Virus record (IMG/VR): IMGVR_UViG_3300042896_000947
Coordinates: 1 to 46,158 of that record
Direction: 5' to 3' (one strand)
DNA from: a virus
Lineage: Duplodnaviria; Heunggongvirae; Uroviricota; Caudoviricetes
DNA length: 46,158 nucleotides
Shown here: positions 1 to 46,158 of the stretch, piece after piece
How positions within the stretch are numbered: position 1 is the first letter of the stretch
Layout of the letters: each line of letters opens with the position of its first letter
Position numbers and translations under genes: made by a program
Notes under the pieces: model-generated
Databases searched by the model: none
The model's input: only the letters and a program-made list of their open reading frames with translations
Told to the model about the DNA's origin: nothing

Positions 1-692
1 CGCGCCTTGGGGGTGTGGGTGCCCGCGTCCACGGCGGCGAAGAACTCGTTCACGTCCTTCCACTGGGCCAGGAACAGCGCGGCGCCCTTTTCCCCGAGAC
101 CGGCAATGCCGTCGATGTTGTCCGAACCGTCGCCCTGCAGCGCCTTGCCGTGCAAGAACGCCCGGGTGGTGAAGTAGCCGGTGAACTCCAGAAAGTTCAG
201 CTCGTCCACCCTGCGGTTGCGGATCGGGTCGTACCAGGACACGCCCGGGCCGACCATCTGCAGCCAGTCCCTGTCGCCCGAGACCATCGTGATCTGATAC
301 CCGGCTGCCACCAGCCTTGGTATCAGGTGTCCGGCCAGGTCATCGGCTTCGAGCAGCGGCGAGCGCATCTGCCGCACGTTGAGCATCGACAGGGCTTTTT
401 CCAGAAACGGCCCCTGACGCTTGAAGGCGTCCTTGCTCGCTTGCTGCGCGGCATCCATCGGGGCGCGGTTGCCCTTGTACTCAGGGAACAGCTCCATGCG
501 AAACTGCGCCTTGCCGTCCCAGAGGCACAAAAGCTCTTTCTGGCCGGGCGTCTCCTGCATGAGCGCGCGCAGGCTGCGCAGCACGCCGAAGATCGCCTGA
601 ACCTGCATGCCGCCCACGCTCAGCGGCGTGGCGTTGTGGTTTGCGTGCATGATGGAGTTGCCATCAATGAGCAAAATGTGTTTGCTTGCCAT
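1..692 (-). CDS. 5'-3' exonuclease / flap endonuclease (PolA N-terminal, T4 RNase H/T5 exonuclease family); runs off the left edge
   Basis: Manual translation from ATG at 692: MASKHILLIDGNS...LWDGKAQFRMELFPEYKGNR...LEADDLAG...VSGDRDWLQ...LQGDGSDNIDGIAGLGEKGA, matching the canonical 5'-3' exonuclease acidic motifs and H3TH motif. Absent from the ORF track because there is no stop in the window. Confidence 0.92.
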   Translation of the reverse strand, partial: MASKHILLIDGNSIMHANHNATPLSVGGMQVQAIFGVLRSLRALMQETPGQKELLCLWDGKAQFRMELFPEYKGNRAPMDAAQQASKDAFKRQGPFLEKALSMLNVRQMRSPLLEADDLAGHLIPRLVAAGYQITMVSGDRDWLQMVGPGVSWYDPIRNRRVDELNFLEFTGYFTTRAFLHGKALQGDGSDNIDGIAGLGEKGAALFLAQWKDVNEFFAAVDAGTHTPKA

Positions 693-706
693 AAGAATCC
701 CTTGAT

Positions 707-736
707 GAAAAAGGGCAGGCCGAAGCCTGCCCTTTT
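707..736 (-). terminator. Rho-independent terminator after the ssb gene
   Basis: Perfect stem AAAAGGGCAGGC/GCCTGCCCTTTT with a UUCG loop on the minus strand, followed by a U-run. Confidence 0.85.
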
Positions 737-751
737 GGGTTGCGGAAGGGA

Positions 752-1681
752 TTAACCGAGTTCGGCCAGCAGCTTGTCCAGGTCAGCGTCGCCGGTGCTT
801 TCGCTGGCGGCGGGTGCAGCTGCCACAGGGGCGGCCTTCACCGGGGCAGGGGTGGGCTTGACCGCGATGTCCTCGATGTCCTCGACCACGGGCAGCGGCG
901 CTGCAGGGGCGCGACGCACCGGAGCGGGCGCTGGTGCGGCGGCATACGGGTCGTCGTCAATCGACGCGGCACCCGTCGTGGCAACACCGGTTCCCACAGG
1001 GGCAGAAGGCGCTGCCAGCAGACCGGAGACCGCGCGCACCGAGTTCAAGGCGCGCAGTTGCTGACCGGCGTTTTCCTGCTGCACGTACTCGTCCAGGTTG
1101 TGCAGCTTGCCCAGCGCGGCAGGTGGCACGGGCGAGGTCTTGACGCTGGCCATGACCGTGTACTTGGTCTGCAGGCCGACGCCGGTGCGGGTGATGATCA
1201 CGTCGCGGCCGGTTTCAACGTCGAAGATCGACTGCTCGGCATCCTCGTACTGCTCGACGATGTCCAGGTACGCCTTGAAGGCGGTCGGGGACAGTTCGAG
1301 AATCTTGACTTCGCCCGGCGTGCCCGAGTCGATGTGCAAGGCGTTGACCAGAATGCGGCCCGAGCTTTTTGCTTCCTTGAGCAGGTTCATGGTGAAGTCA
1401 TCGGAGGCAGAAGACATGCCTTGCTCCAGTGCATTGCACACAGCGCACGGCTTGCCGTAGGTCTTGTCGGTACACATGTAGACTGCGGCGATTTTCTTTT
1501 CCGAATTGCGGACGAAGTGCTGGCCGAAGTCGTGCCAGAACTGCTGGCCGGCACCGCGCCAGCTGTGCAGGATGCGGTAGCGGCCCGAACCATCGACAGG
1601 CTTGATGGTTTTCATGCGGTCGCCCGAGGCGGCGGCGATTTCAGATTTCTTGGCGCGGAGCAAGTCGAGAAGTGAAGACAT
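752..1681 (-). CDS. gp32-like single-stranded DNA-binding protein
   Basis: Zn-type motif HFV...YMCTDKTYGKPCAVC, Pro/Ala linker and acidic C-terminal tail DADLDKLLAELG, as in T4 gp32-family SSBs; located in the replication block. Confidence 0.75.
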   Translation of the reverse strand: MSSLLDLLRAKKSEIAAASGDRMKTIKPVDGSGRYRILHSWRGAGQQFWHDFGQHFVRNSEKKIAAVYMCTDKTYGKPCAVCNALEQGMSSASDDFTMNLLKEAKSSGRILVNALHIDSGTPGEVKILELSPTAFKAYLDIVEQYEDAEQSIFDVETGRDVIITRTGVGLQTKYTVMASVKTSPVPPAALGKLHNLDEYVQQENAGQQLRALNSVRAVSGLLAAPSAPVGTGVATTGAASIDDDPYAAAPAPAPVRRAPAAPLPVVEDIEDIAVKPTPAPVKAAPVAAAPAASESTGDADLDKLLAELG

Positions 1682-1768
1682 TTGGGAAGTTCCTTAGTTG
1701 GGAAGTTTGGGAAGGTTGGTACTGATGTGGCAGCGAGGTTTCAATCCCGCTGCTCACCCACTTATTAT

Positions 1769-1782
1769 AGTCAGTGCTGACT
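1769..1782. promoter_or_regulatory. Palindromic operator AGTCA-GTGC-TGACT abutting a minus-strand TATAAT (1764-1769) upstream of ssb
   Basis: Sequence read directly; the same motif recurs across the window. Confidence 0.75.
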
Positions 1783-1813
1783 GAGCCACAGTGGCAATTT
1801 ACGCGGCAGATTC

Positions 1814-2344
1814 TTACGCTGCGCTGCGCGACAGGGCGTCCATCACGCGGGTCTTGGCGCCATCGAGGCCAGCGGCGGCGAAGCCGACGGCGGTCGAACC
1901 CCGGAACTCACGGTTGGCATCCCGGGCGATTTGCAGCAGCATGTCCTTGCGCGAGTCAAAGGAGTGGGCTGCGCCCTTGGCCATGTCCAGCTCGAACTGC
2001 GCGTCAATCAGGCGCAGGCTGGCTGCGCGCCAGAGCGAGTCGGTGGTCACCGCCGACTTGACCTGGGCCTCGGTGGTCTTGGGGTTTTCTTCCAGGAGCG
2101 CGGCGCGGTGCTTGCGGTTGAGCACGGCTTCGAGCACTTCGAGGCGGTTCTTGTCGCGCTCGTACTGGCGCCGGGCGCGGGCCGACTGCTCGATGTAGTA
2201 GGACTGCAGCGCGGTCTGCTCTTCCATCGCCTTGCCGATGTTGGTCGGGTCGATGACGATGTCCTTTTTCAGCTGCGACGGATTAATGAAGCTGGTGATC
2301 GCCGGATCGGCGACGGCGTGAATGACAGGGTCGGTTGTACTCAT
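1814..2344 (-). CDS. Coiled-coil protein, possible UvsY-like recombination mediator
   Basis: Helical pattern (TEAQVKSAVTTD...FDSRKDMLLQ) and position next to the gp32-like gene; weak family recognition. Confidence 0.45.
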   Translation of the reverse strand: MSTTDPVIHAVADPAITSFINPSQLKKDIVIDPTNIGKAMEEQTALQSYYIEQSARARRQYERDKNRLEVLEAVLNRKHRAALLEENPKTTEAQVKSAVTTDSLWRAASLRLIDAQFELDMAKGAAHSFDSRKDMLLQIARDANREFRGSTAVGFAAAGLDGAKTRVMDALSRSAA

Positions 2345-2375
2345 GGGTTCCTTGGTGGTGGGGGTTAAGGGTTTT

Positions 2376-2389
2376 AGTCAGTAGTGACT
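2376..2389. promoter_or_regulatory. Palindromic operator AGTCA-GTAG-TGACT, 6 nt downstream of minus-strand TATAAT (2396-2401)
   Basis: Sequence read directly. Confidence 0.75.
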
Positions 2390-2418
2390 GATGAAATTAT
2401 AGGGAGCGGGTTTCGGCG

Positions 2419-5400
2419 TTACGACAGCATTTCGCCCAAGGTTGCAAAGACTTTTTCCACCAGCGTGATCTTGGACGGGTCGAAGAAGATGCTGCCGGGG
2501 TTGATGCCCAGGATGATCGAGGCGTCGCGCTCCTTGTCGAAGATGACCTTGCCGGCCAGGTCCGTCGGGGTGCCCTTCATGCCCTTGGTGAAGTAGCGCA
2601 CGGCGTTCGAGCCCATGGCGATGATCACCGGCGGCTTGAGGATTTCCAGCTCGCGCTCCAGCCACTTGCTGCAGTTGGAAATCTGCTCGTTGGAGATCAC
2701 CTTCTGGTCCTTGGGCTTGACCGCCCGGACCAGCGAGGTGTAGTAGCCGTCAGCCGCTTTCATGCCCACGCCCTTGAGCGCGGCCTTGACCACATCGGCC
2801 GCATCGCCTTCGAGCATCTTGCCGGCCCGCTCCTCTTTCCAGTTGGGCGTGTCGAACACCAGGAAGAATTTGGGCGCGTCACCCATCCGGGGCAGCGGGT
2901 GCGCCTGGCCCTTGAGGGAGCAGCCTTCGCAGCCGCGGATCTCCTCGATCATGCTGGTGATCTTGATTTTCGCCAGGTGTTCGGCGTTGAGCAGCCGGTC
3001 GGGCTTGACCATCTCTACGGTGAAGCCCGGCATGAGTTCGATGCGGTCCTTGAGTCGGCTCGGGTGCATGGGCGCGACGCCCTCCCCATCGAGCGCATGA
3101 AACGCGCCCACCTTGCCGAGCGTCTCGCGGTGTCGGACGTTGACCTGCGTTCTGCCCAGCGCGAGCTTTTGCACCGCAGGGTCCAGCCCATTGACCACCT
3201 TGGTGGCTGGGTCGTAGGTGAACCTGCCGCCCATGTGCGCCCGCAGCTTGACCAGCGAGGCCGCCACGTTCGAGCTGATGCCCTTGACCGACTGGAACGG
3301 AGCGTAGAGCTTGTCTTCGCCTTCAATCTCGATGCGGGCCGAACTTTTGTTCAGGTCGGGCGGCAGAATCTGCAGCTTCCTGGCTTGTGCGTCGGCCACC
3401 AGGCTGGTGAGCTGGTCCTCCTTGTCGATCACCGTCATGGCCGCCGCATAGAACTCGGCGGGGTAGTAGACCTTGAGCCACATCGTCACCCAGGAAATCA
3501 GCGAGTAGGCAGCGGCGTGCGACTTGTTGAATCCGTAGCCCGCGAAGCCCGCAATGGTCTCCCACAGCGTATCGGCCTGGCTGGCGGCCATCCCCGACTT
3601 CTCGGCTCCGGCGATGAACACCTCCTTGTACTCGGCCATCTTGACCGCGTCCTTCTTGCCCATGGCTTTTCTCACACCGTCTGCTTCGCCCGGGGTCATG
3701 CCGCTGAGCAGGCGGCAGACCTTCATCACCTGCTCCTGGTAGACGATCACGCCAAAGGTGTCGCCCAGGCACTCCTCCAGGATCGGATGCTCGTAGAACG
3801 GCGAGGTCAGGCCCTTCTTGACCTGGACATAGCGGTCGCACAGGCCCGCGTCGAGCGGCCCCGGGCGGAACAGCGCGGTGGCCGCGCACAGGTCGTTGAA
3901 GTCAAGCGGCCCGGAGGTTGCCATGTCCTTGAGCAGGGTGCGCATGCCGCCCCCGCTGAACTGGAAGGCGCCGACGGTGTCACCCTTGCCGAAGGCGGCC
4001 AGAACGCGCTTGTCGTCCAGCGGCAGCGCCAGCATGTTGATGGTCTTGTGGTGGCGCTCTTTGATGTAGGTGAAGGCCAGGTCGATCAGGTCGAGCGTGT
4101 TCAGGCCCAAGATGTCCATCTTGATCAGGCCGAAGTTCTCGACCTGGCGCTTGTCCCACTGCACCACCGGCAGTTCGCCCTTGGTGGAGACCACGGCGCG
4201 CTGGATCACCGGCTCGCCCGCCACCACAATGCCGGCGGCGTGCTGGCTGAGCGAGCGGTTCGCCCCCTCCAGACGCAGGGCGTGGTCCCACAGGATCGGG
4301 CGCTCCTTCCTGAACTTGTCAATGTCGGGCACCCGCTCGGCGCTTTCGAGCAGACCGACCGAGACCCCGTGGTCCTTTTCCATCTGCTTGCTGCATGAAT
4401 ACTCCCACGGCTCCAGGCCGTGCAGCCGGGCGGTGTCGCGCAGCGCCGACGCAGCGCCCAGCGTGGAGAAGTTGACGATGCCCGCCACGTTCTCGCGGCC
4501 GTACTTGCTGATGATGTAGTCGATGACCATGTGGCGCTTGCCCGACTCGAAGTCGAGGTCGGCATCGGGCAAGTCCAGCCGGTCAGGGTTGATGAAGCGC
4601 TCAAACAGCAGCCCGAAGCGGATCGGGTCCGCGTCGGTGATGCCCATCAGGTAGGCGACCAGCGAGCCGGCGCTCGAACCGCGTCCCGGGCCGACCATGA
4701 CGCCGTTCTCCTTGCTCCACTGCACGATGTCCTGCACCAGCAAAAAGTAGCCGGAAAAGCCCATGCGCTGCAGCACGCCAAGCTCGAATTTCAGGCGCTC
4801 GCGGTAGACGCCTTCGAGGTCTTCGGCGCTGGGCTGGTGGCCCCATACCGGCGCCGAGAAGCGCCTGGCCCAGCCCGCCTTGACGGCCAGCATCAGGGCG
4901 CTGAATTCGTTCTCTGCCATCTTGGGCATCGAGGGGGCCAGCTTGGCGAAGGCGTAGGTGCACTTGGTCGCCAGGGCAGCGGCGTTCTTGAGCGTCTGCA
5001 CCACGCCGTAGCCGCCGTCTTCGTGGTCCATGCAGGCGCGCAGCAGCGCCCGGGTGCTCTGCACCGCCATGTCCTTGGGCGCCAGCAGACACAGGTCGCG
5101 GTTGAACGGCTTGGCCAGAAAGATCGAGTCCATCTGCGTGTTGCTGCTGATGGCCTTGAGTACATCGGTGGCGTCGGCGTCGTCGGGCGTGGCGTAGAAC
5201 GCCGGGCGCGTGACGATGACCTGGCGCTCGTCGGGGCCGTGGCCCAGCGCGATGGCATTAAGACGGTCGAACAGCGGCGTGTCGATCGCCACCAGCTCGG
5301 TGTAGTAGTCGGCGCCGAAGCGCTCCTTGAGCGAGTGGTGGATGCTGTGGGCCGAGGGATGCTTCCACAGGCTGTGCAGGTCGCCCGAGGTGACGATCAC

Positions 5401-5793
5401 ATCGTCGAGCGCCAGCACATCGTCCAAGCCCAGCCGGGCATGGTAGTAGAAGTGGTCCGGGGTCAGCGACTTGGTCAGGGCGGCGAACAGCGCGCGCAGA
5501 CCGGCGTCGCCCTTGACATAGACCTTGAGGCGGTAGCCGTTGTTCTCGCGGTCCTTCATCTTGGCGACCGGATCGTCCACGATCTGCAGGGTGCAGCCGA
5601 CGATGGGGGTCAAGCCCGCTTTCTTGGCCGCTTCGCTGAAGGTGGGCATGGATGAGACGCTCATGTAGTCCACCAGCGCGACATGTGTCAGGCCCGCCTC
5701 CTTGGCGCGGGCGATGATCTTGTCGATCTGGAACGAACTCTCGCCCAGCGAGTAGTCCGAGCGCACCGACAGGGCGATTTGCAGCGGGTTCAT
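2419..5793 (-). CDS. dnaE: DNA polymerase III alpha subunit (family C) with C-terminal uracil-DNA-glycosylase-like domain
   Basis: GPGRGSSAGSLVAYLMGIT, LLFERFINPDRLDLPDADLDF, GLIKMDILG, VIVYQEQVM, YGFNKSHAAAY motifs. Start placed at 5793 (ATGA overlap with the upstream stop) rather than 5886. Confidence 0.96.
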   Translation of the reverse strand: MNPLQIALSVRSDYSLGESSFQIDKIIARAKEAGLTHVALVDYMSVSSMPTFSEAAKKAGLTPIVGCTLQIVDDPVAKMKDRENNGYRLKVYVKGDAGLRALFAALTKSLTPDHFYYHARLGLDDVLALDDVIVTSGDLHSLWKHPSAHSIHHSLKERFGADYYTELVAIDTPLFDRLNAIALGHGPDERQVIVTRPAFYATPDDADATDVLKAISSNTQMDSIFLAKPFNRDLCLLAPKDMAVQSTRALLRACMDHEDGGYGVVQTLKNAAALATKCTYAFAKLAPSMPKMAENEFSALMLAVKAGWARRFSAPVWGHQPSAEDLEGVYRERLKFELGVLQRMGFSGYFLLVQDIVQWSKENGVMVGPGRGSSAGSLVAYLMGITDADPIRFGLLFERFINPDRLDLPDADLDFESGKRHMVIDYIISKYGRENVAGIVNFSTLGAASALRDTARLHGLEPWEYSCSKQMEKDHGVSVGLLESAERVPDIDKFRKERPILWDHALRLEGANRSLSQHAAGIVVAGEPVIQRAVVSTKGELPVVQWDKRQVENFGLIKMDILGLNTLDLIDLAFTYIKERHHKTINMLALPLDDKRVLAAFGKGDTVGAFQFSGGGMRTLLKDMATSGPLDFNDLCAATALFRPGPLDAGLCDRYVQVKKGLTSPFYEHPILEECLGDTFGVIVYQEQVMKVCRLLSGMTPGEADGVRKAMGKKDAVKMAEYKEVFIAGAEKSGMAASQADTLWETIAGFAGYGFNKSHAAAYSLISWVTMWLKVYYPAEFYAAAMTVIDKEDQLTSLVADAQARKLQILPPDLNKSSARIEIEGEDKLYAPFQSVKGISSNVAASLVKLRAHMGGRFTYDPATKVVNGLDPAVQKLALGRTQVNVRHRETLGKVGAFHALDGEGVAPMHPSRLKDRIELMPGFTVEMVKPDRLLNAEHLAKIKITSMIEEIRGCEGCSLKGQAHPLPRMGDAPKFFLVFDTPNWKEERAGKMLEGDAADVVKAALKGVGMKAADGYYTSLVRAVKPKDQKVISNEQISNCSKWLERELEILKPPVIIAMGSNAVRYFTKGMKGTPTDLAGKVIFDKERDASIILGINPGSIFFDPSKITLVEKVFATLGEMLS

Positions 5794-6002
5794 GCGGACT
5801 CCGCCCCGCCGCGCGGCACGAAGTCGAACTTGCGCGCCAGCTGGTTGATCACATCGTAGCGGGAGCCGGCGTCCTTGGGGATGCACGGGCTGACGGCGAG
5901 AAACACCTCATGGGTGCGGGCGCGCTCTTCGCAGTCAAACGTCTTGCCGTCACTGGCGCGCCAGTGGTCGATCTTGGCGGGGGTCTTGATGTCTAATTTC
6001 AT
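5790..6002 (-). CDS. Hypothetical protein (70 aa)
   Basis: RBS AGAGG, GC3-rich codons, stop overlaps the dnaE start. Confidence 0.7.
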   Translation of the reverse strand: MKLDIKTPAKIDHWRASDGKTFDCEERARTHEVFLAVSPCIPKDAGSRYDVINQLARKFDFVPRGGAESA

Positions 6003-6035
6003 GGGTTACCTCTTTCAATAAGTAGTGTCAGGGCG

Positions 6036-6635
6036 CTAGTTCGGCAGCAGCGCAAAATGCCCGCCCTGCTCGGTGGCAATGCGCCCTGCGGCGAAGATGG
6101 ACATGCCGACCGACGCTTGCACCTTGGCGCTTTGGGGCGTGAGGTCCAGGCGTTCGACCAGCGCCAGCGTCAGCTCGGCGCGGGTAGTGCCGCCGGCCAG
6201 CAGCAGGTCGCAAAAGACGTGCCTCCAGCCTTTGCTGGCCGGGTTGCGCCCGGCGCGAAACTCTGCGCGGGCAAAGTCAAACCAGCCGCGCTCGGCGAGC
6301 TGGCGCGCCGGGGCGCAGACCCGGGCGGGCAGGCTGTCGAACTGGCTCAGCTGGGCGGCGCTCAGGGTGCAGCGTTTGATGCCGCCCCTGCTGGTGGTCG
6401 CCACGACGCGCTGGGGCATGGGGCAGCTACCCTGCGCCGGCAGCCCGGCAAGCGCCCGGCGGGTCAGTGACAGCGACAGGCGTTCGCGCTGGGTGAGCGG
6501 GTTGCAGGGCAGGGTCTCCAGCAGGGACGAGGCCGCGTGGCCGCAGCTGCCTTGAAACGGGCAGCTGCGGCACGACGGCGAGTTGGCGCTCAGGGCGGTG
6601 GGCAGGCCGAAGCAGCCGGGATGCTCGATGCTCAC
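6036..6635 (-). CDS. Hypothetical protein with N-terminal Cys cluster (CFG...CRSC...C)
   Basis: ATGA overlap with the upstream gene; four clustered cysteines suggest metal binding. Confidence 0.7.
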   Translation of the reverse strand: MSIEHPGCFGLPTALSANSPSCRSCPFQGSCGHAASSLLETLPCNPLTQRERLSLSLTRRALAGLPAQGSCPMPQRVVATTSRGGIKRCTLSAAQLSQFDSLPARVCAPARQLAERGWFDFARAEFRAGRNPASKGWRHVFCDLLLAGGTTRAELTLALVERLDLTPQSAKVQASVGMSIFAAGRIATEQGGHFALLPN

Positions 6636-7288
6636 GACCAGCGCACGCCGAAGGTGGTGAGAATTTCGAGCTTCACGCGGCGCAGCTCGTCGCCCTGCAG
6701 GTTGGCCGCGCGGGCCAGCTCGCGCAGCTTGGGGGTGGGCTCCTGGTTCTGCTCGCTTTGCAGCAGCAGGCCGATCAGGGTGCGTCCGCCCTGCGAGAGC
6801 GAAGCCAGCTTGCGCTGCATCGCCTGGGCGCCTTCGAGCCGGGCGTCGGGCTGGTCGATGTCGGCAGCCGGCTGACTGTCCATGAACGGCGTGGCGCTGC
6901 TGTCATCTTCAAACGCCTCGCCCGTGAACTCGCCCTCGCTGCCGATCAGCAGCAGGCCGCGTTCGCGTTCCATCTTGGCGATGGCGTGGTTGAAGTTGTT
7001 CAGGCAGACCGTGGTGCAGTAGGTCGAGAACATCGCGCCGCCCTGTGCGTTCCACTTGTGCGTGGACTTGACGTAGCTGACGTTCATCTCCTGCAGCACA
7101 TCGCCGAACTCCATGCTCAGGCCCATGGCCTGCACCCGGGCGTAGCATTTGATCGCCAGCTTGTGCAGCAGCGCTTCGACCGAGGCATAAGAGCCGTCGT
7201 TGGCGAACTTTTCATTCTTCTCGGTGCGGGTGCGTGCCACGCGGGGTTTCTTCGCCCGCGTGGGCGCCATGACGGTGGTGGTGGTCAT
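6632..7288 (-). CDS. Sigma-70-like / sigma-factor-region-2 protein
   Basis: GDVLQEMNVSYVKSTHKWNAQGGAMFSTYCTTVCLNNF resembles sigma region 2.2-2.4; possible C-terminal HTH. Confidence 0.55.
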   Translation of the reverse strand: MTTTTVMAPTRAKKPRVARTRTEKNEKFANDGSYASVEALLHKLAIKCYARVQAMGLSMEFGDVLQEMNVSYVKSTHKWNAQGGAMFSTYCTTVCLNNFNHAIAKMERERGLLLIGSEGEFTGEAFEDDSSATPFMDSQPAADIDQPDARLEGAQAMQRKLASLSQGGRTLIGLLLQSEQNQEPTPKLRELARAANLQGDELRRVKLEILTTFGVRWS

Positions 7289-7297
7289 GGCGGCTCC

Positions 7298-8485
7298 TTA
7301 TGCGAACACGCGCTGCGCGACTTGCGAGGCGGTCTCGCGGTCGGTCGAGGACAAGCGGTTGATGAACGACTTTTCCAGCCCGTTGCGGTAGTTGCCGCAG
7401 GCAATCCCGATCTTTGCGGCGTAGATCAAGCTGCGCGGCGAGATCGGGTTGCCGATGCGCCCGCCGTCGAACTCAGCGCGAACGCGACTGGCGAAATCGA
7501 CCAGCTTTTCTGCGTCCTTGAGCGGGATGCCCGCCTGCTGCGAGACCAGGCGTGACTCTGATTTCTTCTCCATGTAGGGCATCTGCTCGACGACGCCGAA
7601 GCGCTCGTAGTTTGCGGAGTTCTGCACGTTGGTGCCTTGGTACAGGCCGGACTCGTCGCCCTGGCCGTTCGTGTTGCCGGTGGCGCAGATGCGAAAGTCG
7701 GGGTGCGGGCGGATCACGCGGTTTGCCAGGTCAGCCTCCTTGATCACCAAGGGCTTGCCCTCCAGCACGGCTTGGTACACGCTGGTGACTTCCGGGCGAC
7801 CGAAGTCGTACTCGTCGGCCATGTAGAGCCAGCCGTACTTCATGGCCATGGCGAGCGGACCCAGCTCGAAGAACGTCTTACCGTCACGCAGACGCCAGCC
7901 CCCGACGATGTGCTCCTCTTCCATGTTGGCGGTGTGCTGCACGCGAAAGAACGGACGCTTGGTGCGCGCGGCGATCTGCTCGAAGATGGTCGTCTTGCCG
8001 GTGCCGGCGTGGCCCCACAGGTAGACCGGAATCTTCATCTCCAGGCCCATCATCAGGCTCTTGAGGACTTCGACGTTGAACAGGTAGTTCGGGTCGATGT
8101 CCGGAATCATGCTGGCGTTCTCCGCGTTCTCGGCCATCACGCTGATGGGGATGGGGTTGCCCGAGGTGCGGCTCATGGCGGCAGCGCCCGACCCGAGGCT
8201 GAAGACTTCGTGAAAGAACGCCTTGCTGCTGGTTGAAACAGAGTCATGAGTGACTGACGAGGCGGTGGCATCAGCCTTGGCTTTCATGAAGTCTTCGATC
8301 TTGCGGCGGGCAATCTCGCTCATGATGGGCTGGCCCGGGTACTGCGCCTCGTACTGCTCCAGCGTCATGGCCAGGTCCGCGTGTTCGCGGCCCAGGTGGT
8401 GCTGAATGGAGTGAACGAGGGCGCCGCAGATGGCGCACTTGACGCGGGAATCGACGGCGAGGGAGGCGGTGTCAGCGATGGTCAT
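7298..8485 (-). CDS. CobS-like / MoxR-family AAA+ ATPase with N-terminal C2H2-like finger
   Basis: Walker A GHAGTGKT, Walker B YMADEYD, ATGNTNGQGD and ISPRSL motifs; N-terminal CAICG...HHLGREH. Confidence 0.9.
   Translation of the reverse strand: MTIADTASLAVDSRVKCAICGALVHSIQHHLGREHADLAMTLEQYEAQYPGQPIMSEIARRKIEDFMKAKADATASSVTHDSVSTSSKAFFHEVFSLGSGAAAMSRTSGNPIPISVMAENAENASMIPDIDPNYLFNVEVLKSLMMGLEMKIPVYLWGHAGTGKTTIFEQIAARTKRPFFRVQHTANMEEEHIVGGWRLRDGKTFFELGPLAMAMKYGWLYMADEYDFGRPEVTSVYQAVLEGKPLVIKEADLANRVIRPHPDFRICATGNTNGQGDESGLYQGTNVQNSANYERFGVVEQMPYMEKKSESRLVSQQAGIPLKDAEKLVDFASRVRAEFDGGRIGNPISPRSLIYAAKIGIACGNYRNGLEKSFINRLSSTDRETASQVAQRVFA
8242..8255. promoter_or_regulatory. Intragenic perfect operator-like box AGTCA-TGAG-TGACT
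   Basis: Same 14-mer as the box at 35721; lies in the poorly constrained linker of the AAA gene. Confidence 0.55.
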
Positions 8486-8565
8486 AAGGTTCCTTGGTGA
8501 TAAAAATGGGTGGGATTGTTTCCCGACAAAATCAATTATGCGACGACCCTCTCGGATCGTAGCAT

Positions 8566-8579
8566 AGTCATTTGTGACT
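8566..8579. promoter_or_regulatory. Palindromic operator AGTCA-TTTG-TGACT upstream of the AAA ATPase gene
   Basis: Sequence read directly; intergenic. Confidence 0.72.
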
Positions 8580-8582
8580 GAC

Positions 8583-10751
8583 TTACGGGGCCAAAAGCAG
8601 CTTGCTCAGTTCGGCCATCACGCGCGCCGGGAGTTCAGCCGTGTCGTTCAGCACCACGCTCTTGGGGTAGAACGACTTGACGGCGGCGGTCTGGATGCCG
8701 ATACCGATGACCTCCACGCCCTGCTTGGTCAGCGCGGCGACGGTGGTTTTCAGGTGCGCCGAAAGACCCCGGCCCGAGCGGCACGACGGCTCGCCGTCTG
8801 ACAGCACGATCATGATGTGGCGCTCGGCGCTTTGCTGCACCAGGCGCCGGGCGGCCAGCTGGACGCACTCGCCGTCGATGTTTTGCAGCAGGTAGTCCGG
8901 GTCTTCGGTCAGGTGCGCGAGGCGGCTTTTCGCTTCGCTGTCGAGCTTGCCGGCAAACGGCTTGAACACCGGCATGTAGAGCGGCTCAATGCGGGCGTAG
9001 CCCATGCCGTGAAAGCTCTTGCCGTGGGTCTTGGCGTCCTCGGTCATTGCGGCGGTCATGGCGTGGTTGTTGTATGAGGTGAAGCCGATCACCTCGTACT
9101 TGATGGAGAGTCGCTCCAGCACCGAAGCCAGTGCGTAAGCGGCAATCCCGGCCAGCTCCATGCGCGGGCCGCCCATTGAACCCGAGCAGTCCACGACCAG
9201 CGACAGCGCGGTATTTTTCGCCTTGGTCTCATGGCGCTGGCGAAACACGCGGTCGTCGCCGACAGCGGTCTTGAACAGGCCGCCCGGGGCGATGCGCCCA
9301 CGGCGCTGACCGGGGTTCCAGGACTTGCGGGCCTGGGCGGAGACGGCGCGCTCCAGCTGCTTTTGCATCACCCCGATCTTGTCACGCAGGCTGGCATCCA
9401 GCGTCTCGACGGCGCGCTTGCTTTTGGCCAGCGGCGCCGGCTCGGTCTTGTCCCATTCGGTGCTGAAAATGGCGTACTTGGAGGCCGCAGTCTCGGCGGC
9501 AGCGTCCTTGCTCAGACGCTCGCCCATGTCCTTGTCAAAGTCGCGCTCGGTGTCGAACATGTCAGCCAGCGGATCGGTCTCGTCCTCCACGTCGCTGTCC
9601 GGGGTGCTGCGGCCGGCGGCTTCGTCGCCATCGTCAAGCTCGCCCGAGTCCTCACTGCCCGTGTCGCTGCCTTCGCCGGTCGTGGCGCCCGCTTCGCTGT
9701 CGTCGTCGGTGGTCTCGCCTTCGCCATCGTCCGTACCGGCGCCTGCGTCGGTGTCGCCACCTTCTTCACCATCGGAGTCGTCATCGGTGTCGTCTTCCGG
9801 GGTGGGTTCGTCGGGAGCGTCCTCAAGCGGTGCGGGTTCGTCGTCGTCTTCCGGGGTCGATTCGCCTTCATCCTTCTCGCCCTTGTCACCGAGTTCTTCG
9901 CCTTCGCCGTCGCCCGACTTGGCGTCGTCGGCACCCTCGACCGCATCAGACTTGTCCGAGCCGGTCTTCTCGCTGTCGTCGCTCTCGGACTTGACGCTGC
10001 CCTCGTCATCGGGTGGCGTCCAGCCACCCTCTGCTTCGCTGTCGGCCCCGCCCTCGGGTGCTTCGGGCTTGCCTTCGGGCGCTGGCGGCTCGACGGGTTC
10101 TTTCTCTTCGAGGCGGCGCTTGACCTCGCTGGCCAGTGCCAGGCAGTCCATGCTGGAGTTGCAACCTGCAAGGCGACCCATCAGCTCCTCGCCCAGCTTG
10201 GCGGCAACCGGGGCAACCAGCGCGGCGATCTGCGGCTCCTTGATGAAGTCTGCGGCGCTGGCTTGACCGCCCCAGGCCCGAAACGCAGCGACCGTGGCAT
10301 AACCCCGGGCCTCTTCGAGATTGCCGGCCTTGAGCGCGGCGTTGATCTTGACGCGGGCAATTTTTTCCAGGTAGAACTTGCGAACGCTCTCCAGGTTGTG
10401 ACCCGAGCCGCGAAAGCTCTCGGTCATCTTGCGCTCGACAAACACGTCCTCGATGATGTTGGCCAGATTCGCCACGCGCTTGCCCAGCTTGTGCGCTTCC
10501 TTGAGCGCCTTGGGGTCGCTATACAGAACGTGACCGACTTCGTGGTCCAGAAAGCCCTGAATCGCGGCGATGAACTCGTCGCTGGCGTCGTCAGGGATGT
10601 AAGGCACGTTGAGTTCTTTGATGGCCCCTGTGATGGCATCGTACTTGACGTAGGCGCCGGTGCCGCGCTGTGTCACGGTGATGGCTTGCATCGTCAGCAT
10701 GGACACAATGCGCCCGATCGACTCGCGGATTACCAGAATGTCTTTCTTCAT
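8583..10751 (-). CDS. CobT-like protein: N-terminal HExxH-like domain, long acidic linker, C-terminal vWA domain
   Basis: GFLDHEVGH; D/E-rich linker; MIDAS motif VDCSGSM...LSDGEP; adjacent to the CobS-like ATPase. Confidence 0.88.
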   Translation of the reverse strand: MKKDILVIRESIGRIVSMLTMQAITVTQRGTGAYVKYDAITGAIKELNVPYIPDDASDEFIAAIQGFLDHEVGHVLYSDPKALKEAHKLGKRVANLANIIEDVFVERKMTESFRGSGHNLESVRKFYLEKIARVKINAALKAGNLEEARGYATVAAFRAWGGQASAADFIKEPQIAALVAPVAAKLGEELMGRLAGCNSSMDCLALASEVKRRLEEKEPVEPPAPEGKPEAPEGGADSEAEGGWTPPDDEGSVKSESDDSEKTGSDKSDAVEGADDAKSGDGEGEELGDKGEKDEGESTPEDDDEPAPLEDAPDEPTPEDDTDDDSDGEEGGDTDAGAGTDDGEGETTDDDSEAGATTGEGSDTGSEDSGELDDGDEAAGRSTPDSDVEDETDPLADMFDTERDFDKDMGERLSKDAAAETAASKYAIFSTEWDKTEPAPLAKSKRAVETLDASLRDKIGVMQKQLERAVSAQARKSWNPGQRRGRIAPGGLFKTAVGDDRVFRQRHETKAKNTALSLVVDCSGSMGGPRMELAGIAAYALASVLERLSIKYEVIGFTSYNNHAMTAAMTEDAKTHGKSFHGMGYARIEPLYMPVFKPFAGKLDSEAKSRLAHLTEDPDYLLQNIDGECVQLAARRLVQQSAERHIMIVLSDGEPSCRSGRGLSAHLKTTVAALTKQGVEVIGIGIQTAAVKSFYPKSVVLNDTAELPARVMAELSKLLLAP

Positions 10752-10845
10752 AAAATGCCCCTTTAGTTACTCGATGTATTGATTGTGATCAGACTTTTTC
10801 GGCTGAGCGCCCCCTGCATCAACGGGCCTAGAGTCTTTCATGCGC

Positions 10846-11016
10846 TCAACGAACCAGCAAAAACTCCTCGCTTGAGGCTTGAATCAGCACCACGCGCCGC
10901 CCCGCCATGGTAAGAATGGTTGCCTTAATACCTGCCACTGCGATGCACTCCGTCACAACAGAAGCCTCTAAAATGTCGGCGGCCTGCTCTATACCGAGTT
11001 TCTCCACATGCTGCAT
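10846..11016 (-). CDS. Small hypothetical protein (56 aa), first gene of the leftward operon, divergent from the repressor
   Basis: Manual translation MQHVEKLGIEQAADILEASVVTECIAVAGIKATILTMAGRRVVLIQASSEEFLLVR; RBS AAGGAA; below the ORF-track cutoff. Confidence 0.6.
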   Translation of the reverse strand: MQHVEKLGIEQAADILEASVVTECIAVAGIKATILTMAGRRVVLIQASSEEFLLVR

Positions 11017-11035
11017 GACTTGTTCCTTTTTGGTG

Positions 11036-11049
11036 TGTCACTATTGACT
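11036..11049. promoter_or_regulatory. Operator TGTCA-CTAT-TGACT, 5 nt downstream of minus-strand TACAAT (11055-11060)
   Basis: Sequence read directly; left operator of a divergent switch. Confidence 0.72.
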
Positions 11050-11164
11050 GCTTTATTGTAGGGAGGGCTAACCCGAATAGGGGAGAGTAACTGCATGTAG
11101 ATTATGTAAAACATAAGTTACTAGATTTACGTTTATAACAAGTGCGCTAATTGCCTCCCTACAA

Positions 11165-11178
11165 TGTCATTACTGACT
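11165..11178. promoter_or_regulatory. Operator TGTCA-TTAC-TGACT overlapping plus-strand TACAAT (11160-11165) upstream of the repressor
   Basis: Sequence read directly; right operator of the divergent switch. Confidence 0.72.
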
Positions 11179-11240
11179 AGCACATTATCGAGTCGGTGGT
11201 ATATTTATTTAATGGATTTATTAAAAACAGGGAGTTATTT

Positions 11241-11765
11241 ATGAGTGCATCCACCAACACCAAGCCCATCAAGGAAGATCACCGCAAGCGTGAACATCGC
11301 TTTTCCAAGATGCCTTTTCGCGACGTGATGAAAGTCGCGATGAAGGAAACCGGCGTCGGGAACGTGGAGATGCAGCAGGCGCTCGGCTACTCCAAGCCCA
11401 ACGTCATTGCGATGATCAAGAGCGGCTCGATGAGCCTGCCCGACGACAAGGCCGTGGTGGTTGCCCGGGTGCTGGGCCTCTCGCCCGCTTTCATGCTGCG
11501 CAAGCTGGTGCAGGAGAACAACCCGGCCCTGTGGGACGCCATCGAGTCGGTCATGGGTGACAGCTTGGTCACTGCCAGTGAGCTGGCGCTGGTCAATCTG
11601 GTACGCAAGGAACTCGACGGTCTGGACGTGAACCTGGCCGAGCACCCCGAGTTTGTCCAGACGGCGGTCCCGCTGCTGCGCGACATTGCCCAGCGTGAAA
11701 TGGCCACGACCCAGGCCACCTTGGAGCGCGTCGAGCGCGAACGCCTGTCCCGCAAGCCCAGCTGA
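11241..11765 (+). CDS. XRE-family HTH transcriptional regulator, candidate master repressor
   Basis: EMQQALGYSKPNVIAMIKSGSMSLPDDKAVVVARVLGLSP HTH pattern; start moved to 11241 because of RBS GGGAG; oriented opposite to the lytic genes. Confidence 0.8.
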   Translation: MSASTNTKPIKEDHRKREHRFSKMPFRDVMKVAMKETGVGNVEMQQALGYSKPNVIAMIKSGSMSLPDDKAVVVARVLGLSPAFMLRKLVQENNPALWDAIESVMGDSLVTASELALVNLVRKELDGLDVNLAEHPEFVQTAVPLLRDIAQREMATTQATLERVERERLSRKPS

Positions 11766-11787
11766 GCGACACGCCCGCCCTCCGATC

Positions 11788-11813
11788 AAGCCGACCTGAG
11801 TGTCGGTTTTTTT
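11788..11813 (+). terminator. Rho-independent terminator after the repressor gene
   Basis: AAGCCGAC-ctgagt-GTCGGTTT followed by a T-run. Confidence 0.78.
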
Positions 11814-11830
11814 GTGGCCGATTACCTAGC

Positions 11831-11892
11831 ATAGGCTACCCTAGTATAGATAGAATAGGCTACACTAGTATATCTATACTAGCCTACCCTAT
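11831..11892. repeat. 18-bp repeats upstream of parA (two direct, one inverted), candidate parS/par operator
   Basis: ATAGGCTACCCTAGTATA (11831), ATAGGCTACACTAGTATA (11855) and inverted ATAGGGTAGGCTAGTATA (11875-11892). Confidence 0.6.
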
Positions 11893-11928
11893 GGCATACT
11901 GGCCGCTCCCCAGCTGGAGCTATTATTT

Positions 11929-12585
11929 ATGATCATCCTTATTTGCGGCAGCAAGGGCGGTGGCGGCAAGACCACCATCGCCACCAACCTGGCTGCGTCC
12001 CGGGCCGCGCAGGGCCGTGCGGTGCTGCTCGTCAATGCCGACCCCAACGGCACCAGCTCGATCTGGGCGGCACGCCGGGCCGAGTCGGGCACCATGCCGG
12101 CCATCACCTGCGTGTCCATGTTCGGCAAGGGCATGGCCGCCGAGGTCACCAAGATGGCGCCGCGCTTTGACGACATTCTGATCGACTGCGTGGGCGCCGA
12201 CTCAGCCGAGCAGCGCCAGGGCATGCTGGTGGCCGATGTGATGGTCATCCCGTGCCGGGCCAGTCAGTTCGACCTGGACGTGTTGGCGCTGGTGAACCGC
12301 ACGGTCGCCGAGTCCCGGCATGTCAACCCCACGGCGCGCGCGCTGCTGGTGGTCAACGCCGCCTCGACGCATGCAGCCGGCACCGACCCGCAAAAGGTGG
12401 CCAACGCGGTGGTTGGGCTTGAAAGCCTCACGCTGTCGGACGCCGTACTGTGCGAGCGCCAGGTGTACCGCGATGCGGGCGGCATGGGCCTGGGCGCGGC
12501 CGAGGTGGTGCCGCGCAACGTCAAGGCCGCCAGGGAAGTTTCGATCCTGCACCACGCCGTCTTTGGAGAACCCCATGGCCAGTAA
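11929..12585 (+). CDS. parA: Type Ib ParA partition ATPase
   Basis: Deviant Walker A KGGGGKTT, ADPNGT, ILIDCVG, PCRASQFDL; short, with no N-terminal HTH. Confidence 0.93.
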   Translation: MIILICGSKGGGGKTTIATNLAASRAAQGRAVLLVNADPNGTSSIWAARRAESGTMPAITCVSMFGKGMAAEVTKMAPRFDDILIDCVGADSAEQRQGMLVADVMVIPCRASQFDLDVLALVNRTVAESRHVNPTARALLVVNAASTHAAGTDPQKVANAVVGLESLTLSDAVLCERQVYRDAGGMGLGAAEVVPRNVKAAREVSILHHAVFGEPHGQ

Positions 12586-12877
12586 ACCCGGTTTCAGCAA
12601 ACCCCGCCTGGACCCCAATCAGGTCAACGACTTTGTTTCCGGCTCGGCCCTGGAGCGCATGCAGCGCCTGCCTGCGACGCTTGAGGCACCGTCTGCGCCC
12701 TTGGTGACGGAGCCCGAGTTGAATCCGCGCATCATGAAGCAGGTTAACTTCGATATGCCCGAGCCGGAGCATTACCGCCTGAAGCGCCTGGTGGACGCGA
12801 TGCCCAGCATGAGCATGCGCAAGTTCATCCTGGCCGCGATCAAGGAAAAGATGGAACGCCTGGGCGCCGAGCGCTGA
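12575..12877 (+). CDS. Small ParG/ParB-type ribbon-helix-helix centromere-binding protein
   Basis: Manual translation MASKPGFSKPRL...MKQVNFDMPEPEHYRLKRLVDAMPSMSMRKFILAAIKEKMERLGAER; overlaps the parA end; RBS GGAG. Confidence 0.78.
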   Translation: MASKPGFSKPRLDPNQVNDFVSGSALERMQRLPATLEAPSAPLVTEPELNPRIMKQVNFDMPEPEHYRLKRLVDAMPSMSMRKFILAAIKEKMERLGAER

Positions 12878-13014
12878 TGTAGTTCAATGGGGAGCGCCGA
12901 TGTAGTGCAATGGGGAGCGCCCAGGCGGGCATGTAGTGCAATGGGGAGCCGCATGTAGTGCAATGGGGATGCCGATGTAGTGCAATGGGGAGCCTGATGT
13001 AGTGCAATGGGGAG
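12877..13014 (+). repeat. Six replication iterons ATGTAGTGCAATGGGGAG
   Basis: Copies start at 12877, 12900, 12931, 12953, 12975 and 12997; 22-23 bp spacing except one 31-bp gap. Confidence 0.92.
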
Positions 13015-13057
13015 CGACCCCTCAAAAAACGCCAGCAAAATCAAGAGCTTAGGGCGC

Positions 13058-13210
13058 TTATCCACAGGTGCTAATCTTCTCTTAATCCTTCTTAATCCTT
13101 TCTAATCGGGATAACCGGCTCCCCATTGCACTACATGCTGTGGATAACTCGGCCTGCTGAACAGCCGTTTGGCATGAAAGGACGCGCTGCACCATCCCCA
13201 TTGCACTACA
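13058..13210. other. oriV core: DnaA boxes, AT-rich unwinding repeats and two inverted iterons
   Basis: TTATCCACA at 13058-13066 and TGTGGATAA at 13139-13147; (C)TAATC(C/T)TT repeats at 13071-13107; inverted iterons at 13119-13136 and 13195-13210 in front of trfA. Confidence 0.85.
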
Positions 13211-13256
13211 CAATAGCGGTGGACAGATTGGCAGGCACGGGCGAAACTTTGCCGCT

Positions 13257-14060
13257 ATGAGCACAGCCCTTACCTGCACACTGCCGCTTTGGCCCAAGGA
13301 GACGCGCGGCTTTCCCAATGTCTTCGCCCGCTCCTCACTGTTCAACGCGGCCAGTCTGCGCAAGGGCAAGCGCCAGCAGTTCAAAAAGCATGCCGTCGCC
13401 ACGCTCAAGGACGTGGAGATCACCTACTCGGGCGAGGAGCTGCGCCAGGACGATGAGGACGTGTTCTTGCAGATCCTGCACATTGCGCGGTTCAGCGAGC
13501 TGGGCACCCGGGTGTTCTTCACGGCCAACTCCATCATCACCGAGCTGGGCTGGAGCCGCAACAGCGCGAGCTACCTGCGCCTGACCGAGTGCCTGGAGCG
13601 CATGAAGGTGACTTCGGTCGAGGTGGTGGTGAAGGACAGCGCCGCGCGCCAGCAGCGCTGCTACAGCGGCTCGCTGATCCGGCTGTTCCGCTGGCGCCAG
13701 GACATGAGCACGGGCGCCACCACGCGCGAGTGGGAAGTGCTGCTGGAGCCCGAGATTGTGGCGCTGTTTGACCCCAGCGGCTACACCCAGCTCGACTGGC
13801 GGCTGCGCATGACGCTGCCCCCGCTGGCCAAGTGGCTGCACAGCTTTTACCACTCGCATGCCGAGCCGTTCCCGATCAAGGTCGAGACCATCTGCCGCCT
13901 GACAGGCTCGCAGGCACGCACGCTCTACCAGTTCCGCTACAAGCTGCGCCTGGCGCTGGAGCTGCTCACCGAGCGTGGCTTTTTCATCAGCGCCGTGATT
14001 GACCCGGCCAGCGACCGAGTGGTGGTCAAGCGCGCTGCCGATCTCAAGCGCCTGGCTTAA
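13257..14060 (+). CDS. trfA: TrfA-family plasmid replication initiator
   Basis: PNVFARSSLF, YSGEELRQDDEDVFLQIL, PLAKWLHSFYHSH...PIKVETICRLTGS, FRYKLRLAL; directly downstream of iterons and DnaA boxes. Confidence 0.88.
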   Translation: MSTALTCTLPLWPKETRGFPNVFARSSLFNAASLRKGKRQQFKKHAVATLKDVEITYSGEELRQDDEDVFLQILHIARFSELGTRVFFTANSIITELGWSRNSASYLRLTECLERMKVTSVEVVVKDSAARQQRCYSGSLIRLFRWRQDMSTGATTREWEVLLEPEIVALFDPSGYTQLDWRLRMTLPPLAKWLHSFYHSHAEPFPIKVETICRLTGSQARTLYQFRYKLRLALELLTERGFFISAVIDPASDRVVVKRAADLKRLA

Positions 14061-14707
14061 CGCCGGGCCAGTCGCAGCAGACTCGCCGCATCAGCGCTGG
14101 GGTTCACCCTGACCATGCGGGCGTAGCGCTGGGCCAGTTCGGGCCAGGAGCAGTCGAACGCCTCCCGGGCGCTCCAGGTCAGCTCCAGCAGGGGCGTGGC
14201 GATCGTCGGGGTCGCCCGCTGCCACCAGACGTAGGGCAGCTTGAGGTGGCGCACCTGTGAGGCCGCCTGCAGCAGCTCGCGGGCCAGCGGACTCAGGCGC
14301 TGGAGCTGCGCAGCGTCGCGCCAGGTCAGGTCGGCCGTCTCCTGCGGCGTGAGGTGGGCTTCGAGCGCGAACATGCATGCCTGACGGCGCGCCAGCGGCA
14401 TGCGGGCCAGCCCATCGACCAGCTCGTCCACCAGAAAGGGCTCGGGCGGCAGCTCATGCAGGATGAGCGCGGCGGGCGCGCCGGCCTCGCCCAGCTCGCC
14501 GTGAATGGCCGCCAGGATGAGTGCGGTTTGCAGTTGGTCGATGGCATCAATGGCAGCGCGGCGTTGGCGCTTCAAGCCGGCGCGGGCGTAAAACAGCTGA
14601 ATGTCAGTTTCGGACACGTCGCCGACTTGACGCTGCCAGAGCGAGTCGTGGGCGGTGGGGTGCTGGGGGAGCCAGAACTGAACGCTGTTGAGGTCGGCGA
14701 GGCGCAT
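14057..14707 (-). CDS. Hypothetical protein with a degenerate tyrosine-recombinase-like segment
   Basis: ACMFALEAHLTPQETADLTWRDA resembles the LxxxTGxRxxELxxLxWxD box but lacks the catalytic Arg; no HxxR or Tyr motif seen. Confidence 0.5.
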   Translation of the reverse strand: MRLADLNSVQFWLPQHPTAHDSLWQRQVGDVSETDIQLFYARAGLKRQRRAAIDAIDQLQTALILAAIHGELGEAGAPAALILHELPPEPFLVDELVDGLARMPLARRQACMFALEAHLTPQETADLTWRDAAQLQRLSPLARELLQAASQVRHLKLPYVWWQRATPTIATPLLELTWSAREAFDCSWPELAQRYARMVRVNPSADAASLLRLARR

Positions 14708-14732
14708 AAAAAAACCCTCTGGTGGAGGGTTT
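14708..14732 (-). terminator. Rho-independent terminator
   Basis: AAACCCTC-cacca-GAGGGTTT followed by a T-run on the minus strand. Confidence 0.7.
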
Positions 14733-14753
14733 GATTGTAGGGGCGGCCAGGCT

Positions 14754-15095
14754 TTAGGGCGTCAGCAGCCAGGCTTTGACGGCTTCTTGCAGCCGGGCGC
14801 GGTCACGCCAGTGCAGCTCGCTGGCGTCCTGACCGCGTGACTCCAGCGTGATGCGGTCGCGCTGCAGGCAAATGCGGCGCTCGCCCGACAGCGCCATGCC
14901 GCGCCAGTCGGGGTCGTTGGGGTCGCGCAGCACGATGTAGAGCCGCGCGGGGTTGCCCGGGCTGCCAGTGACTTCAAAGCGCTCGGGGTGGCGCTGCAGG
15001 TTGTCGCAGATTTGCCGCACCAGCAGCGTTGGCTCGGGCAGCAGCCACTCCTGCAGTCGGGCAAGGGGGCGGGTCAGGGTGGCGGCAAGATTCAT
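14754..15095 (-). CDS. Hypothetical protein (113 aa)
   Basis: RBS AAGGAA; downstream of the operator/-10 at 15108-15132. Confidence 0.7.
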   Translation of the reverse strand: MNLAATLTRPLARLQEWLLPEPTLLVRQICDNLQRHPERFEVTGSPGNPARLYIVLRDPNDPDWRGMALSGERRICLQRDRITLESRGQDASELHWRDRARLQEAVKAWLLTP

Positions 15096-15107
15096 GGTTC
15101 CTTATGC

Positions 15108-15121
15108 GGTCAGTGGTGACT
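15108..15121. promoter_or_regulatory. Operator GGTCA-GTGG-TGACT, 5 nt downstream of minus-strand TATAAT (15127-15132)
   Basis: Sequence read directly. Confidence 0.72.
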
Positions 15122-15133
15122 GATTTATTATAG

Positions 15134-15316
15134 TCACGCAGAAGCGGACGCCGGGACGGGCTGGGTGGCCAGCTGCGCCGTGGCGTTGATCACGAAGTCC
15201 AGCACGGTGAAGAGCTGAACCTGCTGGCCCTTGGCGTCGAGGACGCGAATGGTGCCGCCTTGCGCCTGGTGGCGCCACGGGGCGGGGTGAATGGCCATGA
15301 TTTCGGGGAGAGTCAT
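15134..15316 (-). CDS. Small hypothetical protein (60 aa)
   Basis: RBS AGGAA; GC3-rich codons. Confidence 0.62.
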   Translation of the reverse strand: MTLPEIMAIHPAPWRHQAQGGTIRVLDAKGQQVQLFTVLDFVINATAQLATQPVPASASA

Positions 15317-15380
15317 CGGGTTGGGTTCCTGGTGGTGGGTTTTGACGGCGAAATTTTCACCTTAGATAATGGCAGTTATC

Positions 15381-15503
15381 TTAGGGCGGTGTCTTGCCTA
15401 AGCAGCGATACAGGCCATGCACGATCAGGGACAGGCCGTACACAGCCACCGCACCGAACAGCGCGCCCACGATGGTCAGGAACAGCCGCCAGTCGTCCGT
15501 CAT
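15381..15503 (-). CDS. Small membrane protein (40 aa)
   Basis: Manual translation MTDDWRLFLTIVGALFGAVAVYGLSLIVHGLYRCLGKTPP; ATGA overlap with the upstream stop; one hydrophobic helix. Confidence 0.5.
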   Translation of the reverse strand: MTDDWRLFLTIVGALFGAVAVYGLSLIVHGLYRCLGKTPP

Positions 15504-16279
15504 GACGGCTGCACCGCCTGGGCGATGGCTGCGGCGTGAATTTCTTCCAACACTGAGGCATAGATCAAGGGTTGCCCCTCAAGCACTGAGGTTTCACCGT
15601 AGCGTTCGTAGCTTGCCCAGGCGTCATTGATGACTTGGCGCAGAGCGGCAATCTCAGCTTGTTGCGCATCTTTGACGGACAAGCTCGGTTGCGCCTCAGA
15701 TTCAGCTTGTTTTGATGAACAAGGTTGCACCACCTGGGACGTTGCTGCGTCGATGGCCGCGTCAAGTTCTGATTCAATCAATGTCACGTCCGCATCCTCG
15801 GTGTGAGGTAGGCGCTCCTGGATGACGCAAATCTCACGCTGTCCCGGTAGAACCTCACTGTCGTCACTGCGCAGCCAGCGATACCGCTCGGCATCCTTGC
15901 GCAGCGCCGCAATCTCGGCACCTTTAGATGCCACACCGCGCTTGTAGTGCTGATGGAACTCATGCTCCATCGTGTCAGTAGGGATGCTGATCTTCACGCC
16001 ACGGGCAAATGAGGCAAGCTGCTCTTTCAGCGCCGCAATCTCGGCATCCTTGGCGTTCACCAATGCCGTCACTGCATCGAGAAAAATTGGCACGATCAGG
16101 TGCGCCTCGTCGCAAAAGCTCGCGTCGCAGGCGTGGTGGAACTCTGCAATGTGGTAGCGCTCGTCCGTGACCGTGTGGTGGCTGGTCCTTCCCCGCCGCC
16201 ACTTGCCCGGCGTGCTTGCCTTGTGGGCATCGCGCAGCAGGTGGGCCAGCTCTGCCACGGTTAAGTCTTTTTCAGTCAT
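15500..16279 (-). CDS. Ead/Ea22-like mosaic accessory protein
   Basis: ASTPGKW N-terminal motif, three AEIAALR/K segments and KDAERYRWLR; start moved to 16279 (RBS AAGGA). Confidence 0.65.
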   Translation of the reverse strand: MTEKDLTVAELAHLLRDAHKASTPGKWRRGRTSHHTVTDERYHIAEFHHACDASFCDEAHLIVPIFLDAVTALVNAKDAEIAALKEQLASFARGVKISIPTDTMEHEFHQHYKRGVASKGAEIAALRKDAERYRWLRSDDSEVLPGQREICVIQERLPHTEDADVTLIESELDAAIDAATSQVVQPCSSKQAESEAQPSLSVKDAQQAEIAALRQVINDAWASYERYGETSVLEGQPLIYASVLEEIHAAAIAQAVQPS

Positions 16280-16326
16280 GTCAGTCCTTTGTTGTTTGCT
16301 ATGCTTTTTTAACCGATAAATCGCCC

Positions 16327-16563
16327 TTATGCGGGGTAATCCGGCGCGGCAGTCAGCATGGCGCGGAAGTCTTTGCACAGGTAGCTCCTGATGCGTTCAA
16401 TGATTCCCCCGGAGTGGCTGCTACACCAGTCCTCGTAGTTGGTGTATTCCGGCGTGGCTTGCTGTGAAAGGCACCCGGCCTGAAGCATGGCTTCGGTCGG
16501 CTCAATCGGCACCAGCTTCCACTTTGTCCAGTCAATCGACGTTGTTGGGTTTTGCGTATTCAC
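16327..16563 (-). CDS. Small phage protein with WKLVPIEPTEAM motif, probably the detached C-terminus of the upstream gene
   Basis: GTG start at 16563 with RBS AAGGA inside the end of the HNH-AP2 gene. Confidence 0.55.
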   Translation of the reverse strand: MNTQNPTTSIDWTKWKLVPIEPTEAMLQAGCLSQQATPEYTNYEDWCSSHSGGIIERIRSYLCKDFRAMLTAAPDYPA

Positions 16564-17368
16564 CGAAGTGTTCCTTTGCTGCCATGTTGTATGCTTTCGC
16601 TGCGTCCAGTTCTGCGCCATGCCGGCCCAGATACTTCCTCACCCCATTTACCCTGATATACGCACGCCAAAGGCCGCTTTCACTGTCAAAGCTGACGCCT
16701 TTAAAAAGAGAGGAGCCGCCGTGGTGCTTTTGATTGAATGCGTTTTGCTGAGGCGTAGCAATGCGCAGGTTCCGCCTCCGGTTATCAAGACCATTTCCAT
16801 CAATGTGGTCAACAACCATGCCGATTTCTGGTCGCATGACCAGTCCGTGCATAGTGACCCTGCTTCTGTTCTCGGTATCGTGCGTGCTCCATGCCTGCGC
16901 ATAAATACAGCCGCTTTTATTTCTAGACGTTAAGCACCAGTTGTAAGCTTTTACAGTCTCCCAGTCCGCCCAGTCGCAGATGGCAAAGCTCCCATTCCCA
17001 ACGTAGACTTCCGCGTGAGGCGGGTAGCCATCGGGCACTACCGCAGGCTGGGGCGCTGCGTAGAGTAAAAACCTCTCCACTACTTGACTCAGTGGCAAGT
17101 CGTTGGCGTCGTCTTCCATGCGCGCCACCATCCTGATAAGCCCGCCGTGGCCGTTCACATCAAACTCCTGCCAGTTGCCGTCCCGCTCCCCTTTTGCAAT
17201 GCGCAGTGCAGGCTCCTGCCCAGCTTGACGCTGCGCCTGGTCAGCGGCAAGATAGTCGTGCATCTGCTGGGCGCTGAAGGCGTCGTACCTGTACTGGTTC
17301 TCGCCCTTGTAGGCAACGCCGAAAGGTGTTGGCAGTGGCGGAAATTCAATCGTTTTCTCGGTGGTCAT
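16532..17368 (-). CDS. Accessory N-terminal module fused in frame to an HNH-AP2 homing endonuclease
   Basis: VVDHIDGNGLDNRRRNLRIATPQQNAFN (HNH) followed by GVSFDSESGLWRAYIRVNGVRKYLG...AAKAYNMAAKEHFGEYA (AP2); visibly lower GC. Confidence 0.85.
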   Translation of the reverse strand: MTTEKTIEFPPLPTPFGVAYKGENQYRYDAFSAQQMHDYLAADQAQRQAGQEPALRIAKGERDGNWQEFDVNGHGGLIRMVARMEDDANDLPLSQVVERFLLYAAPQPAVVPDGYPPHAEVYVGNGSFAICDWADWETVKAYNWCLTSRNKSGCIYAQAWSTHDTENRSRVTMHGLVMRPEIGMVVDHIDGNGLDNRRRNLRIATPQQNAFNQKHHGGSSLFKGVSFDSESGLWRAYIRVNGVRKYLGRHGAELDAAKAYNMAAKEHFGEYAKPNNVD

Positions 17369-17406
17369 CCATTTCTCCTATTTAACGTAATCGGGTTTGG
17401 CGAAGG

Positions 17407-17904
17407 TCAGGCCGTCCAGTTCGATATTTCCTCGTCAACGGCGTCGGACGGGCTTTCGTCGTCGTTGAAGCAGTCGTCTGCACTGTCAGCGGCGCTCAGA
17501 GCTTCGGCCTCAGTCATGCCAGCGCGCTCAACCATGATTGCCGCATAGGCTTTGTTCCATGCTTCGCGGGTCATCTTTGGTGGCTCAACCGGCTGCACCG
17601 CCTGGGCGATGACCTTGCGAAGCGTTTCAATTTCAGCGTCGAAGCGGTCATCAAGCCTTTTGGACTGATACCGCTCCATAGCGCTCAGCGCCTGTTGTCC
17701 AGCCTTGCGCAGCGCCGCAATCTCGGCGTCCCGGTGCGCCAGCTCACCTGCGATGGCGGACTTGCTGTGCAGCCCTTCGACGGTCATGCGGTCCAGGTGG
17801 CGCATGAAGTGCTCGCCCTGGCCTTCGTGGTCGCGTTCGGCATAGAGGTTGTCAGGTCCGGCTGTCTTGGCCGGCCTGAACCTCAGAGAACTGGCATGAC
17901 TCAT
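17407..17904 (-). CDS. Mosaic phage accessory protein
   Basis: RHLDRMTVEGLHSKSAIAGELAHRD segment recurrent in phage hypotheticals; RBS AAGGAG. Confidence 0.68.
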   Translation of the reverse strand: MSHASSLRFRPAKTAGPDNLYAERDHEGQGEHFMRHLDRMTVEGLHSKSAIAGELAHRDAEIAALRKAGQQALSAMERYQSKRLDDRFDAEIETLRKVIAQAVQPVEPPKMTREAWNKAYAAIMVERAGMTEAEALSAADSADDCFNDDESPSDAVDEEISNWTA

Positions 17905-17989
17905 GTTGCAACTCCTTAATTTCTAAAATCCCTTGGGAACCGGGCGCATACAACAATTGTCACGCCCGATGCTCGGCAGCAAGCGCAGG

Positions 17990-19387
17990 TTATGCAGCAT
18001 CCATGGCAGCTTCGCGCTGGTCGCGGATCTGCGTCAGGGTGTCGGCCGACCGCTTTTCAGGGCGGCGCTCCACGTACACCGGCAGGAACAGCGAGTGCAG
18101 GTCGTCGCCTTCGTCGTCGGGGTTGGCGATGTCGTTGGCCTTGACCGTGATGATGGAGTTCAGCCACAGTTCGGGGTTGTCACGGATCGCCTGGCGCAGC
18201 GCGTCGGTCAGGCCCGTGCCCACGCCCGTCTCCAGCTGCTGACACTCGCTGCGGCACTGCAGCGCGCCGATGGTCGCCTCGGTCTTGCTGCCCGGCTTGC
18301 CTGGGATGATGCCCACCACCCGGAGTTCGACCTCGAATGTCAGCTTGAGCTTGACCTGGTCCTTGCTGGTGTTGTCAGCCCACACGGCGTCGGGGTGCTT
18401 GCAGACCACGCCCTCCTTGCGTTTCTTGAGCAGTTCGCGGTAGTAGGCATACGCTTCGGACTTGGTCTTGACAATGCGGGTCGGGATTGAGCGAACGCTG
18501 GTGATGCCTGCGCGCTGGGCAGCAAGGCACTGACGCGCCAGGGCGACAAAGCGGGTCTTGTACGGGGTCAGGTACTTGCCCTTTGGCACGACCGCAGTCA
18601 GCGGGATTTGGTCCCACGCCTCAAACACGACGCGCTGGTTCGCTTCGAGCGCGCCGCCCGACAGGAGTGAGTTCATCACGCCGTTGCTCTCGGCGCGGGC
18701 GAGCAGCTCGCCGTTCTCAAACACCGTGAACTCGCCGTGCGTTTGGGTGCCGGGCGTGAGCGTTCGGCGCATGTCGTCCTCCAGCCCGAGACAACCGGCG
18801 GGAAAGGGCGAGCCGGCGCGGCTGGTGATCCACAGAAAGCCCTTGGCGTCCAGGTTGACGTTCGCGAACATGCCGTCGGCCTTTTCCTGCACGATGATGC
18901 CCACGCTCCAGTCCCACTTGGGCATGTTGGACTTGGCCGGCAGCGAGCAGCGCATGTACGGGAACTCGGCGATGGTGCCCTTGAAGGCGCGGTTGATCGT
19001 GCCTTCGGAAAAGCCCGCCCGCATGTCCTTGTTGATGATGCGGCGAAACACCTCGGCGCTCGGCTCGTCAAGCAAGTTGACCATGTTCTGCACCGTGTCG
19101 CGGGCCGAGTTGCCCGACAGGCTGCGGCTGGCCAGGTCGTCCAGCACCTTCCAGGCCAGCGGTTCTTCCAGCGTGTTGCCCCCGGGCGCAGAGCCGGGCG
19201 TCTTGCCCGGGGCGTTGGAGATGCCGTAGTTGCGAAACGGGTCGTAGGCGTAGGTGACCGCCTTCAGAAACAGCGTCGAGCTGGAGCCGGCCGCCTTGAG
19301 CAGCGCGTCCTTTTCCAGCTTGGAGGCGGTGGCCGCGATGGCGCTGATGGCCTTGAAGACGGAGCGTCCGGTGTTGAGGGTGAGCAT
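17990..19387 (-). CDS. ATP-dependent DNA ligase (phage type)
   Basis: Motif I QEKADG, THGEF, FEAWD, EGVVCK, VKLK and OB-fold VGTG...PVY. Confidence 0.93.
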   Translation of the reverse strand: MLTLNTGRSVFKAISAIAATASKLEKDALLKAAGSSSTLFLKAVTYAYDPFRNYGISNAPGKTPGSAPGGNTLEEPLAWKVLDDLASRSLSGNSARDTVQNMVNLLDEPSAEVFRRIINKDMRAGFSEGTINRAFKGTIAEFPYMRCSLPAKSNMPKWDWSVGIIVQEKADGMFANVNLDAKGFLWITSRAGSPFPAGCLGLEDDMRRTLTPGTQTHGEFTVFENGELLARAESNGVMNSLLSGGALEANQRVVFEAWDQIPLTAVVPKGKYLTPYKTRFVALARQCLAAQRAGITSVRSIPTRIVKTKSEAYAYYRELLKKRKEGVVCKHPDAVWADNTSKDQVKLKLTFEVELRVVGIIPGKPGSKTEATIGALQCRSECQQLETGVGTGLTDALRQAIRDNPELWLNSIITVKANDIANPDDEGDDLHSLFLPVYVERRPEKRSADTLTQIRDQREAAMDAA

Positions 19388-19396
19388 GGGTTTCTT

Positions 19397-20020
19397 TCAG
19401 GGGTTGGATTGACGTTCGGCGTGCAGGCGGCGGGCCATCTGCAGCGGGGATTCGCCGGCAAGTGCCGTCGGGATGGGGGCGCGCGGTGGCGGCGGTGCTG
19501 TGGGCGCGGCAGCAACTGCGGCGGCAGGGGTTACGGCAGGGGTTGCGGCAGCGGCGCTCAAAGCGTCGGCCAGGTCGCCCATGCTGCCCATTGCGTCGAG
19601 CATGGTTTTGGGCTTGACGGCGAGGGCCGGCGGCGCTGCGCTGCGGCGGGCGGCGGGTGCGGAACCGGCGTGGGGCATGGAGGTTGCCGCGCCCTTGGGC
19701 ATGATCCATTCGCGCGCGGCGATGGAGGCGGCGCTCAGCGCCTTGCGGCAGCGAAAGTAGATCGACTTGCCTGCCAGCTCTTCTTCCTTGCGCATGATCA
19801 GCGCGGTGCAGCGGCCTTCGTTGCGCGCTTCCTTGCACACGTTCCAGTCGGGCGGGGTGATGGTCTTGGGGTTGGCCAGCACGTTCTGGCGCCAGATGCA
19901 CGCGGCATAGTTCATGCTCTGGCCCGTGGGGGTGCAGGCCAGCGTGAAGCTGTTGCGCTTGCCGTCGGCCGAGTAGGTCAGCGGCTCCAGCGGGCCGTCG
20001 TTATCAACTAAGTCAGTCAT
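19397..20020 (-). CDS. Hypothetical protein with Cys-containing N-terminal domain and Pro/Ala tail
   Basis: Start moved to 20020 (RBS GGAG); the start codon lies inside an operator box. Confidence 0.68.
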   Translation of the reverse strand: MTDLVDNDGPLEPLTYSADGKRNSFTLACTPTGQSMNYAACIWRQNVLANPKTITPPDWNVCKEARNEGRCTALIMRKEEELAGKSIYFRCRKALSAASIAAREWIMPKGAATSMPHAGSAPAARRSAAPPALAVKPKTMLDAMGSMGDLADALSAAAATPAVTPAAAVAAAPTAPPPPRAPIPTALAGESPLQMARRLHAERQSNP

Positions 20021-20024
20021 GACT
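20011..20024. promoter_or_regulatory. Operator AGTCA-GTCA-TGACT covering the start codon at 20020
   Basis: Sequence read directly. Confidence 0.7.
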
Positions 20025-20054
20025 ATCTCCATAAAATCAAGGTTGCAAAGAAAT

Positions 20055-20501
20055 TCACCAGACGCCCCAGCTGGCAGGGCGCTCGGTGATCGCGGGTGCT
20101 GTTGTCTCAGCGATAACTTCATTGTCAGGGTCGTCGCTCGGATCGCGCTCGGCCCCCATCGACTCCCCGAACATTGCCACGTCAACTTCGTGCGCCAGGT
20201 CGGCGCCGAAGGTTTCGCGCCACCAAAATGCGTCGCTTGGCTCGTCGACGCGCACCGTGTCGCGTGTCACATAGCCGCGCACCTCCTTGGCCAAACGCTT
20301 GCTTTCGCCCATGGCGCCGCGCGAGACCTTGGTCTGCCCGCCGTTGACGGGCCGGGCAAAGGTGCTGGTCCGGTTGGTGATGCTGCCGTAGTGAACCAGC
20401 GTCACCGGCACGCCACCGCTTAGCGGTCTGAATTCAAAAATCTGGTAGAACTTGGTGCCGCCTGAGTGCGTCATCCAGGTTCGGTCAATGCGTACATTCA
20501 T
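20055..20501 (-). CDS. Hypothetical protein, possibly WGR-like
   Basis: GTKFYQI...VHYGSI...GGQTKV loosely resembles the WGR pattern. Confidence 0.5.
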   Translation of the reverse strand: MNVRIDRTWMTHSGGTKFYQIFEFRPLSGGVPVTLVHYGSITNRTSTFARPVNGGQTKVSRGAMGESKRLAKEVRGYVTRDTVRVDEPSDAFWWRETFGADLAHEVDVAMFGESMGAERDPSDDPDNEVIAETTAPAITERPASWGVW

Positions 20502-20543
20502 AAAAAATCCCTTATTGGGTTGATGCTCTTATTGTAGCTGTGC

Positions 20544-20557
20544 AGTCATGGATGACT
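20544..20557. promoter_or_regulatory. Operator AGTCA-TGGA-TGACT, 7 nt upstream of minus-strand TACAAT (20531-20536)
   Basis: Sequence read directly. Confidence 0.74.
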
Positions 20558-20563
20558 GACAGG

Positions 20564-21649
20564 CTACCCGCTGATCGCCCCGGCAGTGTGCAGCAGCCGG
20601 ATGGCCGACATGCGGTTGAGCAACGTGGCTTTGAAGATCGCCTGGCGCACCTGCCCGGGCGTGGCCTCGTTGGGGTCCAGGCCGTCTGGAAGCTGGGCCA
20701 CACGCACGGTGAAGCCGTAGCTTGCCAGCTGCAGGCCCATCTTGACCGAGTTGATCATGGCCTTGGCCTCGGCGTCCCACATCATCGTGATGGTTTTCAG
20801 GCCGCGCTCCTTCAGGCGCAGCAGCTTGGTAGTCTGCCCGTCCGGGCCGTCGGACAGGTGCATGCCGAAGGTGGCCAGCGCCAGCATGGCCGCGCAGCTG
20901 GCGTGCCCCTGCAGCGCCTGGTGGATGGCGATGGCGTCAAAGGCGCCTTCGCCGATGACGGCGTGGCTGTGGGTGCCGTCAGCGAAGTTCTGGCCGTTGT
21001 AGAGGTGGCTGCCCGAGACGGCGTAGCCGGTGGGGAACAGGTACTTGGGCAGGCGCTCGCCGGTCACGTCCCGGCCCTGAAACGACACCAGCACGCCAGC
21101 CAGATCGGCAATCGGGATGATAACCCGCTTGTCGTAGGAGACCCAGCGCTCGGCGCCGTCGACCGTGTAGCTCCACCAGCCGCCGTGGCAGTAGCTGAGC
21201 TGAAAATACTTGGCCGAGTCGGGCGTGATACCCCGGTCGGCCAGGTAGCGCAGGTGGCGGCCGTCGGACTCGGGGATGGGCCGGCACTTGCTGGGCATGG
21301 ACAGGGCGCTGCGGGTGATTTCGCGGCGCTCCTTCTTGGGCATCCAGCCCTGATCAGACGCGGTTGCCGTGATGTGCGCGTCCAGCTCGCGTCCGGACAG
21401 GCCGCTGACTTCGCGCACCAGCTTGAACTTGTTGAATTTGAAGTTGCAGGCGCCGTGAAAGCAATTGCCCAGCCCGGTCTCGGCGTTGATGTAGGTCTTG
21501 CGGCCCCCTTCGCCGCACGCCGGGCACTCCTGCAGGTTCAGCTGCAGCCCCCGGGTGCCATACGAATGCTGAAAGTCCACGCCGTTGGCGTCGAGGTACT
21601 GCTCCACGTCGATTTCGCCGAGGGCGCGGTCGAGTTCAGCCTTGTCCAT
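20564..21649 (-). CDS. DnaG-type DNA primase (Zn finger + TOPRIM)
   Basis: CPACG...GLGNCF, IGEGAFDA, MMWDAE, PDGLDPNE. Confidence 0.9.
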   Translation of the reverse strand: MDKAELDRALGEIDVEQYLDANGVDFQHSYGTRGLQLNLQECPACGEGGRKTYINAETGLGNCFHGACNFKFNKFKLVREVSGLSGRELDAHITATASDQGWMPKKERREITRSALSMPSKCRPIPESDGRHLRYLADRGITPDSAKYFQLSYCHGGWWSYTVDGAERWVSYDKRVIIPIADLAGVLVSFQGRDVTGERLPKYLFPTGYAVSGSHLYNGQNFADGTHSHAVIGEGAFDAIAIHQALQGHASCAAMLALATFGMHLSDGPDGQTTKLLRLKERGLKTITMMWDAEAKAMINSVKMGLQLASYGFTVRVAQLPDGLDPNEATPGQVRQAIFKATLLNRMSAIRLLHTAGAISG

Positions 21650-22148
21650 GTCTGGGCTCCACGGTTTGTGCCGCGGCGCGCAGCGCCAGGATGTCGGCCT
21701 TAAACTTGTCGAATGCTTCTTTCTTCATGGGTGGGGCGGTTGACTTGACCTCGATCAGCATCTGGCAATACGCCTCATAATTGAAGTCGGCAGCGACGGC
21801 ATCAAGCAGCGGGTTGGAATAGCCGCGGCGCTTGGCGTTGTCCTTCTGCAGGTTGATGACCTCTTCCTGTGACCGCTCAAGGCGACGACGCAGGTTCAGT
21901 TCGGCCTGCCGCACGGGCAGGTGAATCTTGCCGACCTGAAAGGTCTTGTCGCAGCGCTCGCAGTCGGCGTGCAGCGTGGCATGCTCGATGTCCAGGCCGT
22001 CAATGGCGGCAAAGTGAACTTTCAGGTAGTGGGTGCCGTACTGACTGCCGTACCCGGGCGGCACCTTGTGGCCCAGCAGTTTGCAAAAGAGGCTCATAAA
22101 TTCGCTTTCGTAAATGCCCGGTTGATCGGGCGACAAATCAATTGTCAA
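21636..22148 (-). CDS. Hypothetical protein (probable start MSLFCKLLGH at 22097)
   Basis: CKLLGH...CERC Zn-ribbon-like pattern; overlaps the primase start. Confidence 0.6.
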   Translation of the reverse strand: MTIDLSPDQPGIYESEFMSLFCKLLGHKVPPGYGSQYGTHYLKVHFAAIDGLDIEHATLHADCERCDKTFQVGKIHLPVRQAELNLRRRLERSQEEVINLQKDNAKRRGYSNPLLDAVAADFNYEAYCQMLIEVKSTAPPMKKEAFDKFKADILALRAAAQTVEPRHGQG

Positions 22149-22168
22149 AGCCCACCCTCGGCGGGCTT
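22148..22168 (-). terminator. Hairpin, possible weak terminator
   Basis: AAGCCCGCC-gag-GGUGGGCUU (one G-U pair) with only a short U tail. Confidence 0.4.
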
Positions 22169-22202
22169 GGGAAAATGCTAGGCTAGGGTATGACAGCCTA
22201 GC

Positions 22203-22355
22203 CTAGTCTCCGATGCTTTTGATGTCGTCGGCCAGGTCTTTGACCACTTCAGCCAGCGGCTCGACGGCCTTGGCGGCCAGGTCGACCGCCACTTCGATCG
22301 GCGCCAGCACGATGTCGGCGACGCTGCCGACCAGTTTGAGAAGGCTGCCGAACAT
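22203..22355 (-). CDS. Small hypothetical protein (50 aa)
   Basis: Manual translation MFGSLLKLVGSVADIVLAPIEVAVDLAAKAVEPLAEVVKDLADDIKSIGD; TGATG overlap with the helicase stop. Confidence 0.62.
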   Translation of the reverse strand: MFGSLLKLVGSVADIVLAPIEVAVDLAAKAVEPLAEVVKDLADDIKSIGD

Positions 22356-23710
22356 CAGTCTTCCCCCAAGATGCCGGTGAGAAACTTCGCCTGGTCGATC
22401 TTTTGCGTGATGCGCAGGCTAAAGCCCGAGCGCTGGTTGCGACAGGCCGCGAAGAACAGCCGGGCCTGGCCCATCTTTTCCTCCTCGGGCGTCTTGTTGA
22501 TGGAGATCACCACGTCGGCAATGCGAATCTTGTTGAAGTCCTCGGCCACGTCGGTAGCGGTGGCCACCGCCTTCTTGGCACCCTCGCGGTTGGTCTGCGT
22601 GGCCGTGAGCATCGCAAAGCCCTCCTGCATGGCCAGGCCGCGCAGATTGACATAGACGCTTTTCGAGTTCTCCTGCACGTTGTCGGTCGCCTTCTCCGGC
22701 GCCATCAAGTCGGCATAGTCCACCAGAATCAGGTCGAACACGATGCCTTGGGCCTTGTAGTGTTCGATCAGCCGGCGCAGGTCGCTCGGGCGCATGGAGC
22801 CGGTGGGGTACTCGTGGATGATGAACGGGGCGGCCTTGGCCATAAAGGCGTCGACCTTTTCCTGCACATCAAACATGTGGGTGCCCAGCTCGGACATGGC
22901 GCGCTCAGCGACATTGGCGTCGATGCGCTCGGCGATGATGTCCGAGGACACCTCCAGCGTCACGTAGAGCGTCCGGTAGCCTTGGGCGATGGCGTTGACG
23001 CCAAAGCTGATCAAGGCCATCGACTTGCCCGACTTGGCCGCGCCCATCAAGACAGCGAGTTCCTTGCGGCCCCAGCCTTGGTGGTACAGGCAGTCGTCAA
23101 GCACCTTGAAGCCCGTGCTGATGCCGGTGGGCGGGCGAATGCCGGCGGCGCGGTCTTTGCGGGCCTGGGTGCGGGCCACGGCCATCTCAGCGTAGTTGTA
23201 CGCCCCGCCGCTCACGCTGATGCCCGTGTCCAGCGCCTTGCGCATCTTCGAGCCGATCGCGTCGAAGTCGCGTTTGTCCACCAGCTCGACCGAGTCCAGG
23301 ATGGCCTTTGCCACGGCCTGATGGCGCGAGAAGGTGGCACACTGGTCGGCCACATAGTCGCGGTCGGCCACGTCGGTGGCAAACAGCACCGCCACCTGCG
23401 AGATCGCCAGGCGGGCCAGCTCCACCGGGATGGTCTTGGCACGAATGGCGTCCTTGAGCAGTGCGGCGAGCACCACCTTGTCAGCGGGCGCCTTCTTGTA
23501 GCGGGCGTAGTAGTCGGTGGCGACCTTCACCAAGGTGGCAAAGGCGGCGTTTTCAAAGAACTCGGGGCGGATCAGGCCGTCCGTGAGCTGGGCAAACTGC
23601 GTGTCGCGCAGTGTGAGTGCGGCGATCTTTTGCTGAAAGTCAGCGTCGAATTCGTAGCGCGGCGTGGCCTCGTCAACTTCGGGCAGCAGCCCGGCGGTCG
23701 TGGTCGTCAT
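22355..23710 (-). CDS. DnaB/gp41-family replicative helicase
   Basis: Walker A GAAKSGKS, YVTLEVS, ILVDYADLM, TATQTNR, AEDFNKIRIAD, ACRNQ. Confidence 0.92.
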   Translation of the reverse strand: MTTTTAGLLPEVDEATPRYEFDADFQQKIAALTLRDTQFAQLTDGLIRPEFFENAAFATLVKVATDYYARYKKAPADKVVLAALLKDAIRAKTIPVELARLAISQVAVLFATDVADRDYVADQCATFSRHQAVAKAILDSVELVDKRDFDAIGSKMRKALDTGISVSGGAYNYAEMAVARTQARKDRAAGIRPPTGISTGFKVLDDCLYHQGWGRKELAVLMGAAKSGKSMALISFGVNAIAQGYRTLYVTLEVSSDIIAERIDANVAERAMSELGTHMFDVQEKVDAFMAKAAPFIIHEYPTGSMRPSDLRRLIEHYKAQGIVFDLILVDYADLMAPEKATDNVQENSKSVYVNLRGLAMQEGFAMLTATQTNREGAKKAVATATDVAEDFNKIRIADVVISINKTPEEEKMGQARLFFAACRNQRSGFSLRITQKIDQAKFLTGILGED

Positions 23711-23718
23711 GCTGGGCC

Positions 23719-24120
23719 TCAGTTCGTGTAAGCGGGACGTGCCGGGCGGGCGATTAAGATGCCTTCGATGGCGTGCTTGTAGAAGATTTCATCCTGGCCG
23801 GCGGCATCACCCGTGCTGTGACGCAGCGTGATGGTGTACTTGTCGCGCTTGACGACGGTGCCGGCGAAAGTGTTGCCGTTCATCGTCGTCAGGGTGGTGG
23901 CGAGGTTGCCGTACTGGGCTTCCTGCAGCTGGGCATCGTGGCCCTTGGCGACGAACTTGCGTGGCCCGCCCTCGTTCTGGTTCTGGTTGAATGGGCGCGG
24001 GGTGTACGGGCGGGGGCCGGCGGCGCGCTCGGGGCCGTAGCTTGGGTTGCCACCGAGGTCTTGGGCCGGAGCGGCAAAGCGAACATCGCGGTTCAGGTGG
24101 GTGACGTTGGCTTGGTTCAT
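23719..24120 (-). CDS. hfq: Hfq-like Sm-fold RNA-binding protein
   Basis: HDAQL...MNGNTFAGTVVKRDKYTITL...EIFYKHAIEGI aligns to Hfq Sm1 ([20 protein letters not shown]) and Sm2 (MVYKHAISTV). Confidence 0.78.
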   Translation of the reverse strand: MNQANVTHLNRDVRFAAPAQDLGGNPSYGPERAAGPRPYTPRPFNQNQNEGGPRKFVAKGHDAQLQEAQYGNLATTLTTMNGNTFAGTVVKRDKYTITLRHSTGDAAGQDEIFYKHAIEGILIARPARPAYTN

Positions 24121-24185
24121 AAGAGGCTCCAGAGGTAAAGAAAGAAAAACAGGGGTCGGTGCCCCGTGTGGTCATTATAGGTTGC

Positions 24186-24199
24186 AGTCAGTCATGACT
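24186..24199. promoter_or_regulatory. Operator AGTCA-GTCA-TGACT, 6 nt upstream of minus-strand TATAAT (24174-24179)
   Basis: Sequence read directly; positioned to control the hfq-helicase-primase operon. Confidence 0.75.
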
Positions 24200-24890
24200 T
24201 ACCATCCAAGCGAGCGGCAGCAGCAACTGCCGCGCTGATCTGCGTCTCCTCGAAGTGGCCCTCCACCAGGGCCGGGCTCAGCACGTCCTCGCGAAACATG
24301 CGGGCCAGCAAGTTGTGGTGGGGCAGCGCGCGGCGCTTGATCTGCGCCATGACAAAGGCGGCGTGGCGCTGCTGCACCAGTGAGCCGCGAAAGGCAGAGG
24401 CCAGGAACGAGGCGCTCCGGGAGTAGCGCAGGCTGCGCCCCAGGCTTTCCTGCCAGGCGGCGGTCAGGTCAATCTCGAACTCCTCGCCATAGAGCTGGTT
24501 GGGCCTGGCGAAGTGGCGAAACAGGCGGTTCAGGGCGCGCTGCTCGGCAAACTGCAGGGCAAACTCATAGGGCATCCCGAGGGCGTCAGCGGCCCGGCGG
24601 GCGAGCCACATGCCCGTCATGTCGCGTGACATGAAGATGTCGTCAGGAACGAATGCGCGGGCATCGGCTGCGGTGCGTATGTCTATATAAGACTCTGCAA
24701 AACTCAGCGTCTGCTGCTTGTAGAGATCGGCGTAGAGGTAGGTTGCCTGCGCGGGGTGCAGGGCCGAGTAGTCGAACCAGCGGCTCTGAATCAAGCCCGC
24801 CTCGTCCTCGCGGTGCAGCGCATCGACTTTCATGGCGCGCAGCTCGTACTCCCGGGGTGTCATGCCGCTGCCGTAGTAGGTGGTGTCCAT
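24192..24890 (-). CDS. Conserved-looking hypothetical protein upstream of the helicase operon
   Basis: Long ORF with GC3-rich codons; function not recognisable. Confidence 0.72.
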   Translation of the reverse strand: MDTTYYGSGMTPREYELRAMKVDALHREDEAGLIQSRWFDYSALHPAQATYLYADLYKQQTLSFAESYIDIRTAADARAFVPDDIFMSRDMTGMWLARRAADALGMPYEFALQFAEQRALNRLFRHFARPNQLYGEEFEIDLTAAWQESLGRSLRYSRSASFLASAFRGSLVQQRHAAFVMAQIKRRALPHHNLLARMFREDVLSPALVEGHFEETQISAAVAAAARLDGKS

Positions 24891-24914
24891 CCGATTTTCC
24901 CCAAATGATCATGT

Positions 24915-24928
24915 GGTCACTATTGACC
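24915..24928. promoter_or_regulatory. Operator variant GGTCA-CTAT-TGACC
   Basis: Perfect palindrome with the same N4 spacing, upstream of the 232-aa gene. Confidence 0.62.
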
Positions 24929-25026
24929 ATTGATATATGGGTTTTATTGTAGAAATTGCTTATATAGGGAAAACAGAAAAATGCTAACAACCGCCGCAGG
25001 GCACTCCCGGAAGGAATCCAGACGTG

Positions 25027-25054
25027 AAAAAGGACAGGTGTTCAAGCCTGTCCT
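25027..25054 (-). terminator. Rho-independent terminator ending the lysis-phoH-GIY-YIG transcript
   Basis: AGGACAGG-cttgaaca-CCTGTCCT followed by TTTT. Confidence 0.78.
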
Positions 25055-25110
25055 GGTTGATTCCCGGAAGCGCAGGGCTGCTCAGGCGTAGCCGTCGCCT
25101 TCTTGCGCCC

Positions 25111-26013
25111 TCACCGGCGGTGGGTGTGAATAAGGTTATCGATGCCGCTTTTTTTGATGTGGTATCTCACGGTGTTTTTGTGAAGACCCAAAAGCGCCCC
25201 GATCTCCAGAACAGTAAGCATCTTTCCATCAACCTGATAACGCGGCTTGCGGCTGTCGTCATAGGCGATAGGGTTGTCCCGGTATCGACACAGCCAACCC
25301 TTGTAGCCTCTCTTCAAACCCAGTGAGGCAGCGGACATGTGAGCCTGCGAAAGCTCGTTTTCTCTGCAAAACTTGCTCAGGTTTTCAATCTCGATCTCAA
25401 CCCCGGCAGGCGTGGTCACAATGTACCTCTTCACCTGCGCGGCGACGCTTGCTTCTTGCACCTTGGCGCCATTTTCTTTCCATCTTTTAGCAATGGCGGC
25501 CCTCTCAGATTCGCTTTTCTTCTGGCCGGTCATCGCCAGTCTTTTCTTTTGCCTGGACTCTGCCGACATGACCTTTCCTTTCGTCGAAAAGCCATTGCTT
25601 AACAGAAGCTGTCTGCGCTCATCGGGCGTCATGCTTGCGAACTTCGCCTTTATTCGCTCTTTGATCCGTAGCCGCTCTTCTTCGGAGTGCTTGAACCCGA
25701 GTCCGGACCTGGCGGTTCGCAAAATGTTGTAGTAGGGCAGCGTGCTGTCCATGTAGAACTGCTCTCGCTTCGTCAGATTCTTTTTCTCAGGCACGATCTC
25801 AAGAACCTGCACCCAAAAGAAATTCTCGCCGTACTTGTTGAAGGCACGTTGAAGGTGCTTGTTTTCGTGGATGTTTTTTCTGAGTTTTGAGAAGTGGTCT
25901 CTCGTTCGGCACTTCAGATTCACGGCACTGCCGACATAGTGCCGTGAATTCGCGTCGTTGTGGATGGCGTAGACGCCAGAGCCACTTCTGTTTCTGGCGT
26001 CTTCTGGGTTCAT
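25111..26013 (-). CDS. Free-standing GIY-YIG homing endonuclease with NUMOD3-like repeats and C-terminal HTH
   Basis: SGVYAI...HYVGSAVNLKCR...H...HENKHLQRAFNKYG...EQFYMD...YNI; GFKHSEEER and GKVMSAESR repeats; lower GC. Confidence 0.9.
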   Translation of the reverse strand: MNPEDARNRSGSGVYAIHNDANSRHYVGSAVNLKCRTRDHFSKLRKNIHENKHLQRAFNKYGENFFWVQVLEIVPEKKNLTKREQFYMDSTLPYYNILRTARSGLGFKHSEEERLRIKERIKAKFASMTPDERRQLLLSNGFSTKGKVMSAESRQKKRLAMTGQKKSESERAAIAKRWKENGAKVQEASVAAQVKRYIVTTPAGVEIEIENLSKFCRENELSQAHMSAASLGLKRGYKGWLCRYRDNPIAYDDSRKPRYQVDGKMLTVLEIGALLGLHKNTVRYHIKKSGIDNLIHTHRR

Positions 26014-26729
26014 TTTCTATAGCATTTTAATATATCCCGGACCAAACCTGACCTGACGATGTCGTCCTCGGTGAACTCCACGATGCGCACCCGCTCCAGG
26101 TTGCACAGCCGCTCGACCGCATCTTGCAAGCCACTCGGGCCGTTCAGGTCGCACTGGTCCACGTCGCCGTCCACGATCACCGTGCAGTTCTTGCCGGCGC
26201 GCGTGAGGAACATCTTCATCTCGGTCGGTGTGACGTTTTGCGCCTCATCCAGGATGACGATGGCGTTGTTGAAGGTCTTGCCGCGCATGAAACCCAGCGG
26301 CTCGGGCACGATGTTGCCCAGCTTGAGGGCGCATTCATACGCACCCCGGCCCATGCGCTCGATCATCACATCCCGGAAGGGCGCAAGGAAGGGCGCGTAC
26401 TTCTCTTCAAGCTCGCCGGGCAGAAAACCCATGCCCGCGCCCACCTCAATGTTCGGACGGGTCACGATGATCTTGTCGATGCGCTTGTTCACCAGCTGGT
26501 CGGCCGCGTAGGCAGCCGCGCAGTAGGTCTTGCCGGTGCCGGCCGGGCCGATGCCGAAGATCAGCTCGGCGCTCATGATGGCGCTGATGTACTGGCCCTG
26601 CGCCTCGGTCTGGGCCTGCAGGGGTTGCGGCTTTTTGTGAAAGCGCGCCGGGTTGTAGGCGACGGACTCATCCTCGATGCCGTAGGAAGCGTGGGGGTTT
26701 TTCTGATTGCGGACAGGTCGTTTGGCCAT
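26010..26729 (-). CDS. phoH: PhoH-family ATPase
   Basis: GPAGTGKTY, IIVTRP, GFLPGELEEK, FMRGKTF, ILDEAQN, GDVDQCD, DIVRSGLV. Confidence 0.95.
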   Translation of the reverse strand: MAKRPVRNQKNPHASYGIEDESVAYNPARFHKKPQPLQAQTEAQGQYISAIMSAELIFGIGPAGTGKTYCAAAYAADQLVNKRIDKIIVTRPNIEVGAGMGFLPGELEEKYAPFLAPFRDVMIERMGRGAYECALKLGNIVPEPLGFMRGKTFNNAIVILDEAQNVTPTEMKMFLTRAGKNCTVIVDGDVDQCDLNGPSGLQDAVERLCNLERVRIVEFTEDDIVRSGLVRDILKCYRK

Positions 26730-26790
26730 GGGTGATTCCGGTCGTCTGAGGTGATCACCAGCCAGGAGCGGCTGGCAACATAAGCACTGC

Positions 26791-27306
26791 TTATTTCGTG
26801 AGGGTTGAGTTGGCGATCAACACGTCCTTGTTTTGCGAGCTGCGGCTGGAGCCGAAGAAGAAGTTGAGCACCGCCCCGAAGCCGGCCGACAGCGAGCCAA
26901 GCAGAATCAGGAGCGCCTGCTGGTCCGATACCTTGAGAATGCCCAGCAGCATGGTCACCAGGATGCCGAAAAAGCCCGAGACGATCAGAATCGCCAGGAT
27001 GTCCGGCGTCCAGCTGCGCACGGTGACCTGCATGTCGCGGGCGCCTTGCGTGTTTGCCACGTCGAGCTTGGCCAGGTCGATCTTGTTGGCTTCCAGGAAG
27101 CGCCGAAAGTCCAGCTCGGCGAGCTTGACGTTGGTGATCTGCTCGGGCGTGAGCGTGCCGGAGTCCAGCAGATCCGTAACGGCCTCGATGGTCTTGTTCT
27201 CGATGCCGAGCTTGTCGGCCATGAATGCCGCCGCAGCGCCGCCCAGTGGGCCGCCCAGCGCGGTGCCGATCAGCGGCGCCATCGTTTTGAGCCAGCCCAG
27301 GTCCAT
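26791..27306 (-). CDS. Probable holin (3-TM, GTA-holin-like)
   Basis: APLIGTALGGPLGG N-terminus, two hydrophobic helices, FFFGSS C-terminal motif; overlaps the endolysin stop (alternative GTG at 27309). Confidence 0.7.
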   Translation of the reverse strand: MDLGWLKTMAPLIGTALGGPLGGAAAAFMADKLGIENKTIEAVTDLLDSGTLTPEQITNVKLAELDFRRFLEANKIDLAKLDVANTQGARDMQVTVRSWTPDILAILIVSGFFGILVTMLLGILKVSDQQALLILLGSLSAGFGAVLNFFFGSSRSSQNKDVLIANSTLTK

Positions 27307-27794
27307 CACAGCCCCCGCGTGTAGGTGGCAGTCGTCTTGCCGTTGGTCGTGGTGAAGTGCGCCGTCAGGACTTCGCCGTCATTGACGCCGTCGGGTAGGC
27401 TCAGGTGGACCCAGTTGCCCTCCTGAATCACCTGGCCAAACTTGATGCTCGACTTGGCGATGGCCTGCACCACCTGTAGTGGCGTGCCAAAACTGCGGCA
27501 AGAGAAGTCGCACGCCTCGCCGCGCATGTGGTTGGAAGTCTTGGAGCCGCCGACAGCCTGGTTCACTGCCGGGTTGCGAAAGCCCGAGCTGATGGAGACG
27601 ACGCGGTCGCCCAGCAGCTTGCGCACCTGCTCCATCAAGGCGGCAAGCCGAAACAGGTTCTGCACTGCCAGCGGGTCGGGGGTGTTGTTGATGCCCTTGC
27701 GCACGGCCATGTCGGAGTCGGTGAACTCGGAGAGGTAGAAATGCGGGCTGAGCTGGATGGAGCCGCTGGTGATTTTTTGAATGACTTTGGCCAT
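27306..27794 (-). CDS. Endolysin, peptidase M15A family
   Basis: LSPHFYLSEF, SSGFRNPAVN...SNHMRGEACDF, WVHLS. Confidence 0.88.
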   Translation of the reverse strand: MAKVIQKITSGSIQLSPHFYLSEFTDSDMAVRKGINNTPDPLAVQNLFRLAALMEQVRKLLGDRVVSISSGFRNPAVNQAVGGSKTSNHMRGEACDFSCRSFGTPLQVVQAIAKSSIKFGQVIQEGNWVHLSLPDGVNDGEVLTAHFTTTNGKTTATYTRGL

Positions 27795-27813
27795 AGTGGG
27801 CTCCTGGTAAAAT

Positions 27814-28230
27814 TCAGCCTGCGCGCGCCACGGCTTGCGTTGCCAATATCACCGCTCCGATCGCACCTGAGCCAAGCACTGCCCACAGGGCACGTACTGT
27901 CCATACAACAGTTTGAAATCGCGCCTTGTTTCGCTCGCTTTCGATGTTGAGGTCTTGAAACACTGATTCGAGACGGCCAACACGTCCGACGGTGGATGCC
28001 GACTCGGCATTGACCAGCTCATAGGCATGTTGGCGCTCGGTGATGGCCTCCATGCGTTCGATGGCTTTGCTTGTTGATTGCGCCATGGTGTGCTGGCGCT
28101 CTTCGATGACGGTAATGCGACTCATGGCTTCTACCATTCGACTCATCAGCGACTTCATGTCTGTGATGTCCTGCTTGAGGGCCGAGAATTCCCGGGCGTT
28201 GACTATCGCTTGACTTGACGGCTCGCTCAT
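27814..28230 (-). CDS. Coiled-coil protein with C-terminal membrane helix, lysis-cassette associated
   Basis: RBS GGAG; ITVIEERQ coiled coil; C-terminal hydrophobic helix. Confidence 0.65.
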   Translation of the reverse strand: MSEPSSQAIVNAREFSALKQDITDMKSLMSRMVEAMSRITVIEERQHTMAQSTSKAIERMEAITERQHAYELVNAESASTVGRVGRLESVFQDLNIESERNKARFQTVVWTVRALWAVLGSGAIGAVILATQAVARAG

Positions 28231-28246
28231 TAATATCTCCATTGTC

Positions 28247-28260
28247 AGTCATTATTGACT
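28247..28260. promoter_or_regulatory. Operator AGTCA-TTAT-TGACT (extends to GTCAGTCA-TTAT-TGACTGAC) upstream of the lysis cassette
   Basis: Sequence read directly. Confidence 0.76.
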
Positions 28261-28314
28261 GACTTTTTGCTAGTGTAATGGACAAGTTGTGTTTTGCGTA
28301 TAAGTTGTTCGGAT

Positions 28315-28425
28315 TCAGGCGCGCCAGGCGCAGGACTCGTTATCAGTGTGCTCGGCAGGCAGCGCATACCCAGCGCCCCATTGCTCAAGGAGCCAAAGCA
28401 GGCACGCTAGGTACTTCCCGATCAC
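28315..28425 (-). CDS. Possible 36-aa ORF or gene remnant
   Basis: GTGA overlap with the heme-oxygenase-like stop; VIGKYLACLLWLLEQWGAGYALPAEHTDNESCAWRA. Confidence 0.25.
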   Translation of the reverse strand: MIGKYLACLLWLLEQWGAGYALPAEHTDNESCAWRA

Positions 28426-28931
28426 TGGGAGTGCCTGGCCGCAATCTCGTCCATGATGGCAAGCAGCGCGGCAAAGCAGTCGCGTGCTTCCTGGGCGATG
28501 TCGGCGCGCTCGCGCACGGGCTTGAGCCAGGCCAGTCCGTCCTTGCGGTCGTCCCACTCCAAGTGGCTGGTGGGGAAGCCCGCCAGTCGCCGGCGCATGA
28601 TCTCGCCGCCCATCAGGTGCGCGCCGGTCAGCACATAGGCCGCGGCCGCCAGCGTAGGCTCGGTGGTCAGCGTGGCGGCGTAGTTGGCAGCGGCGCGCGA
28701 AGGGTGCGCGAACAACCCACCCGCCAGCAAATCGGCGTCCAGGCGCTCGACCCGGCCCAGCGCAGCGGGAAGCGCCGTGTCCACGACTGCGTGCAGCTGG
28801 CGCAGCGCCATCAGCCAGTCAGCGTACCAGGCAGCGGGCGGTGTGCCCGAGGCCATGGCCGCGCCAACCGGATGCGCCTCGCAGGCGTGGTGCAGGTCGC
28901 GCGTGGCGTTCCAAAGCACGCCGGGCGTCAT
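28422..28931 (-). CDS. Heme-oxygenase-like protein (compact, 169 aa)
   Basis: LWNATRDLHHACE aligns to the proximal-His helix (HO-1 LKEATKEVHTQAE); AAAYVLTGAHLMGGEIMRRRL aligns to the distal helix (YxxxGxxxGG). Confidence 0.7.
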   Translation of the reverse strand: MTPGVLWNATRDLHHACEAHPVGAAMASGTPPAAWYADWLMALRQLHAVVDTALPAALGRVERLDADLLAGGLFAHPSRAAANYAATLTTEPTLAAAAYVLTGAHLMGGEIMRRRLAGFPTSHLEWDDRKDGLAWLKPVRERADIAQEARDCFAALLAIMDEIAARHSQ

Positions 28932-29203
28932 GGCAGCACCTCCGCCTCGGGCGTGGGCTCGACAACAGGCTCTGGCAAGGTTTCTGGCTTCGGCTCTGGC
29001 TCTGGTGGCTCAGGGTCCACCCATTTCGGGTCCAGCGCCAATGCGCGCTCCACGGCCAGGTCACGGGTGGTGAAATACTCGGCGCTTTCCTGGCCAGTGG
29101 TGAACTGATTTCCCATGCTCACTTCGACAATTTGAATAGGACCTGGCCCGTACACCAGAATCCAGCAGGCAACTTGCGCCTTAAAGTCGGTTGTCATCGT
29201 CAT
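28928..29203 (-). CDS. Small hypothetical protein with Pro/Glu tail, probably tail-appendage associated
   Basis: ATGA overlaps at both ends. Confidence 0.65.
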   Translation of the reverse strand: MTMTTDFKAQVACWILVYGPGPIQIVEVSMGNQFTTGQESAEYFTTRDLAVERALALDPKWVDPEPPEPEPKPETLPEPVVEPTPEAEVLP

Positions 29204-32200
29204 GCTCCTTGTCCTCCATCCGTGATCGTCCAGTAATTCGGGGCGGCGATTAACACCGCGCGGGCGCTGGCACTGGCGGCGCTGTATTTGGCCGTTCCGG
29301 CGTTCAGCGAGACGCTGGGTTTAACGGTTTGCGCCGCCCAGCCTATAAGGGTTTGGCCATAGTTGGCAGAAGACACCCCGGCTCCATTAAGCATTTGTGC
29401 CGCAGTGGTGACTTTCGACATGCTCCAGGCTCCTAGCGGTTGGTTGAATGCGCTGCAGGATAGAAACATGTAAGACATGTTCACGACATTTGCCGTGTTC
29501 CATGCTTCGATCGGTTGGTTAAACCGGTATGCTCCGTTGAACATGAAAGACATGTCCGTAACATTTGCCGTGTTCCATGAGGCAAGCGGCTTGTTAAACG
29601 CAAGGCAGCCGAAGAACATGCTGTTCATGTTTGTGACCTTCCCGGTATTCCAGGAGTCAAGAGTTTGGTTGTAATTGGATAAGTTGTAGAACATGCTCGA
29701 CATGTTCGTCACGTTTTCTGTGTTCCAAGAGCCAATCGGTTGATTGAATCCTGCACGTTCAAACATGCTGGCCATGTTCGTGACTTTTCCTGTGTTCCAG
29801 GAGCCGATGGGCTGTTGAAACCCGTAGGTGTTCGCGAACATGAACGACATATCTGTGACATTTGCGGTATTCCAGGGGGCTATCGCCTGATTAAATGGCC
29901 CGCAATTTCTGAACGTGTGCGACATATCCGTGACATTTGCTGTGTTCCAGTTTTCAACGCCAGTGGCAGTAAACGAAGATTCGCAATACGCAAACATTCC
30001 GCTTAAATTTTTCACCGTAGAGGGCAGCCCCGAGGGCACGGAAGCTAAGTTAGTCGCCCCGTAAAATGCATACTTCAGCGATGTCAGGCCCAGCCCCGCA
30101 CCAAAAGAAGTGCAGCTCTGGAGGGCATAGTTGGAGGTGTTGAAGTAACCGTAAACAGTGACGCCTGGAGCGGTGTTTGATGATGTGCTGTAGCCCGCCG
30201 TCGGAGTCAAAGACTCGTAGTAGCCAAACTGAGTCAGCGTGCCTGAGATGCGAACAGTTCTTGTAAAGGAAGACGCGGCGAAAGTGTGGCTGACTTTTCC
30301 GGGCGCGGTGTAAGTGTTGGATGTTCCGTCCCCCCAGTAAATTGTTGCATTTACGTTGCCGCCCAAAACGCAGCTAATCGTGTAGTTGGTGAACGGGCTG
30401 GCCCTGTACACCAGCACCATGTCCAGATTTGGCTGAATGAACGAAGTGATCGTCGTCCAGGCCGAATACTGGCCCGTCGTGGTCTTGTAGCGCGCGCGCC
30501 AGTAGTACGTCCAGCCCTGGTTAAGCCCTGCCAGCCCCAGCGTCGCCAGGCTGCTTTGCGTGTTGTTGGTCGCCAGCAGCGGCGTGCCGGTGGTGGTGGC
30601 GGTGGTGTACACCTGCCACTCGGTTTCCTGGTACACAAAGCCCGTGGCGCTGTAGTACGCGCTGATAGACAGCGTTTCAGCTTCTGCGCCGGCTGTGCCC
30701 AACGGCGTCGGCGCGTCAATGCCGCCCGTTTGCGTGAAGCTGGAAAGCGTTGTCCAAGCCGAAACTGCGCCCGACGCGCTCTGGTAGCGCATGCGCCAGT
30801 ACAGGACATAGCCCCGCTTGCCGGCCAGTCCGGTCAGCGTGGTCGTCGTGAGCGAAGTCACCGCCGTGGTCAAGACCTGCGCCGCCAGCGGCGTGCCGGA
30901 TGCCTGGCTCGTGCCGTACACCTCCCACTGAGACTGCGCAAAAGCCTCACCGTAGTTGCTGGTGAACAGCGAGGTCTGCACCGAATCGGTGTAGGCGTCG
31001 GGCAGCGTCACCGCCACCGGGTCTTCAATCAGCTTGGGCTGGGTGTAGGCGCGCAGAGCGCTAAAGCCCGAGAGGTTGCCCAGCGCGTCTTTAAAGCGGG
31101 CGCGCCAGTAAAGCGGCCCGCTTTGCGGCACGACGCCCACGGTGTTCAGGGTCGTGCTGGTGTTGGTTGCTGCGCCAATGGGCACTCCCGTGCCGGCCGC
31201 ATTGGCATAGACCTCCCACAGCGTTTGCGAGTAGGCCAGTCCGTAGCCGCTGAAATAGCCGTTGACTTGCAGCGTGAACGATGCAGATCCAACCGCAGTG
31301 ACGGGCACAGGCGTGTCAATGGCCAGCGGCTGGGTGTATCCGCGCAAGCTGGTCCAGGAAGACAAGTTACCCAGCGTGTCTTTGTAGCGGGCGCGCCAGT
31401 AGTAGGCGCCAGCAGGTGCGAGGCCCTGCGTGCTGATCGTGTTGCCAGTGCTGGTAGCGCTTGACAGGGGCAAACCCAGGCCGGTCTCGTTGTCATAGAC
31501 TTGCCAGAGCGTTTGCGCAAAAGGCGTGCCATAAACGCTCAGGTAACCACCCACCTCCAGCGCTATGGCTGTTACATCAGGCGCGGTGACCTGCACCGGC
31601 ATGGCAATTGCCAAAGGCTGAATATAGCTTTGCAGCGCCGACCAGTCAGACAGGTAGCCTGCGCCGCCCTCAAAGCGGGCGCGCCAGTAGTAGCCGCCGC
31701 CGCGCACCAAAGCGCCAGGCAGGGTAATGGTGCTGACCTCCAGGCTGGTGTTGTCAGCTGTGCTGGCAGGGCTTCCCGTGCCTTCAGCGTTGTCAAAAAT
31801 CTGCCAGTGAGTCTTTGCGTAAGCCACATCGTAGCCGCTAGCGTACGCGGCAACTTGCAGCGTCTGAGTTTCGATGTTCGACGCCGTGAGCGGCAGCGGC
31901 GTGTCGATAATGTTAGGCTGCACGTAGGAGCGCACAGTCGTCCAGTTAGTCAGGTCGTTGAACGCGTCTTGGTAGCGGGCACGCCAGTAGTAAGTGCCGC
32001 CCATTGTCAGGACGGCCTGCAATCCTTTGGTGCTGAGCGCGCTGTTTTCATTGGCAACCGCGAAGAGTGGCGTGCCTTGAGCCTGCGCGTTGTCAAAAAT
32101 CTGCCACTGCGTCTGCTGATAGGCCAGGCCCGCTTGACTGCGGTAGGCTGAAATTTTCAGCGCAATGGCCTGTGCGCCCTCGTCGGTCAGAGGCACCGGA

Positions 32201-32991
32201 TCGTCGATCAGCTTGGGCTGGATATTGGACTGCAGCACCGACCAGGCGGACCAAGTGCCCAGCGTGTCTTTGTAGCGCGCACGCCAGCTGTAAGGAAGAC
32301 CTTCTGGCGTTTGGCGCAGCGTGCTGAGTGTGCTGATCGCATTGGTCAGGGCGATAGGCGCGCCTGTGCCGCTGGCATTGGCGTAAAGCTGCCACTGCGT
32401 TTGCGCCAGCGTGCGGCCAAAAGCGCTGTAGAACGCGCTGACTTCGGCTGATGCGGACTCCTGGCCTGCCGTGATGAGTGACACGGGTGTGTCCACCAGT
32501 TGCGGAAATACCAGCGTCTGTCGGGACGAGAATGCCGACTCCTGGCCGTCCTGGGACAGGTACTTGGCACGCCAGTAGTACGTTTGCCCGTGCGCCGGCC
32601 CGCTTTGCAGGCCCAGCTCGTAGCTGCTTTGCGTCGTGCTCTGGATCAACACGTTTAAAAACGGATTGCTCAAGTCCGCATTCAGGCTGGCGATGAACAG
32701 CACCCCGGTCTGCGTAAAGGCGTAGCCGCCGCTGGCCAGAAAGTTGCTCAGCCGGAGCTGGCGATGGTGGGTCGAGTTCAGCGGCTCCAGCGCAAGGGGT
32801 TTGCGGATCGGCGGAATCTCGCTGATGGTCCAGGACGAGCCGTCAGAAAAGTACATCACGCCGTCGCTGCTGTAGGCAAATGCGCCTTCGTGATCGGCTG
32901 GGTTCAACGCCTCGACGTTGAGCTGGGGCACGGCCGCGCCGATGACGGTGGACTTGCCTGACAGCAGTTTTTGATCGCTCAGGTTGCTCAT
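29200..32991 (-). CDS. Large tail-appendage/adhesin: eight FN3/Ig-like repeats, PKD-like domain, BspA/DUF285 repeats
   Basis: Eight repeats of about 97 aa each containing YxWRAR[YF]; YWGDG motif; seven WNTxxVTxMxxMF-type repeats plus a degenerate eighth and a WTITDGG cap; start moved to 32991 (ATGA overlap). Confidence 0.8.
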   Translation of the reverse strand: MSNLSDQKLLSGKSTVIGAAVPQLNVEALNPADHEGAFAYSSDGVMYFSDGSSWTISEIPPIRKPLALEPLNSTHHRQLRLSNFLASGGYAFTQTGVLFIASLNADLSNPFLNVLIQSTTQSSYELGLQSGPAHGQTYYWRAKYLSQDGQESAFSSRQTLVFPQLVDTPVSLITAGQESASAEVSAFYSAFGRTLAQTQWQLYANASGTGAPIALTNAISTLSTLRQTPEGLPYSWRARYKDTLGTWSAWSVLQSNIQPKLIDDPVPLTDEGAQAIALKISAYRSQAGLAYQQTQWQIFDNAQAQGTPLFAVANENSALSTKGLQAVLTMGGTYYWRARYQDAFNDLTNWTTVRSYVQPNIIDTPLPLTASNIETQTLQVAAYASGYDVAYAKTHWQIFDNAEGTGSPASTADNTSLEVSTITLPGALVRGGGYYWRARFEGGAGYLSDWSALQSYIQPLAIAMPVQVTAPDVTAIALEVGGYLSVYGTPFAQTLWQVYDNETGLGLPLSSATSTGNTISTQGLAPAGAYYWRARYKDTLGNLSSWTSLRGYTQPLAIDTPVPVTAVGSASFTLQVNGYFSGYGLAYSQTLWEVYANAAGTGVPIGAATNTSTTLNTVGVVPQSGPLYWRARFKDALGNLSGFSALRAYTQPKLIEDPVAVTLPDAYTDSVQTSLFTSNYGEAFAQSQWEVYGTSQASGTPLAAQVLTTAVTSLTTTTLTGLAGKRGYVLYWRMRYQSASGAVSAWTTLSSFTQTGGIDAPTPLGTAGAEAETLSISAYYSATGFVYQETEWQVYTTATTTGTPLLATNNTQSSLATLGLAGLNQGWTYYWRARYKTTTGQYSAWTTITSFIQPNLDMVLVYRASPFTNYTISCVLGGNVNATIYWGDGTSNTYTAPGKVSHTFAASSFTRTVRISGTLTQFGYYESLTPTAGYSTSSNTAPGVTVYGYFNTSNYALQSCTSFGAGLGLTSLKYAFYGATNLASVPSGLPSTVKNLSGMFAYCESSFTATGVENWNTANVTDMSHTFRNCGPFNQAIAPWNTANVTDMSFMFANTYGFQQPIGSWNTGKVTNMASMFERAGFNQPIGSWNTENVTNMSSMFYNLSNYNQTLDSWNTGKVTNMNSMFFGCLAFNKPLASWNTANVTDMSFMFNGAYRFNQPIEAWNTANVVNMSYMFLSCSAFNQPLGAWSMSKVTTAAQMLNGAGVSSANYGQTLIGWAAQTVKPSVSLNAGTAKYSAASASARAVLIAAPNYWTITDGGQGA

Positions 32992-33482
32992 GCTGTGACT
33001 CCGATGTGCTCTGCCGATGGTTTTTCTTCGCCGCTGGCCCATACGTCCAGGCTGTTGGGGGTCTGCGCACACACCTGCAGGCGGTCGCCGCTGCTGCTGC
33101 TGTTGTCCAGCGACAAGCGTTTAAGCAGACTGCGGCCCTGAATAGGAATCAGTGCGGTGTCTCCGGCCGGTATGTTCATGCGACCCGGACAGGAGATGGC
33201 AATCTCATTGCCCATGCTGTCTTTCTCTTCCAGCAGCAGTTGGGTTTCAATCCAGCAGGCTGATGCGCTCTTGTTGCGGGCGTAGATAGGCGTCATGAAA
33301 AAGACCTCGCCGGGGCGCACCGCGCGGTTGTCGTCCGTGTCCCGGTTGGGGAAAACGCGGCTGGCGTCAGGCACTGAAAAATCAGGCGCTTCGGCCAGCG
33401 TGACCCATTCGGTGCCGACATTAGCCCGCGTGTAGTTCTTGGTGCGCCCGGTGGACGGTGTTTTGCAGTAGATGCGGGTCAT
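32988..33482 (-). CDS. Hypothetical beta-rich protein, partner of the upstream spike
   Basis: TAATG and ATGA overlaps with its neighbours. Confidence 0.68.
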   Translation of the reverse strand: MTRIYCKTPSTGRTKNYTRANVGTEWVTLAEAPDFSVPDASRVFPNRDTDDNRAVRPGEVFFMTPIYARNKSASACWIETQLLLEEKDSMGNEIAISCPGRMNIPAGDTALIPIQGRSLLKRLSLDNSSSSGDRLQVCAQTPNSLDVWASGEEKPSAEHIGVTA

Positions 33483-35707
33483 TAAAAGCTCCTGGAAATG
33501 GCGGCGCGAATGGCTAGTCGGCGGACAGCCTGGTCGAAGGGAGGCCCACCCAACTCGCCGGTGTCGGCATTGATCTGCAGGCCGCCGACAAACAAGGCAT
33601 TGCCTTGGTCGTCCTGGCCCGAGGCGATGACCACGCCATCGTCCGCCTCGATGATCGAATCCTGAATCGTGGCGCGGTTGAGGGCGGGCGGCAGCTTAGT
33701 CAGTGCCACCCCTGCCATGACGGCGGTCCAGGTGTGGCCGATGGCGGTGATGCGGCTGGGGTCTTTGCGGATAAAGTCGGCAGGGCTGCTGACGGTGCTG
33801 CTCAGGGCGGCAAACAAAGCGGAGACCAGCGTCTTGCTGGCCGCACTCATGCCAGGCAGCGCATTCACGGCGTCGCGCAGCTTGGTAAAGCCGAACAGGA
33901 AGGCAGGCAGCGTAGAGGCGGCAAACACCGGCTGGCCGATGGTGTTGAACAGACCCTTGGCAAAGTCAAGCATCGGCTGCTCGTTGCCCGATGTCAGTGT
34001 CCAGCTCAGGCAGCGCAGCAGCAGGGTGGCGTCAGAGCGGCTTTGCTCCCCGCGCAGCGTGGTCCAGCCGGCTGTGTAGCCGCCATCGACCAATGCGGTC
34101 CACATGTTGTTAACGATGGTTGCGCTGGACGCCTGCACCAGTGCGGACTCTAATGAGAAGGCGCGAAGCGCGACGCTTGAGGCAGCCGGCGTGATGACGC
34201 TGCGGCTCCCGCTGGCGTGCAGGGAGTAGTCGCCAAACTGCGTGGAGCAGCTCGACAAGATGACCTGGCCACCGGACAGCGCCATGAAGTGCTTGTGCGC
34301 CCACATGGACACGGCGTTCACTGCATTGATGAGCGCGCCGTTCTTGGCGCAGTAGCCGATGCCGTTGGGGGTCACGGGGGTGGCACCCCACGTCATGATG
34401 TTGGGAAATATCGAATACTGGCTGCATACCATGCCGTCGGCCAGCACCACGCCGCCGCCGCGCGGCACCAAGGGGTTGCTGTTGGCGCGATCCAGCGGAG
34501 GCGCGACCATGCCCCAGGTCGGAATTGAGCGCACGGCAATCTTGTGGGCATACGGCACGCGGGTGATGACGGCGTTGGGGCGAAAGCTGACAGCAAAGCC
34601 TTCGCTCGGGTTGTCCAGGTCGTCAATGCGCCAGCCCTCGAACATGATGCCCTCGATGAAGCAGCCGCTGCCCATGCGAAAGACGTTGCGCTCTTCAAAG
34701 CCGGCGTTGGGCCGCAGAAAGACGGTGCGGTGCGCCGCCTTGATGACGCAGCCATCCGGCATGTCCAGATGGCCATTGGTATAGACCGGGCTTTGAGGCG
34801 CCCATTCGATCAGGGTCGGCACGCCCGCCAGAGTGGCCAGCTCCAGCGCGCGCTCAATGGTGAGCAAGGCGTTTTTCCAGGAGCCGCCATTGCGCGCGTT
34901 GTTGCCGTTAGCCTTGACGTACAGCGTGTTGGCGACGGTGTACTCGATGCCGGCCACGCTGGGGTAGCGCTGGATTTCGACAGCAGAATGCACCGCGCCC
35001 GCTTGGTCGTGGCGATACAAAATCAGGTATTCGTTGTTGTCGGCAGATGGGACGCTGAAGTAGCGCGTTGCCTCCGTGGCTGCCAGGCCGACAGCCGTGG
35101 TCGGATAAACGCCGGCGCTCAACTGGGCGGCATCGCGCGCAGCCTCGGCCGCCGTCTTGGCGTTCAGCGCAACGCCGGAAGCGGCCTCGGACGCCAGGCG
35201 GCTCAGCTGGGAGGCTTCGGCGCTGGCGCCGGACAGGGCAGCTTGCTGAGTGGCAATAATGCGGCTGACCGCTGTCGCTTCGCTGTCCAGTCCTGTTTGG
35301 ATTTTGTCCGCTTCCGTACCCAGCTTGTCGGCGGCTGCGGATTTTGCAGAATCGTCTGACAAAACAGCAAAATCAAAAGCGTCGGTGGCAGAGCTGGCAG
35401 CAGCTTCGGCAGACAAGGCGGCGGCGATCTGACTGGCAGAGGCAGCGTCGGCTGACAGACCGGCCGCATGGTTGCTGCTCGCCGCTTCATCGGCGAAGGT
35501 GCCTGCCTCTTCAGCGCTGAGCGCAGCAGCGTCGCGACTGTCGTTGACTACGGCGCTCAACGCGCTGGTGATCGCACCCAGAGTGACACCGGCGCCAGTG
35601 CCTTGCATGCTGGTCTTGACCGCCCTAACAGTCTCGATGAGTTCAGTTGCAGTGCCGTCAAGGCTTTCAACTTTGGCAATAAGATCATCAAGCGTGGCTG
35701 TAGGCAT
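33482..35707 (-). CDS. Tail fibre/spike: Ala-rich coiled coil, adaptor, probable beta-helix
   Basis: AAASA repeats; YFSVPS...ILYRH...RYPS adaptor; LYVKANGNNARNGGSWKNALLTIERA beta-helix cap. Confidence 0.72.
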   Translation of the reverse strand: MPTATLDDLIAKVESLDGTATELIETVRAVKTSMQGTGAGVTLGAITSALSAVVNDSRDAAALSAEEAGTFADEAASSNHAAGLSADAASASQIAAALSAEAAASSATDAFDFAVLSDDSAKSAAADKLGTEADKIQTGLDSEATAVSRIIATQQAALSGASAEASQLSRLASEAASGVALNAKTAAEAARDAAQLSAGVYPTTAVGLAATEATRYFSVPSADNNEYLILYRHDQAGAVHSAVEIQRYPSVAGIEYTVANTLYVKANGNNARNGGSWKNALLTIERALELATLAGVPTLIEWAPQSPVYTNGHLDMPDGCVIKAAHRTVFLRPNAGFEERNVFRMGSGCFIEGIMFEGWRIDDLDNPSEGFAVSFRPNAVITRVPYAHKIAVRSIPTWGMVAPPLDRANSNPLVPRGGGVVLADGMVCSQYSIFPNIMTWGATPVTPNGIGYCAKNGALINAVNAVSMWAHKHFMALSGGQVILSSCSTQFGDYSLHASGSRSVITPAASSVALRAFSLESALVQASSATIVNNMWTALVDGGYTAGWTTLRGEQSRSDATLLLRCLSWTLTSGNEQPMLDFAKGLFNTIGQPVFAASTLPAFLFGFTKLRDAVNALPGMSAASKTLVSALFAALSSTVSSPADFIRKDPSRITAIGHTWTAVMAGVALTKLPPALNRATIQDSIIEADDGVVIASGQDDQGNALFVGGLQINADTGELGGPPFDQAVRRLAIRAAISRSF

Positions 35708-35720
35708 AGTAATTCCGGTA

Positions 35721-35734
35721 AGTCATGAGTGACT
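35721..35734. promoter_or_regulatory. Operator AGTCA-TGAG-TGACT, 5 nt downstream of minus-strand TATACT (35740-35745; possible -35 TTGTTT at 35763-35768)
   Basis: Sequence read directly; internal promoter for the accessory tail cassette. Confidence 0.75.
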
Positions 35735-35760
35735 TATTCAGTATAGCGGCTTTCAAGAGC

Positions 35761-36453
35761 CTAAACAAGGGGGTCGGTGGCTGCCCAGACGACAGAGGCG
35801 ACTTCTTCGGGCGTTGTTGCCGCCTCACCCTGCCCGCGCAGCACGCTCGCATAAGCGAAAGCTGCCGCCACGGCCTGCACCTTGGCCAGCTCGATGCCCA
35901 CAAAGTCCTGCGCACTCAGCGTGACCTGCGTGTTGTCGGCCAGAGTGAACTCGGCAGAGAATGCCTGGCCTGCCGCCAGCGCGCTCTTGCTGACCGAGAT
36001 GTAGGCGGCCAGGCGGCGCTGGGCGTTGAGGTCGCCGTCGAATACCATCGCGTTGTAGGTAAATGGTCCGAGTTCGGCGGCGTTGCGCGCCTGCTTGACT
36101 TCAAGCCATTTGGCGTCCTTGAGGTCTTGCAGGGTGCGCGGATCGACCCAGGTCCGGGCGTTCATGTCAAACAGGTGGTGCGGGCTGGGCCGAAAAGGCG
36201 GTAGCCCGGTCCATTCGGGGTGCGCCTCTACCGTTTCCTTGGCGTTCGCAGCGTGCTCGGCCGACCACTCCCCGTAACGTACATCAAGCACCGTTGTCAA
36301 GGCTGGTGCCGCGGTGCCTGATGTTTCTTCGGACAACCAGGAGCCAACCGTAATGGAGAAAATGAGGGTTGTTGAATCCAGCGCCATTCCCGTGATGGCG
36401 TGGTAATTCAGTGCCATATCGTTGTGGCGTAGGATGTTATTTCTGATGATCAT
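35761..36453 (-). CDS. DUF4376-like tail fibre assembly/chaperone protein
   Basis: WVDPRTLQDLKDAKWLEVKQARN...FDGDLNAQ...TLADNTQVTLSAQD pattern; follows J. Confidence 0.72.
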   Translation of the reverse strand: MIIRNNILRHNDMALNYHAITGMALDSTTLIFSITVGSWLSEETSGTAAPALTTVLDVRYGEWSAEHAANAKETVEAHPEWTGLPPFRPSPHHLFDMNARTWVDPRTLQDLKDAKWLEVKQARNAAELGPFTYNAMVFDGDLNAQRRLAAYISVSKSALAAGQAFSAEFTLADNTQVTLSAQDFVGIELAKVQAVAAAFAYASVLRGQGEAATTPEEVASVVWAATDPLV

Positions 36454-39400
36454 GGCGTTATGTTTATTCCATAGTTGGTTAAGTCAATCTTGAGCTTGTC
36501 CATCTCGCCGCGAAGCACCACGCCTTTCTCGTTAAAGAATTCGATGACGGCATAGCCGTTGCCGCCGGCGCCGCCTGGCGAGCTGTAGTCATAGTTTTTG
36601 AGGTGGGCATGCCCGCCGCCGCCGCCGCCACCCCGAGTTCCCGCCGAGGCGCCACCATGCCAGGAAGTGCCGCCGGCACCATACGAAGGGACTGCCGCGC
36701 CTGTGCCTCCGGCACCGCCAGCGTTTCCAAGCCCGCCAGATTCACCCGTGACACCATTGGTGGCAGCACCCCCGGCGCCGCCGTTTCCGTACCCGTCGCC
36801 ACCGGCGCCGCCGTTTGCAGCGATATAGCCGGCCAGGTAGGTCTGCCCGCCAGTGCCGCCCGTGTTGCCGGGCGTGTAAGAACCCCAGTTACCCCCGATA
36901 CCAGCACCACCTCCCCCACCTGCGCCGCCCACCCCGCAAACAATGGTGAACTGCTGTCCAGGCGAGACTGTTAAGGAGAACGAGGTGCGCCCACCGGCAC
37001 CGCCGCCGCCGCCTGCAAATCCAGAGTCGTTCTTACCGCCGCCCGCACCGCCGCCGCCAGCCCCAATCAGCAGGACGCGCATGCTTGTCATGGCACTAGG
37101 GACGGTAATCAGGTGCGTGCCCACATCACGGTATATGGTGGATCCCACCGAGCTGGCGAAGTCCACCGTCCCGGCTGCCAGCTTGCCCGAGAATGTGCCA
37201 GTCGTGCCGGTGATGTCCGCGCCGTTGAGCGCGCCTGCAAAACTGCCGCTGGCTGCAGACAGCGCGCCAGAAAAACTGCCTGTAGCGCCAATCAACTTGC
37301 CGGAAAACGTGCCATTCACCACAGACAAATTAGTACCATTGATTTTGTCGGCCGTGACCGACTCTGCCTCAAGCATGCGCGTCTTGATCGTGCCGTCCAC
37401 GTACATATTGGCATTGATGCCAATCGAGGACACGCCGTCGATCAGGCCAACCGTGAAGGGGTATTTTGTGGTGCCGTCAACATCTTGCGCAATGGCGAAC
37501 CGGTCAGTCAGGATGACAAAATCGCTGCCCGCTTCCGAGTCATTGTTGATGCGAAAGCCCGAGACCTTGCCGCCCGCCGAGAGCGTGACGCCGTACTTGG
37601 CAAACAACGCACCGGTTTCGTTGGCGCGCGCTTGCGCCTCGACCTTCACCAGCGCGGTAGTTTGCAGCAGAGCGGACTCCAGCGTGTAGGGCGTAGCGGG
37701 CAACGTGCCGCGCTCGACCTTGACCTGGCGAAAGCCGACCGACGCTGCCTTGCTCAGCGCGCTGGCAACAAAACGCGCGCGCATGTAGCTGCAGTTCACC
37801 GGCGCCACTGCTTCGACGACATGGGCCAGCCGGCTGACTCCGGTCATGTCAAAGTCGTGCGCCAGCAAGATGGGCGCTTGTCCCGAATCGAGCAGCAGCG
37901 CGTCGCTTGCGCTGTAGAACCGCAAGTCAAAATAAACCGAGCCTGAGCCGTCGGCATCGAGCGCCAGGCTGGAGTCACCCGTGATGATGACCTTGGCGCC
38001 CGCTTGAATGGTCATCTTCGGACTGCTCCAGACATGGGTGCCGTCTGCCGGGTTGAGCACCTTGGCATGAACGCCCCATTCGGCCGTATCTACCACCAAT
38101 TCCGTCGCTCCGGTCCACTCGCTCACGTCCTGGCACAAGTTGGGCCGGCTTGTCACGCTGGCCGAAACCTGCGTGATCAAGCTGGCGCTGGCCTCGTCGG
38201 CGCTGGTGCGAACGCGCGCCTCTTCAACCACGGCGGCCAGCGCGCTGGCGTGGTCGGTGTTGGTCTGCGCGACCAGGGACTCCACACGCACACTGAGCGC
38301 CTCGTCGCCGTCGGCGCGCTCGACGATTTCAATGGAATTGCTCACTGCCGCCACCGAAGCGCTGAACGCGTCCTTTACCCGCAGCAGTGTCAGGTCGGTT
38401 TTGATGTCCTCGACAATCACGTCCAGGCCCATCGTCAGCGCGTCAATCGCCTCGTCAATGCTGGGCAGCACGGTAACCAGGATATAGCCGGGCACGCCGG
38501 CATTGCCGCCTGCATCTATCGCGAACACCCAGTACATGTAGTTGCCCGGCGTCTCCTCGTTGCGAACGCTGCCAAGCGAGCTGACCAGATCGAACTGCAC
38601 CGACGTAGCCAGCGTGGCGCCCACCCGGAGGCTGTAGCCGGCAATCGGCTGCGAAGCGGTGCAGTCCTGCCAGCTGAGCGTAACCTCATTGCGCCACACT
38701 TCGGCTGTCACCAGCGGCTGCGTTGGCGGATTCACCTGGATTTGCGCCATGGTCGCCGCCGACCAGGAGCCAGTGGTATTCGCATTGGCAGCCCAGACCT
38801 TGACCAGCCCGCTCTTGAGCCAGCCGATGTTGGCAGAGGTGGCCTTGCCGGTGAACACGATGACGCCCGTGTCCCAGCTTTCGCCCAGGCGAATTTGCGT
38901 CACCGCCCAGTCAGATACGCCGTTGTTGGCAGGCTGCGCCCAGGAGACAATTGCGCCCAGGCTGGAGATGTTGATTGCCAGCTCTTTTACCACCGGCGCG
39001 GCCTTGCTGGCGCCGGAGACTGTGTAGGTGAGCGTGGGTGCGGTGCCTTCCGAAGCAGTCGCGCCCACCACATCGCTGGCGATCGCCTTGAAGACCACGG
39101 TATCGCCCGCTTCGCAGTACAGACTGGCGCTGCTCTTGGCTTCGGTGGCAATGACTTCAAAGGCACGGCCGTTGACGGACGCTTTGACGGTGCAGCTGCT
39201 GTAGGAGGACTGGTTGGAGTAAAAACCCACAGTGACATTGGTCACGTTGCCGCGACCAGAAGTCACCACTGACTCCGTTACGCCGTCAAAAATGACGTGC
39301 GCCACGCCCGAAGCCAGGCTGGAGTAGTTGCCGGTGGGCAGCGCCATGCCGCTGAAGTCGTAGCAAGAGGCGTTGTACTCGACGCAGGACAGGTCGCGCT

Positions 39401-42074
39401 TGTACTCATGGGTGCCGTTGATGGCCTTGACCCGAAACGGTTTTCTGACCTTGCTGACTTCGCCGAACATCCAGTTGACAAACGCGTCGGGCGCGGCTGA
39501 AAACGGCGTCATGGCCGTCAGCACCTGGCGGTTTCCAGGCTGGGCGACAACGTCGCGCTCCTCGATCACATCGGTGTCCCACAGCTCATAAGGCATGCCG
39601 GCCGAGAACTCGCCCACGCCACCTGGCTCAATGACAATGCCGCCGGCAAAACTCGACAGCACGGCGCGGTCGATGCCGTTTGCCTTGATGCGCTTGACGA
39701 GCGCGCCGGCGCCCCCGTTGGACAGCGTCAGCGTATTGCCGATGACTGCGTTAATCGTGCCGGTGCCGCGCCTGACGGCGTCGAACTTGAGCAGCAGCTT
39801 GTACTGCTTGGCCGCTTCAAGCGGCACTTCCCGGTCCAGCTGGATCACGCTTGCGGTGCTCGCGGGCGCGGTGCGGCCGGCAAATCCCCACTGCGGCATG
39901 TCGTGCTGCACATAGATGAGGTCGCCTACCGTGCAGGCAATCGCTTCGGTGGGGGCGCTGAACTCGACGGTCTGCAAAATGTAGCGGTTCAAGTTGAGCT
40001 GGAAAAACCCCTCCTTGTACGCTTTTTCCCGATCGACCACGCCGGCCAGCGTGATGGCCGAGGGACGCTGCGTGTCGCCCCGGCTGATGGCGTTCACGTC
40101 CACCACGCGGATCGAGCGCTGCTTGTAGTCGTCGGCCTTGTCGAAAAAGGTTACGTCGATTTCATTGGAGCGGTCGGCCATGCCCAGCCAGGTCTCCTTG
40201 AAGGTGCCCTCGATGATGTTGCCCACCCCGAACATCATGGTTGGCGCGGCCGGGCGCTCGATGACGACCGTGTAGCGCGTGCCGACGTTGACGATCTGCG
40301 CATGCCCGCAGCGCATGACCGGCTGCAGCGCATCCCACACGTTCATGGCGCTTTCGATGACGCCGTTAAAGGTGAGGTTGGCCTGCTCGCAGTAGCGCGC
40401 CCACTCCAGAAACATTTCAATGTCAAAGCGCGAAACCGGCATCGAGGCGCCGTAGCGCGTGTGCGTGAGCGCGTCCAGCACGATCCAGGCCGGGTTGCTC
40501 GACGACCCCTCGACCCAGGCGTTTGCCGCGAAGTCAAAGCTGCGAATGCGCCGACCACCGTTGAGAAACGTCACGGTTGGCATGCCCGAGAGCTGCTCGT
40601 CGAGCTGAATCTTCAGCGCCACCAGGGCGGTGTTGGCATAGGCCACATCATCCAGAATGATTTCGTTCACGTCCGTGATCGACACATCGTCCTGAATGTG
40701 GGTTTCCTTGGTGTCGGGCGTGGTGCGGCGCAGGCGGCACTCGTACACACCCTGCGCCAAGGTGCCGGTGTGGTAGCTGCGGCGCACGGGCGAGGTCGAG
40801 TTTTCGCTGACGGTGATGCCGGGCTCGTAGGTCGGCACCTTGTCAAAAGTGCCCACTTCGGTGCGGGCGGCGTATTCCGTGACGGTGCTGCTTTCGTCAC
40901 CCTGTCCGCTGACGGCATAGGTGTAGTCGTAGTACACCACGTTGCGCCCGCCGGAGTCGTCAAAGCTGTAGTTGGCCGGCAGGGTGTTGCTTGTGACCTG
41001 CGAGGATGTCGAGGCGGTCCAGCCGATAACGCGGCCCAGCGAGTAAATAGGCGCGCCCGGCGTGGTCTGGACGTAATGAAAAACGCGGGAAAAGCCTGTT
41101 TCGCGGGTGCCCACGGGACTCCAGGCGGAGCTGCCCTTGAGGCGCACTTCGATTTCAACAGCTACCGAAACGGCGCTGCGCTTGCCGTCGCTCAGGCTGG
41201 TCAGGCCCATGCCGGCCGGGAATACCAGATCAAAGCGCAGGCGGTCAACTGGCCCGCTGGTCTCATAGAGCACGTATTCGCCGGGCACCAGCTGCTTGTT
41301 GAGCGATACGGGGGTGGTGGTGTCGCCAAACCAGGAGATGATGGGCTGGTTGGCCTCGCCCAGGCGTACCTGCGTTTCGACTTTCTTGTAGTTTGCAATC
41401 GGCTGGTCATTGATGCGCAGGTCGCCCAGGCTGGCCACGGGGCCTTCGCCGGCGTTGAGCAGCAGGTACAGCGACTGCGTCGTGCCTTCGTTTTCCACGA
41501 AGGCGTTAAGCACGTTGCCGCCCTGTCGGAACGTGCCGTAGCACACCGGCACGGGAATCCCTTCTGCCGAGGTGTTTTTGGCGCCGTCGATGCCGTAGGA
41601 TGAACCATCCGCAATGTCCGAGGAGGCGCCAGAGCTGGCCTTGGGCGGCGCCAGCAGGGCGTTGACCAGCATCCCGCCGGCCAGCGTCACACCGGCCGTC
41701 AGCGCGCCCAGCATCATGCCCGCGTTGGCCATGACCAGCGTGCCGCCCATGGCGCCATACATGGCACCTGCCGCGTAAGGGGCGTACACGGCAATGGCGA
41801 TCATCGCCACCACGCGCAAGATGTTCTTACCGCCCCCGCCGCCGGTCGGGATGGGGCAGATCACCAGATTGTCGGTGCGGTCCAGGTAGGTGCTGGCCAT
41901 GTCTTCTGGCTCGACCGGCTGGCCGTTGATCGACACCACATGCTCGACCATGCCGGCGGGGAAGTAGTCGGCCAGTGTCTGACCGCTTTTCCACACCAGG
42001 GTCTCGCGCACCGCGTCGCGCGGATCAAAGGGGTTGACGATGCGGATGACGGGAATCAGGACTTCGGTGTTCAT
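36450..42074 (-). CDS. Tip attachment / host-specificity protein J (central tail fibre) with Gly-rich C-terminal domain
   Basis: IPVCYG, YANTALVALKI, SSNPAWIVLDALT, FN3-like repeats, DUF1983-like AKYGVTL...SGF...SDFVILTDRFAI, GGGGAGG-rich end; start moved to 42074. Confidence 0.9.
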   Translation of the reverse strand: MNTEVLIPVIRIVNPFDPRDAVRETLVWKSGQTLADYFPAGMVEHVVSINGQPVEPEDMASTYLDRTDNLVICPIPTGGGGGKNILRVVAMIAIAVYAPYAAGAMYGAMGGTLVMANAGMMLGALTAGVTLAGGMLVNALLAPPKASSGASSDIADGSSYGIDGAKNTSAEGIPVPVCYGTFRQGGNVLNAFVENEGTTQSLYLLLNAGEGPVASLGDLRINDQPIANYKKVETQVRLGEANQPIISWFGDTTTPVSLNKQLVPGEYVLYETSGPVDRLRFDLVFPAGMGLTSLSDGKRSAVSVAVEIEVRLKGSSAWSPVGTRETGFSRVFHYVQTTPGAPIYSLGRVIGWTASTSSQVTSNTLPANYSFDDSGGRNVVYYDYTYAVSGQGDESSTVTEYAARTEVGTFDKVPTYEPGITVSENSTSPVRRSYHTGTLAQGVYECRLRRTTPDTKETHIQDDVSITDVNEIILDDVAYANTALVALKIQLDEQLSGMPTVTFLNGGRRIRSFDFAANAWVEGSSSNPAWIVLDALTHTRYGASMPVSRFDIEMFLEWARYCEQANLTFNGVIESAMNVWDALQPVMRCGHAQIVNVGTRYTVVIERPAAPTMMFGVGNIIEGTFKETWLGMADRSNEIDVTFFDKADDYKQRSIRVVDVNAISRGDTQRPSAITLAGVVDREKAYKEGFFQLNLNRYILQTVEFSAPTEAIACTVGDLIYVQHDMPQWGFAGRTAPASTASVIQLDREVPLEAAKQYKLLLKFDAVRRGTGTINAVIGNTLTLSNGGAGALVKRIKANGIDRAVLSSFAGGIVIEPGGVGEFSAGMPYELWDTDVIEERDVVAQPGNRQVLTAMTPFSAAPDAFVNWMFGEVSKVRKPFRVKAINGTHEYKRDLSCVEYNASCYDFSGMALPTGNYSSLASGVAHVIFDGVTESVVTSGRGNVTNVTVGFYSNQSSYSSCTVKASVNGRAFEVIATEAKSSASLYCEAGDTVVFKAIASDVVGATASEGTAPTLTYTVSGASKAAPVVKELAINISSLGAIVSWAQPANNGVSDWAVTQIRLGESWDTGVIVFTGKATSANIGWLKSGLVKVWAANANTTGSWSAATMAQIQVNPPTQPLVTAEVWRNEVTLSWQDCTASQPIAGYSLRVGATLATSVQFDLVSSLGSVRNEETPGNYMYWVFAIDAGGNAGVPGYILVTVLPSIDEAIDALTMGLDVIVEDIKTDLTLLRVKDAFSASVAAVSNSIEIVERADGDEALSVRVESLVAQTNTDHASALAAVVEEARVRTSADEASASLITQVSASVTSRPNLCQDVSEWTGATELVVDTAEWGVHAKVLNPADGTHVWSSPKMTIQAGAKVIITGDSSLALDADGSGSVYFDLRFYSASDALLLDSGQAPILLAHDFDMTGVSRLAHVVEAVAPVNCSYMRARFVASALSKAASVGFRQVKVERGTLPATPYTLESALLQTTALVKVEAQARANETGALFAKYGVTLSAGGKVSGFRINNDSEAGSDFVILTDRFAIAQDVDGTTKYPFTVGLIDGVSSIGINANMYVDGTIKTRMLEAESVTADKINGTNLSVVNGTFSGKLIGATGSFSGALSAASGSFAGALNGADITGTTGTFSGKLAAGTVDFASSVGSTIYRDVGTHLITVPSAMTSMRVLLIGAGGGGAGGGKNDSGFAGGGGGAGGRTSFSLTVSPGQQFTIVCGVGGAGGGGGAGIGGNWGSYTPGNTGGTGGQTYLAGYIAANGGAGGDGYGNGGAGGAATNGVTGESGGLGNAGGAGGTGAAVPSYGAGGTSWHGGASAGTRGGGGGGGHAHLKNYDYSSPGGAGGNGYAVIEFFNEKGVVLRGEMDKLKIDLTNYGINITP
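39261..39274. promoter_or_regulatory. Intragenic perfect operator-like box AGTCA-CCAC-TGACT, with a second GTCA-N4-TGAC at 39284-39297
   Basis: Sequence read directly, inside J. Confidence 0.45.
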
Positions 42075-42454
42075 GTAGGCTCGCCAACGTATTGATAGAA
42101 ACCGGCGATGCGCCGCCGCCATGGGTCCAGGCGCTCGATGACGACGCCGCCCGACTGCTCCCAGGTGTGAACCATCTGGGTGCTGTCGAGCAGGTAGCCG
42201 CAGTGAGAGATGTGGCGTCCAATGCGAAACAGGGCGACCGCGCCGGCCATGGGCGGCACTTCGCGCCAGGCTTGCACGCCGGCGGCGAACTTGGCCATGA
42301 TCACAGTCTGGTCGGCGCTGCTTTTGAAGTCGGGAATTGCAATGCCGTGGTGCTCGCGCAGCAGGTGCATGACCAGCCCGTAGCAGTCAAAGCTGTCCGG
42401 GCCGCGCCCGCCGGTGACGAAGGGTGCGCCAATCAGGCGGCTTACATCAACCAT
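42071..42454 (-). CDS. NlpC/P60 tail assembly protein (lambda K-like)
   Basis: GGRGPDSFDCYGLV...HCGY...MVH; start moved to 42454. Confidence 0.88.
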   Translation of the reverse strand: MVDVSRLIGAPFVTGGRGPDSFDCYGLVMHLLREHHGIAIPDFKSSADQTVIMAKFAAGVQAWREVPPMAGAVALFRIGRHISHCGYLLDSTQMVHTWEQSGGVVIERLDPWRRRIAGFYQYVGEPT

Positions 42455-43082
42455 AGCGCGCGCCGTTGCTGTTGATGCCGGGGAATGCGCCAAAGCGAAC
42501 GGTGTTGCCGTGTGCAGCGCAGCCGTTGGCGCCCTGCAGGCTCAGGTCGCAGCTTGACAAGCCGCCGGTGTAGCCGCAGGTGACTGCGTCCTTGTAGCGC
42601 CACTGGCAAAAGTCGCGCGTTTGCTTGCGGCGCGGAAAGGTCTTGGCCAGCGCGTTCTCCACGCCCAGCGTGAAAGAGGCCGAGTAGTCTGCCGAGGACG
42701 CGCCAATGACCTCGAAGTCCTCGATGATTTCGGGCGGCTGGTCGAGCGCGCCAGCGTTGACCACCAAAATGGAGACGCGAAAGCCCACCCCGCCGCCGTA
42801 GGCTTGCATGCGCCCCTGCAGCGCGCGCGTGTAGTCCACGATGCTTAGATTGACCGAACCTTGCGTTCCTGCTTCTTGCTTTAGCTCTAGGTCAAACAAA
42901 ATGGCCTTGTAGACAAAGCCGTTGTAAATGATGTCCTCGTCGTTACGCACTAGATGCAGCACCTCGACAGTTGCGAATGTGGCGGGGTCGATAACAGTGA
43001 TGTCAAGACATGGCAGAAACGGCACATCCGAAGATAGCCGGTTCTTCTCAATGACGGATGCGACGGAAAGTTGTTTTGGCAT
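42447..43082 (-). CDS. Minor tail protein L-like
   Basis: C-terminal CQWRYK...CGY...CDLSLQGANGC...FGAFPGI Cys motif. Confidence 0.8.
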   Translation of the reverse strand: MPKQLSVASVIEKNRLSSDVPFLPCLDITVIDPATFATVEVLHLVRNDEDIIYNGFVYKAILFDLELKQEAGTQGSVNLSIVDYTRALQGRMQAYGGGVGFRVSILVVNAGALDQPPEIIEDFEVIGASSADYSASFTLGVENALAKTFPRRKQTRDFCQWRYKDAVTCGYTGGLSSCDLSLQGANGCAAHGNTVRFGAFPGINSNGARYG

Positions 43083-43087
43083 AGATC

Positions 43088-43101
43088 AGTCAGTTGTGAC
43101 T
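43088..43101. promoter_or_regulatory. Operator AGTCA-GTTG-TGACT between the tail M-like and L-like genes
   Basis: Sequence read directly; CATAAT on the minus strand at 43106-43111. Confidence 0.72.
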
Positions 43102-43106
43102 AATGA

Positions 43107-43478
43107 TTATGCCTGCTGCAGCTCGAACGAGCAATCCCAGGCGTCGTTGCCGCCAATGCCCACATAGCTAAAGGTGAGGCCCTGGCCAATGAAGCGCACG
43201 CTGTAGTCCTGGCTGGACTGCGGGTCGGTCCACTTAAAAATCACCGAGCCGCCGCAAACCATATCGTAGAAGTCGTCAATCAGCTGCTTGTCGGCGTTGT
43301 CGATGAAGGTGTACGCGATCTTGAACTTGCGCCTGGGCTTGCGGGTGAAGCGGGCACGCGAAATGGTGTAGCCGCCCTCGGCCTCCGAGCGCATCGCTGG
43401 GTCCACTTTGCTGACCTCGTACTTGGACGAGTCAGGCGCCTTACCCGAGGGCAAGGTGGGGAATACGGGGTCTGCCAT
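43107..43478 (-). CDS. Minor tail protein M-like (distal tail)
   Basis: IDDFYDMVCGGSVIFKWTDP pattern; position after the tape measure gene. Confidence 0.75.
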   Translation of the reverse strand: MADPVFPTLPSGKAPDSSKYEVSKVDPAMRSEAEGGYTISRARFTRKPRRKFKIAYTFIDNADKQLIDDFYDMVCGGSVIFKWTDPQSSQDYSVRFIGQGLTFSYVGIGGNDAWDCSFELQQA

Positions 43479-43490
43479 GATTTTTCCTTC

Positions 43491-46158
43491 TTAGCGCCCA
43501 ACGGCGCCTTTGAGGCCATCCCGGAACGGGCCTGGCGAATTTGCGGCGGTTAGCACGATGTCCAGCACCATCTGCTTGCCGTCAAAGCGCGGCTGGCTGG
43601 TTTGGGCACCGACCTGCTGGCCACTCTGGTTGATCACATTGACTGTCACGCTGGGCATGCCGGCGCCCGGGGCGCTCAGGCTGCCCGATAGGCTGACCGG
43701 GATGGAGCGACCGTCTGGCAGTGGCACATAGGCTTCCGGGCCGGCCTCGCCGTACAGCGCGAGCTGCGGGCTGTTGGCGATGCCGCCGGCGGCATACTTG
43801 CGCAGCGACACCGGCCCCATGCTGGACATGATGCCGCCGTCGGCGAACACGCCCAGGCTGGCCAGCTCGGCCATGGTGCCCGCGCCGGTGCTAAAGCCGC
43901 TGGGGGCGCTGCCGCCTCCGAACAGGCCAGCGACGCTGCCCAGGATGCCCGTGCCGCCGCTGCCGCCCGACTGGGCCTGCAGTGCGTTGATGAAGGCGTA
44001 GACGGCGCTGGTGGCCGTGCCGATCGAGCTGGTGAAGCTGCCCGTGGCGATGAGTTCCTGACCCTGCGCGGCGACGCTGGAGACCAGGCCCTGCGTGGCA
44101 GCGTCGACGCCGGTGTTAACGAACTCGCCCAGGCCGTCCTTGGCCTGCAGGGCGGCCATCGAGAAGCGCTTGACCTCGCGCGCCGCTTCGGTGGCAGCCG
44201 TCTCTGCAAGGGCCGAGCCGACACCGTTGCGCCCGTTGTTGCCCAGGTCGGGCATCTGGCCCTTGAGCCAGCCGGTGCCGGCGTTGACCACTTCCCTGAG
44301 CGGGTCACCGAGCGAGCGCTGCAGCTGAATTTTCAGGATGTCGGCCAGCACCGACTCGACGAACGAGCCGAATTCGAGCTTGCCGGTCTTGGCCGAGCTG
44401 ACCATCATGTCCACGAAGCCGCCGGACCACTGCGCGCCGGCCTCTTCCATCTTGGTCATCGAGTTTTGCCAGTCGTCGGCGAGCTTTTCGATCGGCGTGC
44501 GGCTCTTCATCGCCAAGTCTTTGGCGCGCAGCGCAGCGCCGATCTCGACTTGCGCCCTGTACTGGTCGATCAGGTCGGTGGCGACCTTGGCCTTGGTGAA
44601 CTCCTCGATCGCCAGACTGGCTTGCTTGGCCGCCAGCGTCTCGGCAATGGCCGCCTGCTGGCGCGCGCGCTCGCGGTCATCCTCGATCAGGTCCAGGCTG
44701 AGCTTCTGGTTGTCGCCGACCATGTCGGCGTAGCCCTTGCCCATGTCGATGGTCGCCGCCTGGGTGCGCCCCTCTTCCATCTTGGCGAGCAGTGCAGCGA
44801 AGCTGTCGGCAGCGATGCCTGCGCCCTCGGCAAACTTCTTGAATTCGGACGGCGCGGCCTTGAGCTTGGCGATCATCTCGTCAAACTTGTTGGTCTGCTT
44901 CATCTCGCCAGTGCCCAGCGGGTCGGCCAGCAGCTTGAGCGCGTGCTCGTAGTCCGGGGCCATCTTGTTGATCTCGCCTGCGAGCTTCTTGGCGTCGTCC
45001 TTGAGTGTTGCAAGCTGGACGTTTTGCTCCGTCAGGTCGCGCATGGTCTGCTTTTGCGCGTCGGTGGGGCCGACCGTCTTTTTACCCACGCGGTAGTCGA
45101 AGTCCTTGGACTTGAACTTTTGCTCCAGTTCGGCCAGGGCGGCGGCGACTTCATCGCTCTTGCCGAGGTCGCCCAGCAGGCCGGGAATCAGCGCCTTGAG
45201 CTCGGCCTGCTTCTCGCGCAGGTTCCCGATAAAGGCGTCGATCTTGTTGACCACCGGCTCCTTGGCGCCCGCCCCTTCCTTCTTTTCCTTCTTCGGCTTG
45301 AACTCGTCCTTGGCGTTGCGTCGCTCGATGAAGGCTTGCTGCTCGATGCGCAACTGGTCGGCCGCGTCCTGCTCGACCTTGGCGGCGCGCAGGTTCGACT
45401 TGGCATCCAGGCTGCCCTCGGGCATCTTCAGCGCCAGCTCCTTGAGCTTGGCGGCAGCGGCTTCGCGTCCGGCAATGCGTGCGGCGTAGCCCCGCACCTC
45501 GGCGTCTTGCTTGAGGTCGTTGACCCGCTTGGTCTCGGCGGTAAATTTCTTGGCATCCCCCTTGACCGCGTCGAGCACGGCCCGGTTGCTCTCGCCGATC
45601 TTGGCGATTTCCAGGTTGGTGGCGTCGCTGCGCGCCTCGATGACGGCATTGACATCGGCATTGATGCCGTCGGTGCGCACCCGGGACTTGGCGTCGCCGA
45701 CGATGCCCTCGACGCGCGCCACCAGGCCCTCGGCTTCGCTCAGCTTGGCCTTGGCGGTCGCCAGGGCAGCGTTCGAGGCTTGCTTTTCCTGGGCGTTCTG
45801 CTCGCGAAAGATGCCCATGCCGATGTCGACCTTCTGGCGCGTTCCGGCCTCGGCATCGGCGACGCCGCCCTTGGCGGCCCGCGCGTCGTCCTTGAAGTCG
45901 GCCAGGTCTTTCTCGTTCGACAGGCGGGCGGCAGCGCGACGCTGGCGGTCGGCCGAGTCTTCGGCGGCCTGCCCGGCTTGGTTCCACCAGTACACCAGGC
46001 CCATGATAGCCAGAATGGCAATGCCGATTGGCCCGCCCAGCAGCCCGACAACGCCCGAGAAGGCGCGTGCGGCAACGCCAGCCGCCAGCGCCGCTGTGGA
46101 TGACAGACGGCTCGCGCTGGTGAGCAGCGTCAAGCTGCCTGCGGCGCGCGCGGCATCG
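43491..46158 (-). CDS. Tail tape measure protein (C-terminal part; start lies beyond the right edge)
   Basis: Frame stays open to the window end; long helical repeats; FADGG...YAAGG...GEAGPEAYVPLPDG C-terminal motif. Confidence 0.9.
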   Translation of the reverse strand, partial: DAARAAGSLTLLTSASRLSSTAALAAGVAARAFSGVVGLLGGPIGIAILAIMGLVYWWNQAGQAAEDSADRQRRAAARLSNEKDLADFKDDARAAKGGVADAEAGTRQKVDIGMGIFREQNAQEKQASNAALATAKAKLSEAEGLVARVEGIVGDAKSRVRTDGINADVNAVIEARSDATNLEIAKIGESNRAVLDAVKGDAKKFTAETKRVNDLKQDAEVRGYAARIAGREAAAAKLKELALKMPEGSLDAKSNLRAAKVEQDAADQLRIEQQAFIERRNAKDEFKPKKEKKEGAGAKEPVVNKIDAFIGNLREKQAELKALIPGLLGDLGKSDEVAAALAELEQKFKSKDFDYRVGKKTVGPTDAQKQTMRDLTEQNVQLATLKDDAKKLAGEINKMAPDYEHALKLLADPLGTGEMKQTNKFDEMIAKLKAAPSEFKKFAEGAGIAADSFAALLAKMEEGRTQAATIDMGKGYADMVGDNQKLSLDLIEDDRERARQQAAIAETLAAKQASLAIEEFTKAKVATDLIDQYRAQVEIGAALRAKDLAMKSRTPIEKLADDWQNSMTKMEEAGAQWSGGFVDMMVSSAKTGKLEFGSFVESVLADILKIQLQRSLGDPLREVVNAGTGWLKGQMPDLGNNGRNGVGSALAETAATEAAREVKRFSMAALQAKDGLGEFVNTGVDAATQGLVSSVAAQGQELIATGSFTSSIGTATSAVYAFINALQAQSGGSGGTGILGSVAGLFGGGSAPSGFSTGAGTMAELASLGVFADGGIMSSMGPVSLRKYAAGGIANSPQLALYGEAGPEAYVPLPDGRSIPVSLSGSLSAPGAGMPSVTVNVINQSGQQVGAQTSQPRFDGKQMVLDIVLTAANSPGPFRDGLKGAVGR

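Follow-up and report, generated by a model that had tools for sequence, protein, structure and literature searches.

A 14-bp palindrome, AGTCA-N4-TGACT, that is dispersed over a 110-kb SSU5-type phage-plasmid from lake water (element G000) is probably the operator of the element's own master repressor, a 174-aa XRE-type HTH protein (11241..11765, plus strand) that would bind it as a symmetric dimer. The motif itself, how often and where it occurs, its retention among relatives and its joint occurrence with the protein are established observations, on which this reading builds. We analysed the first 46 kb of the element (46,158 nt, hereafter the window) and related it to the whole element and to its relatives. 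In the proposed plasmid state (TrfA/ParA), the HTH repressor would occupy about 27-43 operators. For nearly all lytic transcription units, i.e., those for replication, recombination, nucleotide metabolism, head and tail, these operators directly adjoin or overlap a -35, a -10 or a transcription start. Since the operators lie on promoter elements, host RNA polymerase is proposed to be excluded. Weakened boxes (TGTCA arm) on the repressor gene and on the divergent first lytic operon would provide autoregulation and a switch, and the box-free parA-trfA block would remain expressed. That is, if true, one repressor keeps nearly all viral genes silent at once.

Enrichment, placement and conservation of the box

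An exact rescan of the window returns the 11 perfect AGTCANNNNTGACT matches given in the preliminary description (1769, 2376, 8242, 8566, 20011, 20544, 24186, 28247, 35721, 39261, 43088). Dinucleotide-preserving shuffles yield an expectation of 0.01 perfect boxes with a maximum of 1, in line with the chance value of ~0.02 estimated there. The near-perfect copies reported alongside are also found, with one mismatch each at 11036, 11165 and 15108 and two at 24915. A scan of the whole 110 kb gives 27 perfect and 16 one-mismatch boxes. Perfect boxes are placed outside deep coding sequence, i.e., 24/27 are intergenic or at gene ends (p ~1e-14); in the window, 9/11 are intergenic or overlap a gene end, and those at 8242 and 39261 lie inside genes. 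The motif is not equally dense in bacterial chromosomes, with 6 copies in the 20.2 Mb of four alphaproteobacterial genomes. The parA-trfA block (11549-14070), described earlier as lacking a perfect box, holds none at up to two mismatches. The palindrome ACATG-N5-CATGT (6 copies) was rejected as a regulatory site, as it is really part of a 75-bp coding repeat at 29.4-29.8 kb.

We found no near-identical DNA relatives of G000 in phage and plasmid collections. Among sequencing runs, its DNA turns up in the source lake-water metagenome and, at a small share, in one other run, but in no RNA run. SSU5-type relatives were found in lake water, as a Methylobacterium plasmid, as rhizobial and Pseudomonas syringae phages, and as elements of E. 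coli, Salmonella and Klebsiella. The syntenic relatives G003, G005 and G007 carry 41, 24 and 20 perfect AGTCA boxes, respectively, at 30-67% protein identity to G000, GC contents of 42-65% and DNA that is essentially unalignable; L167, a fifth lineage, shows 5 boxes in 11.5 kb. Five junctions are boxed in 5/5 TCAG-type genomes, i.e., those upstream of AAA5, the HTH gene, gene 48387-49241, the major capsid gene and the UvsW-like helicase. No AGTCA box is present in SSU5, nickie or BUCTxx99, and enteric SSU5/pHCM2-type elements have 0 copies; the lytic phages nickie and BUCTxx99 possess neither the HTH protein nor any dispersed palindrome. Since the box is kept across relatives but missing from the lytic ones, and few copies occur in bacterial chromosomes, its reader is likely encoded by the element. 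Diverged members of the HTH family come with other spellings, namely AATCA-N4-TGATT in G004 and RHEph10 and TAAGT-N4-ACTTA, with the 5-N4-5 spacing kept, in Cyrano and pJN2-26. That is, at least three operator spellings each accompany a diverged copy of the HTH protein.

The AGTCA-N4-TGACT motif is the core of an extended operator of 18-20 bp, (A/G)TC-AGTCA-N3C-TGACT-(G/T)A, whose flanks are co-oriented with transcription in four genomes. The upstream TC is retained far more often than the downstream GA (p ~0.007, three genomes), and this asymmetry tracks gene direction, the flipped sites 62868 and 64665 included. Co-orientation is not required by a symmetric dimer and counts against the dimer-operator reading. 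A double duty of the downstream flank, i.e., a need to supply a -10, a Shine-Dalgarno or a start codon as well, would account for the flank asymmetry.

Co-orientation in four genomes would also suit a box that acts as RNA, i.e., as a hairpin of 5-7 bp that an RNA-binding protein or a nuclease would recognise at the 5' end of the mRNA or in the gaps between cistrons. The role of such a hairpin would be the stability, processing or translational control of phage mRNAs. The box is often at the predicted +1, which would yield a 5'-terminal hairpin, and it sometimes contains a start codon (20011), a stop codon (24186) or a GGTGA Shine-Dalgarno (G003). Furthermore, TGATT, the commonest single variant, preserves a G.U pair, and a Hfq-like gene is present. 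The sequence variation argues against pairing: the arms are invariant and the loop is free, no compensatory change is seen in >110 boxes, pairing is broken in 27/40 one-mismatch variants, and variants that still allow a wobble pair (7) are not more frequent than the mirror-image changes in the DNA (6). A 14-nt hairpin would also be weak (~-3 kcal/mol), and boxes upstream of a -10 or -35 would not be transcribed from that promoter. Overall, we consider a function at the RNA level very unlikely.

Boxes at promoters and within operons

The preliminary description had noted varying offsets between boxes and -10-like hexamers, and these are real: a sense-strand TANNNT (either 9-14 nt ahead of the box or with its first base 0-8 nt behind the box end) is found near 14/27 perfect boxes of G000 compared to ~0.9 expected. 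Boxes are located at +1 (TATAAT-N4-6-box), fused to the -10 (TGACTATAAT) or fused to the -35 (CTGACTGAAAC-N16-TATAAC in G003). The fused -10 arrangement is seen at the perfect box 1769..1782 (sense strand minus), whose final T doubles as the initial T of TATAAT; the gp32-like SSB gene (752-1681) follows at a distance of 87 nt. The perfect box 2376..2389 sits at about +1 of the minus-strand promoter CCCTATAAT-ttcatc-box, 31 nt upstream of gene 1814-2344. Placement at +1 is likewise observed for the one-mismatch box 15108..15121 (GACTATAAT-aaatc-box, 12 nt upstream of gene 14754-15095) and for the perfect box 35721..35734 (TATACT-gaata-box, 13 nt upstream of the 741-aa tail-appendage operon, 33482-35707).

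In other cases the hexamer follows the box. The perfect box 20544..20557 is 7 nt upstream of TACAAT and 42 nt upstream of gene 20055-20501, and the perfect box 24186..24199, at the head of the Hfq-like/DnaB/primase block, is 6 nt upstream of TATAAT and contains the TGA stop of gene 24192-24890 in its centre. The same gene has the two-mismatch box 24915..24928 (GGTCA...TGACC; GGTCACTATTGACC) 24 nt upstream, 17 nt downstream of a TACAAT. The perfect box 20011..20024 contains in its centre the ATG of gene 19397-20020, with the Shine-Dalgarno GGAG just upstream of the box, and the perfect box 28247..28260 is immediately upstream of gene 27814-28242. The junction from the CobT/VWA stop to the start of the AAA_5 gene contains the perfect box 8566..8579 and is boxed in 5/5 TCAG-type genomes.

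Positions at -35, -10 and +1 are incompatible with a single activator geometry. As far as the sequence tells, boxes abutting the -35, the -10 or the start site fit occlusion by a dimeric repressor rather than activation, which agrees with what had been proposed from their variable placement; we thus infer repression. A positive promoter element would replace the -35 and recruit RNA polymerase via an activator of the element or via its sigma-70-like protein (6632-7288). The P1 late promoters, where an inverted repeat at -22 works with Lpa, provide a model for this. Most G005/G007 boxes are indeed fused to a -10-like hexamer (TGACT|ATACT or TATAAT) and show no recognisable -35 at 17 bp, and the same fused arrangement is found in G000 at 1769 and 100859. 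The first lytic operon also contains the sigma70_r2-like gene, for which a relative's contig gives a clean PF04542 match. Given the many box-adjacent promoters without a -35 and the sigma-like gene, some boxes could act positively. As the general role of the box, we consider a positive element unlikely. Boxes also occur at +1 to +14 downstream of good -10s as well as upstream of -35s, and one activator geometry cannot fit all three placements. G003, G005 and G007 have the identical box but no detectable counterpart of the sigma-like protein, the lytic nickie and BUCTxx99 need late transcription yet have no dispersed palindrome, and the box spelling diverges among lineages as immunity specificities do.

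Further promoter-related candidates were rejected. TGACT does not serve as a -35 hexamer because its distance to the -10 is 0-8 nt, not 17. For N4-type hairpin promoters, no phage RNA polymerase was found among the proteins scanned, and the box is a poor match to an IHF site.

Repression by simple promoter occlusion does not explain all boxes. The exceptions separate a stop codon from a terminator or one tail-tip gene from the next, or are located within genes. The perfect box 43088..43101 follows CATAAT-catt inside the tail operon and separates the tail-tip genes gpM-like (43107-43478) and gpL-like (42447-43082). In the remainder of the element, box 51825 is located between the capsid gene's stop codon and its terminator, and box 55312 between the TerL and portal genes. 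All three sit in intra-operon gaps and are oriented with transcription, as stoperators are. The perfect box 8242..8255 is within the AAA_5 ATPase gene, 243 nt from the gene start, and relative L167 has a box at an equal offset; the perfect box 39261..39274 is within the 1890-aa tail-fibre (gpJ-like) gene. We regard it as rather doubtful that the intra-operon boxes form an orientation-sensitive roadblock to elongating polymerase, stoperator-like and independently evolved in Gram-negative phage-plasmids, with the AGTCA/AATCA/TAAGT spellings as immunity groups that decide the coexistence of SSU5-type elements in one cell. Sites to be read as roadblocks are those between the tail-tip genes, between capsid stop and terminator, and inside the AAA5 and fibre genes.

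With regard to its content, the regulon had been described as covering replication, tail and lysis genes. Replication and tail genes are boxed, but no lysis gene was shown to belong to it, since the NlpC/P60 gene 42071-42493 encodes a lambda gpK-like tail-tip protein. The sigma-70-like protein is a product of the first lytic operon behind the switch, which makes it uncertain whether the network is strictly flat, i.e., free of any cascade.

The candidate reader and its divergent switch

The HTH gene at 11241 had already been named as the candidate regulator, and its protein remains the best candidate, given its phyletic co-occurrence with the box, its fold and predicted homodimer, the architecture of the switch and its homologue in Cyrano. 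We infer from these that it binds the box and does so as a dimer. The protein combines an N-terminal XRE/Cro-C1-type HTH (recognition helix KPNVIAMIKSG) with a predicted helical C-terminal dimerisation domain. Its N-terminal domain tests as a five-helix HTH fold (Cro/C1, XRE, HTH_3-like), and the AlphaFold model shows pLDDT values of 84-90 for residues 21-100 and an all-helical C-terminal half. Foldseek aligns 61-76 residues with P22 c2, 434, SinR, ImmR, DdrO and HigA (target TM 0.6-0.77, probability ~1.0, but weak E-values of 0.02-0.2). Within the conserved recognition helix, P53, N54, M58 and G62 are invariant. The homodimer prediction scores 0.54 compared to 0.01 for the best control; in the calibration of the tool, the mark is reached by 20/30 solved homodimers and 1/23 monomers. 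At least 92% of contacts agree between runs, the partner pLDDT is at least 76, and the predicted interface is formed by the C-terminal helices.

The protein has no Pfam match at E<=0.01 and no PHROG match. Peptidase_S24 is absent from the Pfam scan, i.e., the protein is not of the autocleaving lambda CI/LexA type. It defines its own family of ~2000 representatives with the motif GY-KPN(I/V)xxM(I/F)KxG. An IMG/VR scan with the protein gave no close relatives, and a word-indexed protein search only 5 short contigs.

In a six-genome tblastn profile, only the HTH ORF and ThyX are present in all box-positive and missing from all box-negative genomes, which makes the HTH gene the sole regulator-type gene tracking the box. 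This phyletic pattern is confounded with lifestyle, i.e., temperate relatives have both HTH protein and box, lytic ones neither. There are exceptions, namely G008 with 6 boxes and no HTH homologue, and SSU5, which retains its boxes without the HTH protein. A deletion of the integrase-repressor region would explain the latter but is not proven. L166, L168 and four alphaproteobacterial genomes with distant HTH-family members show no AGTCA box beside the gene, so the family as a whole does not share the AGTCA specificity. Residue differences in the recognition helix are suggestive, but we found no clear code relating helix to box spelling and rejected a simple one. The homologue in the E. coli phage-plasmid Cyrano is CYRAN_45, a 'putative repressor' that is among the few genes expressed in LF82 lysogens, at 10x local background (PMC9928086).

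In G000, L167, G005/G007 and the enteric relatives, the HTH gene faces away from a small ORF, and both promoters of this divergent pair carry a box. Both switch boxes of G000 are weakened by one mismatch each. Box 11036..11049 (TGTCA arm) occupies +1 of the switch promoter on the minus strand (CCCTCCCTACAAT-aaagc-box), the promoter of the 56-aa ORF (10846..11016, minus strand, in the cro position) and of the CobT-AAA5-sigma-like-DnaE operon. Box 11165..11178 overlaps the -10 of the plus-strand promoter CCTCCCTACAAT|GTCATTACTGACT ahead of the HTH gene and is its presumed autoregulatory operator. Downstream of the HTH gene follows the box-free plasmid block on the plus strand (ParA, small partner ORF, iterons and TrfA; 11929..14060), which may be co-transcribed with the repressor gene.

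That another protein reads the box as its DNA operator is quite unlikely in our view. Candidates are the 56-aa ORF, a ParB_N protein (KorB-like global silencing) and a host factor. The element encodes ParA, TrfA and two ParB_N proteins (60818-61474, 62178-62912), and IncP plasmids have a dispersed regulon under the control of KorB, a ParB homologue. The tblastn profile shows both ParB_N proteins in all six genomes, including relatives with no box or a different spelling; they were rejected as reader, both being found in SSU5, nickie and BUCTxx99, which are without the AGTCA box. A host factor is unlikely because the box is common to elements of 42-65% GC and has hardly any copies in bacterial chromosomes. 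The small divergent ORF is kept in position, with ORFs of 64-70 aa in its place on the contigs of the HTH homologues P0022 (L167) and P0095 and in Cyrano (CYRAN_46), and a Cro-type partner is expected to share operators. The 56-aa ORF itself has no family match and belongs to no recognisable DNA-binding family; any binding by it would complement the HTH protein, not substitute for it.

Significance and comparison with known systems

The principle of dispersed operators is already known (P1, L5, phiC31) and is not described for the SSU5-type family. In the literature, we found no publication on an enteric SSU5-type or AGTCA-box regulon, and no account of how SSU5-type phage-plasmids stay silent as plasmids. 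Given that these elements are common and widespread, a named repressor family with its operator would give the group a model of its lysogeny control and heteroimmunity that can be tested. Possible uses are to predict temperate versus virulent members (e.g., SSU5, which is without the repressor region), to annotate promoters and to build orthogonal repressor/operator pairs.

Closest are the enteric SSU5/pHCM2-type elements (SSU5, Cyrano, pJN2-26), which belong to the same virus family (TerL 61% identical) and share the synteny of repressor, small ORF, CobT and AAA5 as well as a dispersed 5-N4-5 palindrome. In contrast to G000, their box reads TAAGT-N4-ACTTA and they have a second palindrome, AAACAA-N-TTGTTT, that is missing from G000.

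The Streptomyces phage phiC31 has a palindromic operator at many intergenic positions that is read by one repressor c; it is an integrating 41-kb phage and its repressor is unrelated to the HTH protein of G000. With 434, P22 c2 and lambda Cro/C1, G000 shares the N-terminal fold, a 14-bp operator with conserved arms and free centre, a dimer (predicted for G000) on a palindrome and the divergent repressor/cro-like switch. Those phages use 6 operators in two clusters and a transcription cascade, whereas G000 has 27-43 dispersed sites, and its protein carries a different, all-helical C-terminal domain instead of the S24 peptidase domain.

Cluster A mycobacteriophages (L5 gp71, TipsytheTRex) use operators and stoperators (PMC9283540, PMC6550527). 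As in G000, each genome has >20 sites, some at promoters and others in the short gaps that separate genes of an operon, site orientation correlates with transcription, and specificities diverge among immunity groups. Stoperators are, however, asymmetric 13-mers bound by a two-domain monomer, whereas the G000 core is a perfect palindrome with a predicted homodimer, so that only the flanks are oriented. Furthermore, the hosts of G000-type elements are Gram-negative and the element is a plasmid prophage.

The phage-plasmid P1 has 22 operators of its C1 repressor dispersed over the genome (PMC8546580). G000 resembles this functional class in its many putative operators scattered over a plasmid prophage on lytic promoters, with ParA and TrfA present. 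Both are plasmid prophages of ~100 kb in which one repressor (in G000 a candidate) has many scattered operators, on replication and late promoters, and the repressor gene bears its own. Unlike the G000 palindrome, P1 operators are asymmetric 17-mers (ATTGCTCTAATAAATTT), and C1 is unrelated in sequence to the HTH protein, which is without any Pfam or PHROG family. Finally, late genes of P1 are controlled via Lpa, whereas the boxes of G000 are directly on head and tail genes.

Boxes and promoters in the element

The preliminary description had claimed 11 perfect copies of the box, i.e., of the 14-bp palindrome AGTCA-N4-TGACT, and AGTCANNNNTGACT indeed matched exactly 11 times in the window (1769, 2376, 8242, 8566, 20011, 20544, 24186, 28247, 35721, 39261 and 43088), where dinucleotide-preserving shuffles give a chance expectation of 0.01. 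Its near-perfect copies were also recovered, with one mismatch at 11036, 11165 and 15108 and two mismatches at 24915. The whole IMG/VR virus record (G000, 110,158 bp), which stems from a lake-water metagenome and is rated 100% complete, the window being its first 46 kb, holds 27 perfect and 16 one-mismatch boxes. An approximate gene map, 86% of which is coding, puts 24 of the 27 perfect boxes in intergenic DNA or at most 20 nt from a gene end (p ~1e-14). Of the other three, the window contains two, namely one within the AAA_5 ATPase gene (8242) and one within a 1890-aa tail-fibre gene (39261). In both G000 (8242-8255) and L167 (6273-6286), a relative's contig, the distance of the AAA_5 box from the start codon is exactly 243 nt; the arms are identical and the centres different, which may point to a conserved internal operator or a codon constraint. 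Another palindrome, ACATG-N5-CATGT (five copies at ~75-bp spacing, 29466-29777), was rejected as a coding rather than regulatory repeat of a 1290-aa surface-repeat protein.

Family scans identified replication genes (gp32-like SSB, DnaE fused to a UDG-like domain, DNA ligase, primase, DnaB helicase), genes of recombination and nucleotide metabolism (RecA-like, SbcC-like, RuvC, ThyX, dUTPase, ribonucleotide reductase), further conserved genes (an AAA_5/CobT-VWA pair, Hfq-like, two ParB_N proteins, UvsW-like helicase), virion genes (terminase, portal, major capsid protein, lambda-like tail tip) and a plus-strand plasmid block with ParA and TrfA. At 58-62% identity, the large terminase matches those of SSU5 (Salmonella), Cyrano (E. 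coli) and Klebsiella phage-plasmids as well as of nickie (Pseudomonas syringae), RHEph10 (Rhizobium) and Stenotrophomonas phages, which places G000 in the SSU5 group of phage-plasmids (PMC7969092). The tail tip comprises gpM-like (43107-43478), gpL-like (42447-43082), gpK-like (42071-42493) and gpJ-like (36450-42122) genes, all on the minus strand. The Hfq-like gene (23719-24120, minus strand; Pfam Hfq, E 6e-8), with an N-terminal extension of ~60 aa, is the first gene after box 24186.

TANNNT -10-like hexamers accompany 14 of the 27 boxes on the sense strand (~0.9 expected), and three arrangements of box and promoter are observed. First, the -10 sits 4-6 nt 5' of the box such that the latter begins at about +1 (e.g., TATAAT-AAAATC-AGTCA; 2376, 15108, 35721 and 43088 in the window, 92279, 97630 and 98441 outside). 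Second, the box lies immediately 5' of the -10 or is joined onto it, as in TGACTATAAT at 1769 and likewise at 20544 and 24186; this form predominates in the relatives G005 and G007 (TGACT joined to ATACT or TATAAT). Third, the box is joined to the -35, as at 8566 and in the relative G003 as CTGACTGAAACGCCG-N-CGCTATAAC. Other signals make use of the free box centre: it contains a start codon (ATG) at 20011, a stop codon (TGA) at 24186 and, in G003, GGTGA Shine-Dalgarno sequences. Variable placement had been proposed to indicate a repressor, and boxes at -35, -10 and +1 do speak against a single activator geometry. For boxes fused to a -10, an activator or sigma-dependent promoter element is possible: many of these promoters have no -35, and the gene for a sigma-70-like protein of 218 aa (6632-7288, minus strand), which matches Sigma70_r2 weakly (E 0.002), belongs to the first lytic operon behind the switch. 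Its syntenic 210-aa counterpart on a relative's contig matches PF04542 cleanly.

Two further promoter-associated repeats were seen. GACTATAAT occurs six times in G000, always on the minus strand (1772, 15135, 90786, 92307, 97657, 100862); in three copies its GACT closes a box, and in the other three it is a lone half-site beside a -10, with a full box at +1. G003 repeats a module TGAAACGCCG-N10-12-CGCTATAAC-aaATC-box at the head of many small genes (e.g., 85798-85860, 89655, 99969, 105731), and its GAAAC -35 resembles ECF-type promoters.

Almost all genes of G000 are on the minus strand, in whose reading the extended box is (A/G)T(C/A)-AGTCA-N3C-TGACT-(G/T)A. The flanks are asymmetric, with T at -2 in 24/27 boxes and the mirror A at +16 in 12/27 only. 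This upstream bias recurs in three relatives (sign tests p ~0.007 in three genomes, 0.08 in the fourth) and is reversed at boxes 62868 and 64665, which precede plus-strand genes (62.9-64.9 kb). Since the downstream flank usually doubles as -10, Shine-Dalgarno or start codon, the upstream flank alone is free to stay palindromic; alongside this explanation, an orientation-dependent box function is conceivable.

Conservation and spelling across lineages

Scanning IMG/VR with the extended box returned several records of ~105-118 kb, among them G003 (41 boxes, 117,697 bp, GC 65%), G005 (24 boxes, GC 43%) and G007 (20 boxes, GC 42%), which keep synteny with G000 at protein identities of 25-75% and are essentially unalignable to it at the DNA level. 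L167 represents a fifth lineage with 5 perfect boxes in 11.5 kb. All five lineages have boxed junctions upstream of AAA_5, the HTH gene (see below), gene 48387-49241, the capsid gene and the UvsW-like helicase. In four of these genomes, a further box separates the capsid-gene stop codon from a terminator-like hairpin (G000 51825, G003 39198, G005 79675, G007 90406). Here, the order of stop codon, box, -10-like hexamer and GC hairpin is kept in 4/4 genomes, with a T-run after the hairpin in 3/4, an arrangement suggestive of a promoter set within a terminator.

Equal density in the host chromosome would have pointed to a host regulator site. The four alphaproteobacterial genomes scanned contain 6 copies in 20.2 Mb, and as far as these genomes go the box is element-specific. 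A host protein as reader is disfavoured: elements spanning GC 42-65% share the box and chromosomes have almost none, which argues for a reader encoded by the element.

A de novo search for over-represented gapped palindromes per genome yielded AGTCA-N4-TGACT in G000, G003, G005 and G007 (27, 41, 24 and 20 copies), its outer register TCAGT-N8-ACTGA in the relative G002 (21 copies), AATCA-N4-TGATT / TCAAT-N4-ATTGA in the relative G004 and RHEph10 (7-10 each), and TAAGT-N4-ACTTA in the enteric SSU5, Cyrano and pJN2-26 (7-8 copies), while the same search returned no dispersed palindrome in the lytic nickie and BUCTxx99. In the longest copies, the arm is a short word doubled (TCAGTCAGT followed by ACTGACTGA in G005 and G007; TAAGTAAGT-like arms in the enteric phages). 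Such divergence of spelling from lineage to lineage is typical of immunity specificities. In the three enteric elements, AAACAA-N-TTGTTT is dispersed as well, with 11-14 copies that mostly follow a GATAAT -10; this second palindrome has no counterpart in G000 and probably reflects a second global regulator.

The box might also act as an RNA hairpin. This is unlikely given that the arm sequence is invariant and the loop free, that no compensatory changes were seen, and that pairing is broken in 27/40 one-mismatch variants. Wobble-compatible variants (n=7) are about as frequent as their DNA mirror images (n=6), and the hairpin's stability is only ~-3 kcal/mol.

The HTH protein as candidate reader

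We compared every G000 ORF with the box-positive G003, G005 and G007 and the box-negative SSU5, nickie and BUCTxx99. Only the ORF of the 174-aa HTH protein (11196/11241-11765, plus strand) and ThyX are present in all three of the former and in 0/3 of the latter. Both ParB_N proteins are found in all compared genomes, box-positive and box-negative, such that a ParB-like reader is disfavoured as well. Each compared genome that encodes a member of the HTH protein's family has a dispersed palindrome, and nickie and BUCTxx99 are without both. SSU5 keeps its TAAGT-type boxes and lacks the HTH protein: the place between ligase block and CobT, which holds integrase and repressor in Cyrano (OV696614 41090-42574), is ~1 kb of non-coding DNA plus a tRNA in SSU5 (NC_018843 41776-42761). 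Such a layout would be expected if SSU5 were a virulent deletion derivative. The provirus G008 (105,962 bp) has 6 AGTCA-N4-TGACT boxes and no detectable HTH-protein homologue. Recognition helices vary among the spelling classes, and no clean helix-to-box code could be read.

The family (~2000 representatives) matches no Pfam or PHROG model and shares the HTH motif GY-x-(K/R)PN(V/I)xxM(I/F)KxG with invariant P53, N54, M58 and G62. In the structure model, the N-terminal domain is confident and aligns structurally with the DNA-binding domains of P22 c2, 434 repressor, SinR, ImmR and HigA (target TM 0.6-0.77, weak E-values); the C-terminal half is all-helical. The predicted homodimer scores 0.54 (best control 0.01; in the tool's calibration, 20/30 solved homodimers and 1/23 monomers reach the homodimer mark), with contact agreement of at least 92% among runs, partner pLDDT of at least 76 and a symmetric interface at residues ~96-154. 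The modelling thus supports a dimer.

The HTH gene and a 56-aa ORF heading the CobT-AAA5-sigma-like-DnaE operon are transcribed divergently; CCTCCCTACAAT forms the -10 region of both promoters, each of which also has a box weakened in one arm (TGTCA). L167, G005/G007 and the enteric relatives show the same order of repressor, small ORF, CobT and AAA5, likewise with a boxed divergent region. A profile search identified homologues in Cyrano and Klebsiella pJN2-26; the former, CYRAN_45 ('putative repressor'), belongs to the small set of prophage genes reported as expressed in the LF82 lysogen, 10-fold over local background (PMC9928086). Phyletic pattern, fold, predicted dimer, divergent switch and Cyrano homologue all favour the HTH gene as the regulator, as had been suggested.

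Repressor model and known systems

A dimeric repressor on dispersed operators is the best-supported reading. In almost all lytic units, it would sit on operators that overlap -35, -10 or +1, and the box-free parA-trfA block 3' of its gene would stay on. The observation of the preliminary description is confirmed, and its repressor model is judged largely right. Its 'lysis' label needs correcting: the NlpC/P60 gene (42071-42493, minus strand) encodes the gpK-like minor tail protein, and regulon membership is shown for no lysis gene. Nor do we endorse its purely flat network, given the sigma-70-like gene in the first lytic operon and the -35-less promoters fused to boxes; a phage sigma factor, if true, would add a transcription cascade to direct repression.

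Our literature searches turned up no account of this kind of regulon for SSU5-type elements. New here are the several operator spellings from cross-lineage comparison, the naming of the candidate reader by phyletic pattern and its tie to Cyrano's lysogeny-expressed repressor, the dimer prediction and the tests against the RNA reading. The principle of one repressor on dispersed operators is the same in phiC31. It also underlies P1 C1, with 22 dispersed asymmetric operators (PMC8546580), and the repressors of Cluster A mycobacteriophages, which use both operators and stoperators (PMC9283540). Judged from sequence and structure models, the G000 regulon would be this known principle in an SSU5-type element. 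Unlike in P1 and Cluster A, its operator is palindromic, its predicted reader is a putatively dimeric XRE-type protein from a family that lacks annotation, and its boxes are set directly on structural-gene units.

Follow-up and report, generated by a model that had tools for sequence, protein, structure and literature searches.

A compact, almost exclusively viral heme oxygenase family gene in a phage tail-appendage operon and its linkage to receptor-binding cassettes

The heme oxygenases (HOs) of bacterial viruses have until now been seen as genes of pigment pathways in the cyanophages and pelagiphages. They pair with bilin reductases: cyanophage ho1 accompanies pebS or pcyA, and the vHemO genes of pelagiphages and metagenomic viruses accompany PcyX or PcyA and sometimes vAlaS (PMC11480375). 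The HO of pelagiphage Mosig, relatives of which are biochemically active (PMC11480375), is short (188 aa) and stand-alone, as is the protein described here, and its gene likewise lies next to structural genes; the HO/pcyX pair of Mosig directly precedes the neck genes, an earlier case of a metabolic HO lying within a structural region. Our search of the literature found no link between heme oxygenases and tail fibres, nor any published explanation of such a placement. Another point of comparison is provided by the morons of distal tail-fibre modules (cor, llp and the O-antigen-modifying gtr), which occupy the same 3'-edge position as the gene considered here and share its variable presence and late-operon co-expression; to our knowledge none of them is a heme enzyme.

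The gene belongs to a phage genome of 110,158 bp (CheckV-100%), of which the window, i.e., the whole stretch of DNA that was analysed, covers 46,158 nucleotides. It is the last of five minus-strand genes, and the features of this operon and its surroundings are as follows.

35768-35763 (TTGTTT) and 35745-35740 (TATACT), minus strand: promoter-like pair with a 17-nt spacer, read by eye.
35721-35734, minus strand: operator palindrome AGTCACTCATGACT, presumed to bound the operon at its 5' end, between the promoter-like pair and the spike ATG.
33482-35707, minus strand: 741-aa tail spike/fibre protein, from PHROG matches.
32988-33482, minus strand: 164-aa jelly-roll beta-sandwich protein, a constant partner of the spike, from its predicted structure.
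29200-32991, minus strand: 1263-aa fibre protein, from Pfam matches; ATGA start at 32991.
28928-29203, minus strand: 91-aa protein whose tail is rich in Pro and Glu; its gene is translationally coupled to that of the HO.
28422-28931, minus strand: 169-aa compact heme-oxygenase-family protein, from fold, profile and residues.
28247-28279, minus strand: next operator palindrome (28247-28260) with an overlapping promoter-like site (28279-28251) called by a scanner.
26791-28242, minus strand: downstream lysis-type cassette (phrog_894, 1.5e-36; phrog_1544).

The initial annotation had described these five reading frames as a chain of TAATG/ATGA overlaps, and direct reading of the junctions confirmed it: TAATG joins the 741-aa and 164-aa genes, ATGA joins the 164-aa to the 1263-aa gene, the latter to the 91-aa gene and this in turn to the HO gene, and a Shine-Dalgarno-like GGAG or AGGAG lies a few bases 5' of every junction start. 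The 1263-aa frame is counted here from its ATG, and the mechanical ORF runs on to a GTG at 33072. The palindrome AGTCA-N4-TGACT is present in 11 copies within the window against an expectation of 0.01. Copies occur at 35721 and 28247, the two positions where an operator had been placed earlier, and there are promoter-like sites beside both; the upstream copy (35721-35734) closely follows the TTGTTT-17 nt-TATACT pair, which a consensus scanner left uncalled because its -35 element is weak, and precedes the spike ATG by 13 nt. The downstream site starts a membrane-protein/endolysin unit and therefore sets the 3' limit of the cassette. This unit encodes a 142-aa coiled-coil protein whose C-terminus holds a membrane segment, the endolysin (27306-27794) and a multi-pass membrane protein of 172 aa; a search of the coding strand from 28422 to 28260 gave no intrinsic terminator. 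From their sequence and position, both operator-covered sites presumably act as promoters that bracket the operon.

The proteins encoded upstream of the HO gene are of recognizable tail-appendage types. The 741-aa protein has an Ala/Ser-rich N-terminus, a central baseplate/tail PHROG region and a C-terminal part resembling tail fibres (phrog_13163, 2e-15; phrog_17885, 8.5e-6; tail, baseplate and tail-fibre annotations). The predicted structure of the 164-aa protein (pLDDT 91) is a jelly-roll, for which a fold search gave a virus turret protein as the best match (Z 9.2) along with YomS, Ena and TNF-like folds, none of them decisive. The 1263-aa protein carries repeated Ig/FN3-like units (PF25788, 5e-11) and, after them, a C-terminal repeat domain of the DUF285 (BspA) type (PF03382, 1.1e-70). 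Wastewater relatives retain the 91-aa protein, with an indel of 6 nt at 28982 that stays in frame, and a look-alike of its N-terminal motif, recognized by eye only, stands directly upstream of the HO gene at another locus (L043); across the HO loci as a whole, the small protein upstream of the HO is not conserved.

Searches of Pfam and PHROG with the single 169-aa sequence returned no significant match, and the case for its identity is made by structure and by the family. The AlphaFold model has a pLDDT of 95.8, the best 50 Foldseek matches in the PDB are all true HOs (TM 0.67-0.82), and VIA-align places 167 of the 169 residues on HmuO/HO-1 with a Z of 18.8 and an rmsd of 2.6 Å; the comparison with known HO structures for which the initial annotation had called thus gave an HO-like model. 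The Pfam heme oxygenase family PF01126 is touched by 36 of 45 relatives (best 5.8e-6), and a family profile that includes distant members matches human HO-1 over its full length at 5.6e-23, HmuO at 2e-21 and HemO at 8e-13. Measured against the canonical enzymes (HO-1, HmuO, Synechocystis HO-1 and Leptospira HO; PF01126), the protein has the same all-helical fold over its full length (Z 18.1-18.8, rmsd 2.6-2.8 Å), whereas identity is only 15-23% and the chain is 40-60 residues shorter owing to two deletions (about 70-83 and about 155-178 in HO-1 numbering); the family as a whole is compact, at about 165-190 aa. A full-length but weak hhalign match to the Mosig HO (Prob 11.8%, E 0.0025) was also obtained. 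As judged from the predicted fold, the 169-aa protein belongs, as a stand-alone protein, to the canonical heme oxygenase superfamily, and the HO-like label first given to this reading frame is borne out by fold, profile and residue evidence.

The alignments also recover each of the features that had been read from the sequence at the outset, namely the short length, the proximal His, the distal Y...G...GG helix and the lack of the distal acidic residue. H14 and E18 align to the proximal pair H25/E29 of HO-1, Y99 to the propionate Tyr (Y134), G108/G109 to the distal kink G143/G144, and F153 to F207, so that the proximal His-x3-Glu, the propionate Tyr, the distal Gly-Gly and Phe207 are common to this protein and the canonical HOs. 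Among 129 cluster representatives, His14 is kept in 126, Glu18 in 115, Tyr99 in 127, Gly108 in 127 and Phe153 in 121, and the His-Glu pair, Tyr and Gly-Gly are near-universal in 249 family members. The differences from the canonical enzymes lie in A104-H105, which stand at Gly139-Asp140 of HO-1, in H47 at the position of Tyr58 and in a Trp at that of Lys18; Mosig HO keeps GDLSGGQ where the window clade has GAHLMGGE. The distal Asp (HO-1 D140) is absent from the 169-aa protein, which has His105 in its place, and is retained in distant short members only. The Ala104-His105 pair is natural and invariant in 120 of 120 close relatives, as are His47, His15, Cys17 and Cys152; His105 and the latter four are not so in the wider family, which points to a clade-specific chemistry.

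What these substitutions mean for catalysis can be argued in two directions. In rat HO-1, D140H is catalytically dead and still binds heme (PMC13629402). Since the window clade carries this very substitution, heme cleavage is not assured, and the protein might instead bind heme without degrading it, His105 (with His47) ligating or blocking the distal side of the iron so that heme is sequestered, buffered, sensed or handed over late in infection. Such a role would suit the His and Ala at Asp140 and Gly139, residues of the laboratory mutants D140H and G139A that lose activity (the former serving as an inactive heme-binding probe; PMC13629402), the fact that the family profile finds its best PDB sequence matches in G139A mutants, and the restriction of the invariant His105, His47, His15, Cys17 and Cys152 to the close clade. 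We nevertheless regard it as unlikely: the Gly-Gly kink, which is required for close contact between O2 and heme, is universally retained; the residue at Asp140 varies among His, Asp, Asn and Ser in related HOs; and in the window clade, as opposed to the laboratory mutants, the pair is accompanied by the change of Tyr58 to His, a co-change suggestive of a distal network that has been rewired and not broken. Enzymes of the HemO/PigA type function without a distal Asp.

The same pocket prompts the thought of a non-heme oxidase built on the HO fold, in the manner of the heme-oxygenase-like diiron oxidases, which would modify the neighbouring small protein or the fibre with H14, E18, H47, D51, H105 and E110 as metal ligands. 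These six His/carboxylate residues are invariant in the close clade and line the pocket region, a small protein is translationally coupled upstream, and marginal TenA-type profile matches exist (E 1e-3 to 0.5). Against this, the strong structural and profile matches are all true heme-binding HOs, and the fold matches listed include no CADD, UndA, SznF, BesC, TenA or PqqC type; the Tyr, Gly-Gly and Phe that are specific to heme are conserved throughout; and the upstream small protein varies from locus to locus. We attach hardly any probability to such an oxidase.

A working heme oxygenase needs an electron donor of the FNR-type reductase kind. At one of the 84 HO loci (L063), the gene for an FNR-type flavoenzyme (FAD_binding_6 and NAD_binding_1, above the Pfam cut-offs) stops 23 nt short of an HO of the GAH type; the contig contains Ns, and its HO seems to be frameshifted. 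This pairing makes sense only for a redox enzyme and so speaks against a protein that merely holds heme. The pigment-pathway partners are missing: the bilin reductase family FDBR (PF05996), found in a control genome, is absent from the whole 110,158-bp genome, as is AlaS, so that the earlier observation that the window holds no bilin reductase extends to the entire phage. The genome also encodes no class I RNR small subunit, 2Fe-2S ferredoxin or 2OG-Fe oxygenase, i.e., no obvious iron-demanding enzyme, and an iron-supply motive is therefore unsupported here.

The clade to which the 169-aa protein belongs is found almost only in viruses. Homologues were detected at 112 IMG/VR loci, in 4 of 185,579 species genomes and in none of 72,556 plasmids, and Atlas clusters are 75-78% viral; the few cellular matches are from Rhodobacteraceae and Burkholderiaceae. 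A Roseovarius isolate genome carries the whole block and offers a cultured entry point. A tblastn search of 50,697 cultured-phage records, Mosig included, gave nothing at E <= 1e-5.

Where these genes reside is far from random. With genes called by a crude ORF picker, a cassette gene ends within 3 kb upstream of the HO in 28/40, 20/30 and 16/26 of the HO lineages left after dereplication. The phages concerned span 34-69% GC and several types of tail; this setting distinguishes the clade from the reductase-paired HOs described previously. Most HO lineages follow a recurrent order of spike, 164-aa jelly-roll, fibre, zero to three further genes and HO, with 741-aa spike homologues at 38 of the 84 loci, and the linkage recurs on a lambda-J-type backbone (the window), a GTA-like backbone (L082), a backbone with an internal-virion-protein gene and multi-fibre backbones. 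Viewed in reverse, an HO lies within ±10 kb in 11-14 of the 30-36 closest cassette lineages; about a third of cassettes carry one, compared with a background of about 4e-5 for IMG/VR contigs. The survey of homologues proposed earlier thus upholds linkage to tail fibres, far above chance, and does not uphold linkage to DUF285 in particular, which is shared by only about 12 of the 84 loci.

The initial annotation had proposed a role linked to virion assembly, in which the HO frees iron for the upstream spike and fibre proteins, loads heme or a bilin onto them or acts as their chaperone. Translational coupling into the fibre operon, the strong and mutual association of the HO with the spike/164/fibre trio across unrelated backbones and an LtfC-like fibre-assembly gene directly after the HO in 13 loci can all be cited for it. 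The comparative evidence runs the other way. About 60% of the closest cassettes have no HO, one HO lineage sits among non-structural genes, and the genes between fibre and HO differ among loci. HO similarity tracks that of the spike/164 pair weakly (rho 0.16-0.22, Mantel) compared with the tracking within the pair (rho 0.84); the HO is twice as conserved, and far more conserved than any fibre protein, unlike a partner-specific chaperone. The 169-aa protein matches no fibre-assembly family (Tfa, LtfC or phrog_188 types), and assembly proteins are found elsewhere in related loci; the translations of the two large fibre proteins, read by eye, show one H-x-H triplet in total and no H-x-H iron-binding arrays; and fusion of the HO to a longer protein was never seen, which counts weakly. 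Together with the FNR-paired relative, the HO-free cassettes, the non-structural lineage and the lack of co-evolution leave the assembly role decidedly improbable.

An accessory reading is favoured because cassettes often lack the HO, the gene also occurs in a non-structural context, it tracks the spike weakly, and elsewhere it directly adjoins further accessory enzymes (glycosyl-, methyl- and sulfotransferases). The HO, from a compact and almost virus-only clade, is probably an accessory heme enzyme of predicted activity, expressed late and carried on mobile receptor-binding modules at their 3' edge. It would be made late, together with the fibres, and remain cytoplasmic, where it would bind host heme and most likely open it to biliverdin, Fe2+ and CO with electrons from a host FNR-type reductase (phage-encoded in one lineage). 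The phage might profit from the iron, the removal of free heme, the biliverdin or the CO. The HO would be neither a structural nor an assembly component, but accessory cargo at the 3' edge of a horizontally exchanged receptor-binding block, gained and lost with that block.

The mutual enrichment of HO and cassette exceeds what simple hitch-hiking predicts, and the pair persists over 34-69% GC, which makes a functional tie to host recognition conceivable, in which Fe2+, biliverdin or the heme-loaded protein would complete or accompany the spike/164-aa/fibre apparatus, or the HO would manipulate a targeted surface of heme or iron uptake; we consider such a tie unlikely. One specific form, drawn by analogy, is that heme breakdown alters iron status (the Fur regulon) or the heme-uptake receptors recognized by the co-inherited fibres, with the effect that superinfection is limited or fewer progeny are lost on debris. 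The cor and llp genes, which adjoin receptor-binding genes, shut down the FhuA iron transporter. This placement offers a parallel, and such a role would account for the inheritance of the HO together with receptor-binding blocks, and not with modules for replication or metabolism. Its other direct neighbours are enzymes of surface-modifying types. Nothing ties the HO-linked fibres to TonB-dependent transporters, however, and a late, operator-repressed gene would come too late to take away receptors that the outer membrane by then contains, so that we hold this form to be very unlikely.

The accessory heme enzyme that we favour adds to the phage HOs a separate, compact and almost virus-only clade with no bilin reductase partner and a rewired distal pocket (Ala-His for Gly-Asp), borne by phages of heterotrophs over a wide GC range and, in about two thirds of its lineages, placed beside host-recognition genes. 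Activity in spite of the His at the Asp140 position, if true, would interest heme-enzyme mechanists, and a functional tie to host recognition, if true, would make a tetrapyrrole enzyme a recurrent, co-transferred part of phage receptor-binding modules. Ideas in the style of the "Ferrojan horse", according to which phages exploit the iron and heme biology of their hosts, gain from this clade a concrete gene family to test.

The 110,158-bp IMG/VR record, whose first 46 kb make up the window, is complete by CheckV and appears to come from a lake-water metagenome; PHROG scans predict a siphovirus-type tail, with a tape measure and a lambda-J-like central fibre, as well as a lysis block, PhoH, helicase/primase, ligase, a DnaE-type polymerase and CobS/CobT-like genes. 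Nearly all of the genes in the window are carried on the minus strand. By megablast, the sole match of the region to cultured phages is a chance one of 61 bp, and the sole match of positions 1-20000 to plasmids is 92 bp of dnaE. The CobS-like AAA+ gene ("porphyrin biosynthesis", phrog_249, 6e-95) and the CobT/VWA-like gene (phrog_1576, 2.5e-176) occupy positions 7298-10751, and genes of the homing-endonuclease type, a GIY-YIG/HNH-like ORF of 300 aa (25111-26013) and an HNH ORF of 278 aa (16532-17368), are scattered among the PhoH, lysis and replication genes.

The five ORFs of the tail-appendage cassette (741-aa spike, 164-aa protein, 1263-aa fibre, 91-aa protein and 169-aa heme-oxygenase-like protein, here HO) are present at 28422-35734 exactly as the initial annotation described them, and the stop and start codons overlap in the chain that it gave, reading in order TAATG, ATGA, ATGA and ATGA, with a GGAG-type ribosome site 5' of each junction. 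A 14-bp palindrome, AGTCA-N4-TGACT, occurs in 11 copies in the window, where 0.01 would be expected; one copy lies between a promoter-like pair (TTGTTT-17-TATACT) and the spike ATG, and the next overlaps a promoter-like site directly 5' of the gene that follows HO. Because of the codon overlaps and these bracketing sites, the five genes look like one operator-gated late operon, as far as sequence can indicate. Two of the 11 perfect copies, at 8242 and 39261, are intragenic, in the CobS-like gene and in the gene for the 1890-aa central tail fibre, respectively. Located 3' of HO are genes for a coiled-coil membrane protein, an endolysin and a multi-pass membrane protein, in that order, so that HO sits at the junction of the tail and lysis modules.

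As a single sequence the 169-aa protein matches no Pfam or PHROG family, and a profile built from its close relatives alone misses the heme oxygenases of the PDB. Its relatives nevertheless number in the hundreds, with lengths of 165-190 aa and identities to it of 55-85%; PF01126 (the heme oxygenase family) is touched by 36 of the 45 that were tested, and a wider profile that includes distant family members matches human HO-1 over its full length at 5.6e-23. With the relatives as alignment, AlphaFold gives a model of pLDDT 95.8, for which the best 50 Foldseek matches in the PDB are all genuine heme oxygenases; VIA-align superposes 167 of the 169 residues on HmuO and HO-1 (Z 18.8, rmsd 2.6 Å), and BFVD contains two "heme oxygenases" from uncultured phages, about as short, with a TM of 0.86. 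The heme-oxygenase-like fold that had been claimed from the sequence thus passes the fold test that had been set for it, and the earlier structural description was right. Two deletions account for the short length relative to HO-1. The printed profile alignment to human HO-1 gives the following correspondence of residues:

H14 of the 169-aa protein: HO-1 H25
E18: HO-1 E29
H47: HO-1 Y58
Y99: HO-1 Y134
A104: HO-1 G139
H105: HO-1 D140
G108/G109: HO-1 G143/G144
F153: HO-1 F207

Nearly all of the 249 family members retain the heme hallmarks. Every one of the 120 close relatives has His at the Asp140 position, where the rest of the family shows His, Asp, Asn or a gap; the canonical GDLSGGQ, which is replaced in this GAH type by a Gly-Ala-His motif (GAHLMGGE), is retained in distant short members and in the 188-aa HO of pelagiphage Mosig.

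FNR-type flavoenzymes are the reductase class used by bacterial HOs, and such a gene (FAD_binding_6 and NAD_binding_1, both above Pfam cut-offs) is found 23 nt 5' of a GAH-type homologue at L063:9205-10480, a pairing seen at this single locus, on a 36% GC viral contig with Ns in which HO has an apparent frameshift near residue 20. The pairing speaks against the first rival reading, in which the 169-aa protein binds heme without cleaving it. What lends that reading its appeal is that the His at the Asp140 position is the same substitution as D140H of rat HO-1, which is catalytically inactive but retains heme binding (PMC13629402), and that the best PDB matches of the family profile are G139A mutants; set against it are also the retention of the Gly-Gly kink throughout the family, the variation of the Asp140 position among related HOs, and the fact that the Tyr58 and Asp140 positions have changed together, each to His. 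On balance, we think it likelier that the 169-aa protein cleaves heme than that it does not.

A profile HMMER search of 1.8 billion cluster representatives gave 175 at E ≤ 0.001, nearly all of 160-190 aa, and homologues were found at 112 IMG/VR loci. Atlas clusters of the family are 75-78% viral; 4 of 185,579 species genomes carry a copy (two Roseovarius, one Rhodobacteraceae and one Burkholderiaceae), and tblastn gave no match among cultured-phage or plasmid records. No longer protein with a fused HO was found, which is weak evidence, and an apparent fusion of HO to the GTA-like tail gene in Roseovarius (L082) was an artefact of the ORF picker, the two being in separate frames. The 110,158-bp genome encodes no bilin reductase, and of the iron-demanding phage enzymes sought in it, an RNR small subunit, a Fer2 ferredoxin and a 2OG-Fe oxygenase were all absent.

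The survey of HO neighbourhoods that had been called for bears out a linkage to tail genes. In the ±10 kb fetched around 84 homologues, with crude gene calls from a simple ORF picker clustered by BLASTP, a spike homologue is found at 38 loci, a 164-aa homologue at 37 and a fibre-cluster protein at 49, almost always upstream of HO and on the same strand. Among HO lineages with 3.5 kb or more of sequence upstream, for which identity alone was the criterion of dereplication, a cassette gene ends within 3 kb of HO in 28/40, 20/30 and 16/26 (clusters at 95, 80 and 70% identity, respectively). The carriers span 34-69% GC and differ in backbone: the lambda-J-type tail of the window; a GTA-like tail operon of Roseovarius, in which the spike, 164-aa, fibre and HO genes form a single insert between baseplate genes; genomes with an internal-virion-protein gene following; and multi-fibre genomes, where HO separates two fibre units and has an LtfC-like assembly gene after it. 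Specificity of the linkage for DUF285 was rejected, this domain being common to about 12 of the 84 HO loci. A search of the literature yielded no paper tying heme oxygenase to tail fibres.

The spike and 164-aa genes (window 32988-35707; loci L086-L164) form a tightly co-evolving pair, usually with a fibre-cluster gene after it, and the trio is found at ~113 IMG/VR loci, on contigs of up to 381 kb and often with an LtfC-like 113-aa gene 5'; no description of a virion role for the trio was found. The 164-aa protein is a confident jelly-roll sandwich (pLDDT 91); it resembles small proteins of virion surfaces or TNF-like ones, none of the matches being decisive. The junction of fibre, 91-aa and HO genes is contiguous in wastewater relatives, with the 91-aa gene in frame; in one run, presumed to be of RNA, a diverged relative is present as contigs, which do not bear on transcription and leave uncovered, e.g., 35202-35855 and positions below 28314. 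At window 28982, where the 91-aa ORF encodes its Pro/Glu-rich tail, wastewater relatives have 6 nt inserted in frame, which agrees with a genuine coding gene of variable length. By eye, a look-alike of a motif of the 91-aa protein precedes HO in the HO locus L043. Decay from a tail-fibre-assembly gene was considered for the 91-aa protein and rejected, as it does not resemble the phrog_188-type gene that occupies this position in the relative L002.

The reverse survey was anchored on the closest 164-aa clade, the 164-aa protein alone being too narrow and all of its relatives too divergent, and HO was within ±10 kb in 11-14 of 30-36 dereplicated cassette lineages with enough flank; in cassettes that lack it, the trio leads directly into other structural genes. 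One well-sampled HO lineage (GC 0.40-0.43) has no fibre gene within 10 kb, its neighbours being small genes, a DNA-binding protein and kinase/cytidyltransferase-like genes. Similarities of spike and 164-aa proteins covary tightly (rho 0.84); that of HO tracks them weakly (rho 0.16-0.22), and HO is about twice as conserved. The genes intervening between fibre and HO vary by lineage and include a fibre-assembly protein, 90-aa and 186-aa proteins of no known function, an Mtd-like fibre and methyl-, sulfo- and glycosyltransferases. Genes for a sulfotransferase and for methyltransferases of the FkbM and Methyltransf_24 types lie directly 5' of HO homologues, and one for a GT2/TPR glycosyltransferase is separated from HO by one fibre gene on the upstream side (jointly, L015:9344-9985, L062:3677-4357, L065:9472-10011 and L045:60-1124), so that small accessory-enzyme islands flank fibre modules. 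There is a precedent for a metabolic HO within a structural region in pelagiphage Mosig, where the HO/pcyX pair abuts neck genes.

This pattern of optional presence, high conservation and weak tracking of the spike is unlike that of a fibre chaperone or structural protein, and it weighs against the virion-assembly role first suggested for HO. Together with the stand-alone architecture, the position at the 3' edge of the block and the accessory-enzyme neighbours, it fits an accessory enzyme of the cytoplasm, expressed late, that would ride, and be exchanged, with receptor-binding modules. Such a reading leaves unexplained the strength of the association, about one third of cassettes carrying HO against a base rate of ~4e-5 per IMG/VR contig, and for this reason we still allow for a real functional tie between HO and host recognition, unlikely as we judge it to be. 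The cultured isolate Roseovarius sp. TE539 (contig35, 1-20483; L082), in which the entire spike/164-aa/fibre/HO block is flanked by GTA-like tail genes (a phrog_778 tail assembly gene, an NlpC/P60-like gene of 144 aa and a 1321-aa phrog_4271 tail protein), could be an experimental entry point.
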